A stretch of DNA of 64,000 bases from Patescibacteria group bacterium (GCA_003545435.1 DPYI01000025.1:19701-83700); one strand, 5' to 3'; positions 1 to 64,000 are shown, numbered from the stretch's first letter. Notes: generated by a model not told the origin, from the sequence alone. Numbers and translations are program-made.

Positions 1-273
1 AAAACGGTTATATTCTATGCCTCCTACGTGCGCTGCAAGATTCATGATTATATCCTGATTTTTGCAGGCCTCCCTTGCTGTTTCTCTATCAGTACAATCT
101 CCTTTGATAAACCTTGCTGTGTCTTTTAAATATCCGATATTTTTTACTTTTCCGTCACGCATCATATCCAGAACCGATACGGAGGCGCCAAGCTTTACTA
201 ATTTCTCTACGACAAAACTTCCGATAAAACCCGTTCCTCCTGTTACCAATACATGCTTATTTTTCCAAAACAT
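1..273 (-). CDS. NAD-dependent epimerase/dehydratase family protein, N-terminal 91 aa only (gene continues beyond window start)
   Basis: Reverse-complement of 1..273 translates MFWKNKHVLVTGGTGFIGSFVVEKLVKLG..., a Rossmann GxxGxxG motif typical of SDR sugar epimerases/reductases; ATG at 273..271; no stop before position 1. Not in the supplied ORF track because it is truncated. Confidence 0.6.
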   Translation of the reverse strand, partial: MFWKNKHVLVTGGTGFIGSFVVEKLVKLGASVSVLDMMRDGKVKNIGYLKDTARFIKGDCTDRETAREACKNQDIIMNLAAHVGGIEYNRF

Positions 274-285
274 AGGGAGTTTTTT

Positions 286-1461
286 TTAAGAAAATATTGA
301 AATCAATGTTTTTATTTCCTTATCCGTCAATTCGGGATTATTTCCGAAATACAATCCCTGTTCATGTGCGATATTTGCATTTGTAGGTATGTCGCGTTTG
401 GCACCATTTACGTATTTTAGATAAAACGGTTGTTTGGTCATGTCCCCTCCGACGATAGGTCGTATTTCTACGAGTCCGTTACATTTTTTTACCAGGTCAT
501 CCCGTATCTTTTGAGTTCTACAGACAATAGGTACAGCAAAATTGGATACAATGTCCATGTGATCATAGCGGATGGGATAATACTGTGCGGTATTTCCGTA
601 AATAATCCTCGCTATGGCGAAAAAATTAGATTGACGTTTTTTTACAATCTGGTCAAGATATGACAGCTGAATATTTCCGACAAATCCCTGAATTTCCGTT
701 GTACGTAAATTGTATCCCAGATCATAAAAGGTATATCGTGAATAAAATGTCTCATTGACATGATGTTTGATGCGGATTTTCAGCTGTCTGTCTTGGGTAA
801 GATTCCTGTCCCATCCGTGAGCACGGACAAACTGCAGCATGGTCTCAAGTTCCGTGTTATCAGTACACACCGCTCCTCCTTCTATCGTCGACATGTGATG
901 ACCTACATAAAATGAAAATGTACTGGCCAGACCAAAATTTCCCAGTTTTTTCCCTTTATAAACCGAGCCGAGTGATTCGCAGTTATCTTCTATCAAAAGA
1001 ATGTCTTTCTTTTTACAGATTCTGTATATTTCATCAATGTCATCACAAAAACCAAGTAAATTCGTCAGAAATAACATTTTTATGGGATGCTTCTGGATCG
1101 TTTTCAGAAGAATTCGGGAAGAAACATTCAGCGTGTCAAGCGCACAATCAATGGGCACAGGTTGAAGCCCCAATTCAATAAGCGGCATGACGTTTGTAGA
1201 CCACGTGAGAGCTGAAAAACCGACTGCATCTCCCTTTTTAATTTTTCCCAGGTTAAGAAGTGCCTGAATGATAGCTAAATTTGCACTGCTGCCGCTGTTG
1301 ACAAATACGCAATGTTTCCGTCCCTGATATTTTGCAAAATTATGTTCGAATTTTCCGCATTCTTTTCCGATACTTAGCATGTGTGCATTTTTTATAAAAA
1401 CACACAGTTTCTGTTTTGTATTCTTTTCGTTGTAGAAGGTTGATTTGATAAGCTTGATCAT
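286..1461 (-). CDS. DegT/DnrJ/EryC1-family PMP/PLP-dependent sugar-modifying enzyme, ColD-like 3-dehydratase candidate
   Basis: 391 aa. VNSGSSANLAII is the DegT fold. The active-site segment FSFYVGHHMSTIEGG has His-His where aminotransferases carry the Schiff-base Lys, as in GDP-4-keto-6-deoxymannose 3-dehydratase (ColD, ~388 aa). Also RAHGWDRNL and IRPIVGGD motifs. Confidence 0.75.
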   Translation of the reverse strand: MIKLIKSTFYNEKNTKQKLCVFIKNAHMLSIGKECGKFEHNFAKYQGRKHCVFVNSGSSANLAIIQALLNLGKIKKGDAVGFSALTWSTNVMPLIELGLQPVPIDCALDTLNVSSRILLKTIQKHPIKMLFLTNLLGFCDDIDEIYRICKKKDILLIEDNCESLGSVYKGKKLGNFGLASTFSFYVGHHMSTIEGGAVCTDNTELETMLQFVRAHGWDRNLTQDRQLKIRIKHHVNETFYSRYTFYDLGYNLRTTEIQGFVGNIQLSYLDQIVKKRQSNFFAIARIIYGNTAQYYPIRYDHMDIVSNFAVPIVCRTQKIRDDLVKKCNGLVEIRPIVGGDMTKQPFYLKYVNGAKRDIPTNANIAHEQGLYFGNNPELTDKEIKTLISIFS

Positions 1462-1494
1462 AAAAATCTAAAATACTGAGCTTGCCGAAGTATA

Positions 1495-2655
1495 TTACAA
1501 AAGACCTCTGAATGCATCGGTAAAAATATGATCCCATCTATATTTCTTTGCAAATGCTAACGCATTTTTCCGCATTATTTCCATTTTTTTCTTATTTTTT
1601 AACAGTGAAACGACTGCACGCGCTAGACACCTTTTATCATACGGAACAATCAGAGAGCATCCCGTTTGAAACGATTCCTCGGCAATCGAACCCACATCAG
1701 TCATAATAACCGGCAATCCGCATGCAAAGTACCTCTTTATTTTCCCCGGTTCTGTATGGGTAACAACAGTGTTTGTTGGCGTATATGAAGCGATACCAAG
1801 AGCGGCCTTTGCTACGCGTTTGTCAGTCGTGTCGGGATCTTCTATGTAGCCAATAAATGTAACATGCTTCTCTAAATTTTTCTCTTTTATCATATGTTCA
1901 AGAGACTTCCGATATGGCCCTTTGCCAATGAGTGAAAAATGAACAGAAGGGACAGCGGGAATGATATACTGCAGGGCTTCGATCACCAGCTGAATTCCCT
2001 GACCTTCGACAATTGACCCCAGATACATAACTTCATTTAAAGAAAGGCGTTTTGGTTTTTCTCTATCATATCTTACCCTGACACCATTCGGCGTCACCTT
2101 CTGATTTGGAAATATTCTCTTCCATCGGCTGGTCCGGGCAACTATCATCTGAGGAGCATAATTCCAAGTAGCATCACAAAACACGGCACACCAGTAATCA
2201 AGCCGATGATAGAGAGCGTTCATGAGTGCATGTGAGAAACGCCTTGGGATATAGTCAATCACATAATAAATACACTGGTTAATTTTTCCCGCCATTCGAA
2301 GGAATAATCCGTTAAATGCATTGAGATTTCCCAGTCCGATATAGTAATCGATTTTCCCCGGTACAGAGAGGGTCCAATAGAGAGTAACGATACTGTCTAT
2401 CCCGTACGCAATTGCTTCCGGAAGAAACGACGTTGTTGGTGCCGTACTTTTTTTTATCATTCTGCCGGATTCATACCATTCCCTATAGGATGATCGAACA
2501 CTATTATCCTCCATGGATCGGTTCCGATGTCCGATAAAGACAAGGGTTTTAATGCGACGAGAAAGTAAAAAATCCCTTAGTTCATGCGGCGGACCGAACA
2601 TCGCATCATGACAGACAATAACAGTGGTTTTTCCTCTAAAATCAGGTTTTTTCAT
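1495..2655 (-). CDS. Glycosyltransferase, GT4-like (GT-B fold)
   Basis: 386 aa soluble protein; C-terminal GYIEDPDT...GLPVIMTDVGSIAEE resembles the GT4 EX7E region; 4-nt overlap with the downstream gene. Confidence 0.55.
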   Translation of the reverse strand: MKKPDFRGKTTVIVCHDAMFGPPHELRDFLLSRRIKTLVFIGHRNRSMEDNSVRSSYREWYESGRMIKKSTAPTTSFLPEAIAYGIDSIVTLYWTLSVPGKIDYYIGLGNLNAFNGLFLRMAGKINQCIYYVIDYIPRRFSHALMNALYHRLDYWCAVFCDATWNYAPQMIVARTSRWKRIFPNQKVTPNGVRVRYDREKPKRLSLNEVMYLGSIVEGQGIQLVIEALQYIIPAVPSVHFSLIGKGPYRKSLEHMIKEKNLEKHVTFIGYIEDPDTTDKRVAKAALGIASYTPTNTVVTHTEPGKIKRYFACGLPVIMTDVGSIAEESFQTGCSLIVPYDKRCLARAVVSLLKNKKKMEIMRKNALAFAKKYRWDHIFTDAFRGLL

Positions 2656-3881
2656 GAAGCGTGCATATCAATAAATTTTTGAAAGACTTTTTTCATATAA
2701 ACGATATGTTTTGGAGTTATTCCAGGATAGACGCCGATCCAAAAGCCGTTGTTCATAATCAAATCAGAATTATGTAATGTACCGGCAACACGGTAATCTT
2801 TTCTTTTTAGATACGCCGGATGTTTCAGGAGATTACCGGCAAAAAGATTCCGCGAACCTATTTTGTGCTCCTCCAGATATTTCACCAATTCAAGCCTCGT
2901 AAACGGCGCGTCATCTTTGACGACCAACATAAAACCAAACCAGCAAGGATCAGCTTCTTTTTCCCACCCGGGAAGTATAAAATACTTCTCGTGTTCCTTG
3001 AAAAAAATATAGAAATCTTGAAAATTTTTTTTCCGTTTTTTGATAAATTTCGGAAGCTTCTCAAGTTGAGCTACGCCAATCGCTGCCTGAAAATCCGTAA
3101 GCTTCACATTGTACCCGATCTGTGAATAAATATATTTATGGTCAAACCCTTTCGGAAGGTTGCCTAATTGCCAGTCAAATCTTTTGCCGCACGTATTGTC
3201 GTATCCTGTGTCGCACCAGCAATCCCGCCCCCAGTCACGGAATTGCCTAACGGAACGGTGAATAAGAGGATTATTGGTAACTACCGCTCCTCCCTCGCCC
3301 ATGGTGATCTGATGCGCCGGATAAAAGGAAAATGTTGCTACTGACCCGAACGCACTTACCGGTTTCCCGTTATATTGTGAACCTAACGCGTCACAGCAGT
3401 CTTCGATAAACCAGAGGTCATATTTCTTTACAAGCTCCATAATGCCCGCCAGCGGCAAGGGATTCCCTAATGTGTGTGCCAGCATAATTGCCTTTGTCCG
3501 TTTTGAGACAGCTTTTTGAATCATCTCGACAGTTGAATTTTTTGTAAGGATGTCCACATCGATAAATACCGGAATACACTGGTTTTGTACTATAGGATTG
3601 ACAGTCGTTGGAAACGCGCATGCTGCGGTAATGACTTCATCCCCCGGCTTCAAAGCCCTTTTCCCAAATACGGCCGATGTTAGAGCGGACAAAGCTAACA
3701 AATTTGCAGATGATCCGGAATTCACTAACGAAACATATTTGATTCCGATATAGGAAGAAAATTCCTTTTCAAACTTTTTTGCAAACCGGCCTTCTGTCCA
3801 CCATCCGTCACGTGCTGCTTGTATTGCGTTTGTTACTTCCTTCTGATCAAACACTTTACCGGTTGCTGGAATGTATTTCAT
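2652..3881 (-). CDS. rfbH: CDP-4-keto-6-deoxy-D-glucose 3-dehydrase (E1, RfbH/DdhC/AscC-like), PMP and [2Fe-2S] dependent
   Basis: 409 aa DegT-fold protein (VNSGSSANLLALSAL); His replaces the PLP Lys (FSFYPAHQITMGEGG); the cysteine pattern EDCC-x57-C-W-C-DTGYDNT-C matches the E1 [2Fe-2S] motif C-X57-C-X1-C-X7-C exactly. Confidence 0.85.
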   Translation of the reverse strand: MKYIPATGKVFDQKEVTNAIQAARDGWWTEGRFAKKFEKEFSSYIGIKYVSLVNSGSSANLLALSALTSAVFGKRALKPGDEVITAACAFPTTVNPIVQNQCIPVFIDVDILTKNSTVEMIQKAVSKRTKAIMLAHTLGNPLPLAGIMELVKKYDLWFIEDCCDALGSQYNGKPVSAFGSVATFSFYPAHQITMGEGGAVVTNNPLIHRSVRQFRDWGRDCWCDTGYDNTCGKRFDWQLGNLPKGFDHKYIYSQIGYNVKLTDFQAAIGVAQLEKLPKFIKKRKKNFQDFYIFFKEHEKYFILPGWEKEADPCWFGFMLVVKDDAPFTRLELVKYLEEHKIGSRNLFAGNLLKHPAYLKRKDYRVAGTLHNSDLIMNNGFWIGVYPGITPKHIVYMKKVFQKFIDMHAS

Positions 3882-3897
3882 GAGACACCTCTGTTTT

Positions 3898-4122
3898 TTA
3901 TTTCTTTGGTTTTGTGAAATAGGCTTCGATTATCAAAAAAACCATTCCTGTGCAAAGGACCATATATGCAAAGGATCCTATCTTTTCAGTATTTCCAAAA
4001 GGATAGAGAATTGTACACAGCATGGCAGATATCAGGGTAATAAAACCTACAGAAATGCAGGCATCAGTCATTATCCGTACCATGCTCGTCAGATGAATCT
4101 GATTATACCTTACTTTTTTCAT
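3898..4122 (-). CDS. Small hydrophobic membrane protein (hypothetical, 74 aa)
   Basis: Fills the only gap between two minus-strand genes; two predicted TM helices; same orientation as the operon. No recognisable motif. Confidence 0.3.
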   Translation of the reverse strand: MKKVRYNQIHLTSMVRIMTDACISVGFITLISAMLCTILYPFGNTEKIGSFAYMVLCTGMVFLIIEAYFTKPKK

Positions 4123-6331
4123 ATTTTCGACTTTTTACATATATCCATAAAACCGTACCTCCGGCAACGGCAGTCAGAAAAATCCCCGCATAGTAAGAGA
4201 GCTGTGGCTGAAAATACAAAAGAAATGACATGCGCAGTTTTCCGTTGGGCAGTTCTTCAACAAACTCTTTCGAATAGGTCTTTTTCAGATACTCCGGATC
4301 CAGATCCCAGCTGTTGGCCCATCCGTACAGAATATTGTGATTGTGGTCAGGAATCTGTATTCCTTTCCGAAAAATTATACTCTTCCCGTAGGATTTTTGA
4401 GGGATAGGGTACAATTTCCACCATCTGGAATAATTTTCCAGAAGCACTAAAGAGACTGTATCAGAAAAACCCGATATCCGGATGCGTATCTGGACCGGAT
4501 TTTCCCTTTCATACTCAAAAGATAGTGAGGGGTCCTCATCTGCCAGTGATACAAGATCGGATCTGCATGTGTCTTTGACACCATACATGTATATGCCGCT
4601 TTTCTCCTGACCCAATATCTCTTTTGACTGAATGTCGAAAGACGCATCCAGGATTGAGATAATGCTTGATTGAGGAATTTCAATTTTCGTCTCATCAGCA
4701 TAATCTGTCCGTACGACAATATGGGAAATTCCCAATTCCCCAGCTTTTGTACAAAAAGATTGTCCTTCTCGTATGAGCCTCATCAAGGTATTGGTTTGTT
4801 TTTTATACGGAAGGTCCACGGAGTAGCCAGTGGGGTCGGGGCTTATGACGGGAACTTTCCATAATTCATAAATGAAATCAATGCCGGAATACCCGTTCAT
4901 TGACTGATTGAATTTCGGATACACACCGTATGTTCCGGGCAAAAGGAGTATGCGCGTCGCTTTTTCCATTTTCAGCCTATTTCCTGCATCAACGTAATAG
5001 TCTGGTATATGAAATGACGTCAGTCCGCCGGCAAAAATAAAACTATACACCAGCCAGCCGATGCATCCTCCGAACACTATGCCTGCTGTCACTCGTAATA
5101 CAGTTCGGAACCTAGCCATTCTCTCTTCAAAAAAAGCAAGCCCCATCATTGAAAGAGAGATATAAAAGAAGAAAAACTCCCAATAGAATTTGCTGACCGG
5201 ACGTCTGAAAATCTGAAATCCGGGTATGTGTTCATACAAAAACTGAAACATATTTCCCCACGGTTCCCTGACCCCTTTTGAAATAAACACTCCTAAAAGA
5301 AGCAGTCCAAAAAAAATGCGGATACCCGGATTTCTCTGTCTTTGAAAAAGTGCATATCCTAAAAAAACTGTCATGAGGAGAAACAAAAGAGGAAGAGGAA
5401 AGCGGAAATAGCCAAAATAGGAAGGCGTATCATACAGTTGACCTTCAGCGCGCCCTAAAAAAATATTTCCTATTGTCGAAAATCCCGTTGCTGCTACTAC
5501 TCCTGACATAAGCGGATTGGTTTCATACTGCGCATGTGAAAAAAATTGTGTCACGAGAAACGGAATAAGCCACCACGAACATGCTAAAATCATGAGTATG
5601 AATACCAAAATATATCGTTTGACCGTCCGAACAGACGGTATACGGGAAAGAAGAATCGAAAAAAGAGCATATGCACTAAAAATTATTGCCAGTATGTATG
5701 GTACGGAGATGCTGTACGCTGCTCCTGACACAGAACTGAAGAACAGGAGAAAAAGAAGCAAAACTTTTTTGTATGATATGTTCTGTTCTTCCAATATATG
5801 AACATAGAACAACAAAATCCAGGGGAAGAGCGCATACAGAACAAGACTCAGGAAATGACCGGGTGCAATAAGACCTATCGGGTATGGTGAAAATCCATAA
5901 AGCTCCGCTCCGATGAAAGACCAAAAGAATGTTCTATGCTTTTTTAAATTCAACGAATGAACCAAATATTCCTGAAGAAACTGAAACATTGATACCTGCG
6001 ACAGGAAAAGAAGAAGGCTGATAAAAAAAAGAACGCTGAAATGAGGAGACACATGAAGCTGGGATAAAACCCACATAATCACATGGTAGGGAAAAAGCGT
6101 TGATAATTGAGGCGTGCTTTCATACCCTGCCGTATGGAGCGGATCATAGACAAACAGGTGGTTTCCAATCTCATATGCAAGGTCAACCGGAGAAGAAAAA
6201 TCACAGCTCCCTGCGAGGGGGTATATCGCATTGGAGCTTTTCCAGAAAAAAGGAGCCAGTGACAGGCAGGCAAAAAAAACGTATGGAAGAATGTTCTTTC
6301 TGTGTGATAGAAGTTTTGTCAAAAGCTTCAT
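4103..6331 (-). CDS. Large polytopic membrane protein (742 aa), putative GT-C-type glycosyltransferase/polymer-modifying enzyme
   Basis: More than 12 hydrophobic segments in the N-terminal 430 aa, a ~250 aa hydrophilic domain, then a C-terminal TM helix; start overlaps the upstream stop (ATGA). Confidence 0.55.
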   Translation of the reverse strand: MKLLTKLLSHRKNILPYVFFACLSLAPFFWKSSNAIYPLAGSCDFSSPVDLAYEIGNHLFVYDPLHTAGYESTPQLSTLFPYHVIMWVLSQLHVSPHFSVLFFISLLLFLSQVSMFQFLQEYLVHSLNLKKHRTFFWSFIGAELYGFSPYPIGLIAPGHFLSLVLYALFPWILLFYVHILEEQNISYKKVLLLFLLFFSSVSGAAYSISVPYILAIIFSAYALFSILLSRIPSVRTVKRYILVFILMILACSWWLIPFLVTQFFSHAQYETNPLMSGVVAATGFSTIGNIFLGRAEGQLYDTPSYFGYFRFPLPLLFLLMTVFLGYALFQRQRNPGIRIFFGLLLLGVFISKGVREPWGNMFQFLYEHIPGFQIFRRPVSKFYWEFFFFYISLSMMGLAFFEERMARFRTVLRVTAGIVFGGCIGWLVYSFIFAGGLTSFHIPDYYVDAGNRLKMEKATRILLLPGTYGVYPKFNQSMNGYSGIDFIYELWKVPVISPDPTGYSVDLPYKKQTNTLMRLIREGQSFCTKAGELGISHIVVRTDYADETKIEIPQSSIISILDASFDIQSKEILGQEKSGIYMYGVKDTCRSDLVSLADEDPSLSFEYERENPVQIRIRISGFSDTVSLVLLENYSRWWKLYPIPQKSYGKSIIFRKGIQIPDHNHNILYGWANSWDLDPEYLKKTYSKEFVEELPNGKLRMSFLLYFQPQLSYYAGIFLTAVAGGTVLWIYVKSRKYEKSKV

Positions 6332-7260
6332 GTGGGTTTTCGTTGAAATAGCAGCTTTATGACTGCTGAAGCTATCAAATGAACAGATAAACCGTTTTGA
6401 TCATGCATATATTCCTGCAAACCGATTTTTTCCGTAAACCTATCAGGGACACCCATGCGCTGAAAGGGCGTTCCCAGCGATGACTCTGCAAGCACTTCGC
6501 TCACCGCACTGCCCAAACCTCCGATAATGCTATGATCCTCAAGGGTAATGACTGCATGTGTTTTTTTCGCACTCTCGAGAATAAGAGGAGCATCAATCGG
6601 CTTTATTGTATGCATGCTGATGACGCGCACCGAGCAGCTCTTTTTTGCAAGCAGCGCTGCCGCTTCCAATGCCCGAGAAACAAGCGTGGAGGTTGCAACA
6701 ATAGTTGCATCGGATCCATCCTGCAGAATGATCCCTTTCCCGATCCGAAAACGCGGTTCTTTGTTGTAAAGAATTTTTTCTCCGGCTTTGCCTAAACGAA
6801 AATACACTGGTGTGTTCGTTGTCAGCATTGCTCTCGTTGCGAGATGAACTTCCGTAGGATCTCCGGGAGCAATAATAGTCATATCAGGAAGTGTTCTTAA
6901 AATGCCGATATCTTCAAGACTATGGTGTGTGTGGCCGTATGGTCCGTAGGAAAATCCTGCTCCAACGCCGACTATCTTTACATTGAGATTCTGATAACAG
7001 ATGTCGTTCCTGATTTGTTCAAAATTGCGCATTGTCACAAAGGGAACAATGGAATATATAACCGGTTTATATCCTTCCATCGCTAAACCGGCAGCAACGC
7101 CGGTCATATTCTGTTCCGCAACCCCGGCATTGAGATACTGTTTCGGAAGTTCCCGCATAAAGTTCTCGAATGCGGAAAACCCCAGATCTCCTGTTAGGAG
7201 AATAATCCGATTGTCCTTTTTGGCTTCTTCCAAAAGCGTCGCGGCAAATGTATTTCTCAT
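6328..7260 (-). CDS. Transketolase, C-terminal (pyrimidine-binding) subunit of a split transketolase
   Basis: 310 aa; GVAEQNMTGVAAGLAMEGYKPVIYSIVPF and C-terminal transketolase domain motifs; adjacent to the N-terminal subunit. Confidence 0.85.
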   Translation of the reverse strand: MRNTFAATLLEEAKKDNRIILLTGDLGFSAFENFMRELPKQYLNAGVAEQNMTGVAAGLAMEGYKPVIYSIVPFVTMRNFEQIRNDICYQNLNVKIVGVGAGFSYGPYGHTHHSLEDIGILRTLPDMTIIAPGDPTEVHLATRAMLTTNTPVYFRLGKAGEKILYNKEPRFRIGKGIILQDGSDATIVATSTLVSRALEAAALLAKKSCSVRVISMHTIKPIDAPLILESAKKTHAVITLEDHSIIGGLGSAVSEVLAESSLGTPFQRMGVPDRFTEKIGLQEYMHDQNGLSVHLIASAVIKLLFQRKPT

Positions 7261-7268
7261 GGGAGTAT

Positions 7269-8090
7269 TTACGAACCTCTGTCTAATATTTCCATTACTT
7301 CTTTATATTCATCTTCCGTAGGAGGTTTATACTGTGATGAAATCTGATTGACGTGTTTTGCGACTCCTCCCCGCCCTTTTATTGTATGCGCGATGATAAC
7401 TGACGGATTCCCTTTGGTGAAAGGAACGGAAGTGAAAGCGTCAACGAGCTGTGTAAAGTTATGACCGTCAACCTCTCGGGCTTCCCAGCCGAATGCTTCC
7501 CATTTCTCAGCAAACGGCTCCAGGTCAAGGACGTTTTTCGTATATCCGAATCCCTGAAGCTTATTGTAATCAACGACAGCAATGAGGTTGTCGAGCTTGT
7601 GCTGTCTGGCAAACAGAACCGCTTCCCATGTGGATCCCTCGTCGCACTCACCGTCAGAAAGGATTGCGTACACTTTCCATTGTTTCCTGCGTTGTTTTCC
7701 GGCAAGAGCAACTCCTGCTGCCATTGCTAGCCCGTGACCAAGGGACCCCGCCGACGCTTCGATACCAAAACTCACATTCCTCGTGGAATGACCGGCGAGC
7801 AAGCCGCTGTCCATCTCATACCCATCTAACACCCGTCTGTCAAAAAACCCCCGCTGGGAAAGAACCGCGTACAATGCTTTCGCATCGTGTGCCTTGCTGA
7901 AAATCAAACGGTCTCGGTTGTCGTTGGAAGGATCTTTTGGAAATACGCGCATAACACGGAAATAGAGGGCAACCAGTATTTCGACACATGACAGCGCTCC
8001 TCCCGTGTGGGCGCTTTGAGCCCGGAAACTCATCATAAGAATTTGTTTTCGGATTTCTATAGCTATCTTTTTCAGTTGTCCTATGGACAT
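7269..8090 (-). CDS. Transketolase, N-terminal (TPP-binding) subunit of a split transketolase
   Basis: 273 aa; SAHTGGALSCVEILVALYF...GHSTRNVSFGIEASAGSLGHGLAMAAGVAL is the TPP-binding transketolase N-domain. Confidence 0.85.
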   Translation of the reverse strand: MSIGQLKKIAIEIRKQILMMSFRAQSAHTGGALSCVEILVALYFRVMRVFPKDPSNDNRDRLIFSKAHDAKALYAVLSQRGFFDRRVLDGYEMDSGLLAGHSTRNVSFGIEASAGSLGHGLAMAAGVALAGKQRRKQWKVYAILSDGECDEGSTWEAVLFARQHKLDNLIAVVDYNKLQGFGYTKNVLDLEPFAEKWEAFGWEAREVDGHNFTQLVDAFTSVPFTKGNPSVIIAHTIKGRGGVAKHVNQISSQYKPPTEDEYKEVMEILDRGS

Positions 8091-9028
8091 ATGTATCCTC
8101 TTTTTTCTGTCTTTTCCACTATATATGTTGGTCTGGACTTGGTCTCCTCTACAATCACCTGAATATATTTACCGATAATGGATAATGCCAGAAGATTCAC
8201 TCCGCCGAAAAAAACTATACTCACCAATATGGTTACTGCTCCCTTTATCGGATTTCCAAAGAGAAAAAAGAAAAGAATATATATGATAATAAATAGAAAA
8301 GATAAAAATACCAATATCAATCCAAACCATATTAACAGATCAAGAGGAAGATAGGAAAACCCGAATACACTCCGTTGGGCGTGCTGGAAATATGATATGA
8401 GCGAGTATGAACTTTTCCCGTGTATCCTTTTTTTCCGTTCATACGGTATATAGGCTGTCGAGAAACCAACCCAAGCGCGAATCCCCCGGGCAAAACGGTA
8501 TTTTTCGGGCAGATGCATCATGGCATTAACGACTCTCCTGGTATATAAGCCAAATCCGCTGCTATTAATCGGAATATTTACGTTTGAGATGATTCTCATA
8601 ATTTTATAAAAAGCTTTTCGTAAAAACACGATAAGCATCGGATCTTCGAGCTTCGTATAAATACCTATAATGCTATCGTATCCCTCTTCCCATTTCTTGA
8701 TAAATGTTGGCAGCAATTCTTCCGGCTCCTGAAGGTCGCAGGGGTACCAAATAACCGCATCGCCCTTAGTAAAATCAAAGCTGGCCTGAGAAGATGCTTC
8801 GGGGCCGAAATTTCTGGAAAGAAAAACACCTCTCACCGCACGATCTTTCTGTACCAGGCGATGAATTTCGATTCTTGTTTTATCAAGGCTGCCGTTATCG
8901 ACAAATATGTATTCGAAATCATACTTTTTTATTCCACGAATGATCTTTCGCAGCCTGCGGTATGCCTCACCAACATTTTCTTCCTCGTTATAACAAGAAA
9001 TGCCGATGGATATCAGTTGTTTTCTCAT
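8081..9028 (-). CDS. GT2 polyprenyl-phosphate sugar glycosyltransferase (GtrB/ArnC/Dpm1-like) with C-terminal TM helices
   Basis: 315 aa; ISIGISCYNEEENV...FVDNGSLDKT GT2 DXD-type N-domain, plus two C-terminal TM helices as in bactoprenol glucosyltransferase GtrB (~305 aa). Confidence 0.75.
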   Translation of the reverse strand: MRKQLISIGISCYNEEENVGEAYRRLRKIIRGIKKYDFEYIFVDNGSLDKTRIEIHRLVQKDRAVRGVFLSRNFGPEASSQASFDFTKGDAVIWYPCDLQEPEELLPTFIKKWEEGYDSIIGIYTKLEDPMLIVFLRKAFYKIMRIISNVNIPINSSGFGLYTRRVVNAMMHLPEKYRFARGIRAWVGFSTAYIPYERKKRIHGKSSYSLISYFQHAQRSVFGFSYLPLDLLIWFGLILVFLSFLFIIIYILFFFLFGNPIKGAVTILVSIVFFGGVNLLALSIIGKYIQVIVEETKSRPTYIVEKTEKRGYICP

Positions 9029-10095
9029 ATTTTTTTTGTTCGCATGGATAAACGTTTCATTTCCGACCAGCTATATCCAAATACCATGAGGAGAGACATA
9101 ATCGGATGGAGAAACCACGCGATATCAGGTTTTGATATAAATCCCTTCACGCTTATATATAAGGGTTGAATGATTGTTAGAGAAAATACTATAAATGCAG
9201 TTAAGTTGCGGCGGTCTTTGGGGGAATGGGAGTTATAGACTAAATATCTCCGTTTTCCCTTCAGGGTATCCGTAAAATACTTTTTTACCTCCACCCGCCT
9301 TATTACCTGATCCATAATATTCGGGCGGGAAACATGAATGATGCTGTTTTTTACGACGCCTACTGTATCATACCCCATACAAAGAAGCTCTCTATATCCG
9401 TCTGTATGGTAGAACGGCTTCCCTTTTCGGACCACTTTCCTAAAAACTTCAGCGCGTATCATACATCCATTATCTCCCATAACAGGCTGGTTATCTTCAG
9501 TGAACCGGACTATAGTATATTTTTGTGTATCTTTTATTATTTCCCCTTTATCATATTTCATCTGATCCATGCGGATTTTATCTGACTTTTTCAAATAGTA
9601 CAGTGTCGGATCGGGGGATCCGATTAATGCAAAGTATTTCGTAAGAATATCATCAGACGGATCGTATCCATTGTGCATGGAAAACGTCGAAAAAACATCT
9701 TTTTCCTTAAAAGGAGCCACCATGTCAGTCAGCCAACTTGACGAAGTCATTATGTTGTCCGATTGTAAAATCAAAACGATGTCTTCCTTGATATATGATA
9801 AAGCCCGGTAATAACGACCTAATCCTTCATTCTGATCATTTATAAAAGATAATATCCGGGGGTGATATTGACGTGCGACGGCAAGCACCTTTTTATGGCT
9901 TCCTCCGTCCAATATATAATGCCGGAATAGCCCCTTATACCGTTGTTTGCGTACAGCCTCAAGACATCTGGTAAACACTGCGATGTTTGGATTAAACGTA
10001 TTGGTGATAATTGCAATGGAAGGATTACTCATGGGTAGTGTGAATCTATAATTCATCTTTTTGTATGGTATTTTTCTGTTTCTTGTACCATGCAT
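9025..10095 (-). CDS. GT2-family glycosyltransferase with C-terminal membrane anchor
   Basis: 356 aa; N-terminal SIAIITNTFNPN... GT2-like; C-terminal hydrophobic helices. Start uncertain (alternative ATGs at 10056 and 10032), which affects the overlap with the SDR gene. Confidence 0.5.
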   Translation of the reverse strand: MHGTRNRKIPYKKMNYRFTLPMSNPSIAIITNTFNPNIAVFTRCLEAVRKQRYKGLFRHYILDGGSHKKVLAVARQYHPRILSFINDQNEGLGRYYRALSYIKEDIVLILQSDNIMTSSSWLTDMVAPFKEKDVFSTFSMHNGYDPSDDILTKYFALIGSPDPTLYYLKKSDKIRMDQMKYDKGEIIKDTQKYTIVRFTEDNQPVMGDNGCMIRAEVFRKVVRKGKPFYHTDGYRELLCMGYDTVGVVKNSIIHVSRPNIMDQVIRRVEVKKYFTDTLKGKRRYLVYNSHSPKDRRNLTAFIVFSLTIIQPLYISVKGFISKPDIAWFLHPIMSLLMVFGYSWSEMKRLSMRTKKI

Positions 10096-10912
10096 GCAAT
10101 CGAAGCAGTGATTGATAAAAAGGCGTAAAAGTTATCTGTGGCATTTCATTTTTCAATCTCGTGATATCGCACGTATATTCATTTGCTAACTCCTTTTTCT
10201 TAACATAAATCATATGCTTTTCTTTCCCCAATCTCGTGATTGTTTTGGCAATCGTCATGAGATTAATCTTCTTTCCGGTTCCGATATTGTATGCTCTGTA
10301 TGCAGGCTTATTTTTAATAAAATGATCAATTATGGGTGCCAAATCCTGAACATCCATATAGTCAAAATAGACATCCTGCTTCATCGTGATTGGTAACCCA
10401 TGGATATATCTGCATAATGCATTTGAAATAAATCGGTGTTGATAATTTTCCCCCTCTCCAAAAATTCCAAAAATCCGAAGGTCTATCATGTTATCGGTTT
10501 GATGAATGTAGTTTGAACATATGTATTTATACAACCCGTATTCATCGTTGGGAATTTGCTTCCCAAAATCTTTTTCCTTGATGTTGACTATCGGATGCCT
10601 CTTGTCGTACACAGCGCCCGATCCGATATGAATCAACCGTTGATAATATTTTCTGCACCGAGCAAGATTAAAAAAAATACAGATATTATCATAAAACATA
10701 CCTTTAACAAATAAATGAGGTCCGTTGCTTCCAACTACGGCGCAATGAATGACGATATCGACTTTATTTATTAAAAAATAGGATTGCACCTTCTTTTCAT
10801 CAAGCAAATCTAATTGTCTGTGATTCGGAGTTAGTAATGTATATTTTTGAGAAAGGGCAGTTTTCAGATGTGTTCCAATAAATCCGGTGGAACCCGTAAT
10901 GAGTATGTTCAT
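10046..10912 (-). CDS. NAD(P)-dependent SDR sugar reductase/epimerase (CDP-abequose/paratose synthase-like size)
   Basis: Start moved to internal MNILITGSTGFIGTHL (ATG 10912); 288 aa; YGLYKYI gives the YxxxK catalytic motif; divergent from the TPP-enzyme gene. Confidence 0.65.
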   Translation of the reverse strand: MNILITGSTGFIGTHLKTALSQKYTLLTPNHRQLDLLDEKKVQSYFLINKVDIVIHCAVVGSNGPHLFVKGMFYDNICIFFNLARCRKYYQRLIHIGSGAVYDKRHPIVNIKEKDFGKQIPNDEYGLYKYICSNYIHQTDNMIDLRIFGIFGEGENYQHRFISNALCRYIHGLPITMKQDVYFDYMDVQDLAPIIDHFIKNKPAYRAYNIGTGKKINLMTIAKTITRLGKEKHMIYVKKKELANEYTCDITRLKNEMPQITFTPFYQSLLRLHAWYKKQKNTIQKDEL

Positions 10913-11042
10913 AATCTTACAACCTGGCAAGTTTCTCCAGTCATCGTCCAGAAAAGCGTTTTTATTTTATCACAATCGATTTAGATTTTTTTCATATTCT
11001 ATCTCTAAGAGATATGCAACTGGCACATACTACCTTCTATTA

Positions 11043-11071
11043 TTGATTTATCCTTTGTGTTTAAGGATAAT
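11043..11071 (+). promoter_or_regulatory. Candidate sigma70-type promoter for the plus-strand TPP-enzyme gene, in the 178-nt divergent intergenic region 10913..11090
   Basis: TTGATT (11043..11048), a 17-nt spacer, then GATAAT (11066..11071); ATG at 11091. Confidence 0.3.
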
Positions 11072-11090
11072 ACCACTGTTACGTAATTTT

Positions 11091-12872
11091 ATGTATTCCC
11101 GCGTTGCTGACTACATTATTGATTACATATACCGGCATGGAACCGACACTATTTTTACCGTTGCCGGAGGCGGAGCAATGTTTCTGAACGATGCGGTAGC
11201 ACTGCATAAGAAAATCACATATATATGCAATCATCATGAACAGGCTTCCGCCATGGCAGCTGAAGCGTATGCAAAAACGAAGGGCCACATTGGCGCGGCT
11301 ATGATCACCTCAGGACCCGGAAGCACGAATGCCATTACCGGCCTTATGGAGGCCTACCAAAATTCAATTCCTGTTATTTTCATCTCCAGCCAAACAAAAA
11401 AATCTCAAATGATTGCGTATTCAGGGATTACTGGATTAAGACAGTTTGGGATTCAGGAAGTGGACATTATTCCGGTCGTCAAACATCTCACTAAGTACGC
11501 AGCTATTGTGGAAAAACCGGAAGACGTACAATACCATTTAGATAAAGCCTATTATGTAGCTCTTTCCGGTCGCCCTGGGCCGGTATGGCTGGATATTCCT
11601 TCTGACGTGGCTTCTTCCTCATTACCCCAACACCGTACCATGTTTACGATTCCGCAACAGATGCACAATGGTGTAACAGATGAACACATTAAAAAAATTA
11701 TTTCTTTGCTACGTAAATCAAAAAAACCTCTCATTATAGCCGGCGGCGGCATAAAACTGGCAAAAACAAGAAATGAATTCCGGGCGTTTATAAACAAATC
11801 AAAAATACCCGTCGTCTGTCCTGATATGGGTATTGATATTCTTGAATACGATAACCCATATTATGTCGGCCACGGAGGCACAAAAGGCGACCGCGCCGCC
11901 AATATCGTCATTCAACAGAGCGATCTTATCATATCTTTGGGGAGCCGCTTGGCAGTACCGTTTATCGGACACGAGTATGACACGTGGGCACCGAATGCCT
12001 ATAAAATTGTTGTGGACATAGACGAAAGCGAACATAAGAAAAAGACGATTACTATAGATTTATTTATACACAGCGATGTCAAACAGTTCCTAAAAAAATT
12101 AAACGCGTGTCTAAACAAATCTTCTATTAAAGACACATGGATACATTATTGTCAGAATATTAAGAAATCATATGCTTTAAAATATGCAACAGTCTCAACT
12201 GATAAAACACAAGAGATAAATATGTATGATGCAATTCACGAAATTTCCAACCAATCCAAACCGAATGATGTTTTTATTACCGATGCAGGAATTACAGCCT
12301 ATGTATCTACTCAGACAATAAAAATTAAAAAAGATCAAAGGCTGATTCTTCCGGGAGCCACTCTCACTATGGGATACAATCTGCCGGCAATAATTGGTGT
12401 TTGGGCAGCTGATCGCCATGCGCGGATAATCTGCATCACCGGAGATGGATCATTTCAGATGAATATCCACGAGTTGGCTGCTATTACGCACAATAAAATA
12501 CCTGTAAAGATATTTATTATGAACAATCACGGGTATCTGGCTATTCGGACGACCCAAAAAATTTTTTTTAATAAGCGTTTGATCGGTGAAGGACCAGAAA
12601 CCGGTGTCTCTTTCCCAAATACAGAAAAAATAGCCCAGGCGTATGGTTTGAAGTATTTCTGCATAGAATTCAAAAAGGACCTTCACAAAACTATTAAAAG
12701 GGTTTTAACCTGTAAAGGTGCAGTCATCTGTGATTGCATCCTGCCATATTGGCAGGACCACATTACCGTATCATCAAAAGAACTTGAAACCGGAAAAATT
12801 GTTTCTCTGCCGATAGATGATATGTATCCCTATCTATCCGATGAAGATAAATTGTCAATAAAATCTATTTAG
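11091..12872 (+). CDS. TPP-dependent acetolactate-synthase-family enzyme (YerE-like candidate C-C bond-forming enzyme)
   Basis: ORF start trimmed to MYSRVADYIIDYIYRHGTDTIF (ATG 11091); 593 aa; three-domain ALS architecture, with a GDGSFQMNIHELAAITHNKIPVKIFIMNNHGY TPP/Mg-binding motif. Confidence 0.8.
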   Translation: MYSRVADYIIDYIYRHGTDTIFTVAGGGAMFLNDAVALHKKITYICNHHEQASAMAAEAYAKTKGHIGAAMITSGPGSTNAITGLMEAYQNSIPVIFISSQTKKSQMIAYSGITGLRQFGIQEVDIIPVVKHLTKYAAIVEKPEDVQYHLDKAYYVALSGRPGPVWLDIPSDVASSSLPQHRTMFTIPQQMHNGVTDEHIKKIISLLRKSKKPLIIAGGGIKLAKTRNEFRAFINKSKIPVVCPDMGIDILEYDNPYYVGHGGTKGDRAANIVIQQSDLIISLGSRLAVPFIGHEYDTWAPNAYKIVVDIDESEHKKKTITIDLFIHSDVKQFLKKLNACLNKSSIKDTWIHYCQNIKKSYALKYATVSTDKTQEINMYDAIHEISNQSKPNDVFITDAGITAYVSTQTIKIKKDQRLILPGATLTMGYNLPAIIGVWAADRHARIICITGDGSFQMNIHELAAITHNKIPVKIFIMNNHGYLAIRTTQKIFFNKRLIGEGPETGVSFPNTEKIAQAYGLKYFCIEFKKDLHKTIKRVLTCKGAVICDCILPYWQDHITVSSKELETGKIVSLPIDDMYPYLSDEDKLSIKSI

Positions 12873-12887
12873 AATTCACGTACGTCA

Positions 12888-13847
12888 TTACCGGTACGAT
12901 TGAGTCTTTTTATACCACACATATGTTTGTTGCAAACCCCTTCTCAATGAATGCGTATTTTTCCATCCCAACGCCCTTATTTTGTTATCATTCAGGTGCT
13001 GATATGGAATTTCACTTTTTGCTGAATTGAGAATTGTGTAGTGTATGTGCTTCTTTAGAATTTTTTCAGTGTTTTTTATCAAATCTAGGACAGAAAAATT
13101 ATTGTCAGATGATATATTAAAAGCCTGACCTGCTGTTCTCTTCATATGCCGGATTAGAAATGCTGTAGCCAGAGCTATATCTTTAACATAAACATAATCC
13201 CGTATATATGTTCCATCGCTTCGAACCTCAAGTACGGAGTTTGTAATCAGCGCTTTACATATTCCGGGAATAATCCTATCAAAATGTATGTCTCCTTCTC
13301 CAAACACGTTGCCAAACCGCGTAACGATAACCGGTAATCCATATGTTTTTCCATACGTCTGGGCTATGAGATCCGTGCAGGATTTGGATACATCATATGG
13401 ATGATCACCTTTCAGGGGGGATTCTTCCGTATACGGTTTGGTTGTCTTTCCGTATGCTTTGTCAGAAGAAGCTACAAGAATACCTTGTATACCGGCTGTA
13501 CGCCTGCATGCCTCCAGCACATGCACAGTACCCATAATGTTTGTTTTAAAAACATCATAGGGATTATCATACGCTTCCTGGACTATCGGAAGAGCCGCCA
13601 GATGGATAACATACGTTGGACTAACTGACGCAAATACTGCTTCAACTTTTTCTCTTTTTGTTATATCTATAATTTGATAATTTGTTTTCTTGTCTAATGA
13701 TTTCAGAAAAAAATACGATTTGCAGGGGTTTTGAATATCTATGACGGTAACGTCATATTTTTTTCGTACTAGCAGTTCTACGAGATGAGCCCCGATGAAT
13801 CCTGCTCCGCCGGTAACCAGTACACGGAGGGGTTCTAATCGTTCCAT
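12888..13847 (-). CDS. CDP-glucose 4,6-dehydratase-like SDR (RfbG/DdhB-like)
   Basis: Start set at MERLEPLRVLVTGGAGFIGAHL (ATG 13847); TNIMGTVHVLEA and HPYDVSKSCTDL (YxxxK) resemble the CDP-glucose 4,6-dehydratase signatures TNVMGTVHLLE and DPYSNSKGCAEL; immediately downstream of rfbF. Confidence 0.65.
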   Translation of the reverse strand: MERLEPLRVLVTGGAGFIGAHLVELLVRKKYDVTVIDIQNPCKSYFFLKSLDKKTNYQIIDITKREKVEAVFASVSPTYVIHLAALPIVQEAYDNPYDVFKTNIMGTVHVLEACRRTAGIQGILVASSDKAYGKTTKPYTEESPLKGDHPYDVSKSCTDLIAQTYGKTYGLPVIVTRFGNVFGEGDIHFDRIIPGICKALITNSVLEVRSDGTYIRDYVYVKDIALATAFLIRHMKRTAGQAFNISSDNNFSVLDLIKNTEKILKKHIHYTILNSAKSEIPYQHLNDNKIRALGWKNTHSLRRGLQQTYVWYKKTQSYR

Positions 13848-14620
13848 ATTTTCCAGGGAGGAGACTGTTCTTTCCATAGAGAGTTTAACCGCTCCACGTC
13901 TGCATAGGTGTCCATAGAATGCCAAAATCCTCTATGGATATACAGAGACAATTCACGTTTTTTTATGAGACGTTTCAATGCCTGGTGTTCCATTTCCCCC
14001 TTTTTAAGGTAATCGAAAAAACTATATTGGAAAATCATGAATCCGCCATTCACCCAATCCCGAAGCACCGGTTTTTCTATAAATTCAGTAATGACATTCC
14101 ATCTATTGATATGAACTAATCCGTATTTGCTCCGGGGGTACACTCCCGTGATAGTACCTGTAGTTTTTTGTTTTTTATGAAATGAGACCAATTCCTTAAC
14201 ATCTATATCCCCCACACCGTCTCCGTAGGTAACCATAAAATCTTCATTGTTTGGAATATAATCCTTTATCCTTAGAATCCGTTCTCCGGGAAGAGTATCA
14301 AGTCCCGTGTCAACAAACGTAATTTTAAAATCATCAATGCGTTTCCCGTCGGTTGTATCTCTGTAAATTTTGGCATACCCTGTTTTTGTCGATAACGTAA
14401 AATCATGAATAAAATATTTCTGATTGAGGAAATAATCCTTTATATATTCACCCTTATATCCCAATGCAATGATAAAGTCATTACATCCGTAATGGGAATA
14501 GATTTTCATAATGTGCCAGAGGATCGGTTTGTTTCCAATAAAAACCATTGGTTTTGGCTTAAATTCTGTTTCCTCTTTCAGGCGATATCCTATTCCGCCG
14601 CACAGAATAACTGTTTTCAT
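13835..14620 (-). CDS. rfbF: Glucose-1-phosphate cytidylyltransferase
   Basis: 261 aa; MKTVILCGGIGYRLKEETEFKPKPMVFIGNKPILWHIMKIYSHYG...PPWKIWND aligns along its whole length with Salmonella RfbF (MKAVILAGGLGTRLSEET...KPKPMVEIGGKPILWHIMK...APWKTWE). Confidence 0.9.
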   Translation of the reverse strand: MKTVILCGGIGYRLKEETEFKPKPMVFIGNKPILWHIMKIYSHYGCNDFIIALGYKGEYIKDYFLNQKYFIHDFTLSTKTGYAKIYRDTTDGKRIDDFKITFVDTGLDTLPGERILRIKDYIPNNEDFMVTYGDGVGDIDVKELVSFHKKQKTTGTITGVYPRSKYGLVHINRWNVITEFIEKPVLRDWVNGGFMIFQYSFFDYLKKGEMEHQALKRLIKKRELSLYIHRGFWHSMDTYADVERLNSLWKEQSPPWKIWND

Positions 14621-14670
14621 AATAATAATTTATTTATAACCTGAATTACGAAATAAATAAAGCTATTTTT

Positions 14671-14770
14671 TGTCATTCCGGACTTGCCTCGCCCGGCAAA
14701 GCCTTGGCGAAGTCGGGATCCGGAATCCAGAGAACAATTGCCTAGATTCCTGCTTTCGGGAGGAATGACA
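14671..14770. repeat. Composite palindromic intergenic element, copy A (TGTCATTCCGGA...GGGAGGAATGACA)
   Basis: 100-nt nested inverted repeats in the 235-nt gap between a gene end and the rfbF start; termini and the internal GTCGGGATCC block are shared with copies B and C. Confidence 0.6.
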
Positions 14771-14854
14771 AGGTAGAACAGCCAAAAAAGTCATTCTCTA
14801 TTTTGTAACTCAAGCTATTATAGCAAAATGGTGCATATTTTACGAAGGTACGTG

Positions 14855-16522
14855 CTACTTCATACAATTCCTAATTCTCAAAACAACATCGTTTGTTATA
14901 TCAATGACCTTATGATCCGTAGAATCATAGTAAAATCCACGAATCTGATCAGAGTTGAATTTATTATTACACGAGTCTTTTTTAAGCAAATCAAGTGAAT
15001 GATAATATCCAAATCCTTGACCTCCGTCTTCAAAATAGCCTTGCTCAAGCATTCCCCAAAATGACATATCATATATTAATTTTTTTGGAATTTTTCCTGT
15101 ATCGTAAAAGAGAACCATAAATGTGAAACCGGGCCCCTGCTGGAGAGGCAGTCTCATGCCGGATACGCCATAAAAGCTTTCTGCGCTTCCCGTTGCATAC
15201 AATACGGGTTTTTCGGGAAGATCCGGGTATATGACCCGGACAGACTGAAGCATATTCTTCCGCTCTTCTCCGATAATTTTCTGATGCCGTATATCGCGGA
15301 TAATATATACACTTTGTTTATAGAGATACCCAACAGTAAATAAGGAAATACAGACTATAACTAATAATCGTAAATTTTTATTTTTATGACTTAATTCAAC
15401 AATTGAGGCTATTAAGCCCGAGATTAATAATCCGCCGGCTGCTGCCGCGAAAGAAAAATATCGGGAATCGAGATATTCACCGTTTCGATTTACTAAAGAA
15501 AACGGAATAAACGACACTACAAGAAGCAGGAATGAAATCAGGATAGCAAAGCGGTATTTTTTCCCAAAAAATAAAACACTGCTCATTCCAATAAACAAAA
15601 GAAGCGTACACCAAAGACCGACAATGTCAGTCATCATCAACTCCTGCACCACATGAATATTTTCAATATGTATGAGGCGTTCATAGCGGGACGAAAAAAC
15701 AATAGTAGATATAAAACGCATAACAGGAAGAGGAATAAATGTTTCACTGAAAGATATAAGGGGATACAGAAACGCATTTATTAGTATCCCTATCATCGGA
15801 GTTCCGCTTGATTCTGTTACTGCAAGCTGACTTTTCCATCCATGTATAAATATATCTGCAATCCGTACAATGATAATGAAAACAATGAATATAAAAAGAC
15901 TTGTATATCGTATGAATTCATCTTTCAATCCACCCAGGTCCCGCTTAGGTGCAGTAAATATGGGAAGAAGAGGCATCCAGGCAATGCTTGATTCCTTAAA
16001 GTAGTATGAAATAACCGCGCAGACAATACACCATATTCTCTTCTTCTTCAAAGCAAGGACAATTGACAGAAGCATAAAAAAAAGCGAGGGAAGAGCGGTA
16101 AATGACGTTGCCAGCCATGATACCGACTGATGACTTGCATAGCACACAGCATAAGATAATCCAGCAACGGTTGCAAAGATATGGGGAATGCCAAGAAGTC
16201 GTGCTATTTTACGAACCAATAATCCATTTATACTATGAACAAAAAGTGCAAATACTGCCCAGGGCAGAACATTCGTGCCGAACATATGAAACAATGAATA
16301 CTTGAGAACAGTGGAAAACGGACGATTTAAACCAACCAGAAGCAGGTGCAACGGAAATACTGACAATTCGACCTCGATTCCTCCAATCTTCGCAAGTCCC
16401 AATGAAACCCATTCATCCTGCTGGTAAAACGTAAATGGGAGATCGCGAAATGCGAAGAGGGCAAAACCTATGATAAGAAGCATTTCAAATACAGATACTA
16501 TGGTATAAGGTTTTTTCCTCAT
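14855..16522 (-). CDS. Polytopic membrane protein, paralog family E (putative GT-C glycosyltransferase/polymerase)
   Basis: 555 aa, more than 12 TM segments; C-terminal domain ...GQGFGYYHSLDLL...KVIDITNDVVLRIRNCMK is paralogous to 16679..18376. Confidence 0.55.
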   Translation of the reverse strand: MRKKPYTIVSVFEMLLIIGFALFAFRDLPFTFYQQDEWVSLGLAKIGGIEVELSVFPLHLLLVGLNRPFSTVLKYSLFHMFGTNVLPWAVFALFVHSINGLLVRKIARLLGIPHIFATVAGLSYAVCYASHQSVSWLATSFTALPSLFFMLLSIVLALKKKRIWCIVCAVISYYFKESSIAWMPLLPIFTAPKRDLGGLKDEFIRYTSLFIFIVFIIIVRIADIFIHGWKSQLAVTESSGTPMIGILINAFLYPLISFSETFIPLPVMRFISTIVFSSRYERLIHIENIHVVQELMMTDIVGLWCTLLLFIGMSSVLFFGKKYRFAILISFLLLVVSFIPFSLVNRNGEYLDSRYFSFAAAAGGLLISGLIASIVELSHKNKNLRLLVIVCISLFTVGYLYKQSVYIIRDIRHQKIIGEERKNMLQSVRVIYPDLPEKPVLYATGSAESFYGVSGMRLPLQQGPGFTFMVLFYDTGKIPKKLIYDMSFWGMLEQGYFEDGGQGFGYYHSLDLLKKDSCNNKFNSDQIRGFYYDSTDHKVIDITNDVVLRIRNCMK

Positions 16523-16571
16523 ATATACATGCAGAGATTAGAATCAATAACAAAACCTGATGGTTTGTCAC

Positions 16572-16654
16572 GTCATTGCGAGCGAAACGAAGTAAAGCGA
16601 AGCAATCTTTAGAATTATAGAGATTGCTTCGTCGTTGCACTCCTCGCAATGACA
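16572..16654. repeat. Composite palindromic intergenic element, copy B (GTCATTGCGAG...CTCGCAATGACA)
   Basis: Perfect 11-bp terminal inverted repeats GTCATTGCGAG/CTCGCAATGAC enclosing a second perfect hairpin CGAAGCAATCT/AGATTGCTTCG; lies between two tandem paralogs. Confidence 0.65.
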
Positions 16655-16678
16655 ATAAATGAGGTTTTGATACTAATT

Positions 16679-18376
16679 CTAATTAATACATCTCATGTCA
16701 ATTTCTTTCCTGATATCGCCTGTGATATCGATAAGTTTTCTTTCATTTCCGAAATAGTATAATCCGATAACCTGATCTGTCCGTAAAGCGCGATCTTTAT
16801 GAAAAAGATTACAAAGCGACTCCTTTTGCCAAAAATACCCAAATCCCTCTCCACCGATTTCCTTATACCCTTCTTCTAAAAACCGGCTTAAATATTTTTC
16901 ACGGATGAGTTGTCTGGGAATCTCATTCCTTTCTCTGAATGCCATCATGATCATAAATCCTGTCCCATATTGAAAGGGAACGACATTATTCTGGTAGAAA
17001 AAATTTCTATCCCCGGAAATATAGAAAATCGGTTTCTCAGAGAGCATCGGCACGATACGATTCATGTCTACAATCAGCTTCTGTATATCCATTGAATAAA
17101 GAACATTCTCATAGACATCCCTCTGAACAAAACTGATCTGTTTCCAGTAAAAAAACAATAATATAAATGCTACAATACATATCGACGGCATGACGCCAAA
17201 GAACCGCCGAAGAATAACAGAGACGTATTCCACACCCACCCCGAATATGAGTCCGAACCCGAAAATAGAATAATAGAGATACCGTGATTCTAAAAAGGAA
17301 GAATTCCTTTCAGGAAGATACATTGCCATCGGTAAGAATGATAAGACATACCAGAGAAGTCCGAATACTAAAAGTCTCCTCCTCTGTTTCATTTTTAAGT
17401 AAACGAGTAAAAACCCCCCAATAAGAATAAAAGAAAGAAGTGTTGATATCATATCGGACAGTATGGTCACGACGATGATATCCTTATTTGCCGCAACCCC
17501 CAGGAATTGATAGAGAAACACGCCAAAATGTTCACTTGTGCGAAAGAGGGTTCGGGGAGATATCATCATATGGGAAATGCTGATGAACGGGTACCAAACG
17601 CTGTTGAATATAATTCTGATAAGAATCTGTGTTGCTGTTGCCATTTCTGCAATGCTTTTAAACTGAAATAGGAGATACATGTTCCACGCAACAAAAAAAA
17701 TAAATAACGCAAAAATTCCTGCATATTTTCTAAAAAACCGTAAAATGTCTATTTTATTCTTGGAAAAAAAATACGGAGAAAACAAAAGGAGCGGCAAAAC
17801 GAAAATACAGCTGTTTTTGAAAAGAAACGCAATATAGAGAAATACAAAAGAAAGAAGGATGAGAACTTTCTTTCCGACGGCGAGAGTGGGCGGACGGATG
17901 ATAAATGCCAGATACACCATCGTGCTACTTAAAGTTGTCTGTACGACTGCACCAAACCATGAGATTGCCTGCTGACCGGAAGTTGGCACGGCAACTGACA
18001 AGATGCAAAGAAGTGACAAGAGAGAGTTTTTTGTCATTTTTTTGACTACAAAATAGGCAAGAATGATATTTATCGATCCGACAGCATAGCCAAATATCAC
18101 AAAAGGAGTCGCGTTTCCCGGAAAATAGTAGAAAAATACGTTATTTATCAGAGACCCGATAAACCGGAACCTTCCAGTAACCTGCAGGAGAATATTAGGA
18201 CTGATGCCGGCAAATAATCCATTTGCAAATACGCTTCCCATCTGTGTCCATTCGTCATTCAAAAAATATATGCGCGGCAAATCCTTAAATGCGATAGCGA
18301 ATGCAAAAAGAGATAGCGCAATTGAGGCGAATGGAATTATTTTTTGAAATTTTTTAGTTATCCGATTTTTTCTCAT
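16679..18376 (-). CDS. Polytopic membrane protein, paralog family E
   Basis: 565 aa; the same architecture and C-terminal motifs (GGEGFGYFWQKESL...KLIDITGDIRKEIDMRCIN) as 14855..16522. Confidence 0.55.
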   Translation of the reverse strand: MRKNRITKKFQKIIPFASIALSLFAFAIAFKDLPRIYFLNDEWTQMGSVFANGLFAGISPNILLQVTGRFRFIGSLINNVFFYYFPGNATPFVIFGYAVGSINIILAYFVVKKMTKNSLLSLLCILSVAVPTSGQQAISWFGAVVQTTLSSTMVYLAFIIRPPTLAVGKKVLILLSFVFLYIAFLFKNSCIFVLPLLLFSPYFFSKNKIDILRFFRKYAGIFALFIFFVAWNMYLLFQFKSIAEMATATQILIRIIFNSVWYPFISISHMMISPRTLFRTSEHFGVFLYQFLGVAANKDIIVVTILSDMISTLLSFILIGGFLLVYLKMKQRRRLLVFGLLWYVLSFLPMAMYLPERNSSFLESRYLYYSIFGFGLIFGVGVEYVSVILRRFFGVMPSICIVAFILLFFYWKQISFVQRDVYENVLYSMDIQKLIVDMNRIVPMLSEKPIFYISGDRNFFYQNNVVPFQYGTGFMIMMAFRERNEIPRQLIREKYLSRFLEEGYKEIGGEGFGYFWQKESLCNLFHKDRALRTDQVIGLYYFGNERKLIDITGDIRKEIDMRCIN

Positions 18377-19392
18377 AATTTCCTATCACGCACGAATGAA
18401 ACATAATACGAAATACGTGGGTATCTCATTATCTTTCTGAACAGCAATTCATCCGACATGCTCCTTATGTGTGCCTGTATGTAGCGTCTCATTTGTAGCG
18501 TTTTTTTACAATTTCGTATATTCCACAGTATCGCTTTTATAATAGACCAGCTAAACTGCAACCTTCCCCGAAGAAATGAATATAAAGCAAAACCAATACA
18601 TAAAAACACATGAATCGGCACTATCATAAGAAGCGCTTTGATCCCAAGATTCTTAAGGTAGGAACTGATCCGATTTTTAAATGAGTGGTACTGAATAAAT
18701 GCGCTGTTCATGGAGCTACTGGTTGCTCCCATTTTATGAAACACAACGGACGCGTGCACATAGATAATGCTGTATCCTGACAGCCAGATGCGGTGGCATA
18801 GATCTGTCTCCTCAAAATAGGCAAAATATGATGGGTCAAAAACATTTCCATCAACTAAAACAGCATCCAAAACCTGTTTCCTAAATAGCATGCATGCTCC
18901 TTTGGCTGTATAAAGGCAGATTCTTCTGTCAAATTTTTTTATATCTTTTTGTCCGAATCCGTAATGATATAAAAATCCCGTTGGTGTAAGAAATGCTCCG
19001 ATGCTGTCCAGCGTATCCGGTTTGTCCATAAGCAAAATTTTGCTTTGTGCTCCGCCAACTGATGCATCTTCTGCCATCTCTTTCACAAGCTCCGACAAAA
19101 ATGCTTCCGTAACTTTTACGTCATTATTCAAAAATAAGATATATTCCCCTTTTGTCTTTTGGTATCCGATGTTATTGGCATTGGAGAATCCCACGTTTTC
19201 ACTATTTTGAATGATGGTAGTCTTTGGATAGTGCTTTTTGACCCACTCGCATGATATATCATCGGAATTGTTGTCAACGAAAATAATTTCAAACTGCTTA
19301 TAGTCCTGTGTATGCAAAGACGTAAAACAGCCATGAAGCCATTTCATGCCATTCCAGTTTACGATAACAATGGAGACCAATCCCTTTTTCAT
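18373..19392 (-). CDS. GT2-family glycosyltransferase (soluble)
   Basis: 339 aa; LVSIVIVNWNGMKWLHGCFTSLHTQ...IIFVDNNSDD is a classic GT2 N-terminal domain. Confidence 0.75.
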   Translation of the reverse strand: MKKGLVSIVIVNWNGMKWLHGCFTSLHTQDYKQFEIIFVDNNSDDISCEWVKKHYPKTTIIQNSENVGFSNANNIGYQKTKGEYILFLNNDVKVTEAFLSELVKEMAEDASVGGAQSKILLMDKPDTLDSIGAFLTPTGFLYHYGFGQKDIKKFDRRICLYTAKGACMLFRKQVLDAVLVDGNVFDPSYFAYFEETDLCHRIWLSGYSIIYVHASVVFHKMGATSSSMNSAFIQYHSFKNRISSYLKNLGIKALLMIVPIHVFLCIGFALYSFLRGRLQFSWSIIKAILWNIRNCKKTLQMRRYIQAHIRSMSDELLFRKIMRYPRISYYVSFVRDRKL

Positions 19393-20234
19393 GCAAATCT
19401 CCCCCTTATATATCCCAGAAAAAGCGCGGTGGTTTCCATGATTTTCATGACGAGCATACCTACTCCGATTGCTGGTTGTTTGAAGAGCCGATCTGAATCG
19501 GAAAAAAACAAGGATAAGCGGGAGAATAGATTTGCCTGCCGCAGGCTTATGAAACGGTTTTCTGTCTTCCGGCTATACGCATACATACGCTTACCATAGT
19601 AATATTTCTTTTTCAAAAGAGCCCATAAAGAAATGTTGTCTTCGTTATGGATGATATACGCAGATATTCTTCCTATCGCAGCATGTCCATATGATGCTTT
19701 CAGTTTTTGAGGGAGATCAAAATCTTCCGGGCCTGTAAGCGTCTCGTCATATCCGCCAAGACGGATAAATGCGCTTCTTTTATAGAACCGGGCTGCCTCA
19801 ATCCATTCCACTCCTTCATAATACGTCCTTTCTAATGCTTTGCACTTAGCTAAAAAATTCTTGCCTTTTGACTTCTCCGGGATAACCATTGCCTGGTAGG
19901 GAGCGGTTCCTTTTTGGGATTTTTGCATTGCTTCTACACACTCCTCTATGACTTTTGGTGTCAGTTCCATATCCGCATCAATAAAAACAAAATACGTTCC
20001 CGTTGCTTTTGAGACTCCGAAATTCCGTTGGGCAGACCGTTCCGGACCTTTATCATAGACTCGCGCACCCAGCTTTTTCGCAATTGCCTTTGTCGCGTCC
20101 GTTGAGGCATTATCTACGACAACTGTCTCTACATGAGCATATGTTTGCTTATGGACGCTGCGTATGCAAGCCCTGATATGGGACTCCTCATTCCTAGCAG
20201 GAATAATAACGGAAACCACGCATTTATCTCTCAT
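19389..20234 (-). CDS. GT2-family glycosyltransferase
   Basis: VVSVIIPARNEESHIRACIRSV...VVVDNASTDAT; start trimmed to MRDKCVV (ATG 20234) to avoid overlap with the upstream FkbM gene. Confidence 0.7.
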   Translation of the reverse strand: MRDKCVVSVIIPARNEESHIRACIRSVHKQTYAHVETVVVDNASTDATKAIAKKLGARVYDKGPERSAQRNFGVSKATGTYFVFIDADMELTPKVIEECVEAMQKSQKGTAPYQAMVIPEKSKGKNFLAKCKALERTYYEGVEWIEAARFYKRSAFIRLGGYDETLTGPEDFDLPQKLKASYGHAAIGRISAYIIHNEDNISLWALLKKKYYYGKRMYAYSRKTENRFISLRQANLFSRLSLFFSDSDRLFKQPAIGVGMLVMKIMETTALFLGYIRGRFA

Positions 20235-21066
20235 AATCTGTAGCATAGGCGCTTTTTTGCTTAAACAGAATATCAACAGAAGTTATCTTTCCTTCTTCTT
20301 CATATTGCCGCCCGATACGTTCAATAATAAACGGATGTCGAAAATGTGTTAGATAAGAAATGACTTTTCCCAAATCCCCGGAATTCGGCCTGTGCAAACT
20401 GGCTTCTATCAATACATAACGGCATTTCTTCAGCGTCTGTTTAGCTGATATGAGAACGGTGTATTCGCTTCCTTCGGTATCGATTTTCAATAGGTCGATA
20501 ATGTTGGTCTTTCTTACACAATCAATATCATCTAATCTCATTCCCGGAACAACCTCAATCCTATCCTTATCTGAATAGGGAAAAAAAGATGACAGAAGCG
20601 TTGTTTGGGGAATATGCATCTTCATGGTTTTCGAAATCCCTACTGCCAGATGAACGGATGAAGGATCATTTTTTTTCAGGAACCTGTATGCTTCTTCTAT
20701 CGGTTCGACACTGCAAACATGCTTGGCAGAGAGGTAGCTATAAGAAAAAAAATTAAACTGACCGATATTCGCGCCAATATCTATAATCGTACTCCCTTTT
20801 TTTATATATCCTTCCATAAACGCATTATCCACGTAAACGCTCTGAAGAAAGGAAATTCCGAATTGGTCGTTAAAGTGATAGGTTCGTCCGAAGATGTGTA
20901 TCTTTCCCGATATCGGCATATTGATGATCTTTTTTATGGATAGCACCACAAGGAGATAGTATTTTTTTAGGAGAAACTCTAATTTTAGAGTATCAGGAAG
21001 GTGAAGCAGACAAAACTGCCAATCAAGTTCCAAAGAACGAAAAATAAACCACCATATCATTTTCAT
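20224..21066 (-). CDS. FkbM-family SAM-dependent methyltransferase
   Basis: 280 aa; GSTIIDIGANIGQFNFFSY... Rossmann motif with FkbM-type architecture; overlaps the upstream gene stop. Confidence 0.65.
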   Translation of the reverse strand: MKMIWWFIFRSLELDWQFCLLHLPDTLKLEFLLKKYYLLVVLSIKKIINMPISGKIHIFGRTYHFNDQFGISFLQSVYVDNAFMEGYIKKGSTIIDIGANIGQFNFFSYSYLSAKHVCSVEPIEEAYRFLKKNDPSSVHLAVGISKTMKMHIPQTTLLSSFFPYSDKDRIEVVPGMRLDDIDCVRKTNIIDLLKIDTEGSEYTVLISAKQTLKKCRYVLIEASLHRPNSGDLGKVISYLTHFRHPFIIERIGRQYEEEGKITSVDILFKQKSAYATDYER

Positions 21067-22754
21067 AACTCGTGTTTACTTCTGACAGGCCTCTCCCCGG
21101 CTCGGTTTATCATCTCAGGTGATATAATCTGATTTCTCCTATAGATTACCACAACGCTCCCGTCACTTGGTACTATCACTTCACCGATTGCTTGGTATGC
21201 ATGGGGATAAACATCCAAAATTTCATGAAAACAACCAGAAGATACCCCGTCAACAGGTGATGATACGTTTCTGGCAATAATGTAATCTTTATTTAAAAAA
21301 TCCATCATATTGAACGTTCCAATGCTGGATACATAGGAAAAAAGAAATACTCCGTTTGTCAAATAGTGTTCAATGGAATAGAGTGCATTAGTCAGAGGCT
21401 CATGGACAATCAAGACCGACACCTTTGTTGGCTTCTCCCTGCTGTCTTTTGCAATTATTGACACGACACTGTTTGCGTGAATATACTCTTTTACCGGAGG
21501 CCAGACCATGGATGTAAGATAAATCCTTCGCGGATGCTGGATAAAAGAAGGGAGAACGATATCCTTGAGCCCCTGTTTTCCCATAATTCCTATCCCCCAC
21601 AGACACCCGAAATAACTCATGACACTGAATGTGCTTATGAGAATAAATAGCGTCCAATAAAGACGAGGAGCTTTAATGCCTGTCAGCCAAATCCCGGAAA
21701 GCACGGCGATAATCGGATAAAGAGGAACAATAAACCGATCATCTTTCCACAAAAACGCCGCGGAAAAAACAATGTACGGAATCATGAAACTTAGGAGCAA
21801 TCCGCCGTATTTTGTAATCCGGAAAAAACAGAACCCGCATCCCAGGAGGAACAACATAAAATAGAAAACTGTATTTTGGGAAATAATGTTTAGGTAGTAC
21901 ACGAGCGTTTTGACAGACCAGGGATTTGCGTATTCAATCCCTTTGTATGCTGTTACCCATGCCGAGCTGTTTATACTGTTCCTTCGAACATAATCGAAAA
22001 ACAGAGAAATATTGGGAATGTAATAAAGAAACAAGGACAACATAACTGATAGAATTATGAAAATAAATGCATTTGATAACCGAATTATCTTTTGACTTTT
22101 TCTTTCTTTTTTCCATGAAACAACAAGGATAGACAATTCCCATAGTATTGCTCCTGAAATGAATATCGGTGCTACCCATCGCGTCAGGGATCCTCCAACA
22201 AACATAAGGGCTGCATAAACGCTCATCCGTCTGTTTAAAAATCCGTTACTTTTTAAAAGAAACAGCATCGATAAGGAAACCCACATGGTTGTTGCCGTTT
22301 CAGAATAAGCAAAATGCATATAAAAGAGAGGAAATCCCATTCCTGCAAAAATCAGAGAGGCAAGAACAGCGCTTCGCGTATTACCAAATTCTTTTACAAT
22401 AAAGTAGATAGCCAAAAGTGTCACGATAAAGTATATTCCGTTTACAAGAAGAGAGACAAAATAGCTTTGTTCCGGCCCGGTGATCGTAAGGACGATTGCA
22501 CTTATGAGAGGATAGAGCGGTTGCCTGTAGTCACTGGCCTTCATAAGTCTCGCCCATAGATCCGGAGAAGGAGACCGCAGTAGAGAGTAAAATGTTCTGG
22601 ATAATCCCACGTAATGGTGCTCGTCCCACTGCGGATACTGTCTGGTTTTTGAAATATATAGCATGTGACCGATAAAAATTCCTATGCATATGAAAGTCAG
22701 AAACAGTGTAGGAATATCACTCTTGGCTATCAATCTCATTTTTTTAATAATCAT
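21063..22754 (-). CDS. ArnT/PMT-like GT-C glycosyltransferase (GT39/GT83-like)
   Basis: Start trimmed to MIIKKMRL (ATG 22754); TM1 followed by PQWDEHHYVGLSRTF, the DE motif of ArnT/PMT lipid-linked sugar transferases; more than 10 TM segments; C-terminal soluble domain. Confidence 0.6.
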   Translation of the reverse strand: MIIKKMRLIAKSDIPTLFLTFICIGIFIGHMLYISKTRQYPQWDEHHYVGLSRTFYSLLRSPSPDLWARLMKASDYRQPLYPLISAIVLTITGPEQSYFVSLLVNGIYFIVTLLAIYFIVKEFGNTRSAVLASLIFAGMGFPLFYMHFAYSETATTMWVSLSMLFLLKSNGFLNRRMSVYAALMFVGGSLTRWVAPIFISGAILWELSILVVSWKKERKSQKIIRLSNAFIFIILSVMLSLFLYYIPNISLFFDYVRRNSINSSAWVTAYKGIEYANPWSVKTLVYYLNIISQNTVFYFMLFLLGCGFCFFRITKYGGLLLSFMIPYIVFSAAFLWKDDRFIVPLYPIIAVLSGIWLTGIKAPRLYWTLFILISTFSVMSYFGCLWGIGIMGKQGLKDIVLPSFIQHPRRIYLTSMVWPPVKEYIHANSVVSIIAKDSREKPTKVSVLIVHEPLTNALYSIEHYLTNGVFLFSYVSSIGTFNMMDFLNKDYIIARNVSSPVDGVSSGCFHEILDVYPHAYQAIGEVIVPSDGSVVVIYRRNQIISPEMINRAGERPVRSKHEL

Positions 22755-22770
22755 ACATATCAGCGAATCA

Positions 22771-24090
22771 TTACTGTTCGTTGTATTGAAGTATCGCAAA
22801 TGCCGATAGAATGCTGATAATGACAAGTGTGGCATACGTGGCAACAATTCCAATCCGTTTGCTCCAGTTTCCTTTAATAAATACCGGAAGACTGATACAC
22901 GCGCATAAAAAAAGCCACATCCGATGAATAACAAATGAAAAACCAAAAACCGGAACCCAAACCATTTCAAAAAGGGATAATCCTAAAAGCGTTAAAACAG
23001 GGCACATAATATGCGGTATTTTACCGATTCCTTCTTTCAAAAAGACAGCAAATGAAACCGCAAAAAACGGATAGAACGGATACCGGTACCATCCGTGACC
23101 CAATTCGCTGGGTATTGCAAAAAGAAACACCAGAAGATAGGACAGAAATCCAACGATGATGCCAATGTGTCTTTTGTAGTTAGCGGATATTACGACAAAA
23201 AGAACGATCCATCCCATATAAACCCATCCGTCAAGAAACGATCTGTCTGTAAGAAGCGGATCCTGAAATATTTTAAAGAAACTTCCGAAGCTTAATTGAT
23301 ATCGGTTCAGCTGAAGTTTCCATAATCCAAAAAAAACTTCTCTTCCGTATGCCATTCCATAGAAACAAAAAGCGGTAATACTCAATGCCGCCATGGCAAT
23401 GACACCGAATCCTTCTTTCTTCTTCTTATGAGAAAAAAAATACAGTGCAGAGGCAAGCGGCGCGGATATCCATGGAACTTTCGAAAGAGGTAATAAAAAA
23501 GAGAGGATAAAAACTAAAATGAGATACGTCTTATTTTTTTTGTCCACATACAATTTTGCCAAACCAAGACTTGTAAGAAATAACGGTATAAAAAAATTTT
23601 CATTCTGTAAAATGCGTGATCCGATAGCTATAGACGGAAATATAGAGTAAATTCCCGCACTTATAATCCCTGTTGTTGATCCATAAAAACTTGCAGCAAA
23701 GAAAAATACCGCAGCAATACTAAATATACCAAGGACAAAAGCAAGCGGACGAATGGTTGGAATTTCCACATCATCAAAATCCCGAACCCCGAATAGCATA
23801 TTGGACATGCCAGCAATCAGACCGAAAAAGGGCGGATGCTCAAGATAAGGGCGCACAAGACGAAAAAGTGTATGATCAGGATTCTGATAAAAGGTTACAT
23901 CTTTATATTGAGGATGCGGAGACCACGAAACAGGCACGCCTTCGGTAAGCAAACTTATTCCTAAATAGGACCATGCAAATTCATCAAACGTCGCACCTTC
24001 CCTGGGCCATATGTAAAGGTTTTTGTAACGTAACAGTCCGCCGATTGTTAAAATCAGTAACAATATCAAAATAACAGATAATTTTTTCAT
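22771..24090 (-). CDS. Polytopic membrane protein with N-terminal DE motif (putative small GT-C glycosyltransferase)
   Basis: 439 aa; signal/TM1 then EGATFDEFAWSYLG (DE loop motif), followed by about 11 TM segments. Confidence 0.5.
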   Translation of the reverse strand: MKKLSVILILLLILTIGGLLRYKNLYIWPREGATFDEFAWSYLGISLLTEGVPVSWSPHPQYKDVTFYQNPDHTLFRLVRPYLEHPPFFGLIAGMSNMLFGVRDFDDVEIPTIRPLAFVLGIFSIAAVFFFAASFYGSTTGIISAGIYSIFPSIAIGSRILQNENFFIPLFLTSLGLAKLYVDKKNKTYLILVFILSFLLPLSKVPWISAPLASALYFFSHKKKKEGFGVIAMAALSITAFCFYGMAYGREVFFGLWKLQLNRYQLSFGSFFKIFQDPLLTDRSFLDGWVYMGWIVLFVVISANYKRHIGIIVGFLSYLLVFLFAIPSELGHGWYRYPFYPFFAVSFAVFLKEGIGKIPHIMCPVLTLLGLSLFEMVWVPVFGFSFVIHRMWLFLCACISLPVFIKGNWSKRIGIVATYATLVIISILSAFAILQYNEQ

Positions 24091-25208
24091 AAGACTTGCC
24101 TGACTGCCTCTTTTAAAAACGCATCACTTTTTTTCCCTGCATCGGTCCACGTCAACGATTCAGCCCATGTATGAGCATTTGTTTGGTATTTTTTATATAT
24201 CTCTCTATCCTGATACAGATGTAGCGAAGCACGGGCTAACTCTATAGGTGAATTATCAGTAATAACAATTCCGGTATGTCCGTCACGTACGACATCACGA
24301 AGTCCGGCAACGTTATAAACAACCGATGGAGTATATAAAAAGCCTGCTTCTAATACTACCAATCCCCACCCTTCTTTTACCGAAGCATGTAACAGAATAT
24401 GCGCTTTCGCCATTCGTATAAGTTTTTCTTTTTCATTCAACTTACCAAACCATGTTACTTTTTCATATATACCGTATTCACGGATCATCGATACAATTTT
24501 TTTTACATATCGATCTTCTCCGCCGCCTACAATCCATAATTTGGCTAAGGGTAATTCTTTTTGAACAAATGCGAACGCTTTTACCACTTCTTCTATGCCT
24601 TTCATTTTTACCACACGGCTAACGAAAATGAATGTCGGTACTTTTTCTTTTTTTACATGAACTTGTAACGCTATGTGGCGGGTAAAATTCGGAATCGGAC
24701 AATGAATGACCGTGATTTGATTCCGTTTGATTCCCCGCTCCATAAGCTCATGACCGGTAGATTCTGCATCTGTCCAAAACAATTTCTTGCGATATAACCG
24801 AAGATACCATTCTTCCATATGCTTCCCGATCCAGGATATGGGAGGGTTATACATAAAATTCCATATGTCCCCAGCGATTTCATGTATAAATACAATGATC
24901 GGTTTACTGGTACATAAAGGAGAAAAAAAAGGAATTCCATGAACCTCATCAACTATCAAATCATATTCATGGCTATGGAGAAGCAGATAGAATGGTGCAA
25001 GAAGATAAACAGTCTGTGACCCTGCCTGACGAAGGATACGTACATTATCAATCAGTTCCTCTTTTTTGGCTCCTTTATATCCGGAAGTGAACCATGTTAC
25101 TTTGTGTCCCGCGTGAACCCACCATTTTGCATATTCCATCGTGACTGCTTCAGCTCCCCCGCTTTTCGGATGTCTGGTATCTCTCCAATTGAGTATTAAT
25201 ATACGCAT
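24087..25208 (-). CDS. GT4-family glycosyltransferase (GT-B fold)
   Basis: 373 aa; C-terminal GGGEDRY...EGWGLVVLEAGFLYTPSVVYNVAGLRDVV is the GT4 EX7E region. Confidence 0.75.
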   Translation of the reverse strand: MRILILNWRDTRHPKSGGAEAVTMEYAKWWVHAGHKVTWFTSGYKGAKKEELIDNVRILRQAGSQTVYLLAPFYLLLHSHEYDLIVDEVHGIPFFSPLCTSKPIIVFIHEIAGDIWNFMYNPPISWIGKHMEEWYLRLYRKKLFWTDAESTGHELMERGIKRNQITVIHCPIPNFTRHIALQVHVKKEKVPTFIFVSRVVKMKGIEEVVKAFAFVQKELPLAKLWIVGGGEDRYVKKIVSMIREYGIYEKVTWFGKLNEKEKLIRMAKAHILLHASVKEGWGLVVLEAGFLYTPSVVYNVAGLRDVVRDGHTGIVITDNSPIELARASLHLYQDREIYKKYQTNAHTWAESLTWTDAGKKSDAFLKEAVRQVL

Positions 25209-25211
25209 ACA

Positions 25212-26003
25212 TTATCCTATGTTTATTCTGAAATTTAATTCCGGATCAAACCTCCATTTACGTTTATTAGTATTATCATAATAATGGAGAATATAAAGAC
25301 GATAAAAAACCGCAAGTGTGTCCTGCAACATATTTTTCACGGTATATATAACCTTTTTGGATGTAATACTTGATTGTACGTTTGCAAAATCCAGTTCAAC
25401 CGGAGCTTCATATATGCGTGTATAGCCTAAATAATAGGAAACAGCCAGCATTTCAATATCAAAAGCGAACTGTTTTACCAGAAGTCTTGGAAGGACATCT
25501 TCCAGAAGCTTCCTTTTATATATTTTCATCCCGACCTGCGTATCAGTGATATTAAGTCCAAAAAGAATTCTAACTATCTTCTGATACACCCACGAATAGA
25601 TCTTCCTAACCCAAGGGTAGATAATTTTCGAACCAGGATGACGTTTGCTTCCGATCACGATATCTGCTTTTTGGTATAAAAATTGTGTAATCATAAGCGG
25701 TAATGCGGATACGTTCAGATCTCCTCCGGCATCCATAAAACCGATGACATCCCCTGTTGCATGCGCAAATCCATATCTGACAGCATACCCTTTCCCGTGA
25801 TTTGTTTTATACCCTGCAATAATTATCCGTTTGTCCTTTATTTTCTGTATTTCTTCCCTGCTGTTGTCTAGCTCCCCGTCTATTACCGGTATTATCTCAA
25901 AAGGGACGGAAAGAGTTGATAAAGCCTTAATAGCTGATTGGATGTCCCGTTTAATCGTGTGCTCTTGCTTATATACGGGAATGATGAGAGAAAATTTCTT
26001 CAT
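25212..26003 (-). CDS. GT2 polyprenyl-phosphate sugar synthase (Dpm1-like)
   Basis: 263 aa; FSLIIPVYKQEH...IPVIDGELDNS...GFMDAGGDL are GT2 DXD motifs, at the size of Dol-P-Man/Glc synthases. Confidence 0.7.
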   Translation of the reverse strand: MKKFSLIIPVYKQEHTIKRDIQSAIKALSTLSVPFEIIPVIDGELDNSREEIQKIKDKRIIIAGYKTNHGKGYAVRYGFAHATGDVIGFMDAGGDLNVSALPLMITQFLYQKADIVIGSKRHPGSKIIYPWVRKIYSWVYQKIVRILFGLNITDTQVGMKIYKRKLLEDVLPRLLVKQFAFDIEMLAVSYYLGYTRIYEAPVELDFANVQSSITSKKVIYTVKNMLQDTLAVFYRLYILHYYDNTNKRKWRFDPELNFRINIG

Positions 26004-27262
26004 GCTGATTGTATTGAAGACGTCTTACTATACATATAGTAAAGAAATGCAGATACCGCAAATAAGAAGGTCACTCCGATATTTACGGAAATAACCTCCA
26101 TAATGGAATGATGGAAAAATGAAATAAAAACGATCTGAGTTATTGCAGCACAGACCGTTATAAACCATATAGAAAGTCTATTGATCGCAAGGCAGGCCAG
26201 AACAAAAACATTTCCCAACGAATACAGTGAAATAAAAGACGCAAAATAACCCAGGTATAAAGCTGCACCGCTGTAAGATGAACCAAAAAGAAGATGAATT
26301 ACTAACGCGGGTTTAATAAAGTAGATGAATGTGATTCCTATAGAAATAGCACACACTAATCCAAGTGCTACAACAAAGATTTTTCCTATTGGTTCTTTTT
26401 TTACCGATCGTTCAGACAAAACCGGAAATAAAACAGTCACAATAGCACTTGATGCGTAGAATATTACTTTCCCGAGAGTTGCAATTGCTGAATATAATCC
26501 TGCTTCCTGCGGAGTGAGAAAATGCCTGACCAGTACTATATCCATTGAATACAGCGATGTAAGCCCTAAAAGACTGATAAATGTGGGAATGCTGAATAAA
26601 ATCAGAGATTTTTTGGTAAGCGGAAACGGCTTACGTGCAGCGGTAAAAATAAATCTCATTGGAAAATACAAAAGTCCTAATGTTATAAAAGCAGCCAGAC
26701 CGGTACCTATCATGGTCCATTCTACCCCGAACCAGGCAAGAGGCGTACTGATAGAGAACTTTAAAAACATTCCTACACTGCTAAACACAGAGACCCACAA
26801 AAAAAGCTGAAAACCCTGCAATACGCTCAGATTTACTGCTGTAAAAATTGAAACTACGAAAATGAGAAATATCCAAAGCAGAGACCTGGGAGTAGTAAGA
26901 TTAAGAAATGATCCCAACAGAGGAATCAGCATGATAAATACTATGCATGAAATGCAGGTTATTTTCACAAGAATTTTCACCATTCGAAAGTAAAGGTCTT
27001 TTGCCTCACCCCGTGCATTGCCGGCCTTACACTCTGAAAAATATTTTGTAAGTACGGTTTGAAGTACTACCATTGGGACGCCAAAGATATAAAGAAGCGA
27101 TATGAGGGAGGATAATTCTCCGTATCCCACTGGTCCGAGTATGCGTCCTGCGAACAAATGATAAAGGTAGGATCCGATATTTGAAATCATGCTCCCTACA
27201 AAAACAATCGCACTCCCCCGCATGAGCGTATTGGAGGTAATTTTCGTAAGTAATTTGTGCAT
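26000..27262 (-). CDS. Wzx-like oligosaccharide flippase / polysaccharide biosynthesis protein (MOP superfamily)
   Basis: 420 aa, about 12 TM segments; N-terminal LMRGSAIVFVGSMISNIGSYLYHLFAGRILGPVGYGELS is typical of Wzx/'polysaccharide biosynthesis protein' flippases. Confidence 0.65.
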   Translation of the reverse strand: MHKLLTKITSNTLMRGSAIVFVGSMISNIGSYLYHLFAGRILGPVGYGELSSLISLLYIFGVPMVVLQTVLTKYFSECKAGNARGEAKDLYFRMVKILVKITCISCIVFIMLIPLLGSFLNLTTPRSLLWIFLIFVVSIFTAVNLSVLQGFQLFLWVSVFSSVGMFLKFSISTPLAWFGVEWTMIGTGLAAFITLGLLYFPMRFIFTAARKPFPLTKKSLILFSIPTFISLLGLTSLYSMDIVLVRHFLTPQEAGLYSAIATLGKVIFYASSAIVTVLFPVLSERSVKKEPIGKIFVVALGLVCAISIGITFIYFIKPALVIHLLFGSSYSGAALYLGYFASFISLYSLGNVFVLACLAINRLSIWFITVCAAITQIVFISFFHHSIMEVISVNIGVTFLFAVSAFLYYMYSKTSSIQSA

Positions 27263-27296
27263 ATACTTGTCTTATACAGAATACGTTCATTCATCT

Positions 27297-27389
27297 TGTC
27301 ATTGCGACCCCGCCTTTGGCGGGGGAAGCAATCTTTATAATAAAGATCGCTTCGTCTCCCGACGTAACGTCGGGATCCTCGCGATGACA
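27297..27389. repeat. Composite palindromic intergenic element, copy C (GTCATTGCGACC...CTCGCGATGACA)
   Basis: Termini match copies A and B; three internal hairpins (CCCCGCC-TTTG-GCGGGGG; GAAGCAATCTTTA/TAAAGATCGCTTC; TCCCGACG-TAA-CGTCGGGA); lies between the flippase start and the GT2 stop. Confidence 0.65.
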
Positions 27390-27435
27390 GAGTGCGTAAG
27401 TTATGATATACAATAAGTTCGTTCTCATCTTTTTG

Positions 27436-28116
27436 TTAAACTCTGTTTTTGATGAGCGTCCATAAAGCTACCACTCCGTCAATCCACGTTAACTTTTTCC
27501 CTTCTTCGAATTTCCTGCCGAAGTATGATATGGGGACTTCATATATCTGATATCCTTTTTTTAGTATTTTTGCGGTAAATTCCGGCTCAAAATCAAATCG
27601 TTTCGCCTTCAGTGTCATTCCGTCAATAACTTTTCTTCTGAATACTTTGTATCCGGTCTCCATATCGGTAATGTTCGTATTATAAAGAATATTGGTTATA
27701 AAAGTTACAAATTTATTCCCCAATGCATACATATACATTGTAGAAAGATGAGGTCCCAAAAATCGCGACCCATAGACGACATCAACATGCGGATTATCAA
27801 ATGGAGACAGAAGCGTTTCATAATCTTTGGGGTTGTATTCAAGGTCTGCATCTTGAATAAGAACAAGATCTCCACTGGCGTACTTTAGACCTTCAATGAT
27901 CGCGCTTCCTTTCCCTTCGTTATGTATTTTATAAATAATCCTGTTTATCTTCTGCCATTTTTTCAACAACATCGGCGTCTTATCTGATGACCCATCATCA
28001 ACAACAATCACCTCCTTCACCCATCCGGGCTTTTTCCAGGATTCAACAGCCCCCAAAATGGCGTCAACAGTTCTCTCTTCGTTATAGACCGGGATAATTA
28101 TAGATAATTTGTTCAT
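27436..28116 (-). CDS. GT2 polyprenyl-phosphate sugar synthase (Dpm1/ArnC-like, soluble)
   Basis: Start set at MNKLSIIIPVYNEERTV (ATG 28116, ATGA overlap with the upstream stop); VVDDGSSDKT and DADLEYNP motifs. Confidence 0.8.
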   Translation of the reverse strand: MNKLSIIIPVYNEERTVDAILGAVESWKKPGWVKEVIVVDDGSSDKTPMLLKKWQKINRIIYKIHNEGKGSAIIEGLKYASGDLVLIQDADLEYNPKDYETLLSPFDNPHVDVVYGSRFLGPHLSTMYMYALGNKFVTFITNILYNTNITDMETGYKVFRRKVIDGMTLKAKRFDFEPEFTAKILKKGYQIYEVPISYFGRKFEEGKKLTWIDGVVALWTLIKNRV

Positions 28117-29207
28117 GCTACAAACCATCCTCTCAAAAACAAAGCCGATAAAATAATCTGAAGGATAACAAACAACAGTACAATGCTGTATTGTAAAGAC
28201 CGATTATCCAATTTACCGAGTATCAAAAAAAGAGGAAACGCAGAAAGAATATATCGGGGCATGGAAGATAACGTGCCCGTTAAAGTCGGAAGTGTTATCA
28301 CCAGAAAACTGTACATAAGGTCAGACCATGACGTCTTCATTTTCCATCCTAACCACAAGACGCAATAACCAAACAGTGTTGCGATTAATTCTACTATAGA
28401 TATGAAATAGGAAACCGGTGTCGGCTGGAGAAACGCAGTAAACAGAATCTTTAAATACCGCCACACAACCTGAGGCAATATGATAATACCATCGGTGCGA
28501 TTGGCTCCGAAGAGAGGCTGCATGTGGAAAAAATATAACGGATCACCTTTTGCTACGTATAAATATGTCATATACACAATAAGTCCCATAGGAATACATA
28601 AGATCGAAACAATGTCGCGGAGCAATATTTTTTTGGGCTTCTGACTAATATATTCAATTGCTGCATAAAACAATAATAACGCTCCAAATAGTTTTGTGGC
28701 GCTTGCTAACGCTCCAAATATTCCCGCCCACATCCATAATTTTCTTTTTGAAAATACATACACGAGCACGGAAAGAAGAAAAAATAATCCTTCTGTATAC
28801 ACTGCACAGAAAAAAAAGCTTGTTGGAAAGGTAATTAAAAAAACTACTGTCCACAAAGCGGTATGTTTATTTGTTCCGTATACATAGGAATGGAAAATAA
28901 GAACACCGATACTATATGAGGCCAATGAAATATATGTTCCTATTATCCAATATGGTACATCAAATAATTTTCTAAACGATGAGATAAGTATGGGGTAAAA
29001 CGGGAAGAAAGCTTCGCTTAAATGAAAATATCCATATTCGGCTATACGTAAATAATAAATACCGTCATGGTTTGCCCACGGACTGGGTCCGTTATATCCT
29101 ATATGTAACGGCACCATAGAGGAATATCTCTCGACGATATACAATGCTATCCGCCAAATCATCAATAACAAAATGACATTCCTGCTAATTTCCCAAAACT
29201 TTCTCAT
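28113..29207 (-). CDS. Polytopic membrane protein (364 aa), GT-C/mannosyltransferase-like (DUF2029/PIG-V-like guess)
   Basis: About 10 TM segments, an early periplasmic-loop acidic motif (RIAEYGYFHLSEAFFPFYP). Function inferred from context only. Confidence 0.45.
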   Translation of the reverse strand: MRKFWEISRNVILLLMIWRIALYIVERYSSMVPLHIGYNGPSPWANHDGIYYLRIAEYGYFHLSEAFFPFYPILISSFRKLFDVPYWIIGTYISLASYSIGVLIFHSYVYGTNKHTALWTVVFLITFPTSFFFCAVYTEGLFFLLSVLVYVFSKRKLWMWAGIFGALASATKLFGALLLFYAAIEYISQKPKKILLRDIVSILCIPMGLIVYMTYLYVAKGDPLYFFHMQPLFGANRTDGIIILPQVVWRYLKILFTAFLQPTPVSYFISIVELIATLFGYCVLWLGWKMKTSWSDLMYSFLVITLPTLTGTLSSMPRYILSAFPLFLILGKLDNRSLQYSIVLLFVILQIILSALFLRGWFVA

Positions 29208-30234
29208 ACGATCGCAGTGTTGCTTTTGCTGTACGTTGCCAGGAAAATGTATGCATCCATGTGTGCCCGCGCTGAATTAATGTATTCCGTTCATCCATCG
29301 TAAAAAGTAAAATCCTTTTCATACCGTCCGCAATAGAATGATAATCGTTCGGATCGACCATGATTGACGGTCCTGCAATTTCCGACAGACTGGAAGAAGA
29401 GCTGCAGACAACCGGACACCCCAAAGACATAGCTTCAAGCACAGGAAGCCCGAATCCTTCATACAATGATGGTTGAATAAGCGCTTGGGCATGAATATAG
29501 AGTGAGACAAGAATTTCATCGTCCACATATCCTGTTTTTATAACCTGCTTTGCGATGCCAAGTTCTGATATCATTGCCATAATTTCCCGTGTCTGAATAA
29601 GCGATTGATCTAAAAATGCCTTTCCGACCAGAACGAGTTGGATGAACGACGGATAATCCTTAATACATGATGAGAATGCTTTTAGAAGACCGGGAATATT
29701 TTTATTCCAATTAACGTCACCAACATAGAGCACATATGTGTTTTTTATCCCATACTGTTTTTTAATCAACTCAAATTTCTTTGATAAAATATTTTTTTGC
29801 AGGGAAGGAGCCAGATAAATAACATCAATATCATCTTTGCCAACGCCGATACATTTTTCAATATCTCTCTTTGAACATTCGGAGTCTGTTATGATTCTCT
29901 GTTTTCTTTTCAATGAATATTTTTGAATCTCCCATTTGATGCTTCCCCGCAGTCCTTTTGGAAAATGCGCAGGATATACGATCGGAATAAGATCGTGAAC
30001 GGTTACCACAGTAGGTTTTGGAGAGCATATCGGAAGCGTCAAAAAGAACGGGTCAAAATAAGGGTAATGGATAATATCGGTTTGACGCGGAATCTGTTCT
30101 CTGTGGTGAAACAGATAATACGTATGACGGGATTCGTACGTTTCCAATGCTTTTACGAGATTTTTGGTATACCCGCCTATTCCGCGGTTAGTGTGGCCTC
30201 CATAAAAAGGAGATGTGTCTATGGCGATTCTCAT
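29185..30234 (-). CDS. GT4-family glycosyltransferase
   Basis: Start set at MRIAIDTSPFYGG (ATG 30234); C-terminal YEGFGLPVLEAMSLGCPVVCS is the GT4 signature. Confidence 0.75.
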   Translation of the reverse strand: MRIAIDTSPFYGGHTNRGIGGYTKNLVKALETYESRHTYYLFHHREQIPRQTDIIHYPYFDPFFLTLPICSPKPTVVTVHDLIPIVYPAHFPKGLRGSIKWEIQKYSLKRKQRIITDSECSKRDIEKCIGVGKDDIDVIYLAPSLQKNILSKKFELIKKQYGIKNTYVLYVGDVNWNKNIPGLLKAFSSCIKDYPSFIQLVLVGKAFLDQSLIQTREIMAMISELGIAKQVIKTGYVDDEILVSLYIHAQALIQPSLYEGFGLPVLEAMSLGCPVVCSSSSSLSEIAGPSIMVDPNDYHSIADGMKRILLFTMDERNTLIQRGHTWMHTFSWQRTAKATLRSYEKVLGN

Positions 30235-31804
30235 ATACCCCAAGTATACCCCATAAAGTAAGCCAAACCAACACAAGAATGGATAACGTATCTGCGAATT
30301 TTCTCATGAGCGTCCGGGAAAACACGACGCGTACGCGGTGTTCTCCTGAAGGAACAAAAAATCGTATTGTTCCGTCAATCTGATATTCTATCCCAATACT
30401 CTGATTATCTACCCTGACTGCCCATCCCGGAAAATAAAGAATCGGAATATCCACTTGGGCACCTGTTTCAGAAGCAACAATGAACTGTTTATCTAGATAG
30501 CTATTTTTGGAAAAACTTCCCTTAACTTTTCCATTTACTACTCTCAGCAGATATTCTGAACGTTTGTTCTTCCAGCCGGTCCAGATAGTCGAAAAACTAT
30601 TCCCCATGGATGATGTACCGTCAGTAAAATTTTTCCTCGACATATAATAGTAACCGTCACGCGGTGAATATACTACGGGGCGGGTATATGAATAGGAAAA
30701 AATAACTGATAGAAAAATAATGATAATTGATGCGATGCGCATACGAAAATGATAGGAAACATATGCTCCCGTAAACGCAGTAGCAGGTATCACAAATGAA
30801 AGGAAACGCCAAGGATATTGAACATACTGAAGAAATGGTATGTACTTCCACAAAAGAAATGTCCATGAAAGCGTAAAAATAACGGCGAATATGCATACCA
30901 TGGCAACGTACCGATAAAACCGGTTTATTTCTTTACCTTTTTCTTTTACACTAACAAAAATGGACATAAAAAAAATTAAAAGCGGTACGATACCGATTTG
31001 TAGAGACATTTTATTTCCGCTAAACATCTGACCGGACAGCGCTGTTCCCCAGGAAGGAATGATAAGTTCATATGCCTCAGCAAAATGTTCTTGAACTTGT
31101 ACCGTATTCAATCCGACTACATAGACACTCTCCGCAATTGCAGGAATCCAGAAATAGGAAGATAATAAAATCCCGATGAGAATACCGATTGTATACCGTT
31201 TATTCCGCAAAAGAGCAACTCCGAAAAGAAACGGTATAAAAAGCATTGCCAGTATATTATGGCTGAGCACCAATCCTGCGATAGCAAACGAAAATGGTAT
31301 GAACATCCCGTATTCACAGAACATTAATCCGGCAAACACAAACGCAATTGCCCATACCTCACCCACAGAACCTCTTACATAAAGATCGACGAACCAGTAC
31401 GGTACGAATGCTGCCGATATGGCTCCGACCGTTGCTGCTTTTACATGAAACAGCTTCTTGAGCCACAGAAATGAAAAAATTCCTGATGAAATATACCCAA
31501 ATGCCAGGCTGATCTTAAATGCATCAACCGCATGAAATCCTATCCGTTGGATGATTGCTCCTATGTAGTTTGGAAGCGGGTAATGAAAAAGAAAAATGGG
31601 GATTCCGTATCCGCTGTTCATGTTCGGTGCCCATCGGGGAATCAGGTAACCTTCTGAAATCATGCGGTAAAATTCAATAAAACGGATGATGTGATATTCG
31701 CCGTCATGAGTCGGAATATATTCTTTTCGAAAAAAGGGGGAACTCGCAAAAACAGTAAAAAGAAAAACAATGAAAATTCCGAATACTATTTTTCTATTTT
31801 TCAT
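30188..31804 (-). CDS. Polytopic membrane protein, paralog family A (HDGxxHxxR N-terminal motif)
   Basis: 538 aa; PTHDGEYHIIRFIEFY...IPRWAPNMNSGYGIPIF is conserved with 37300..38970 and 39833..41521; about 13 TM segments plus a C-terminal soluble domain. Confidence 0.55.
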   Translation of the reverse strand: MKNRKIVFGIFIVFLFTVFASSPFFRKEYIPTHDGEYHIIRFIEFYRMISEGYLIPRWAPNMNSGYGIPIFLFHYPLPNYIGAIIQRIGFHAVDAFKISLAFGYISSGIFSFLWLKKLFHVKAATVGAISAAFVPYWFVDLYVRGSVGEVWAIAFVFAGLMFCEYGMFIPFSFAIAGLVLSHNILAMLFIPFLFGVALLRNKRYTIGILIGILLSSYFWIPAIAESVYVVGLNTVQVQEHFAEAYELIIPSWGTALSGQMFSGNKMSLQIGIVPLLIFFMSIFVSVKEKGKEINRFYRYVAMVCIFAVIFTLSWTFLLWKYIPFLQYVQYPWRFLSFVIPATAFTGAYVSYHFRMRIASIIIIFLSVIFSYSYTRPVVYSPRDGYYYMSRKNFTDGTSSMGNSFSTIWTGWKNKRSEYLLRVVNGKVKGSFSKNSYLDKQFIVASETGAQVDIPILYFPGWAVRVDNQSIGIEYQIDGTIRFFVPSGEHRVRVVFSRTLMRKFADTLSILVLVWLTLWGILGVYENRHRHISFLWRPH

Positions 31805-31805
31805 A

Positions 31806-33290
31806 TCAGCGTTCTTTTATCCGCTCCTCAACTGTAAGGGTGCCAAATGAAGCCGAAGTTTGTAGGGTACCCCAATGTTCAACCGTATTTTTATGCCAAT
31901 CAAATTGAAAACGCGGATTTGATATGTCTTTTTGTATAATAACATAGAGTAGTTCATCGTGCTCTTCATCCGGCAGGATATAATTGTGTTTTGTTCCGTA
32001 ATACCAAAAAAGATATTCCCATCCGCTTTGCCAGAAATACGGTATGGTGTAAGACTGAAAATAAAATTGTCTGCCTTGAGCTTTTTTATAAATATATTCA
32101 ATAGTGCCTAATTGATCCTGATAATGAAGGTCGGGTTGTGTGGATTGAAAAAAAATCCGTTTATTCGTCGGAAGATTCATAAACCAAAGCGATACGTTTG
32201 AAAAGATAATGAGAAGAAAAACGAAAATACCAAGAGATGCACTAAATTTTTCGTAAATAACGTAAACTGCATACGCCATGCCAAGAAGCAGTCCTACTGC
32301 AAGAAAAACATACAGTTGAACAAGTGCTCCATGACGAAGAATAATCAGTATGATATTCGGAATAAGCAGCCATAGCAAAAGAAGATGAAGATATTGACTT
32401 TTCTTACTGCGAATGAACAGAATCGTAAAAATACTTGCCAGAATAGCTATGGTTATTATTGTGTTTGGTAAACCCAGTACATCCATGGATGAATCAATAA
32501 ACGTAGACGTAACTGAGTTAAACGACTGTGAAAATGACGTGTAATATCCTTTCACGCCGGTACACAATGCAAAAAGGCTTTTGGAAATAAGAAATTTGTG
32601 TCTTATGTCAAACAACGCGAAATTACCTACGGAAAACAATATCGCGGTACACAAAGAAATAATGATGATGGGAATTATTTTTGATCGACGAATAATCTTT
32701 TTATAATAACAAATAAAAATTCCCAAACCGGTTGCAGCAACTAAAAGAAAATTAATGAACTCCGATTGCCCCATGAGACCATATGAGATGGCCGCTCCTG
32801 GGAGGTACCATTTTCTTCCTTTCAGAAACTTTATCAGAAAAAGAAAAAATAGTGCCGAAAGCGGAATAGTAAGGGGTTGTCCGGATAACCAACGGGAATA
32901 GGATATAGCTCCGTATGAAACCGTATAAAGAGATGCACTTATATACGCTATTTTACTATTGCCCGTTATTTCAAGCGCAACCAAATAGATGAGAAATACG
33001 GTAAGACTTTGTATGAGTGTAAAAAAAAGCGCAACGATGTACGGATCTCCGCCTGAGAAAAAAAACGGAATAACGGCTAAATAATAATAAATCGGTCCGT
33101 GAAATACTCCCCCTATATCGGTTTTCGGACCTATAAGAGTGTATTTATGAGAAACAACGATGTCACGGATAATTTTAAAATCATTCCCCTGTTCCGGCCC
33201 GAAAAAGAGGTTATCAGGAAATAAATACGATCGTAAAAAAAAACCTAAAACAGCAAGTCCTGTGAGAATAAGAAGAATTTTTTTATTCAC
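31806..33290 (-). CDS. Polytopic membrane protein, paralog family B (GxxQGxxxK...GPxxxGG motif)
   Basis: 494 aa; GPEQGNDFKIIRDIVVSHKYTLIGPKTDIGGVFHGPIYYYLAVIPF is homologous to 41526.., 43071.. and 56510.. Confidence 0.55.
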   Translation of the reverse strand: MNKKILLILTGLAVLGFFLRSYLFPDNLFFGPEQGNDFKIIRDIVVSHKYTLIGPKTDIGGVFHGPIYYYLAVIPFFFSGGDPYIVALFFTLIQSLTVFLIYLVALEITGNSKIAYISASLYTVSYGAISYSRWLSGQPLTIPLSALFFLFLIKFLKGRKWYLPGAAISYGLMGQSEFINFLLVAATGLGIFICYYKKIIRRSKIIPIIIISLCTAILFSVGNFALFDIRHKFLISKSLFALCTGVKGYYTSFSQSFNSVTSTFIDSSMDVLGLPNTIITIAILASIFTILFIRSKKSQYLHLLLLWLLIPNIILIILRHGALVQLYVFLAVGLLLGMAYAVYVIYEKFSASLGIFVFLLIIFSNVSLWFMNLPTNKRIFFQSTQPDLHYQDQLGTIEYIYKKAQGRQFYFQSYTIPYFWQSGWEYLFWYYGTKHNYILPDEEHDELLYVIIQKDISNPRFQFDWHKNTVEHWGTLQTSASFGTLTVEERIKER

Positions 33291-34480
33291 GCGTTTTTAT
33301 AAATGTTATAATTTTTATAATAATTATAAACGTTATAACAAATCCATAGAACAACCGGAATAATGGTCAGTACAATTCTCAATACCGGCCCCGGCCCCTC
33401 ATAATATCCCATTGCCATATACGGTACATGACGCAACTCTAATCCGATTGATACTGCAATACAAAATTGCCAAACCCGGGCATATTTGGAATACGGAAGG
33501 AAAGCAGCTGCAGAAAGAAACCATACCGCATACCAGGGATATAACTCTTCCCGTACGGGAGCAAAAACTATGAAAACCAAAAAAAGAAGGCATGAGACGA
33601 TACACATAAGACGACTATATGTCGTCTTACGGAAAAAAAGTAAAGGAAGTAATACTATCGTTGCGCCTTTAATAAAAATCGACAGGGTAAACATACATAA
33701 CCCCACCAGACGATTCACCCATTCCTTTTTTTGCCACAAAAGTAAACCTACACATGCCAAAACCATCATGACAATATCGTTATGCCCGGATACAAGCACC
33801 TCAATGAGAATGAGTGGGTTCAAAGCAAAAAATATGACGTTCTGCATTTTTTTTGTTATATGCCATATCAAATAACTCATGCCAAAATAAAAAAGTGCTG
33901 TAATACATTTAAAAGCAATGATGGTTTGCCAAATATTTCCCATCCCTAACGTATGAGGGATCCAAGTCAAAAGAAGCCACGCGGGTCCGTACAAAGCGAC
34001 CTTATTAGCTGCTCTGGTAAACGCAAGATTCGGATCATTGTAAATTTCAATTGGCATCACTACATAAGGATTTTCATGCCAAGCAAATGCAACCTTTGAG
34101 GTGGCAATATAATTAAACAGATCATACGAGAGAAACGGGTAAGAAAGTATCAATAATGCGCATACGATGACGGTGCGTGACAAAAATTGCCGATATCCGT
34201 ACTTTTCAGGATGTACCGACTGAATCGTTTTCCACCATAATACGAAAAGACACAGTAGTATCAATATGAATATTCCAGCAGTTTGCATTCTGTAAGAACG
34301 CATACTAATAGCAAGCTGGCTAAGAATGGCTTGAAATATGGGATTGTCGGTTAACCGAAGATTCACGTCAACAAACGCATATGAAAAAATTGAAATTATC
34401 ACTGAAGTAGCAATCCAAAAAGGAAAATAAATCATAGAGCAATTATATTTTTTCAAAAATAAGGATCTGGGCATTATCAA
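33287..34480 (-). CDS. Polytopic membrane protein (397 aa), putative GT-C glycosyltransferase
   Basis: About 11 TM segments; no soluble domain; start may be the internal MIYFPFW (34435). Confidence 0.45.
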   Translation of the reverse strand: MIMPRSLFLKKYNCSMIYFPFWIATSVIISIFSYAFVDVNLRLTDNPIFQAILSQLAISMRSYRMQTAGIFILILLCLFVLWWKTIQSVHPEKYGYRQFLSRTVIVCALLILSYPFLSYDLFNYIATSKVAFAWHENPYVVMPIEIYNDPNLAFTRAANKVALYGPAWLLLTWIPHTLGMGNIWQTIIAFKCITALFYFGMSYLIWHITKKMQNVIFFALNPLILIEVLVSGHNDIVMMVLACVGLLLWQKKEWVNRLVGLCMFTLSIFIKGATIVLLPLLFFRKTTYSRLMCIVSCLLFLVFIVFAPVREELYPWYAVWFLSAAAFLPYSKYARVWQFCIAVSIGLELRHVPYMAMGYYEGPGPVLRIVLTIIPVVLWICYNVYNYYKNYNIYKNA

Positions 34481-36731
34481 ATATCTTTTTTATTTTTAAT
34501 GTTTGTATTTCATATTCAGAAATATCTGAACCCAGATATTTCGGGATCACTATCAATCTATTATCATAATCGGTTAATTGGAGAATGTGATTGGCGGGTC
34601 GTGCAACAACTTCCCATTTTGTATTTGTTATTTTTGGAAGGATTTGAAAATAATTATACAGCAACGGTTTTATTGCTTTATATATCGGCCGAATTGAATT
34701 TTCAAATTGCTCTACATATATCACGTTCTTTTTGCTGTTCTTTATAGCCTGAAGCGAATTAATCTCATAGCGGGTAATGGCTAATTTGCTGCGTGAAAAC
34801 ATGACGGTACATGCGACCATGCCTATAACAACCGGTAATGACACATACATCAATGCTTTATTCCGTACTAAACCTGTCTGTTTAATCATATAAACCATAC
34901 TACCTGATAAAAGTGCTGTAAATAATACAAAAAATACGATTACGTATATACTAGTAGATTTATCAAGCGGAAAATACGGCAGATGGAAGTACAAAAAAGT
35001 AGTCAGGGAAAAAAATATATAATATAGTATTTTTATCCCCCTTTTTGGATGTACTGTATCCGAAAAAAAATGCAGAACAATCAAAATAATAAACGGCAGA
35101 ATTTTGGCAATGACCAGCGTTTCAAAAATTGAAGGAATGTGTATGAGAAAAAGAATGGTAAAAAGAACTGTTTCCTTACTATCAAAAAGAAAAATAGATT
35201 GACTCGTAAGAAAAGAGGATGCGAAGATTAACGGCACTGTCAATGGAATAAAAGATCTTATTGCGGAATACATATTTTTTTTCTTCATAAAAATTATCAA
35301 AAAATAGAAGGAAAATATTCCGAATAAATATGATCGTAAGCTCGTGTGTTGATCTTTTTTCCCAAAATCATAAACTTTCTCACTTTTATTCTCTCCCATA
35401 AACAGCTTCATGCTTGTTGGCCTAAACGAAGAGATAATAGTATTCCCTGTATACAGTAAAACTTCATTATTATGTTCTTCCAGTCTCATCGGTTCTGCAG
35501 TAACTTTAAGAAGCGTCTTACTGTCCGGAAATCTCACTGAATCGATAATTTCGGGTGTCGTAATTCTCAGTCTGGACTGACTATTCGGAAGTAAGCTGAA
35601 ATCCTCCTCTATTTTATTGGAATAATCTCTCAGATCAACAAGATACACTGAATCGTTATTTTTTTGCAGGGAAGCTCTATAATTTTCAGATACATACCAG
35701 AAAGATTGGTTATCAGAATCATAGTCTTGAGACAAAAAGTATGATGTATACGGAAAAACCTTCCGTTGCTCTAAAAAATGGCGTGCAAAATCTTTTACAA
35801 ATAAAATAGCAGTTTTCTTTTCCTTTTCTAATTCCTTTGCCTTCAACAGCATCGTTCTATAGTTTTTATTGAAATCTTCCTCTGTGCCGCCATTTTCCAA
35901 CCCCATCACCATAGTATGAAATGGCTTTGTAAGAAAAATTCCTGCCAGATAATTGACATAATCAGTTCCATATCCTTTCATGGGATAATCCTGTACACTG
36001 AAAAGAGGATCAGCATACCCCTCCAATGGATCTCGTGCAGCCCATTGGAGAATAACAACTTTTGAACTATCCTCAAACGATTCTGCAGGAATTGCTTCGT
36101 TTGTTTTTGAGGCGATATACGGAATGCTCCACGGGGTTCCCCAAAATGAATAGAAGTCCAAATTAAACTGATCAGAAGCCCGGAGCGCAGCCGTGATGCC
36201 GTATTTTTTCTGCATGTACGAAAGTGAATCTCCTCCGACCCACCATGCTCCGACTGTTTTTGGATAATATCCAAAGATTTGCTTAAATTTTGAAAATGCT
36301 TTATCTATCAATATCCTCCGTTCGTTTACGTCATATGAGACCAAAAATAATCCATCGGAAAAATACCACGCACCTTGTCCTCTGTAGAGAATGTTTGCTT
36401 TTTGTGCAGAATTTCTATCGATTTCAAGAAGCAGGCCAAATTCCTGTCCGGACATTTCATTTTTTGCCAGGTCAATAATATTTTGATCTTCCAATACACT
36501 ATACTGCATTAACCACGTGGCATTGACACCTAAATCCCGTGTTACCTGCCACTGCGCTCTCAGACTGGATACCAAATCATCATTTTCGTGTCCAAGACCA
36601 CTTCCTCTGATTAAGTTTATGACAGTTATTGCCGGAGACGGATTGTCTTTTTGTGCAAAAATCTTTTGTAAAAAACAGGATAGGAAAAAAATAATTACGT
36701 ATATGGAAAATACCCATCTTTTTAAAATCAT
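34443..36731 (-). CDS. Large membrane protein with N-terminal extracytoplasmic carbohydrate-processing-like domain and C-terminal multi-TM domain
   Basis: Start trimmed to the signal-peptide-like MILKRWVFSIYVIIFFLSCFLQKIFAQ (ATG 36731); a ~500 aa soluble domain (WWVGGDSLSYMQKKYGITAALRASDQFNLDFYSFWGTPW), then about 8 TM helices. Confidence 0.5.
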   Translation of the reverse strand: MILKRWVFSIYVIIFFLSCFLQKIFAQKDNPSPAITVINLIRGSGLGHENDDLVSSLRAQWQVTRDLGVNATWLMQYSVLEDQNIIDLAKNEMSGQEFGLLLEIDRNSAQKANILYRGQGAWYFSDGLFLVSYDVNERRILIDKAFSKFKQIFGYYPKTVGAWWVGGDSLSYMQKKYGITAALRASDQFNLDFYSFWGTPWSIPYIASKTNEAIPAESFEDSSKVVILQWAARDPLEGYADPLFSVQDYPMKGYGTDYVNYLAGIFLTKPFHTMVMGLENGGTEEDFNKNYRTMLLKAKELEKEKKTAILFVKDFARHFLEQRKVFPYTSYFLSQDYDSDNQSFWYVSENYRASLQKNNDSVYLVDLRDYSNKIEEDFSLLPNSQSRLRITTPEIIDSVRFPDSKTLLKVTAEPMRLEEHNNEVLLYTGNTIISSFRPTSMKLFMGENKSEKVYDFGKKDQHTSLRSYLFGIFSFYFLIIFMKKKNMYSAIRSFIPLTVPLIFASSFLTSQSIFLFDSKETVLFTILFLIHIPSIFETLVIAKILPFIILIVLHFFSDTVHPKRGIKILYYIFFSLTTFLYFHLPYFPLDKSTSIYVIVFFVLFTALLSGSMVYMIKQTGLVRNKALMYVSLPVVIGMVACTVMFSRSKLAITRYEINSLQAIKNSKKNVIYVEQFENSIRPIYKAIKPLLYNYFQILPKITNTKWEVVARPANHILQLTDYDNRLIVIPKYLGSDISEYEIQTLKIKKIFDNAQILIFEKI

Positions 36732-36760
36732 AGATGTTAGATTGTTAATAATTGTGCGTA

Positions 36761-37303
36761 TTATTCTGAAAGTTCCGAAACTGTTCGTCCCCTGATTGCG
36801 ACTGACTGAAGAATAAGAGATTGTATATCTAATTGGATAGATGCACTTTTCTCCGGCACCCACAGAAATGATTTTGGTACTGTTGCGTTTATAGTAGTAA
36901 GAACTTCCGTATGTTTCACAGCAGCCGACCGAACTGTTTCTGATAGATTCCGAACGTCTTTCCCCTCCAACATAGCTTTACGGATATATTCAGGTATGAC
37001 TGAAAATTCTTCGTTTGAGCGATTTAAAGCATCAACCGCCAAGAGATACTGCTGATACTCAAATAGCGTTTTTGCTTCCACTACGTATTTATCCGAAAGT
37101 CCGATATGGTATTTAATTTGTGCAATATTACCGAAATACCAATATCCTTTCAGGATATCGAGAATTCTAGATACGTTATACAGCTTATTTCCCGGCATAT
37201 AAGAAGGGTATGGAAGAGTGTACGCTGCGCGTACCAATGACCAATGACCAATGACCAATGACAAAAAAATAGCTATACCGGCATGTAACAGGAATTTCTT
37301 CAT
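36761..37303 (-). CDS. Small secreted/periplasmic protein with signal peptide (hypothetical, 180 aa)
   Basis: MKKFLLHAGIAIFLSLVIGHWSLVRAAY signal peptide; the h-region is encoded by a (CCAATGA)x4 heptamer tract. Confidence 0.45.
   Translation of the reverse strand: MKKFLLHAGIAIFLSLVIGHWSLVRAAYTLPYPSYMPGNKLYNVSRILDILKGYWYFGNIAQIKYHIGLSDKYVVEAKTLFEYQQYLLAVDALNRSNEEFSVIPEYIRKAMLEGKDVRNLSETVRSAAVKHTEVLTTINATVPKSFLWVPEKSASIQLDIQSLILQSVAIRGRTVSELSE
37234..37261. repeat. Perfect heptanucleotide tandem repeat (CCAATGA)x4 inside the 5' end of CDS 36761..37303
   Basis: Read directly from the sequence: gtaCCAATGACCAATGACCAATGACCAATGAcaaaaaaa; encodes LSLVIGHWSLV on the minus strand. Confidence 0.9.
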
Positions 37304-38970
37304 AGGTTCTTCCCCTTCTTTTGTATCATTATTCCCAAGATATATACAACTGCAATAACGCTCACGATGTCAGAAAACAGCCGGTACCACGGTTCACCGA
37401 AGCGGAACACGGCTTTATGGATGCCCGGCGGCACTGTTATCCGAAGACGCTGGTATTCGTCTTTACTATACAAAATCGGCACGGATGTACCGTCCAGCGA
37501 AGCACGCCATCCCGGAAAATAGGATACATTTGCTCTAAATTCTAAGGGCGTATTTGTATCGATAATAAATTCCTGAAAATTCGATTTCCATACCGTTCTT
37601 TTGGATGTACCTGATTCCGACGGAAACAGGTCTCCATCGGACTTTGGGTCCTCATGAATTCTTGGAGCCAGTCTTGGCATATGTTCGTCTTTTGAGGTAG
37701 TACTGAATCCATACGTCGGATGCCGGTCAAAAGGATTTGTAAAATCGGTATACATATTCACCCGTATATGATTCCGGTTAGCATATAAAAGCAGTGAAAC
37801 TCCAATTATGCAGCCAACGATTTTACATAATCGCGGAACTTCAATGAAAGAGACTATATATCCTGCTGATACTGAACACCCTAAAACAATAATTCCCAAA
37901 AATCTCCAGGGAATCTGTATCATCCGGAAAAGAGAAAAATTGTCCCATATAAATTTTGAAACGGGAAGCATAAAAAAAAGTGCGGAAAAAGTAATTCCAA
38001 TAAAAAATAGAATAAACCAGTCTTTCTTCAGAACAATTTTTTTCCGGATTAGGAGAGTGCTTATATATATGACGCTTACTGTAAAAAACCCGATATGAAG
38101 AAGTCCAATTTGCGGCGACATTTTTCCGGGCATGATTCCTTGTTTATAAGCACCGAATCCCCACGGCGAATAGAGAACTTCCCGAATCGTCGGAAAGAAA
38201 AAAGGATAATCTTCGCTCAGTTCTGCTAATTTAGTCAATCCGGTCTCTGATATAAGAGGAATCCAAAAAAATGAGGTAACGCACGCAATAAGGATGCATG
38301 CGAGAACAAATTTTTTTAGTATGTGTTTTCGGTAAGAAGAAAAACATAATTGAATGGAAAAATATAGGAGTATCACCGGTACTCCGATTAACGCTGTCCC
38401 GTTATGGGAAAGCATAAATAAACTTCCTATTACTATCAATAAACCGAATTTTTCTCCTTTGGTCCTAAATAATCTATCTGTGCAAAAAAGAAGCAATGGT
38501 AGAAGCGCCAGGGCAAGGCTCTCCGCAGGATTCCCCCGAACATACATATTGAGAAACCTATACGGTACAAATATATAAAACAGCGCTGATATGAACGATG
38601 CAATCATCGATACGTGGGACAGCATGAACACGTACATAGAGACACTCCCGATAAAAATCGACAGGATAAAAAGCAGTTTAAAGGATGCAACAAAGGAAAA
38701 GCCGCCCAGATGGAATATTTCTCCTAAAAAATACACAAAAGGGTAGTTAAAGTTAAAAAAGGGATATCCAAGACCATAATTAATCCTCTTTGCGATCCGA
38801 ACCGGTATTTGTCCATCCTTCCAGGCCTCATCATATTCGATCATTCTGATAACGTGTCCTTCGCCGTCATGAGACGTGTAAAAAGAAGAGTTAAAGAGTT
38901 TCCAGCACGCAAGGAGGGAAAATATGATAATGAGAAAAATAAACAAACCGTGTTTGGCTGGGTTACTCAT
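37300..38970 (-). CDS. Polytopic membrane protein, paralog family A
   Basis: 556 aa; TSHDGEGHVIRMIEYDEAW...RINYGLGYPFFNFNYPF is homologous to 30188.. and 39833.. Confidence 0.55.
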   Translation of the reverse strand: MSNPAKHGLFIFLIIIFSLLACWKLFNSSFYTSHDGEGHVIRMIEYDEAWKDGQIPVRIAKRINYGLGYPFFNFNYPFVYFLGEIFHLGGFSFVASFKLLFILSIFIGSVSMYVFMLSHVSMIASFISALFYIFVPYRFLNMYVRGNPAESLALALLPLLLFCTDRLFRTKGEKFGLLIVIGSLFMLSHNGTALIGVPVILLYFSIQLCFSSYRKHILKKFVLACILIACVTSFFWIPLISETGLTKLAELSEDYPFFFPTIREVLYSPWGFGAYKQGIMPGKMSPQIGLLHIGFFTVSVIYISTLLIRKKIVLKKDWFILFFIGITFSALFFMLPVSKFIWDNFSLFRMIQIPWRFLGIIVLGCSVSAGYIVSFIEVPRLCKIVGCIIGVSLLLYANRNHIRVNMYTDFTNPFDRHPTYGFSTTSKDEHMPRLAPRIHEDPKSDGDLFPSESGTSKRTVWKSNFQEFIIDTNTPLEFRANVSYFPGWRASLDGTSVPILYSKDEYQRLRITVPPGIHKAVFRFGEPWYRLFSDIVSVIAVVYILGIMIQKKGKNL

Positions 38971-39851
38971 GAACGAATTCTACAGAATTTCTTGGTTTTC
39001 CGATACGCAATCGGATAGTGCAGGGCCGAAAATAAAGAAAAGAGAAATCCGTATATCCCGTCCAATATACCCTTGTAACGGATGGCGAGAGCGAAAAATG
39101 TAACCATAGGTTTTACCACTAAATAGTCCAGAGCCACTACGAATGAATTTCTTGTGTCATGTATGATATTTTGCGAAAGGAGCGATGTGTAACGATCCGC
39201 ACCCTGCCAATACTTCTTCCAAGTCGGATGAGACATGTGAATGAGATCGTGTGAAAGCCATCCGACTGCCCCATCGATGGCGATCTGCTCATGGACGCTT
39301 TTACTTGGAAAATGCGCTGTACCGTTTTTGACTAACCGTATAACTCCGTCTGGATAGGTGCCCGCGTAGGTCATGGGGTGCCCTAAAAAATAATTACGAC
39401 GCGGTACAAAAAATGCCGCTGTATCTCTCTTGTTTGTACCAGTCTGTTCATCCCGATCAAAAACAAGCTGCTGATGTCTTTCAAATAATTTTTTCTTATT
39501 CGGATCTATAACACGCTCTCTAAGTTGTTGTTGGGACATATGAATAACTTTCAGAATTTCATCCTGTAGGTCCGGCGTAACTATTTCGTCTGCATCCAAT
39601 TGTAAAATCCAATCTCCCGTACAAGCGTCCAATGCTTTCTGTTTATTGATATGAAATATTGGCGGATTATCGGTTTGGATGATTTTTGCATCAAAATCTC
39701 TTGCTATCTCAATAGTCCTATCGGTTGACCCTCCGTCTACGACAACGATTTCATCAGCAATATCAGCAATAGATGAAAGGCAGGATTTTATATTGCTTTC
39801 TTCGTTTTTTACCGCCATTGCAACCGATAAAACTATTTTCTTTTTCTGCAT
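38967..39851 (-). CDS. GT2-family glycosyltransferase (soluble)
   Basis: Start at MQKKKIVLSVAMAVKNEESNIKSCLSS...VVVDGGSTDRT (ATG 39851). Confidence 0.75.
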   Translation of the reverse strand: MQKKKIVLSVAMAVKNEESNIKSCLSSIADIADEIVVVDGGSTDRTIEIARDFDAKIIQTDNPPIFHINKQKALDACTGDWILQLDADEIVTPDLQDEILKVIHMSQQQLRERVIDPNKKKLFERHQQLVFDRDEQTGTNKRDTAAFFVPRRNYFLGHPMTYAGTYPDGVIRLVKNGTAHFPSKSVHEQIAIDGAVGWLSHDLIHMSHPTWKKYWQGADRYTSLLSQNIIHDTRNSFVVALDYLVVKPMVTFFALAIRYKGILDGIYGFLFSLFSALHYPIAYRKTKKFCRIRS

Positions 39852-41521
39852 ACAATAAAAACGCATCCGGATAATACAATAAGCAGAACCGATGCTAAGC
39901 TTATCATAGTAGCCACACGACGACGTTTCGTATCAGTAAATTTAACAACCACATAGTGATCGCCTTCATCTATCCAGAATGTCATGAGTCCTCGATACGT
40001 TGAATCCTGAAATTGAAGTCCTGCAGAAATTCCGTCAACATAAATTTTCCAACCGGGGAAATACAGTGTATTTTCAACCAGACGTGTTTGCTTCGTTGCT
40101 CGCACTCGATATTCATGTATAGTTGATAAACGTCTCTCTGCCTCGATTTTCGCGTCTCCGTCAATAACCTCCATCGGATTGGCAGGAGTATGTTCCATAA
40201 ATCGTACGGACCAAATCGGGCTGCTTTCTCCTGTATCTGTAGTCCCTGCATAAATACCGGCATATGATGTATCCCCGTCTGCTGCGTACCCTTTCGGATG
40301 CCACATATATATAGTTGAAGCTATTATCAACAAACTGCACACGATAATGTATGAGCTGCAATAACGCGAAAGAAAGCGAGCCAATACCGACGGTAATTCG
40401 ACTATTCCTATTCCGCCAATAACTGCAGCAATAAATGTGGTTAAGCTTAAAAATCTCCAGGGAAACTGAAAATTCTGAAGAATTTTAATCCTTGTCCAAA
40501 TAAATTCGGACGCGGAGGTCATTATAAATAAAGAAAAAATGAATATCATGAGGGAAGCAGCCAGTAGAATCCGTACCCTCATGTTTTTCGATTTCAATAT
40601 AATAATAATTGATGTTATTAATCCTATCCATTGAAAATATCCAATGGATTTTGTAAGAGTCGCAGTTCCTCCGTAATTCCAAGGCGAATAAAAAAACCAT
40701 GAAAATGGTACAAAACGGGTCATCGCTTCTCCTGCGGTTACAATATTTCTCAGCGTGTATTTACCTTCAAAAAATGCAGGGATCCAAAAAAATGCGGAAA
40801 GACCAAAGCCGAGGAGTATAAAGTATAAAGTATTAAGCATAAAGTATAAAGATAGTTTTGATTCATAAACGTAAAGATAAAGAACATATAATCCAATAAC
40901 GGGTAAAAACATGAGCGATATAGCATTGTGAGATAAAATAAATAATGCAAATGACACAGTTAATCCAATTCCATGCTTGACACTTGATACGTGATACCTG
41001 ATACTCTTTTCCCGTATTGCAAGTTTGTAAAGGAAATAACAAATCAGGGGCGGAAAAACAAAAGCCGCGTGTTCACCTATGGCACCCCTTACATAAAGGT
41101 CAACAAACCGATACGGAGCAAATCCATAAAGAAGCGCACCAACAAATCCTACCTTCGTTCCCCACACCTCTTTCATCCATACATACATGGTTAGCAGGCT
41201 TGCTATATAGCTGATAACAAAAACGGCCTTAGTCGCATCCACAAATGAAAATCCGATAAAATGAAGCACGGATGCCGTATACGAAGAAAATGGATAGAGA
41301 AACATTAAGATGGGATGACCATAGCCCCAATTTAAATTTCCCGCCCAACGGGGAATCAGAATCCCCTCCTGTAATGAAGCATAAAAATTAGCAATTCGAA
41401 CCACATGATCCCTGCCATCATGCGTTATCGGAAGTCCGGGATGGAAAAAACTTATAAGAGGCAATAAGGATATGCCCAAAATAATAAGAGGAATAAGTGA
41501 TAGTAAGGTACATTTTTTCAT
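39833..41521 (-). CDS. Polytopic membrane protein, paralog family A
   Basis: Start trimmed to MKKCTLLSLIPLIILG (ATG 41521); ITHDGRDHVVRIANFY...IPRWAGNLNWGYGHPILMFLYPF; contains a degenerate heptamer tract at 40816..40850. Confidence 0.55.
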   Translation of the reverse strand: MKKCTLLSLIPLIILGISLLPLISFFHPGLPITHDGRDHVVRIANFYASLQEGILIPRWAGNLNWGYGHPILMFLYPFSSYTASVLHFIGFSFVDATKAVFVISYIASLLTMYVWMKEVWGTKVGFVGALLYGFAPYRFVDLYVRGAIGEHAAFVFPPLICYFLYKLAIREKSIRYHVSSVKHGIGLTVSFALFILSHNAISLMFLPVIGLYVLYLYVYESKLSLYFMLNTLYFILLGFGLSAFFWIPAFFEGKYTLRNIVTAGEAMTRFVPFSWFFYSPWNYGGTATLTKSIGYFQWIGLITSIIIILKSKNMRVRILLAASLMIFIFSLFIMTSASEFIWTRIKILQNFQFPWRFLSLTTFIAAVIGGIGIVELPSVLARFLSRYCSSYIIVCSLLIIASTIYMWHPKGYAADGDTSYAGIYAGTTDTGESSPIWSVRFMEHTPANPMEVIDGDAKIEAERRLSTIHEYRVRATKQTRLVENTLYFPGWKIYVDGISAGLQFQDSTYRGLMTFWIDEGDHYVVVKFTDTKRRRVATMISLASVLLIVLSGCVFIVCRKRK

Positions 41522-41525
41522 ACTT

Positions 41526-43019
41526 CTATTGTGCCATACGTTTCTCAATAAGAAAACCTGATGGCAGCTCTTTTGTAGAAACAACAGCTCCGTCCTTCAC
41601 AACCGTTTCCAACCACCCTTTATATGACCACGGTTTTCCTGCATCCGGCTCCATGAGAAGATAAAACACGCCGCGTTTCTCGTTATGGGGAACATAATGG
41701 TACTTCTTTGTTCCGATCCACCAAAAAAGATAATCATACGGATACGTATAGACAGGGGGAGTAAACACTAATACTCCGAATGGCGTGCCTTTTGCGTCTT
41801 GAAATATCGCTTCTATTGCCTCCGTTCTTCCTTTAATTTTTTGAGTCCCGCCGAAATCGTCATAGTCATGTTTCCACATCTGGCGCGTATACGGAATTAC
41901 AGACTGAATTAATTTTACAAAAAACAGGAGAATTATTATTTTACCAAAAATATTCTTTCTAAAAAGATAAGAACACAATAGTCCCACAAGCACTATGTAC
42001 AGAATGGGTAATTCCAGCAGCCACCACTCCCATAGAACTGCTTTATAAAAAAGAAATATAACGAAAATGATGCATGGAATACTAAATAAACTTATGAGAA
42101 ATAGTTTATATTCCTTCTTTATTTTTCTATCGCATATGATTATTCCCAATAAAACGACACATGCCGGGATGAACAGTGTTCTATATGGAAAAAAAGGGAA
42201 AGTACCGAATAAATTTGAGGAAAAAACCGCCACATGATCATAAAAAAGTTTTGACAAAGAAGGAGGGTGGGGTTGGGTTGGTGCTGTTACTGCCATTCGC
42301 CATATGCCTTTTAGATTTAAAAATTGGTGCCGAAGATCAAAAATCAATATCGGAATTAACGGAATGAATCCCCCGATCATGCTATCCTTAAGAACATCCG
42401 GACGGATTTTTGTTGTACCGAATACTATAATGCACGTTGCAATCCCCAATGTTGCTGCCGTCGCAATTTCAAAATGCGTCATGAGTCCTAAAAGAAAAAA
42501 AATGAAAAACCACGAACGATGACCGCCCTGAAACATCCGGTAGAGTGCCTCTACATAAAAAACCGTAATAAGCGGGATGACAAAGGGGGGCCATGCAAAT
42601 CGCGATTGAATGGCTATAGACGGAGATATGGCTATCAAAAAACTGATACAAAATCCTGCAACTCTTCCAAACCTGAGGGAAAAAATGTAATACGCAAGAA
42701 TGACAGTGCTTAATCCTATGCAGAACATGAGAAAAAGCTGACCATAAGGATTACCCTGAAAAAACAAAAATGGGATTGCCAAAAGATAATACCATCCGGC
42801 TCCCTGAAAAAATCCTCCCCCGCCGCCGACTTCGTCTCCGATAAGAGGCAGCGCATGATCAATGACAATTGACTTTGCAGCAAGCCAATGTTTCCCCTGA
42901 TCAAAACCAAAAAGGAAGTTCTTATTCAGAACTTCGATGGAACGTGGGGCGCTGGCAATACAAAGCAGGAAAAAACAGATAAAAAGTGAAATAGCAGTCT
43001 CCCTTTTAATCAATTTCAT
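41526..43019 (-). CDS. Polytopic membrane protein, paralog family B (tandem duplicate of 43071..44579)
   Basis: 497 aa; GFDQGKHWLAAKSIVIDHALPLIGDEVGGGGGFFQGAGWYYLLAIPFLFFQGNPYG is near-identical to the neighbouring paralog; AAAGGA RBS-like sequence upstream. Confidence 0.6.
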   Translation of the reverse strand: MKLIKRETAISLFICFFLLCIASAPRSIEVLNKNFLFGFDQGKHWLAAKSIVIDHALPLIGDEVGGGGGFFQGAGWYYLLAIPFLFFQGNPYGQLFLMFCIGLSTVILAYYIFSLRFGRVAGFCISFLIAISPSIAIQSRFAWPPFVIPLITVFYVEALYRMFQGGHRSWFFIFFLLGLMTHFEIATAATLGIATCIIVFGTTKIRPDVLKDSMIGGFIPLIPILIFDLRHQFLNLKGIWRMAVTAPTQPHPPSLSKLFYDHVAVFSSNLFGTFPFFPYRTLFIPACVVLLGIIICDRKIKKEYKLFLISLFSIPCIIFVIFLFYKAVLWEWWLLELPILYIVLVGLLCSYLFRKNIFGKIIILLFFVKLIQSVIPYTRQMWKHDYDDFGGTQKIKGRTEAIEAIFQDAKGTPFGVLVFTPPVYTYPYDYLFWWIGTKKYHYVPHNEKRGVFYLLMEPDAGKPWSYKGWLETVVKDGAVVSTKELPSGFLIEKRMAQ

Positions 43020-43025
43020 AGAATC

Positions 43026-43061
43026 CTTTACTGTAATTCAATCGATTGAATTACAGTAAAG
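43026..43061. promoter_or_regulatory. Perfect 36-bp palindrome between tandem family-B paralogs (candidate operator/terminator/recombination site)
   Basis: CTTTACTGTAATTCAATCGATTGAATTACAGTAAAG is fully self-complementary; it lies 6 nt after the stop of 43071..44579 and 6 nt before the RBS of 41526..43019. Confidence 0.6.
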
Positions 43062-43070
43062 TAAGTCGAA

Positions 43071-44579
43071 TTAATTACTGCTCTTTATGGTTCGTTTTTC
43101 AATAATAAATCCTGACGGAAGTTGCCATGTTTTTTCGATGGTACCGTCTTTAATAACCGTCTCTATCCAACCCTTATGCCTCCATGGCTCTCCTGTATCC
43201 GGTTCAATCAAAAGATAAAATATACCCTTTTTTTCACTCGGGGGTATGTATCCGTATTGGCTTTGTCCGTACCACCATATGAGATAGTCGTAGGCATATG
43301 TATAGATGGGAGGCGTAAAAACAAGAAGGCCGAATTTTTCTCCCTGAGCATCTTTAAAAATAACGTCCAGCGCATCTTTTTTCCCCTTAATCTTATGAAC
43401 ACCGCCATAATCCGACAATTCATTTTGAAATGACTGATGTGTTTTTTGTCCGTATGACAGAATCATGAGTCCTAAGATGCTTACAACAATACATTTCATG
43501 ATCAGCCCCTGTTTCCATGCATAAGAGGTGATAATGCCCCCTAATACGGTATATATCACTGTAAGTTCCGATATCCACCATGGCCATAAATCGTCTTTAT
43601 AAAATATAAATACAAAAAAAAGAACTGCCGGCAACAGACATAAAAATCCGATAAAACGTTTCTTAACGAGAGGAATTTTTCTGTCCATAATCATCGCAAT
43701 TGATCCAGCTGCCATAAAACCTACAAGGTAAATTTTCGGAATATAGGTAACCTGAAAAGCCCGGTAAAACTCATCGGAAAATATCATCCTGTGATTAGAT
43801 AGTATCTTCAGATACTCAATGGTTGAACCAACATATCGTTTTGATCCGGTAAGGGTTTCCAATACTCCTCTGCTGTTTAGAAAATCATGCCGAATATCAA
43901 ATATGATCAGCGGAAAAAGAGGTATCAAAAAGCATACTAAACCAAAAAGCAAATATCTTATTGGAATTTTTTCCTTCATGAGAAATGTTCCGAAAATGAT
44001 GACTGTCGAGATAAAAAGTGAACCCGCTGTGGCTATTTCAAAATGCGCCATAAGACCTATGGTAAAAAATACCCCTAAAATATACCGGTATTTTTTTTCA
44101 CAAACCAAGTAAACATTCCGCAACAAGACAACGGTAAGAAAAGGTATAACAAACGGAGGCCATGCAAATCGTGAATTAGAAATAAGAATAGGAGCAAGTG
44201 AAAGCATAAACGCAACCGCCAACACTTCTTTTTTGCTTAATAATGTATAAAAAAGCGACAGAAACAGAATAATTATTCCGACTCCGATACCAAACATTAA
44301 AACGACTGCTCCATATGGATCGCCTTGAAAAAAGAAAAACGGAATTGCCAAAAGATAATACCATCCGGGCCCCTGAAAAAAACCTCCCCGCCCGCCCACT
44401 TCATCTCCTATAAGCGGAAATTTGTGGTCAATGACAATTGATTTTGCCGCAAGCCAATGTTTTCCCTGATCAAACCCGAAAACATAATTCCCGCTGATAA
44501 GTTCAATCAACCGCGGCATTGCGGCAAGTATAATAATCCCCACACTGACGAGAATAACGACGAGTGCTTTTTTGTTCAT
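43071..44579 (-). CDS. Polytopic membrane protein, paralog family B
   Basis: 502 aa; GFDQGKHWLAAKSIVIDHKFPLIGDEVGGRGGFFQGPGWYYLLAIPFFFFQGDPYG; C-terminal GIFYLLIEPDTGEPWRHKGWIETVIKDG. Confidence 0.6.
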   Translation of the reverse strand: MNKKALVVILVSVGIIILAAMPRLIELISGNYVFGFDQGKHWLAAKSIVIDHKFPLIGDEVGGRGGFFQGPGWYYLLAIPFFFFQGDPYGAVVLMFGIGVGIIILFLSLFYTLLSKKEVLAVAFMLSLAPILISNSRFAWPPFVIPFLTVVLLRNVYLVCEKKYRYILGVFFTIGLMAHFEIATAGSLFISTVIIFGTFLMKEKIPIRYLLFGLVCFLIPLFPLIIFDIRHDFLNSRGVLETLTGSKRYVGSTIEYLKILSNHRMIFSDEFYRAFQVTYIPKIYLVGFMAAGSIAMIMDRKIPLVKKRFIGFLCLLPAVLFFVFIFYKDDLWPWWISELTVIYTVLGGIITSYAWKQGLIMKCIVVSILGLMILSYGQKTHQSFQNELSDYGGVHKIKGKKDALDVIFKDAQGEKFGLLVFTPPIYTYAYDYLIWWYGQSQYGYIPPSEKKGIFYLLIEPDTGEPWRHKGWIETVIKDGTIEKTWQLPSGFIIEKRTIKSSN

Positions 44580-44583
44580 CTTA

Positions 44584-46284
44584 TCAGTCCTTTCTATCTT
44601 TTATTTCAATCGCTGACATGCCGTTTAAGAATGTAATATGTGCGTTATTTCCATGCGGGATTTCGCTTGTGGAACCGACATAGAGAATACTCCCGTCAAA
44701 TTCCTCGGTTTGCCAATGAAGCGGCCGGAATTCATACTTATCAAATGCATTCCCCCGCTCTGCAAAACTTCCTGATTTTGTTCCGCCTCCTTCTAAATAT
44801 TTCACTGGATCGAACTGGGTATAAAACAGATAGAACATGTATGATTGTTCAAGTCCTGTTGATACGACGACCTTTTTATATTTGTTTTTTACCAACTCCG
44901 TATATGCTACTGCTTCTTTATATCCGTATTGCCAGTGCTGAGAATACTCCCTGTTCATAATAAGGAAATATTGAACACAATAGTATGTAATATTAAACAG
45001 TGCAAAACAAAAAATAACAGTCAGAAAACAATAAAAGACTATCTGCTTCATCTTTGATTTTTGATCCGTCGGCTGACGGATGATTTTTGATCTTACGAAT
45101 ACGATTCCAACCGCGGTAACTATTTGAAATATCGGAAGAAATACTAATGTTCGAATTGCATGCGGGAGTCCAGACGTCGGAGCAGCAGCAATTGGAGAGA
45201 TAAGAAACCAACCAAATAAAAATTGACAGACTTTTCCTTTGTTTCTTGCAAGGATATATAACCCGATAAGGAAAAACGGTAATTCCCAAATGTACAAAAG
45301 ACCCATATCAGGAGCATGATGACGGGGATTGTCTCCTGTTAAAAAAAGCCATTTCAGTGAAAAATGAGACAAATATCCTGACGCAATGGTTTTTGCATAT
45401 ACAAGACGTCTGTTGTCCAATAGTTCTCCCATGATGTCATGATTTTTTTTATCCTCTTCTATCTTGGGAATTGTTCTTCCCAAAAGTCCGATTTGATCGG
45501 AGAATGAACTTGTCCCTTTGAGCCGAAGCACTGCAGTTTTATCGAAAAGAACCGGAATAATCGGCAATACGGTCAAAAATCCGACGATGACGGCCCCTAA
45601 TACGAATCGCCTCTTGTCTTTTGACAACAATTCCTTTCTCCATGTGACGACAAGAAGAATCACAAGAAGAGGAAGAAAAATCCTCTCGCTGTGATATGCA
45701 TATAAACCAAGGCCAAACAGAAATGCCGATAAAAAAAGAAATCCCCTTTTCCGTAATCCCGCAAGGAAACACGTTACTGCCCAAATATTTATCGTAATTC
45801 CGGAATTTGCCTCAAAAGCTATTCGGGAAAACTGGATGTGCCAGGGAGAGATAGCGAGAAAAAAACTAGAGAGTAGAGCAATGAGGGCAACCGAATCTTT
45901 ATAATCTTTATAATTGTTATAATTTTTATTTAATTGAACAGGAAGTACCAAGACTAAAAAATAGACTCCAACAACAGCCAATATCCCCATAACAGCAGAG
46001 GGTAGGCGTGTTGACCACACGCTTAATCCAAATAGAGCTACGGACGGAACTGTCAAGTACGTGTATAGCGGAGGCTTATAATCATCAAATGAACGGATCG
46101 AAAGAGGAAGAAATGTTCCATATTCATCCTTTCCTGTTTTTGAAATCGAATATGCATTATATCCTAAAGCCGTTTCATCCCAATCCGGACTGGGAGGCAC
46201 GTCACCCAATTGATACAATCGGAAAAAACCGGCTATCAGAACAATCAGGCTTACAAGAATCGCTTGTTTTATTTTCTCATTCAT
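44584..46284 (-). CDS. ArnT/PMT-like GT-C glycosyltransferase (GT39-like), paralog family C
   Basis: 566 aa; TM1 then PPSPDWDETALGYNAYSISKTGKDEYG (DE motif); more than 10 TM segments; C-terminal soluble domain ending LNGMSAIEIKDRKD. Confidence 0.65.
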   Translation of the reverse strand: MNEKIKQAILVSLIVLIAGFFRLYQLGDVPPSPDWDETALGYNAYSISKTGKDEYGTFLPLSIRSFDDYKPPLYTYLTVPSVALFGLSVWSTRLPSAVMGILAVVGVYFLVLVLPVQLNKNYNNYKDYKDSVALIALLSSFFLAISPWHIQFSRIAFEANSGITINIWAVTCFLAGLRKRGFLFLSAFLFGLGLYAYHSERIFLPLLVILLVVTWRKELLSKDKRRFVLGAVIVGFLTVLPIIPVLFDKTAVLRLKGTSSFSDQIGLLGRTIPKIEEDKKNHDIMGELLDNRRLVYAKTIASGYLSHFSLKWLFLTGDNPRHHAPDMGLLYIWELPFFLIGLYILARNKGKVCQFLFGWFLISPIAAAPTSGLPHAIRTLVFLPIFQIVTAVGIVFVRSKIIRQPTDQKSKMKQIVFYCFLTVIFCFALFNITYYCVQYFLIMNREYSQHWQYGYKEAVAYTELVKNKYKKVVVSTGLEQSYMFYLFYTQFDPVKYLEGGGTKSGSFAERGNAFDKYEFRPLHWQTEEFDGSILYVGSTSEIPHGNNAHITFLNGMSAIEIKDRKD

Positions 46285-47977
46285 ATATCACGAGAATCGG
46301 ATTACCGTTTAATACGTTAACCGTATGCAATATTTTTTTATCTCTTGTTTCAGTTCCTGCTGGAGCAATATAAAGACACGTACCGGTGCAATCCTCAGGC
46401 ATATCGCTCGTAAAATGGTATTTCCCAAATCCATACACATGGTAAAACCCTGCTGCATCAAACGATGCGTTTTTCGTACGGAAGAATTCATGAGGATCCG
46501 TTTTATTATAGAAAAGAGTGTACATATATGGTCTGCCGATTGATCCAGTCATATATATCGTGTCATAGTTGCTTTCGATAGGTTGGATGAACTGCAGTGC
46601 TTGTTTGTATCCGTATTGCCACTCGCCGGAGAATTCCTTTGGGTAATGAACGTAATAATTGTGGAGATAATATATAACGCCGAAGCCATAGAAAGATGCG
46701 AGCAATAAACAAAAAGCAAACAAGAATACTTTCCTTGTCAGCTTCATTTTTATACGTAATACTGTCGTTAGTATCCCGTATGCTGTGAATATCTGCCACG
46801 TAGGAAGGCTATTGAGGGTCCGCAGGGCATGCGGTGTCTCCCTGGCAACAGCAGCAGGGGCTATTGCCATGATCATCCAATATAAAAGAAAGAGTGCAAT
46901 TGATCGATGTTGTACCAACATCGATAATACCCCTATCGCAACAAACGGAGCTTCAATCAGATACAACTGTCCCACATCCTGTATGGAAAATTTCGGATTT
47001 CCGTCGCCTTTTATAAATAAATATTCCGGCTGGAAATGATCAAGAAAATGGAGCATATAGCTCCTGGCATACCCAACGCGGCGGTTAAACAGTATTTTTG
47101 CCCACCATGCATGCCTGGCTTCTTCAATTCTTCTGTTGGAAACAAGAACAATCTCCGGATCACTGAAAATATTTACTTCCGTAAAACGAAGTCTGGCCTC
47201 TTTTGAGAGTAAATGAGGAATGATCGGAATCATGAAAAAAACTGCAATAATGACACCTGCTCCAAAAAAGCGCAGGTGTTTCTTTACGGCATTTCGTCCC
47301 ATAAAAAGCAGTCCTCCTGCCATAAGCGGAACAAAATACCGAGCACTGTTAAACGTATAGACAGCTCCGACAAACGGAATCCATGCTGCAATCCATAATT
47401 TCGGCCTGTCTATGGCCTTTAACACAGCGATGATTCCCAGTACGACAAAAAATAAAGCGATATTTGCCTCAAATCCTGCCCGGGACAAATTAATATGCCA
47501 TGGGGAGATTGCCAACAGCAAACTTGATAACAAAGCAATTTGAAATTTGAAATTTGAAATTTGAAATTTATTTGAAAATTGAAAATTGGATTTTGAAAAT
47601 TTGCTGTTGTTAAAATCAGATCTAAATAATTCAATAACTAAAAAATACGTAAGCAGTATCGTCAGCGTCCCAAAAAGGGCAGAAGGAAAACGCACTGCAA
47701 ACTCATTTAATCCAAAAACGGCAACAGATGGTACAGTAAGATAAATGCCAAGAGGCGGTTTATAATCTCCATAGGCAGTAAACGTATCCAGAGGAAAAAA
47801 TCGACCATGCTCATCCTTGCCGGTTTTGAGAATCGAATAGGCATTGTACCCGATTGATACTTCGTCCCAAGAAAGAGACGGTGGATTTCCAGACAGCTGA
47901 ACAGTGCGGAGAAAAAAAGCAAAAATAGTAATAATAAACAATAAGCAAAATTGCTTTTTCATACAAATTACTATCAC
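46277..47977 (-). CDS. ArnT/PMT-like GT-C glycosyltransferase (GT39-like), paralog family C
   Basis: 566 aa; PPSLSWDEVSIGYNAYSILKTGKDEHG; contains a low-complexity loop NNSKFSKSNFQFSNKFQISNFKFQ encoded by heptamer repeats. Confidence 0.65.
   Translation of the reverse strand: MIVICMKKQFCLLFIITIFAFFLRTVQLSGNPPSLSWDEVSIGYNAYSILKTGKDEHGRFFPLDTFTAYGDYKPPLGIYLTVPSVAVFGLNEFAVRFPSALFGTLTILLTYFLVIELFRSDFNNSKFSKSNFQFSNKFQISNFKFQIALLSSLLLAISPWHINLSRAGFEANIALFFVVLGIIAVLKAIDRPKLWIAAWIPFVGAVYTFNSARYFVPLMAGGLLFMGRNAVKKHLRFFGAGVIIAVFFMIPIIPHLLSKEARLRFTEVNIFSDPEIVLVSNRRIEEARHAWWAKILFNRRVGYARSYMLHFLDHFQPEYLFIKGDGNPKFSIQDVGQLYLIEAPFVAIGVLSMLVQHRSIALFLLYWMIMAIAPAAVARETPHALRTLNSLPTWQIFTAYGILTTVLRIKMKLTRKVFLFAFCLLLASFYGFGVIYYLHNYYVHYPKEFSGEWQYGYKQALQFIQPIESNYDTIYMTGSIGRPYMYTLFYNKTDPHEFFRTKNASFDAAGFYHVYGFGKYHFTSDMPEDCTGTCLYIAPAGTETRDKKILHTVNVLNGNPILVIYE
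47537..47603. repeat. Heptanucleotide tandem repeat (AATTTGA)x4 perfect plus degenerate copies, inside CDS 46277..47977
   Basis: Read directly: AATTTGAAATTTGAAATTTGAAATTTGAAATTTATTTGAAAATTGAAAATTGGATTTTGAAAATTTG. Confidence 0.9.
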
Positions 47978-48058
47978 ATTGCTAAAGATATGCTTTATTG
48001 TACCATGTAATGAAAGATGGATTTATTATATACTCATAGAAGAGAAAGATTCATTACC

Positions 48059-50482
48059 ATGAAACGCCTTATTCCCTACGGAATATTGATTGGAATTATT
48101 GCGTTATTTTTTTATAAAACTGTTTTGTTTCAGAAAATTCCTTTTGCAGGAGATCTGTTGCTTACAAGCTATGCGCCATGGCGCCATGTATCGTATTCCG
48201 GCTATGTTGCCGGAGCAGTTCCCTCTAAAGATCAGTATTTTGACGTCCTCAGGGAACTTTACCCATGGAAAACCGAGGTCTTACGTCAAATTCGTGAAAA
48301 AACAATTCCTTTGTGGAATCCATACAACTTTTCCGGCGGTCCGCTTCTTGCAAATTACCAATCGCAGATTTTTTATCCCTTAACCATTCTGTATTTTTTG
48401 CTTCCCCAAATCACTGCCTGGACATTACTCATCATTCTTCAACCAATACTCGGGAGTATATTTACCTATTTATTTGCGACATCTATCGGAATAAGTATGG
48501 GCGGGGCAATCATTGCTGCCGTCGCATTTAATTTTTCCAGCTTTGCCAATGTCTGGATGGAGTTTAATACCGTCTGGCATACAATTTTATGGCTTCCCCT
48601 CCTTCTTTATTTTGTTGAAAAGGGTATAAGAAACAAACATCTTACTGTCATTGAACAGGTTATTTTCGTTTTTGCAGTATTTTCCTCTATGACAGCAGGA
48701 CACCCGCAGGATTTTATCACTATGTTCTTCTTTTTCCTCATATATAAAGCTGCGCGCATCGCATCAGTAAAAAATTGGTCTCTCAAGGAAAAAATTATCC
48801 TTAGTACCCGCTTCCTGATGCTTACGACGATATCTTTTTTATTGGCCGCTCCGCAGCTTTTACCCACCATTGAACTGTTCAAAAATTCTGCCCGCGTCCC
48901 CCATGACTACCAATTTGTCTTAGATACAATACTTTTCCAACCCTGGCAACTGGGTCTTATTGCAGTTCAGGATTTTTTTGGCAATCCTGCAACAAAAACA
49001 TATTTTCTTTCTGATACATATGTCGGAAAAGTACTATCGATAGGCGTTGTGGGATTATTCCTCTCGTTTTTTTCTCCCTATTCTTCAAAACGGAAATGGC
49101 ATAGCACATTTTTTATTTTCGCGTGCATAGGACTGCTTCTTTTTACCTTTAATACGCCGGTTGCCCGGCTGTTTCACCGATATCCGCTACCGATCCTTTC
49201 TACAGGTGCGCCGACAAGAATCCTTTTTCTTTTTTGTCTCTCGCTTTCCGTATTGGGAGGCTTTGGTTTTGATACACTGTTGGGTTCAAAAAAAATTTTC
49301 TGGAAACCCTTGGTGACTATTGGGGTGATTATCGTTTTTCTTTGGGGATTTGCACTTCTTCATCCGCAATTTCCCGGTTTAACATACACCCAACAGTCCT
49401 TTTTAACCATGAAAAAGGCCATACTCTTCTCCACTGGATGTATTGGTCTTTCCATGCTTCTTATGTATGTGGGCATGTATAAACGGATTATACTTTATGG
49501 ATTTATTGTTCTTCTCTGTGGAGAACTATTCTGGGGATTTAATAAATTTAATCCATTTGTCCCAAAAGAGTTTGTATACCCTGATAATCCGCTCCTAACA
49601 TTTTTTCAAGAAAAGGGAGGGGTTGACCGCATATGGGGCTATGGAACAGCACAAATAGAGGCAAATTTTACGACTCAGTACCGGCTTTTTTCTACCGACG
49701 GAACGGACCCCCTCAATCTCAAATGGTATAACGAATTTATCCAGACAAGCCGCGATGGAAATATTGCAAAAACATTCAACCGAACCACCAGATCCGACGC
49801 ATACGTAGCACCGGGATACGGACAACGCGATTTACCCGATAATATATATAGACTGCGTGTCATGGACAGCTTGGGAGTCAAATATATTATCGACCGGACG
49901 GAAAACCCAAAAGACAACACGACATTTTCCGGTGAAAGATTTAAGGAAATCTGGCGCCAACAAGATTGGAAGGTGTATGAAAATCTCAAAGCCGCACCCA
50001 GATATTTCCTCACTGATTCGTTTCTCACCTATGATACCCCTGAGGAATTTGAACAGAAATTCTTTGATCCAACGATCAATCCTAAACAAACAATTCTTCT
50101 TATGAAAAAGGACGGGATTAGTCTCCCTCAACACACAAAGGGGTTGGCAACTGTGGAGTTGGTTTCGTATAAGCCAAATAAAGTATTATTTAAAACGCAT
50201 GCAGACTCAACCAAGCTTCTTTATCTCTCTGATACATACGATACCGGCTGGAAAGCGACTGTTGACACTATGTTAACTCCTGTCTATAGGGCAAACTATG
50301 CATTCCGTGCAGTCATCGTTCCTGCCGGGAACCATACCATCACTTTTTCCTATCAACCGGATTCATTTCTGTGGGGTATGCGGTTTATGTTTCTTGGGAT
50401 AGGCTCAATAACTGCGCTTGTTGGCTTTCAATTGGTTGTTCAGCATAAAAGACGCGATGTTCAAAAAACCAAGAAAAAATAA
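48059..50482 (+). CDS. YfhO-family membrane glycosyltransferase (GT-C), paralog family D
   Basis: Start trimmed to MKRLIPYGILIG (ATG 48059); LYPWKTEVLRQIREKTIPLWNPYNFSGGPLLAN and C-terminal DTYDTGWKATVD...YRANYAFRAVIVPAGNHTITFSYQP match the YfhO-family signatures. Confidence 0.7.
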   Translation: MKRLIPYGILIGIIALFFYKTVLFQKIPFAGDLLLTSYAPWRHVSYSGYVAGAVPSKDQYFDVLRELYPWKTEVLRQIREKTIPLWNPYNFSGGPLLANYQSQIFYPLTILYFLLPQITAWTLLIILQPILGSIFTYLFATSIGISMGGAIIAAVAFNFSSFANVWMEFNTVWHTILWLPLLLYFVEKGIRNKHLTVIEQVIFVFAVFSSMTAGHPQDFITMFFFFLIYKAARIASVKNWSLKEKIILSTRFLMLTTISFLLAAPQLLPTIELFKNSARVPHDYQFVLDTILFQPWQLGLIAVQDFFGNPATKTYFLSDTYVGKVLSIGVVGLFLSFFSPYSSKRKWHSTFFIFACIGLLLFTFNTPVARLFHRYPLPILSTGAPTRILFLFCLSLSVLGGFGFDTLLGSKKIFWKPLVTIGVIIVFLWGFALLHPQFPGLTYTQQSFLTMKKAILFSTGCIGLSMLLMYVGMYKRIILYGFIVLLCGELFWGFNKFNPFVPKEFVYPDNPLLTFFQEKGGVDRIWGYGTAQIEANFTTQYRLFSTDGTDPLNLKWYNEFIQTSRDGNIAKTFNRTTRSDAYVAPGYGQRDLPDNIYRLRVMDSLGVKYIIDRTENPKDNTTFSGERFKEIWRQQDWKVYENLKAAPRYFLTDSFLTYDTPEEFEQKFFDPTINPKQTILLMKKDGISLPQHTKGLATVELVSYKPNKVLFKTHADSTKLLYLSDTYDTGWKATVDTMLTPVYRANYAFRAVIVPAGNHTITFSYQPDSFLWGMRFMFLGIGSITALVGFQLVVQHKRRDVQKTKKK

Positions 50483-52729
50483 AGAAACAGCGCTTATCCA
50501 TATTCCAATCGTATAAGACAAAGGAGTATATCTCAATACAACTTCTGATTCTCCGGCAGGCACCAATACTGCCCGAAAATTATAATTTGCCCTATAGAGA
50601 TGTTCTTTTTTCCCATTCACTGTAACCGTCCAGCCCGGAGTATGCGCATCCGATATATAAAAAAGGGCAGGCGTATCGGTTATAACCAAAAAACGTTGAC
50701 TGTTTACGTCAGAAGAACGGAGCTCTGCTGATCCCGTGCCTGTTGATAATTCCTTTTCTAAGGACTCCTCAAGGAGTACCGTCGTCCTCAAGTCGGTTTT
50801 TTTATTTCGTATGTCTTCAAGAATCGCCTTTCCGGACAATCCGGACTGCGCCTGATAGAAAAGGCCGAATCTCGGATGGGCATCCTTATTTATATACACA
50901 TCGTGACGTTCATCTTTATAAACCGGACTAAAATTATTCTGAAATAATAAAGAGCCGAAATAAGCAATGGAGGGGTTGTTACCATCTATGGTAACAACGT
51001 AGGATACCCCTAGAACATCAAAAAGATATTTCAGGTTCTTCGTGAAAGCAAATTGATAGTTATTTGTAGGAAAATCCTCCTGTGCTTTTCCCTCAAGAGC
51101 TTTTAATAGTTCGGCGGTTCGGGACAAATACAGCGGATTATATGTTTCTATGCTGAAAATATGTAAGACTGAAGGCACTTCACCCCCTACCAAACCATAC
51201 GTTCTTTGCAGAGTCCCTTCCGTTTTTTCTCTCACAAACTGAACAACCGGAATGTCCGGATACATAAATTTACTATTGGAAAACGTCAAAAATCGGTACC
51301 CCATCCGAAAAAGATCAAAATAGCTTAAGGCAAGAATTGCTACAACGAAGATACATCCTGTTAGGTAATATTTTTTACGTTTGTACATATATAAGCCTAG
51401 AATGACAAAAAATGTGCATGCGACAGCTACAGAAAACTTCAGGTTTCTTACCGTAGCACCGAAAAATACTATATATGTATTCAAAACATACGCCCCGGCA
51501 CATAATACCAGTATTCCGATGATATATGCCGCCGTCCATCTGAGCATCCGCCGATTATTCTGATTTTTCCGAAAAATATCCAATCCGTACCCGGAAAGAA
51601 CCGCGCCTGAAAAAAGCGCGATGAAAAAAAGTCTTCCTCCTGAACCGCTTGTTACAAGGGGAATATGAAGATATGAAAGGAGCAATCCAAACGGCCACAT
51701 AGAAAATACTATGGATAGGACAAATATAATTCCAAAAAAACGGATCGTCGGATCATTTCTTATGCGCGAAAACGCAAACAGCGTAAAAAACAGAGGCACC
51801 AGTCCGTAATATCCGCCTGTTTCGATATACCCGACATGAAGATCCATTGATGCCGGGTGGCCGAATATATCAGGAGAAAAAATCCGAAGTAACTCCTGCG
51901 GACGGATCAAGCCTTCAGAAAAAAGCGTTTTCGTCAATCCCATTCCCCTTCCTGACAAAGAAAACAGTTCTATGCCCGGTATAAGCTGTACTGCCGCAAT
52001 TCCGCATCCGATGATCATCGCACAGAAAATCATCAGAACGTCTTTCCAGGAACTTCGGTAAGATCGACCGATGAAAAAAACGAAAGCAATGACTATTCCA
52101 TATTCATATGCGACCATTTGCAGGTGCCCGGCAAAGAAGGCAAACGCAATACCGATGCTAAGTCCGGTTAAGTATACCCATTGCTTTTTTGCAAGATATT
52201 CATATGCACAGTAACAAAGAAACGGCAACCATATAAGCGTATGTCCATCCGATCCGAATTCTAAAAATCCGACCATGAGTGAAGAATACGCAAAAGCAAC
52301 TGACGCCAACAAACTTCCCCCTACGGAAACAGCTAATTTCCGCATCAAAAGATAACAGAAAAAGAATGCAAGGAAAAGCTGAAAAAACAACAATGCGTTC
52401 CACGCTGATATTTCACCGAACATGAAAAGAAGGTTAAACGGATAAAAAACCATTGGCTTCATACTCGCCATGAAAGGCATTCCGGTAAATTGATACGGAT
52501 TCCATAAAGGAATTATTCCATGCGTCAAAGATGCAAATGTCATATGGCGCCAGGGATACATCTGGATAACACTATCAAGCATGTAGGAATTTTTTATGAG
52601 AATTTGACTGGCCAATAACCAAGGAGCTGAATTGCATACAAGAAGATCAAGCGGCAGAAGTATAAGTCCAGAAAATATTGGATAGATAAAAATCAAAGAC
52701 GCGATAATTCCAATAATAAATCCAACCAT
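50405..52729 (-). CDS. YfhO-family membrane glycosyltransferase, paralog family D
   Basis: 774 aa; MYPWRHMTFASLTHGIIPLWNPYQFTGMPFMAS...DAHTPGWTVTVNGKKEHLYRANYNFRAVLVPAGESEVVLRYTP; its 3' end overlaps the 3' end of the convergent plus-strand paralog by 78 nt. Confidence 0.7.
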   Translation of the reverse strand: MVGFIIGIIASLIFIYPIFSGLILLPLDLLVCNSAPWLLASQILIKNSYMLDSVIQMYPWRHMTFASLTHGIIPLWNPYQFTGMPFMASMKPMVFYPFNLLFMFGEISAWNALLFFQLFLAFFFCYLLMRKLAVSVGGSLLASVAFAYSSLMVGFLEFGSDGHTLIWLPFLCYCAYEYLAKKQWVYLTGLSIGIAFAFFAGHLQMVAYEYGIVIAFVFFIGRSYRSSWKDVLMIFCAMIIGCGIAAVQLIPGIELFSLSGRGMGLTKTLFSEGLIRPQELLRIFSPDIFGHPASMDLHVGYIETGGYYGLVPLFFTLFAFSRIRNDPTIRFFGIIFVLSIVFSMWPFGLLLSYLHIPLVTSGSGGRLFFIALFSGAVLSGYGLDIFRKNQNNRRMLRWTAAYIIGILVLCAGAYVLNTYIVFFGATVRNLKFSVAVACTFFVILGLYMYKRKKYYLTGCIFVVAILALSYFDLFRMGYRFLTFSNSKFMYPDIPVVQFVREKTEGTLQRTYGLVGGEVPSVLHIFSIETYNPLYLSRTAELLKALEGKAQEDFPTNNYQFAFTKNLKYLFDVLGVSYVVTIDGNNPSIAYFGSLLFQNNFSPVYKDERHDVYINKDAHPRFGLFYQAQSGLSGKAILEDIRNKKTDLRTTVLLEESLEKELSTGTGSAELRSSDVNSQRFLVITDTPALFYISDAHTPGWTVTVNGKKEHLYRANYNFRAVLVPAGESEVVLRYTPLSYTIGIWISAVSLFFLGFLNIASFMLNNQLKANKRSY

Positions 52730-52753
52730 ATAATTCAGATAGTATATCAGAAA

Positions 52754-54106
52754 TTATATATTCCTTTTTTCTTTTTTTGGAAATGTCATGTTCGGAAATA
52801 CTGTTGATACATAAAAAACAACAGCAATAAGTACGATAAAGATGCTTATCAGCCATTGAACATGTTTCTGTCCCCATACAGCATAAGGAAAACCGGCGAG
52901 TAGAAAGGGGTGATATACGATATACATATTTATAAAATGAAGGATGCTTAAGGCGAAAAGTCCTGCCATATACCATGGTAAGCATACCGCAAGAATTGTC
53001 AACAATGGAAAAATCGGATACATATATCTTTCGTGCATGCGAGGCAGTACTAAAAATGCAAGAAGCGAGATTATGAATAAATTCCGAATAAGAAAGATGG
53101 TTGAAATTTTTTTTTGAAGAAGATTCAATGCAATTGGTATGAGAAATATAAAAAATATCAGTATCCCATACCAAAAAAGAGGAATACCGTAAAACGCGGA
53201 TGTGTCGCTTGGCGATCCAACCAAATGCATAACGGAAAAGTGAAAAGAATCTTCTATCCCTTCCGGAATTGCATGCGGACGAAATATCATCCACCACACA
53301 TTCAATGCATACGCTGTGATATTTGTCATCTCACCTATTGCGTTATTTTTAATAAACAGAGATATCCATATTAAAGGATTATTGTTTACCGGCAAGGTAA
53401 AAATAAATACAAAACATATCGCAGGAATCAGATATGTGATGTATTTCCCTTTTGGCATATTTTTCCACCACAGAAGGAGCATGAACGGTAGATTGTAGAG
53501 TAATGATAACTTTGTGTAGATACTGAGTAGAAACAACAGTATGCTGGGAAATATTTTTTTATTAAGCAAAAAGTATAGCGAGGCGATAAAAAAGCAATTT
53601 ACTACTGCATCCATCTGGCCCCAGACAGTGCTGTTATAGATAATCACTGGGTTAAAAAGAAATAATCCCATTCCGATATACGGCTGTAGAACATTGGGTG
53701 TAATTTTTTTTAAAATAAAGTAAATGGCGCTTCCGATAATAAGATCAGACAGTATAGGCGGAACACGGAATAAGAGAGTAATCAGGGTTACATTTAACCA
53801 TGGCAGAGATCCTGCAGGCACATGCATCACAGCTAAAACAATTTTACTGATTTGTATACCTATAAAATACATGCACGATAGGATATAGAGAAGGCCCGGA
53901 GGCTGGTTGTTTGGAAGCGTTCCGAATTGAAGGTGTGCGGATTTATACGTATCTGCAAATCCATAAAGGAACGCGATGCGTGCCCAATCTTTATACCGAA
54001 GTATGTCGGTATGTTCGCGTATATCTATAATATGAGACAGGATAACAATACGAAGTAATAATGCTAAAACTATTATAAAAATAAGCCAAAAATATTTTTT
54101 TCTCAT
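52754..54106 (-). CDS. Polytopic membrane protein (about 450 aa), putative GT-C mannosyltransferase-like (DUF2029/GT87-like guess)
   Basis: Start trimmed to MRKKYFWLIFIIV (ATG 54106); about 12 TM segments; periplasmic loop KDWARIAFLYGFADTYKSAHLQFG. Confidence 0.45.
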   Translation of the reverse strand: MRKKYFWLIFIIVLALLLRIVILSHIIDIREHTDILRYKDWARIAFLYGFADTYKSAHLQFGTLPNNQPPGLLYILSCMYFIGIQISKIVLAVMHVPAGSLPWLNVTLITLLFRVPPILSDLIIGSAIYFILKKITPNVLQPYIGMGLFLFNPVIIYNSTVWGQMDAVVNCFFIASLYFLLNKKIFPSILLFLLSIYTKLSLLYNLPFMLLLWWKNMPKGKYITYLIPAICFVFIFTLPVNNNPLIWISLFIKNNAIGEMTNITAYALNVWWMIFRPHAIPEGIEDSFHFSVMHLVGSPSDTSAFYGIPLFWYGILIFFIFLIPIALNLLQKKISTIFLIRNLFIISLLAFLVLPRMHERYMYPIFPLLTILAVCLPWYMAGLFALSILHFINMYIVYHPFLLAGFPYAVWGQKHVQWLISIFIVLIAVVFYVSTVFPNMTFPKKEKRNI

Positions 54107-56496
54107 TTTTTCAATCGTAAAATGAAAAATATCCCGATAAGAATAGCTGTGCATACGGATAGCAAGCTTCCGAGTGTAATCGAATTTGGCTGATATGTAA
54201 AAATAATAGTATGCTCACCTTCAGGAACTGATATTGCCCGAAATGCATAATTTGCCCTATAGATTTTTACTTCTTTATCATCCACAAATGCTCTCCATCC
54301 AGGATAGTAATTATCTGTTATGACCAGAAGTCCATCAGATGGAGATGCCACGCGTAGGGACAGAAAATTCTCCTTGTATGAAATTATTCCTACGACGGCG
54401 TTATCTGTATTGATTTTAGCATTCGTTTCATTTTTTCCTTTAATAGGTTCTTCTATGAGTACGGTTTTCGTCGGATCGAATGAATCGTCAAATAATCGTT
54501 CTAATAGAAGATCATCGTCAGCAATCACCTCTGAATCAGCCAATACAGAAATATGGGGAAGCATTGACGTGTTTTTTGCAATAATCCATGTATCATCTTC
54601 CCAGAGAATTTGACCAGAGTTTATTTGCTTCTTGTGATACTCCTCTTTTTTGTAAAGCACATTTCCTACGCTAACCAACTGCATGAGCCGTGCTATTCTT
54701 TTCTGCATAATCGGATTGCCTTCATCCCATCCGCTGAAGGTAACATCACTTCTGGTCAAACCTTTGGATGTGTCTCCTGTCTTTGCCCAGGAGAATAATT
54801 CTCCATATCTCTTAAGATAAAGCGGTTCGTAATACTGTGGGTCAAAAAAACGGAAGTATGATGCGATGTTTGTCGGAATCTCAGCATCGCCCACTCCGAC
54901 AATGCGATCGTATACTGTCAATTGTTTTATGCGGTCAATAACTTCTACAGAAGGTAATATGCGGGATTCAGAAGAAAACGGGAGAAATTTATTCGCATTA
55001 TATAATCCGGAAAAACAATAAATACTCATTATCATCAGTGCCGCAAAAATCCCGATTTTTTTGTACAGCCAAACTCCAAAAAGTGCAATACCGAACACAA
55101 CACACTCTAATATGATATTCCTTGCGGTCGTATCCCGTAATGCAACGAGCCAGCAATTGTGAGTAACTGAATCTAAACATGATACATGGGTAGAGGCGGA
55201 AAAAAGAGTAAAAATAACAATAATGCTTATAATCCCTATACACATCAATGCCGGCTTACGAAGCGGTACCTTCCCCTTCAAAAAGTTATCAAATCCCATT
55301 CCTGCCAATATGGCTATTGAAAATGCAGTAAGGAAAAAAAATCTAGACGGAATACCTGTTCCGATTATCGGGATAGGCAGACTATATATCCATCTGGATA
55401 AAGGCCAATTGAGTGTCAAAAGGAACGTCAGACATATGACAATTTCATAAAATAGCCTGACATACCTCCTTTTATCCAATACATTCTTTCCTATCAATAC
55501 CGTTACAAAAAAAATGGGTATCATGCCCATATAGAGGGCTGTTTCAACGTAATCTTTTCTTTCCCAGAAATTATACGTTGCGGGATTGCCGAAAAAATTT
55601 GGTATAAAGAGCGTTATGAAGTGATCTATCGGGAGCAAAAACCGATCAAATATAAACTGTGAGGCGCTGTGCGTCATGTTTGAATTTCTATACAATTCCA
55701 ACGTGGGAAGAAGCTGAACAGCCGAAAGACCCATTCCTAAAAGGAATGATGCCCCAAGAGGAAAAATTGAAATGCGTTCCATACGGCATAGAGAGAGTGC
55801 ATAGCATCCGCTTATCAAAAGAACATACAGTACCATCTGCGGTTGTCCTGATATCATCATAAAAAAGACCATACATGGAATCAAAAACAACAATTTTGTT
55901 GAGGTATTTTCCCTATACTGTTCAATGATTGCCAAAATATAGGGAAGACACGAAGCAACATAGAGATATTCTCCGAATTCGTATCTCACGACTGCAAAAC
56001 CGGATAGCAAAAACGTAACAATGCTAAATACCGATGCGATTCTTGAAAATCCCAGTTTCCTCGTATACCACCAGCACCCGAGAGAAAAGAGAATCGGCTG
56101 AAGCATAATATACATTGTCCAGGCTGCGTGTCCGGTAAATAAAAGAAATAAAAGCGTTGTCGGAGTAAAAAATCCGGCATGCATAGTAGCCAGTAGTGGC
56201 ATACCGCTTCCGTTATACGGATTCCAAAGCGGCAAGGAACCGTTCTGTATACTCTCCTTTATGAGAATTTTATAGGGATAGAGCTGACGGAATACATCAT
56301 CCAGCACCGGTTTATGCGCTATTCCTAAAGATCTTGCGTAGGACGTCTCGCTTTTCCACGGTTCGTACCAAGCGATAAGATAATTCCCCGGAAAGGGAAT
56401 CATCCCAATAAAGGACTTCCAGAAAAGAAGTACGGTGATTCCCAGAGATATGGCTATAGGAAAAATAATTCGAAACACCGACTTTTTGGAAATCAT
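54103..56496 (-). CDS. YfhO-family membrane glycosyltransferase, paralog family D
   Basis: Start trimmed to MISKKSVFRIIFPIAI (ATG 56496); LYPYKILIKESIQNGSLPLWNPYNGSGMPLLAT...DNYYPGWRAFVDDKEVKIYRANYAFRAISVPEGEHTIIFTYQP. Confidence 0.7.
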   Translation of the reverse strand: MISKKSVFRIIFPIAISLGITVLLFWKSFIGMIPFPGNYLIAWYEPWKSETSYARSLGIAHKPVLDDVFRQLYPYKILIKESIQNGSLPLWNPYNGSGMPLLATMHAGFFTPTTLLFLLFTGHAAWTMYIMLQPILFSLGCWWYTRKLGFSRIASVFSIVTFLLSGFAVVRYEFGEYLYVASCLPYILAIIEQYRENTSTKLLFLIPCMVFFMMISGQPQMVLYVLLISGCYALSLCRMERISIFPLGASFLLGMGLSAVQLLPTLELYRNSNMTHSASQFIFDRFLLPIDHFITLFIPNFFGNPATYNFWERKDYVETALYMGMIPIFFVTVLIGKNVLDKRRYVRLFYEIVICLTFLLTLNWPLSRWIYSLPIPIIGTGIPSRFFFLTAFSIAILAGMGFDNFLKGKVPLRKPALMCIGIISIIVIFTLFSASTHVSCLDSVTHNCWLVALRDTTARNIILECVVFGIALFGVWLYKKIGIFAALMIMSIYCFSGLYNANKFLPFSSESRILPSVEVIDRIKQLTVYDRIVGVGDAEIPTNIASYFRFFDPQYYEPLYLKRYGELFSWAKTGDTSKGLTRSDVTFSGWDEGNPIMQKRIARLMQLVSVGNVLYKKEEYHKKQINSGQILWEDDTWIIAKNTSMLPHISVLADSEVIADDDLLLERLFDDSFDPTKTVLIEEPIKGKNETNAKINTDNAVVGIISYKENFLSLRVASPSDGLLVITDNYYPGWRAFVDDKEVKIYRANYAFRAISVPEGEHTIIFTYQPNSITLGSLLSVCTAILIGIFFILRLKK

Positions 56497-56509
56497 GATA
56501 GTATGGCGT

Positions 56510-57982
56510 TTATTGCACCAGTTGTCGCCACTCTTCCGTCCATGCATAAATAGATGACGGATTGATGCGTATCCACTGTTCTTCGACAAGACGGGCACTG
56601 GATGAAGCTGAAAGGTCTGCTATCGTTCCTGAAGCCGTCGAAATAATCGGCGCAAGAAGACCATCCTGTGTCCTTCTTCGTGTAAAACCAATTGCTCTCC
56701 CCTCATCGGATAACAGATTTTTTTCATCCATATAAAGAACAATAGGTACTGACCTTGGTGCTTCTTCATATTTCCAATCATAAAAAGCAAATGTTTCACC
56801 CGGATACATCTGAGTGAGCATACTACGAACCTCTTTTGACGCTCTTGCTGTCAAATTGATGTGTTCAGAAAACACTTCATTTCCCGTTTTCATCATGGTA
56901 AACACAAAAACAACGAAAATCAGTGCTATGCCGAGATGTCGTTTGATGCAGTATACCCGATACAGCACCCAGGCCGTAATCAAAATGATGAACGGATGAG
57001 TGAATGTGATAAAACTGGAGTAAATCGGAACCCTGGTATATCTGACGAGCACAGTCATGAATCCAAACGAAAGAAATATAAAAAGCCAAGATGTATTCAT
57101 CTTCTTTCGGATTATTTGCAGCACAAAAAAACCAACAGCCAATACCGCAATCAGAATGGCAATCTGTGGAAGTCCGCCGATAATATGCGCCCATTCTTTC
57201 GGCCAAAATTCCGATAAGTATGTAAGCCACCGTCTTCCCAGAACATCAAGTGATATGTTAAATTGATCAAATCTGTAATAATATATCATGTTTTTAATAT
57301 TCACAAATTCATTCGATGTATCCCAAAGAACTATAGGAAGCATCGGAAGAAGCGCTCCAAAAAGAGCAATCAATAAAAATCGTATTTTCGTTTTTCCTCC
57401 TAATATAAATGCCATAAGAACCGGTATTCCCAACGACATACCCTGAAGATGGATCGACGCTCCGAAACCGGCAAAAAAACCCATTCCGAATGCCGAAAGC
57501 AAAGTCTTTTTTTTCATATACCAGATGGCGCAAACAATGGTAAGGAAAGAAAAAATAGGAATTGGGGTTTGATTGGTCAGATTTACTGACTGGGCAATCT
57601 GAGCAGTCGAGAGAGCAGTCAGACCGGCAAGCAGCAAACCGAAAAAACCATTTTCCATTCTTTTCCCCAACATTCCCATTCCGATAATGAGAAGTCCATA
57701 CAATGCCGTTAAAAAAATCCAGGGGGATACAACTGAATATCTACATATGACGGTCGGAACCATGAGCAGCCAGTACCACGTTCCGGAAGTCTGAAATGGT
57801 CCTGCTGAGGAAAACGGACCAACTAACGGAATTTTGCCTTCCTTCAGGGCTTCACGGGCAACAATAGCATCATGAGCCTGATCGTATGCAAGGCCAAAAC
57901 GTTCAGAATAATTCCAAAACCTCAATATGCATCCCAATAGAGTAATGCTAAAAAGAACAATAAGAAATGTATTTTTTTTCAT
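56510..57982 (-). CDS. Polytopic membrane protein, family-B-related
   Basis: 490 aa; AYDQAHDAIVAREALKEGKIPLVGPFSSAGPFQTSGTWYWLLMVP parallels the GFDQGKHW...GDEVGG...GWYYLLAIPF motif of family B. Confidence 0.5.
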   Translation of the reverse strand: MKKNTFLIVLFSITLLGCILRFWNYSERFGLAYDQAHDAIVAREALKEGKIPLVGPFSSAGPFQTSGTWYWLLMVPTVICRYSVVSPWIFLTALYGLLIIGMGMLGKRMENGFFGLLLAGLTALSTAQIAQSVNLTNQTPIPIFSFLTIVCAIWYMKKKTLLSAFGMGFFAGFGASIHLQGMSLGIPVLMAFILGGKTKIRFLLIALFGALLPMLPIVLWDTSNEFVNIKNMIYYYRFDQFNISLDVLGRRWLTYLSEFWPKEWAHIIGGLPQIAILIAVLAVGFFVLQIIRKKMNTSWLFIFLSFGFMTVLVRYTRVPIYSSFITFTHPFIILITAWVLYRVYCIKRHLGIALIFVVFVFTMMKTGNEVFSEHINLTARASKEVRSMLTQMYPGETFAFYDWKYEEAPRSVPIVLYMDEKNLLSDEGRAIGFTRRRTQDGLLAPIISTASGTIADLSASSSARLVEEQWIRINPSSIYAWTEEWRQLVQ

Positions 57983-58061
57983 AACTACTGCATAAGATGA
58001 ATATCTCTTAATTCCTATTCTTTTATAATTGATAATAGTATACTACGCTTATATACCTTTC

Positions 58062-59771
58062 ATGAAGCATACGATTGCACTTTTATTTATAATTTTCTTT
58101 GCTTCAATAATCCGGCTTCTGCTCTTGGACAGAATTCCAACTGCGGTAAGCGGGGATGAGCTGACATATATTGTCACTTCCCGTTCAGTGTATCTAACCG
58201 GTTCTGACATAACAGGAACCTGGCCATTATGGAAAAGCTCTCTATTTCAATATCCCCCTAAAGAACATCAGGCGGAATTACCATACCTTATCATTCTTCC
58301 TTTCGTAGGTTGGTTTGGAAATTCCTTTTTCTGGATCAGATTTCCGTTTGCTGTAATGGGAGTATTAATCGTACTTCTTATGTATCTCATAACGAAACGT
58401 CTTTTTGATAAACAAACAGGGATTGTTGCTGCAGTCTTTGCAGCTGTTAATCCATGGTTGGTATATATGAGCCGGACTGCTTATGAGATGATTCCCGCAA
58501 CGCTGTTTATTCTCTCTTCGATATATTATATTCTGGACAAACAAAAAAAACATATCTATCTGGCTATTCCGTTTCTTATCCTTGCTTTTTATTCCTACAT
58601 CGGCACAAAACTCATCATTCTTCCCCTCATACTTCTTGTTGTTTTCTATGCACGCAACACTTCCCGTAGGAAAAACACACTGCTGCCCCACATCGTCATT
58701 ACTCTTACTGGAATTTTTCTCGTATGCTTCTTTGTCCTTATGCAGAAAGGACAGGGTGGCTCCAGAATGGGAGATTTGTTTCTTCCCAGTGACTCCACCA
58801 TTCAACAAACAGTCGATCAAATGCGTAAAATAACCATTGACAATCCTGTCCGAAATGTACTGATTAATAAAGCCACCGTTTATATATGGACGCTTGCAGG
58901 AAAAGCATTCGCTGCTTTTTCTCCTACGTATCTCTTTTTTGAAGGAGATCTTTTTTTCTCTCTCTGGCATGGTTTTCTCTATGTTATTGATGCACTGTTT
59001 ATTTGCATCGGATTCATCTTTCTTGCATATAAAGATAAAAGGCTTGGACTGTTTTTTGCTCTGCTTCTGTTCCTTTCCATTTTCCCTCAGCTTTTCCATA
59101 AAAATCAGGCCAACTTCTCCAGCCATACAGCACTTCTTATACCTTTTTTGATCATCCTATCCGCCTACGGTGTACGCCAAATCATCGGTATATTCAGTTC
59201 AAAAAACATTCGAAGGCTTGCTGGATTGGTTTTTGCGTTTCTTTATCTTGGGTGTGTCGTGTATTTCCTTCATACGTATTTTTTCCGTTATCCCCTGCAG
59301 GAACGCAATGAATTCCACGTACGGACGCTCTCACGGTATCTTAAACTTACCGAAAATAGGGATACTCGAGTATTTATAAAAACTCCGCATCCTTACAACG
59401 TATTTAAAAAATATGTATTTTATACAAACAATATCCAAAAATCTTCAATACCGATTCTTCGGAAAGCGTATACCAATAAGAATTATACTCTGGGAAACAT
59501 CGTATTTCTTCCCTGTTATACAGATATCCCCAGTGATGGCATATCCTCTTCACTCATCATTGATTCTGATTGTTCAGAGACTATCAATGGACAGGGAAAT
59601 ATACATATTGCACGGCTTGTCGATGGAGGATCTTCCTACACCATATACTTTGATAGAATATGTGGAGATTTTTCTTTAAAAAGATATCCGTATGGCATAA
59701 CGTGGGACGATCTTTCTGTTGAGAAGATGCCTCTCAAGAAATTCTGCGAAACCTACATATCCGAATATTAG
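58062..59771 (+). CDS. ArnT/PMT-like GT-C glycosyltransferase (DE motif)
   Basis: Start trimmed to MKHTIALLFIIFFASIIRLL (ATG 58062); TM1 followed by IPTAVSGDELTYIVTSRSVY (DE motif); about 12 TM segments; C-terminal soluble domain. Confidence 0.6.
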   Translation: MKHTIALLFIIFFASIIRLLLLDRIPTAVSGDELTYIVTSRSVYLTGSDITGTWPLWKSSLFQYPPKEHQAELPYLIILPFVGWFGNSFFWIRFPFAVMGVLIVLLMYLITKRLFDKQTGIVAAVFAAVNPWLVYMSRTAYEMIPATLFILSSIYYILDKQKKHIYLAIPFLILAFYSYIGTKLIILPLILLVVFYARNTSRRKNTLLPHIVITLTGIFLVCFFVLMQKGQGGSRMGDLFLPSDSTIQQTVDQMRKITIDNPVRNVLINKATVYIWTLAGKAFAAFSPTYLFFEGDLFFSLWHGFLYVIDALFICIGFIFLAYKDKRLGLFFALLLFLSIFPQLFHKNQANFSSHTALLIPFLIILSAYGVRQIIGIFSSKNIRRLAGLVFAFLYLGCVVYFLHTYFFRYPLQERNEFHVRTLSRYLKLTENRDTRVFIKTPHPYNVFKKYVFYTNNIQKSSIPILRKAYTNKNYTLGNIVFLPCYTDIPSDGISSSLIIDSDCSETINGQGNIHIARLVDGGSSYTIYFDRICGDFSLKRYPYGITWDDLSVEKMPLKKFCETYISEY

Positions 59772-60646
59772 CAATAGTTCTTCAGTCGTTTTAGAAAGAT
59801 CGGGAAGAAAAAAGGTAATGCGCGGCAAAATCCTTTCACCATAATTGCATCTCCCCGTATTATACTTGTACACAATCGTATTGGAATCCATATCGTACCC
59901 AAAAAGAGTTGATATGCTGATGCGTGTTTCCAGATAAAGAAAAACTGATTGCGGAAAGCGGTTTCTTTTATCATATTCCTGGAATAACGCTGAAAAATTT
60001 TTCCGTCTTCATGAAAATGCTTTACCACACTCTTCGGTTCAAATAATACCCGGTATCCCTTTTTTTTGGCTCGATATGAAAGGTCAATATCTTCCCAATA
60101 AAAGGGGTTATATATCGTATCCATACCTCCTAATTCATTCCATATGGTACGTCTGAAGGCACTACTTCCGCCGGACACCCACGCAGTGTCCGTTTTATCT
60201 ACTTCTCCCCGTTTATGTATATAAAACCCTTTTTCCCATCGACCGATTCCCCTGCCCCGCAAAACTATTTTCCCTTTCTCTATGCTTTTATCCATACACC
60301 CTACGGCAAATACAGTCGGATCGGAAAAATGAGAAATAAGCGGCTCAAGAAATCCTTTTTCCGGTTCAACATCAGTGTTCAGAAGCACAACGATATCGGT
60401 TTTGGCTTCCCGTACACCCACATTGACCGTAGAAGCAAACCCCTCATGCCTGTCTTTTCTAATAGTCCTGATATCGGGAAAATTCTCCTGTATATATGAA
60501 ACAGACTCATCAGTAGAACAATCATCGACAATGATAAGTGTTGCACTCCCGCTGTGCTTTGCCACCTCGCTGAGATGTTTCTCCAACAACAGTTTTCCAT
60601 TCCAATTCGGTATGATGATACTGACGGACATTTTTGGTGTCTTCAT
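59768..60646 (-). CDS. GT2-family glycosyltransferase (soluble)
   Basis: 292 aa; MSVSIIIPNWNGKLLLEKHLSEVAKH...IIVDDCSTDESV; 4-nt convergent overlap with 58062..59771. Confidence 0.75.
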   Translation of the reverse strand: MKTPKMSVSIIIPNWNGKLLLEKHLSEVAKHSGSATLIIVDDCSTDESVSYIQENFPDIRTIRKDRHEGFASTVNVGVREAKTDIVVLLNTDVEPEKGFLEPLISHFSDPTVFAVGCMDKSIEKGKIVLRGRGIGRWEKGFYIHKRGEVDKTDTAWVSGGSSAFRRTIWNELGGMDTIYNPFYWEDIDLSYRAKKKGYRVLFEPKSVVKHFHEDGKIFQRYSRNMIKETAFRNQFFFIWKHASAYQLFLGTIWIPIRLCTSIIRGDAIMVKGFCRALPFFFPIFLKRLKNYC

Positions 60647-62337
60647 GGGGTTTTTATATTTCCTTGGGCAATATATATTGCCGGTGTTCCGTCTAAATAG
60701 TTAATGCGATACAAAGGATCAATAGTAGGGGAAAATTCCTTCGGCAAACCTACAAATAATGTTCTCTTTTTGCTAAAATCATCCAAACTGAATTTGTGGA
60801 ACTCAAATATGTCATACGTATTCCCCTCTTCTCCCCATCCTCCGGATTTCGTCCCTCCCTGTTTGCTATACAAAGCCGGATCGTATTTTGAATAATACAG
60901 CATAAATATATAAGGCCATTCCAATGCCGAAGAAACAACAATGCGATCATAAGAACTTTTATTTTTCATAAGATATTCCGTCATTTCCTTCCTCCCGTAT
61001 ACCCAATCTTTGGATCTTTCATAAGGGATATGCAATATATATTGATGTACATAGTAGTATGAAGATAAACAAATCACGAAACCGAAAATTCCCATAAAAA
61101 TATGTACAGGAATCCTTTTTTCCCGTAAAAAATCATATACACAAAAAACGCCATGCGCTGTGATGATCATTAAAGGAATTGTCATGCCCAAAACCCGTAT
61201 GGCATGAGGTATGTCCCAAGTAATCGACGCAGGAATTGGAGCAATAAGAATCCATAAAATAATATATATCGCCTCACGTTTATCGGATTTTTGTACAAGA
61301 TAATAAAGTCCTAACGGGATAAAAGGAAGCATCCACAAAAAGCAAAGTCCGACAAACGGAGTATGATGCTGTTTTTCATCGTAATCAAAAAAAAGAAAAG
61401 CGGGAGAAAAATGGGTAAAATATCCTTTCAAAACAATATCGGCAGATGTAAATACTGTGTTGTCATGGAATAATCTTCTCGGGAGATTAATACCAAGTTT
61501 CGCATCATAAAACATCTCTTTCTCTTTTTGTTTATATATATCAAGTGCCTGCTGAGTGCTAAATACGCTTGTTCCTTTTACCCGAATATGAACATTATAA
61601 AAAAGCGTGTCACCAATGAGAATAGTGCCGAAAAATCCTGCCGCTACAATAAATCTGACCAAATCATTTTTATTTACTTTCCTCAGATCTTTCCAATAAA
61701 GAAGTGTTAGCACAAGGCCGAGCATGGGTGCAAGAACACGGAAACTTAGGTAAGAGTAGGTTGCCAAACCAAACGAAAGAACCGAAAGCAGAAGAAGTCC
61801 GGGTCTATGCTTCATTCCATAAAGAAACAGAGTTGCCCCCAATGTGATAAAAAAGAGTCCAACGTTAGCCTCAGCAGCCATCCTGGAAAATTGAATGTGC
61901 CACGGAAGAATTGCCAGAAGAAAAGAGGAAAGAAGAGGTATTCGTTCATTGTTAATTGTTGATTGCTTATTGATTGTTGCATTTTGTCCAAGCGCACAAA
62001 GTCCCTTCACAAGAAAAAACAAAGATAACACAGTTAGTACCCCGAAAAATGCTGAAGGGAATCTGACGCTAAAGTCGTTATATCCAAATACTGCAATAGA
62101 TCCGACCGTTAGATATGCATAAACGGGAAGTTTGTAATCATCCAATGATCGGAAATATACCGGCAGAAATTTCCCAAATTCGTCTTTCCCGGTTTTGAGA
62201 ACGGAATACGCATTGTATCCGAATGCTGCTTCATCCCAATTTAAAGACGGCGGGACTGACGGAAACTTATAAAACCGGAAAAATACCGCTATCAAGAGAA
62301 TGCATCCTAACGCAATTTTCACAAAACGCTTCTCCAT
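60643..62337 (-). CDS. ArnT/PMT-like GT-C glycosyltransferase (GT39-like), paralog family C
   Basis: Start trimmed to MEKRFVKIALGCILL (ATG 62337); PPSLNWDEAAFGYNAYSVLKTGKDEFG is homologous to 44584.. and 46277.. Confidence 0.65.
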   Translation of the reverse strand: MEKRFVKIALGCILLIAVFFRFYKFPSVPPSLNWDEAAFGYNAYSVLKTGKDEFGKFLPVYFRSLDDYKLPVYAYLTVGSIAVFGYNDFSVRFPSAFFGVLTVLSLFFLVKGLCALGQNATINKQSTINNERIPLLSSFLLAILPWHIQFSRMAAEANVGLFFITLGATLFLYGMKHRPGLLLLSVLSFGLATYSYLSFRVLAPMLGLVLTLLYWKDLRKVNKNDLVRFIVAAGFFGTILIGDTLFYNVHIRVKGTSVFSTQQALDIYKQKEKEMFYDAKLGINLPRRLFHDNTVFTSADIVLKGYFTHFSPAFLFFDYDEKQHHTPFVGLCFLWMLPFIPLGLYYLVQKSDKREAIYIILWILIAPIPASITWDIPHAIRVLGMTIPLMIITAHGVFCVYDFLREKRIPVHIFMGIFGFVICLSSYYYVHQYILHIPYERSKDWVYGRKEMTEYLMKNKSSYDRIVVSSALEWPYIFMLYYSKYDPALYSKQGGTKSGGWGEEGNTYDIFEFHKFSLDDFSKKRTLFVGLPKEFSPTIDPLYRINYLDGTPAIYIAQGNIKTP

Positions 62338-62341
62338 ATTG

Positions 62342-64000
62342 TTATTCATAACGTAATTGTACTGTGTGAATACCCGCCGGGACAACTATTCCTATAAAAA
62401 TATAGTTGGTTCTGAATGTCTTTACCTTCTTTCCATCTACAAACGCTTTCCAATTTTTGTGGTATATATTTCCGATAAAAAGTAATCTCTGGGCATTCGT
62501 CTGAACCGAAACGTCAATGGCGTTGTCCCTATATGTTGTTATATCTGCTCTCTCTTCAGATGAAATCGGGTCTTTATCGGTGTAAACTTCTTCCTCAATG
62601 ACTCCCTGTGTCCCCATCTGAAACGAGGGAGCGTACAGAGCCTCAATAATCTTTTTTTCTTCCCGTATCACGTCAACATGGTCAAGCAGGTATACCCGAG
62701 GGAGCACGCCCATAAACTCATACACTCTCGTTTGGCCTTCCTGCATGATTTTTTGAAAACGACTATCAAGAATATCTGAAAGGGAAAGAACAAAACGTAC
62801 TCCAAGAAGCTTAAATAAAGGAGAGGTAATATTTTTAGGTGTCACAATGCGGTTAAAACCGAACGGTCCGGTTATATTCGGTTCTCCCCGTTCCATAGCT
62901 GCTATAAACTTTTCATATCTGACACTATACAAAGGATCGTACCCGGATATTGATTCGATGCCGTAATACAAGCTCACATTCGGCGGCATGATTCTGTCGT
63001 CCACGGAGGTTATCCGATACGGTTTTGGTTGTTTTTCAAAAAAAGAAATAATTTCTGTTTTTGGAAAAAATAGACGTGAATCAGTAAACGGAGTAAATTT
63101 CCATGCAAAACGCGACAGATCAAAAAAAGATATACCTATAATGAGTACTGCTCCGGTCAAGGGGATAACCATATTTCGTCTCTTGTTCATTAATTCAAAA
63201 ACAGTACGAATGATAACCACAAGGAAAATTAAAATGCATATAAAAGTCGGAAAAAGGATGTTCCGGCTAGTTACGTCTAATTGTTCCTTTGGAATTCCAT
63301 ACGTATTATTTTTTACTACATACCATATGCATCCAAATAATATTGCTGCCACGGCCACTGTTATTACCGTATATTTTTTCCTGCTGTTATGTATCCAATC
63401 TTCTAATCCGATTGCTGCCAACACGCACAGTCCGACATCAACAATGGCAAGCAGTCTTGTCGGTTGAAGCGATGAAAGGATCGGAATCCGAAAAACATAC
63501 GGTGTGCCAGAAACAGGTGTGGGAAGAGCAAATAGAAGTCCGATAAGTACTACAGAAAACCAAAATGCTATATGACGTTTTTTCTTTGAAAAGATTGAAT
63601 ACAGTACAAAAAATAATCCAGCTATTCCGATATATCCGCAAAACTCCCCGTAATTCCATATCCCCCAATAGTTTAGAGTAGCAGGGTTACCAAAAAAATC
63701 AGGGGTCACAAACTGTATAAGATTTTGAAAAGGAAGAAAAAATCCTTCATTTTTAACTAATGCTCCGTCCTGTAATCTGCTCATACCCGGGAGTTCTGAA
63801 AGAACGGGTATCCAATGGACAGATGTCAATAACATAAACAAACCGAGACTTCCCGCAATTTCCAAAAATACACCTGTACGAAAAATAGCGGATGGTTTTT
63901 GATCTAAAAAACGGAAAATCGCGTAGGCAATCAATAAAATAAAGGAATATAAAAATACCTGACTGTGTCCGGCAAAATATTGTGCTGCTAAAACCAAACC
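62342..64000 (-). CDS. YfhO-family membrane glycosyltransferase, C-terminal about 550 aa (gene start lies beyond the window end)
   Basis: The ORF runs to position 63997 with no N-terminal LWNPY region in the window; C-terminal NIYHKNWKAFVDGKKVKTFRTNYIFIGIVVPAGIHTVQLRYE matches the YfhO C-terminal signature. Confidence 0.6.
   Translation of the reverse strand, partial: GLVLAAQYFAGHSQVFLYSFILLIAYAIFRFLDQKPSAIFRTGVFLEIAGSLGLFMLLTSVHWIPVLSELPGMSRLQDGALVKNEGFFLPFQNLIQFVTPDFFGNPATLNYWGIWNYGEFCGYIGIAGLFFVLYSIFSKKKRHIAFWFSVVLIGLLFALPTPVSGTPYVFRIPILSSLQPTRLLAIVDVGLCVLAAIGLEDWIHNSRKKYTVITVAVAAILFGCIWYVVKNNTYGIPKEQLDVTSRNILFPTFICILIFLVVIIRTVFELMNKRRNMVIPLTGAVLIIGISFFDLSRFAWKFTPFTDSRLFFPKTEIISFFEKQPKPYRITSVDDRIMPPNVSLYYGIESISGYDPLYSVRYEKFIAAMERGEPNITGPFGFNRIVTPKNITSPLFKLLGVRFVLSLSDILDSRFQKIMQEGQTRVYEFMGVLPRVYLLDHVDVIREEKKIIEALYAPSFQMGTQGVIEEEVYTDKDPISSEERADITTYRDNAIDVSVQTNAQRLLFIGNIYHKNWKAFVDGKKVKTFRTNYIFIGIVVPAGIHTVQLRYE

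What the first reader, a model, noticed from the sequence alone, without database searches (positions are those of the whole stretch)
48059..64000. Four YfhO-family paralogs in 16 kb, arranged convergently and divergently with ArnT/PMT-like genes
YfhO-type GT-C enzymes glycosylate lipoteichoic or wall teichoic acid in Firmicutes, usually as one or two copies per genome. Here four copies (48059..50482 plus-strand, 50405..52729, 54103..56496, 62342..>64000) all keep the N-terminal LWNPY and C-terminal GW...YRANYAFRA..VP.G.H motifs but diverge elsewhere. This is consistent with different acceptor or donor specificities.
Basis: partly seen in the sequence, partly recalled or inferred. Interest (0 to 1): 0.6.

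Follow-up and report, generated by a model that had tools for sequence, protein, structure and literature searches.

The report
YfhO glycosyltransferase array in a CPR bacterium
The four genes are real YfhO-type membrane sugar-transferases, part of a conserved array that likely builds or decorates the cell-surface sugar coat of a tiny groundwater bacterium (Gottesmanbacteria), with no sign of a link to teichoic acid.

Summary
Four ORFs (48059-50482 +, 50405-52729 -, 54103-56496 -, 62342->64000 -) score 74-90 bits against Pfam YfhO (cut-off 28.5). They are only 25-30% identical to one another. The DNA is contig LCFF01000001.1 of Microgenomates bacterium GW2011_GWC1_43_11 (Gottesmanbacteria, CPR), and public databases already call these proteins "YfhO family".

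The finding understates the context:
- A fifth YfhO gene lies just past the window end.
- At least 18 GT-C-type membrane glycosyltransferase ORFs fill the 64 kb window.
- The glycan island spans at least 82 kb.

An AlphaFold model of paralog 2 (pLDDT 87) has a GT-C fold; its nearest solved structures are AftD, STT3/AglB and ArnT. One Asp in the first outer loop, the WNP motif and one Arg are invariant in 127 relatives.

In 77 related genomes, almost all Microgenomates, 2-3 YfhO genes per 22 kb is the norm. The paralogs fall into conserved, syntenic subfamilies, so they are old and non-redundant. That fits distinct specificities.

No teichoic-acid genes occur in the 82 kb examined, and YfhO enzymes are also known to glycosylate proteins. 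A GtrB-type and a DPMS-type lipid-phosphate-sugar synthase in the island could supply donors. Verdict: ordinary family membership in a striking but lineage-typical array. The acceptor is unknown.

The parts
48059..50482 (+). YfhO paralog Y1 (807 aa; an alternative ATG at 48017 gives 821 aa)
   Evidence: PF09586 73.8 bits. About 13 TM helices plus a 270-aa outer domain and a last TM. Carries LWNPY and YRANYAFRAVIVPAGNH. The Y1 subfamily has orthologs in most related loci.
50405..52729 (-). YfhO paralog Y2 (774 aa), convergent with Y1 with a 78-bp 3' overlap
   Evidence: PF09586 90.2 bits. AF2 model with pLDDT 86.7 and pTM 0.88. GT-C fold: Foldseek AftD 6e-8, then STT3, AglB, ArnT. D52, W76-N77-P78 and R509 are invariant in 127 relatives. 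UniRef name 'Bacterial membrane protein YfhO'.
52754..54154 (-). Gpi18/PIG-V-like GT-C candidate (450-466 aa, 9 TM) between Y2 and Y3
   Evidence: No Pfam hit of its own. JGI names its homologs 'Gpi18-like mannosyltransferase', and some carry PF06728, PF09594 or PF03155.
54103..56496 (-). YfhO paralog Y3 (797 aa)
   Evidence: PF09586 73.9 bits. Carries LWNPY and YRANYAFRAISVPEGEH. UniRef name 'YfhO family protein'.
56510..57982 (-). Polytopic membrane protein (490 aa, 8 TM), probable distant PMT_2-type GT-C
   Evidence: Only weak BLAST links to PMT_2-type paralogs (E 2e-5 to 8e-4). PMT_2 is far below threshold at 8.7 bits. The assignment is tentative.
58029..59771 (+). PMT_2/STT3-like GT-C (about 570-580 aa)
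   Evidence: PMT_2 42.6 bits and STT3 25 bits, both above their cut-offs. The GenBank record instead calls a 253-aa ORF on the opposite strand.
59768..60646 (-). GT2 glycosyltransferase (292 aa, one C-terminal TM), a conserved neighbour of the Y5-Y4 pair
   Evidence: Glycos_transf_2 83 bits. Best PDB matches are 6YV7 (2e-9) and DPMS 5MLZ (3e-7). Homologs occur in 31 of 77 related loci, typically right after the Y5-Y4 pair.
60643..62349 (-). PMT_2-type GT-C (568 aa), paralog of 44584-46284 and 46277-47977
   Evidence: PMT_2 24.2 bits, just under the cut-off. 33-40% identical to the two upstream PMT/PMT_2 genes.
62342..64000 (-). YfhO paralog Y4, C-terminal 552 codons only; the full gene is 762 aa and runs past the window end
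   Evidence: PF09586 81.6 bits. The full length was recovered from the contig (L005 7720-10008). This subfamily lacks the C-terminal membrane anchor in 26 of 26 members.
46277..47977 (-). PMT/PMT_2 GT-C divergent from Y1
   Evidence: PMT 27.7 bits and PMT_2 27.6 bits, both above their cut-offs.
8081..9028 (-). GtrB/PgfS/ArnC-type polyprenyl-phosphate sugar synthase (315 aa, two C-terminal TM), a candidate donor supplier
   Evidence: PDB GtrB 5EKP at E 2.4e-61 over the full length; ArnC 4e-29. NCBIfam PgfS 226 bits.
27436..28128 (-). DPMS/AglJ-type polyprenyl-phosphate sugar synthase (230 aa), a candidate donor supplier
   Evidence: PDB DPMS 5MLZ 3e-17; ArnC 6e-16. NCBIfam AglJ 119 bits. Homologs lie next to YfhO genes in 34 of 77 related loci.

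Best explanation
The four genes, plus a fifth just outside the window, are old and functionally distinct members of the YfhO family of GT-C membrane glycosyltransferases. They lie in a Gottesmanbacteria (Microgenomates, CPR) genome, inside an island of at least 82 kb devoted to surface-glycan synthesis.

Proposed mechanism:
1. Cytoplasmic enzymes in the island make unusual nucleotide sugars.
2. GT-A enzymes load single sugars onto polyprenyl phosphate. The candidates are the GtrB/PgfS type (8081-9028), the DPMS type (27436-28128) and perhaps the GT2 at 59768-60646.
3. The lipid-linked sugars are flipped across the membrane by an unidentified flippase.
4. Each YfhO paralog transfers a sugar on the outer face of the membrane to an acceptor held by its extracytoplasmic C-terminal domain. 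Catalysis would use the invariant Asp of the first outer loop.
5. Different paralogs, and the roughly 14 other GT-C enzymes around them, would handle different donor, acceptor or linkage combinations. Together they build or decorate a complex envelope polysaccharide or glycoconjugate.

Shown here: family membership, fold, topology, conserved residues, subfamily conservation and synteny, and the presence of lipid-phosphate-sugar synthases. Inferred: the enzymatic activity, the use of those particular donors, and the distinct specificities. Unknown: the acceptor.
For: - Family: Pfam YfhO is above threshold for all four ORFs.
- Architecture: 12-13 TM helices, then an outer domain of about 260 aa, then a last TM. 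This matches the published B. subtilis YfhO topology (PMC5836110).
- Fold: the AF2 model (pLDDT 86.7) matches GT-C enzymes AftD, STT3/AglB, ArnT, AftA and EmbC at E 6e-8 to 4e-4.
- Conserved residues: D52 is present in 126 of 127 sequences, R509 in 127 of 127, and W76/N77/P78 in 97-99%. D52 lies in the first loop after TM1. That loop is extracytoplasmic by the positive-inside rule.
- Age of the paralogs: they are 25-30% identical. Each has orthologs at 38-63% identity in other genera that score about twice as high as any other paralog. Gene order recurs: Y5-(GT4)-Y4-GT2 in at least 15 loci, and the Y1/Y2 convergent pair in L007, L009 and L050.
- Context: 69% of ORFs of 200 aa or more in 77 related loci have a homolog among this window's ORFs, almost all of them its GT-C and GT2 families.
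- Donor synthases: GtrB-type and DPMS-type.
- Precedent: GtrB works with YfhO-family PgtC2, and PgfS with PgfM1, in streptococci (PMC12041528). CsbB works with YfhO in Bacillus and Staphylococcus (PMC5836110, PMC8035078).
- Divergence pattern: the paralogs differ most in the alpha/beta part of the outer domain (23% identity) and least in outer loop 1 (35%).
Against: - There is no biochemical or genetic evidence for any CPR YfhO.
- Catalytic residues of the YfhO family have not been defined experimentally. No DxD motif is conserved here, only a single Asp.
- D52 does not align cleanly with a Bacteroides YfhO-family protein, whose first outer loop is shorter.
- The GtrB-type gene is about 40 kb away from the YfhO genes, not paired with them in an operon as csbB-yfhO is.
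- No GtrA/GtcA-type small flippase gene fits in the window. The largest intergenic gap is 285 bp.
Confidence: 0.75

Rival explanations
1. Teichoic-acid glycosylation. The YfhO paralogs would add different sugars to lipoteichoic or wall teichoic acid, as B. subtilis and S. aureus YfhO (LTA GlcNAc) and L. monocytogenes YfhO (WTA GlcNAc) do.
For: These are the best-characterised YfhO functions (PMC5836110, PMC8035078). CPR bacteria are described as monoderm with peptidoglycan (PMC6146748, PMC11809585), so a wall polymer acceptor is conceivable.
Against: No TagF/TarF-type, LtaS-type or TagD-type family appears among the Pfam hits for the 82 kb examined. Homologs of the window's own ORFs, almost all GT-C and GT2 genes, account for 69% of the large ORFs in 77 related loci. 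Full-text searches for YfhO together with CPR or Saccharibacteria returned nothing, and two CPR genome papers read here do not report teichoic acids in CPR; one proposes rhamnose wall polysaccharides instead (PMC11809585). Sequence similarity to Firmicute YfhO-type models is confined to the C-terminal 60-75 residues (NCBIfam PgfM1/PgfM2, E 1e-4 to 1e-6).
Confidence: 0.08
2. Protein O-glycosylation. The YfhO paralogs, together with the PMT_2-type enzymes, would transfer sugars from polyprenyl-phosphate donors to Ser/Thr-rich regions of S-layer, pilin or other surface proteins, like streptococcal PgtC2 and PgfM1/PgfM2. This is a specific version of the best explanation with a protein acceptor.
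For: YfhO-family PgtC2 with GtrB, and PgfM1 with PgfS, glycosylate extracytoplasmic Ser/Thr-rich regions (PMC12041528). The island's GtrB-type enzyme scores best against the PgfS model (226 bits). PMT_2 and STT3-like genes are interleaved with the YfhO genes. CPR cells carry an S-layer (PMC6146748), and CPR pilins have been predicted to be O-glycosylated (PMC11623550).
Against: No candidate acceptor protein is encoded in the 82 kb seen. The island also carries Wzx-type flippases and many cytoplasmic GT2 and GT4 enzymes, which are typical of polysaccharide repeat-unit synthesis. Similarity to PgfM1/PgfM2 is marginal.
Confidence: 0.3
3. Redundant or decaying duplicates. The copies would be recent tandem duplications with no separate roles, some on the way to becoming pseudogenes.
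For: One related assembly (L006) shows Y4 split in two by a 55-bp deletion between GTTATC repeats.
Against: Pairwise identity is only 25-30%. Every copy keeps the invariant residues. Each has its own orthologs in conserved order in other genera. The other apparent disruptions in L006 are runs of N from scaffolding.
Confidence: 0.03

Closest known systems
YfhO of Bacillus subtilis and Staphylococcus aureus (LTA GlcNAc transferase) and Listeria monocytogenes Lmo1079 (WTA GlcNAc); Pfam PF09586
   Same: Same Pfam family, above threshold. Same architecture of about 13 TM helices with a large outer domain between the last two helices. Predicted GT-C fold. A GtrB/CsbB-type lipid-phosphate-sugar synthase is encoded in the same island.
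   Different: The host is a CPR bacterium with no evidence of teichoic acid. There are five clustered paralogs rather than one gene paired with csbB. No GtcA-type flippase gene is nearby. Sequence similarity is remote, and Y4 lacks the last TM helix.
Streptococcal PgtC2 and PgfM1/PgfM2 (YfhO-family protein O-glycosyltransferases working with GtrB or PgfS)
   Same: YfhO family. Several paralogs occur in one organism (S. mutans has three). They partner with a GtrB/PgfS-type synthase, and the island's synthase scores best against PgfS.
   Different: NCBIfam PgfM1/PgfM2 models match only the C-terminal 60-75 residues, at 18-25 bits against cut-offs of 1400-1500. No Ser/Thr-rich acceptor genes are seen nearby. 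The reported DxD motif is not conserved here.
Mycobacterial and corynebacterial GT-C batteries (EmbA/B/C, AftA-D, MptA-C) that assemble arabinogalactan and lipoarabinomannan outside the membrane
   Same: Many GT-C enzymes share a few polyprenyl-phosphate monosaccharide donors, each making a distinct linkage. AftD is the best structural match of the Y2 model. An AftD-like ORF lies at 4103-6331.
   Different: The match is at the level of fold only (about 12% identity, TM-score about 0.4). The GT-C subfamilies differ, and neither the glycan product nor the donors are known.
ArnT/PMT (PF13231 PMT_2, PF02366 PMT) 4-amino-arabinose and protein mannosyl transferases
   Same: The neighbouring genes 46277-47977, 58029-59771 and others hit these profiles. 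The wider island also has ArnC-like, DegT (ArnB-like) and formyltransferase genes.
   Different: These are neighbours, not the YfhO genes themselves. No lipid A is expected in a monoderm CPR bacterium.

Membership tests
YfhO family (Pfam PF09586) | Whole-protein score against the family profile at or above the curated gathering score (28.5 bits) | tested here: met
   73.8, 90.2, 73.9 and 81.6 bits for Y1-Y4. Y4 full length and Y5 carry precomputed PF09586 hits.
YfhO family (Pfam PF09586) | About 13 TM helices with a large extracytoplasmic domain between the last two helices (B. subtilis YfhO topology, PMC5836110) | tested here: met
   The hydropathy scan gives 12-13 TM segments and a gap of about 260-275 aa before the last TM in Y1-Y3. 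The AF2 model of Y2 agrees. Exception: the Y4 subfamily lacks the last TM in 26 of 26 members.
YfhO family (Pfam PF09586) | Conserved C-terminal beta-sandwich motif (GW..V.G....R.NY.F.A..VP.G.H) shared with YfhO-family proteins of cultured bacteria | tested here: met
   The motif aligns with a PGAP-annotated Bacteroides finegoldii YfhO family protein; W700, R713, Y716, P724 and G726 are invariant. The GW...VP.G.H part also occurs in PTPS_related paralogs.
GT-C glycosyltransferase superfamily (GT-C_A type) | GT-C membrane fold | tested here: met
   The Y2 model (pLDDT 86.7, pTM 0.88) matches AftD 6W98 (E 6e-8), STT3, AglB, ArnT 5F15, AftA and EmbC by Foldseek. No sequence-detectable PDB relative exists.
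GT-C glycosyltransferase superfamily (GT-C_A type) | Conserved acidic catalytic residue in the first extracytoplasmic loop | tested here: met
   D52 (Y2 numbering) is present in 126 of 127 family members and lies in the first loop helix after TM1. A second Asp (D28) is kept in only 79 of 127; it is N in Y3 and K in Y5. A catalytic role is inferred, not shown.
Three-component transmembrane glycosylation system (GT-A CsbB/GtrB + GtrA/GtcA flippase + GT-C) | GtrB/CsbB-type polyprenyl-phosphate sugar synthase encoded with the GT-C gene | tested here: inconclusive
   A full-length GtrB homolog (5EKP, E 2e-61) and a DPMS-type enzyme are in the island, but 40 kb and 20 kb from the YfhO genes. The adjacent GT2 (59768-60646) is of uncertain type. 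DPMS-type genes do sit beside YfhO genes in 34 of 77 related loci.
Three-component transmembrane glycosylation system (GT-A CsbB/GtrB + GtrA/GtcA flippase + GT-C) | Small GtrA/GtcA-family flippase | tested here: not met
   No GtrA hit was found among the ORFs scanned. ORFs under 150 aa (under 100 aa in 40-64 kb) were not scanned. No intergenic gap exceeds 285 bp. Only Wzx-type flippases are present (26000-27262 and L005 177-1622).
Teichoic-acid glycosylating YfhO (functional class) | The genome encodes teichoic acid synthesis (TagF/TarF, LtaS, TagD or TarIJ) | not testable with these tools
   None of these families appears in the 82 kb of the contig examined. The other contigs of GCA_000998865.1 could not be retrieved.
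Teichoic-acid or protein-glycosylating YfhO (functional class) | Demonstrated transfer of a sugar from polyprenyl-phosphate sugar to the acceptor | not testable with these tools
   This needs biochemistry or genetics, and no cultured Microgenomates exist.

The most novel reading that the evidence does not exclude
Microgenomates may assemble their main envelope glycopolymer or glycoprotein coat largely on the outer face of the membrane, from polyprenyl-phosphate monosaccharides. The machinery would be a conserved super-cluster of about 20-25 GT-C enzymes, including five ancient YfhO subfamilies, that takes up roughly 8% of an estimated ~1 Mb genome (size inferred from related Gottesmanbacteria assemblies). 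That would be a CPR counterpart of mycobacterial arabinogalactan/LAM assembly. The conserved adjacent pairs (Y5-Y4 and Y1/Y2), with Y4 always lacking its C-terminal anchor, could work as hetero-oligomers in the way Pmt1-Pmt2 or EmbA-EmbB do.
Probability: 0.3. Interest if true: 0.6.

Novelty: new member of a known kind. Interest (0 to 1): 0.35.

Why it matters
CPR bacteria have tiny genomes and are thought to live attached to other cells, so their surface chemistry is central to their biology and almost unknown. This genome spends at least 82 kb on glycan synthesis, with about 18 or more GT-C enzymes in 64 kb. The same array recurs across Microgenomates, which suggests an elaborate, conserved surface glycan made outside the membrane. 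The five conserved YfhO subfamilies give a natural comparative set for learning what determines donor and acceptor choice in a family that has no solved structure and no defined catalytic residues. For annotation, the practical point is that 'YfhO' should not be read as 'teichoic acid' outside the Firmicutes.

Tried and rejected
1. Strain-level variation. A related assembly (L006) seemed to have Y4, the GT2 gene and Y2 disrupted. Alignment showed that two of the three are runs of N from scaffolding. Only a 55-bp deletion in Y4 is real sequence. This is not evidence for a variable locus.

2. Phase variation. Heptamer repeats lie inside coding regions at 47537-47603, 40815-40851 and 37233-37262. 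Repeat length does not vary among the three or four independent assemblies that cover the two repeats checked, 47537-47603 and 40815-40851. Rejected for lack of evidence.

3. Solved-structure relatives by sequence. None was found with a single sequence or a profile.

5. Promoter and terminator scan of 47-64 kb. Counts were no higher than in shuffled sequence, so it was uninformative.

6. Literature. Full-text searches for YfhO together with CPR or Saccharibacteria returned nothing.

7. NCBIfam equivalogs. Only marginal C-terminal hits to PgfM1/PgfM2, far below their cut-offs, so no functional equivalence can be claimed.

8. Weak Pfam scan of the unannotated membrane ORFs. Nothing usable was found.

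9. tRNA scan. None in the window.

Full report
**1. What is there**

- Y1: 48017/48059-50482 (+)
- Y2: 50405-52729 (-)
- Y3: 54103-56496/56598 (-)
- Y4: 62342 to the window end (-)

 All four pass the Pfam YfhO profile (PF09586, cut-off 28.5 bits) with 73.8, 90.2, 73.9 and 81.6 bits. They match one another over nearly full length at only 25-30% identity, with E 1e-34 to 1e-98.

The described arrangement is correct:
- Y1 and Y2 converge and overlap by 78 bp.
- Y1 diverges from a PMT/PMT_2 gene (46277-47977).
- A PMT_2/STT3-like gene (58029-59771, +) sits between minus-strand genes.

The motif statement needs correction. LWNPY is present in Y1-Y3. The N-terminus of Y4 is outside the window, and the full protein has PWNPF. 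Y2 has VPAGES rather than VP.G.H. Y4 has FRTNYIFIG and ends without the last membrane helix.

**2. Source and existing annotation**

Exact-sequence look-ups place the window on contig LCFF01000001.1 (108,597 bp) of assembly GCA_000998865.1. The organism is Microgenomates group bacterium GW2011_GWC1_43_11, filed by UniRef under Candidatus Gottesmaniibacteriota. The same sequence is found in groundwater metagenome assemblies. UniRef already names Y2 'Bacterial membrane protein YfhO' and Y3 'YfhO family protein'. NCBI names orthologs 'YfhO family protein'. Family assignment is therefore not new.

**3. Context is much larger than the finding**

Pfam scans of every large ORF show that the whole 64 kb is one glycan-synthesis island. 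Besides the four YfhO genes it holds:
- seven PMT/PMT_2-type ORFs
- three PTPS_related-type ORFs
- two further paralogs of a PMT_2-type gene
- an AftD-like ORF
- a Gpi18-like ORF at 52754-54154 (its homologs are so named by JGI)
- a weak candidate at 56510-57982

That is at least 18 GT-C-type ORFs. The island also holds five polytopic proteins of unknown family, a Wzx flippase, GT2 and GT4 enzymes, two DegT aminotransferases, sugar epimerases and dehydratases, a nucleotidyltransferase, a thiamine-diphosphate enzyme and a split transketolase.

Flanks fetched from the contig extend the island to at least record positions 18,017-100,080, or 82 kb. They reveal a fifth YfhO gene (777 aa) just beyond the window end, separated from Y4 by a GT4 gene. 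Five YfhO genes therefore lie within about 20 kb.

**4. Fold, topology and conserved residues**

A hydropathy scan gives 12-13 membrane helices, then about 260-275 residues, then a last helix in Y1-Y3. This is the architecture published for B. subtilis YfhO (PMC5836110).

An AlphaFold2 model of Y2, built on 56 sequences, has mean pLDDT 86.7 and pTM 0.88. Foldseek against the PDB returns GT-C enzymes only as significant hits: AftD (E 6e-8), STT3 and AglB oligosaccharyltransferases, ArnT, AftA and EmbC. No PDB entry is detectable by sequence, either with the single protein or with a profile. The family therefore has no solved structure in that copy of the PDB.

I aligned 127 family members: Y1-Y5 plus 122 ORFs from related genomes. 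The near-invariant positions, in Y2 numbering, are:
- D52: 126 of 127
- W76, N77, P78: 97-99%
- G83, G201, G290, G309, W700, G726: 100%
- Q204: 97%
- R509: 127 of 127

 D52 lies in the first helix of the loop after TM1. That loop is outside the cell by the positive-inside rule. From my own knowledge of GT-C structures, this is where GT-C_A enzymes carry their catalytic Asp. A second Asp right after TM1 (D28) is kept in only 79 of 127 sequences; it is Asn in Y3 and Lys in Y5.

A PGAP-annotated Bacteroides YfhO-family protein shares W76, R509 and the C-terminal motif. Its first loop is shorter and D52 does not align cleanly.

**5. How unusual is the array?**

The best 77 loci are almost all from Microgenomates: Gottesman-, Levy-, Shapiro-, Chisholm-, Woese- and Curtiss-bacteria. 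Many carry placeholder titles such as 'uncultured Gammaproteobacteria'.

Of the 42 loci at least 20 kb long, 12 carry one YfhO ORF, 15 carry two and 15 carry three.

Each of those ORFs is clearly closest to one of Y1-Y5. Typical scores are 500-800 bits against about 300-370 for the next paralog. Gene order recurs:
- Y5, then Y4 3-4 kb downstream on the same strand, followed by a homolog of the GT2 at 59768-60646, in at least 15 loci.
- The Y1/Y2 convergent pair in L007, L009 and L050.

The Y4 subfamily ends 6-11 residues after the VPxGx motif in 26 of 26 members, so it never has the terminal membrane anchor. All other subfamilies keep a tail of about 40 residues.

In the related loci, 69% of ORFs of 200 aa or more have a homolog among this window's ORFs. 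The main families are YfhO (143), PMT_2-type (130), PTPS_related-type (107) and several GT2 types.

The paralogs are therefore ancient, separately conserved and syntenic. The array is a hallmark of the lineage, not a peculiarity of this genome. The family itself is very large: 18,730 representatives of 50%-identity clusters at E<=1e-30.

**6. Mechanism**

Established precedent for YfhO enzymes is a relay. A GT-A enzyme loads a sugar onto undecaprenyl phosphate, the lipid is flipped, and the GT-C enzyme transfers the sugar outside the cell. Known examples:
- CsbB/YfhO acting on lipoteichoic acid in Bacillus and Staphylococcus
- The Listeria system acting on wall teichoic acid (PMC5836110, PMC8035078)
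- GtrB/PgtC2 and PgfS/PgfM1 acting on Ser/Thr-rich protein regions in streptococci (PMC12041528)

The island encodes candidate donor suppliers:
- A full-length GtrB homolog at 8081-9028: PDB 5EKP E 2.4e-61, ArnC 4e-29, NCBIfam PgfS 226 bits.
- A DPMS/AglJ-type enzyme at 27436-28128. Homologs of this one sit beside YfhO genes in 34 of 77 related loci.
- The GT2 adjacent to Y4, which is of uncertain type: best PDB match 6YV7, then DPMS.

I therefore propose that the YfhO paralogs transfer sugars from polyprenyl-phosphate donors to extracytoplasmic acceptors. Each subfamily would have its own donor, acceptor or linkage. The paralogs differ most in the alpha/beta part of the outer domain (23% identity) and least in outer loop 1 (35%), which weakly fits divergent acceptor recognition. 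Activity, donors and acceptor are all inferred.

**7. The teichoic-acid reading**

Nothing in the 82 kb examined belongs to a teichoic-acid synthesis family. Two CPR genome papers read here describe a monoderm envelope with peptidoglycan; one adds an S-layer and the other suggests rhamnose wall polysaccharides. Neither reports teichoic acids in CPR (PMC6146748, PMC11809585). No paper in the library links YfhO with CPR. I could not retrieve the rest of the genome, so this point remains untested genome-wide. I give the teichoic-acid reading low probability. Polysaccharide and protein both remain open as acceptors.

**8. Verdict**

The family assignment is correct but already in public databases. 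'Different specificities' is supported indirectly by subfamily conservation. The teichoic-acid frame is not supported. What is noteworthy is the scale and conservation of the GT-C array in a very small genome, which appears undescribed in the searchable literature. As a finding it is a new member of a known kind, and of moderate interest.

Noticed in passing
window 58029-59771 (+) versus 58365-59126 (-): The GenBank record calls a 253-aa and a 53-aa ORF on the minus strand with no Pfam hit. The opposite-strand 580-aa ORF hits PMT_2 (42.6 bits) and STT3, and an ENA annotation of the same DNA calls it as a gene. The GenBank gene call looks spurious and hides a GT-C gene.
   Followed up: partly
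L005 7720-10008 (full Y4; window 62342->64000) and 26 orthologs in L009-L083: The Y4 subfamily always stops 6-11 residues after the VPxGx motif, so it lacks the C-terminal membrane anchor that every other YfhO subfamily keeps. It almost always sits just downstream of a Y5-type gene, which raises the possibility that the two work as a pair.
   Followed up: partly
window 6328-8090 (-) and 10887-12872 (+): A split transketolase (N and C halves as separate genes) and an acetolactate-synthase-like thiamine-diphosphate enzyme are embedded among nucleotide-sugar genes and the GtrB-type synthase. This suggests synthesis of a branched-chain or two-carbon-extended sugar.
   Followed up: no
window 47537-47603, 40815-40851, 37233-37262: Short heptanucleotide tandem repeats lie inside coding regions of glycosyltransferase-island genes (for example AAATTTC x4 plus degenerate copies in the PMT_2 gene 46277-47977). 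For the two repeats checked (47537-47603 and 40815-40851), copy number is identical in the three or four independent assemblies that cover them, so there is no sign of phase variation.
   Followed up: yes
L006 about 9175 (equivalent to window about 62.8 kb, inside Y4): One related metagenome scaffold carries a 55-bp deletion between GTTATC direct repeats that frameshifts Y4. The other apparent gene disruptions on that scaffold are runs of N. It could be a real population variant or an assembly error.
   Followed up: partly
window 50405-50482: The convergent genes Y1 and Y2 overlap by 78 bp at their 3' ends, within the last membrane helix and tail of both proteins. A similar 60-bp overlap is seen in L008, but there is none in L009 or L050.
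   Followed up: partly
L084 11189-21176 (contig beyond the window start): The island continues with an acyltransferase_3, WbqC, two GH130-like genes, a B12-binding radical SAM enzyme, a formyltransferase and a methyltransferase. Together with the ArnC-like and DegT genes, this resembles parts of an Arn-type formyl-aminosugar pathway.
   Followed up: no
L061 and L074: YfhO-family genes 31-45% identical to Y1 occur on contigs of MAGs labelled Nanoarchaeota and Pacearchaeota (DPANN archaea). This is either binning contamination by CPR DNA or horizontal transfer.
   Followed up: no
window 34443-36863 (-): An 806-aa ORF with a signal-anchor, an outer domain of about 450 aa and six C-terminal membrane helices. 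It has no Pfam hit and no homolog in the 77 related loci, so it is the one large island gene not shared with relatives.
   Followed up: no
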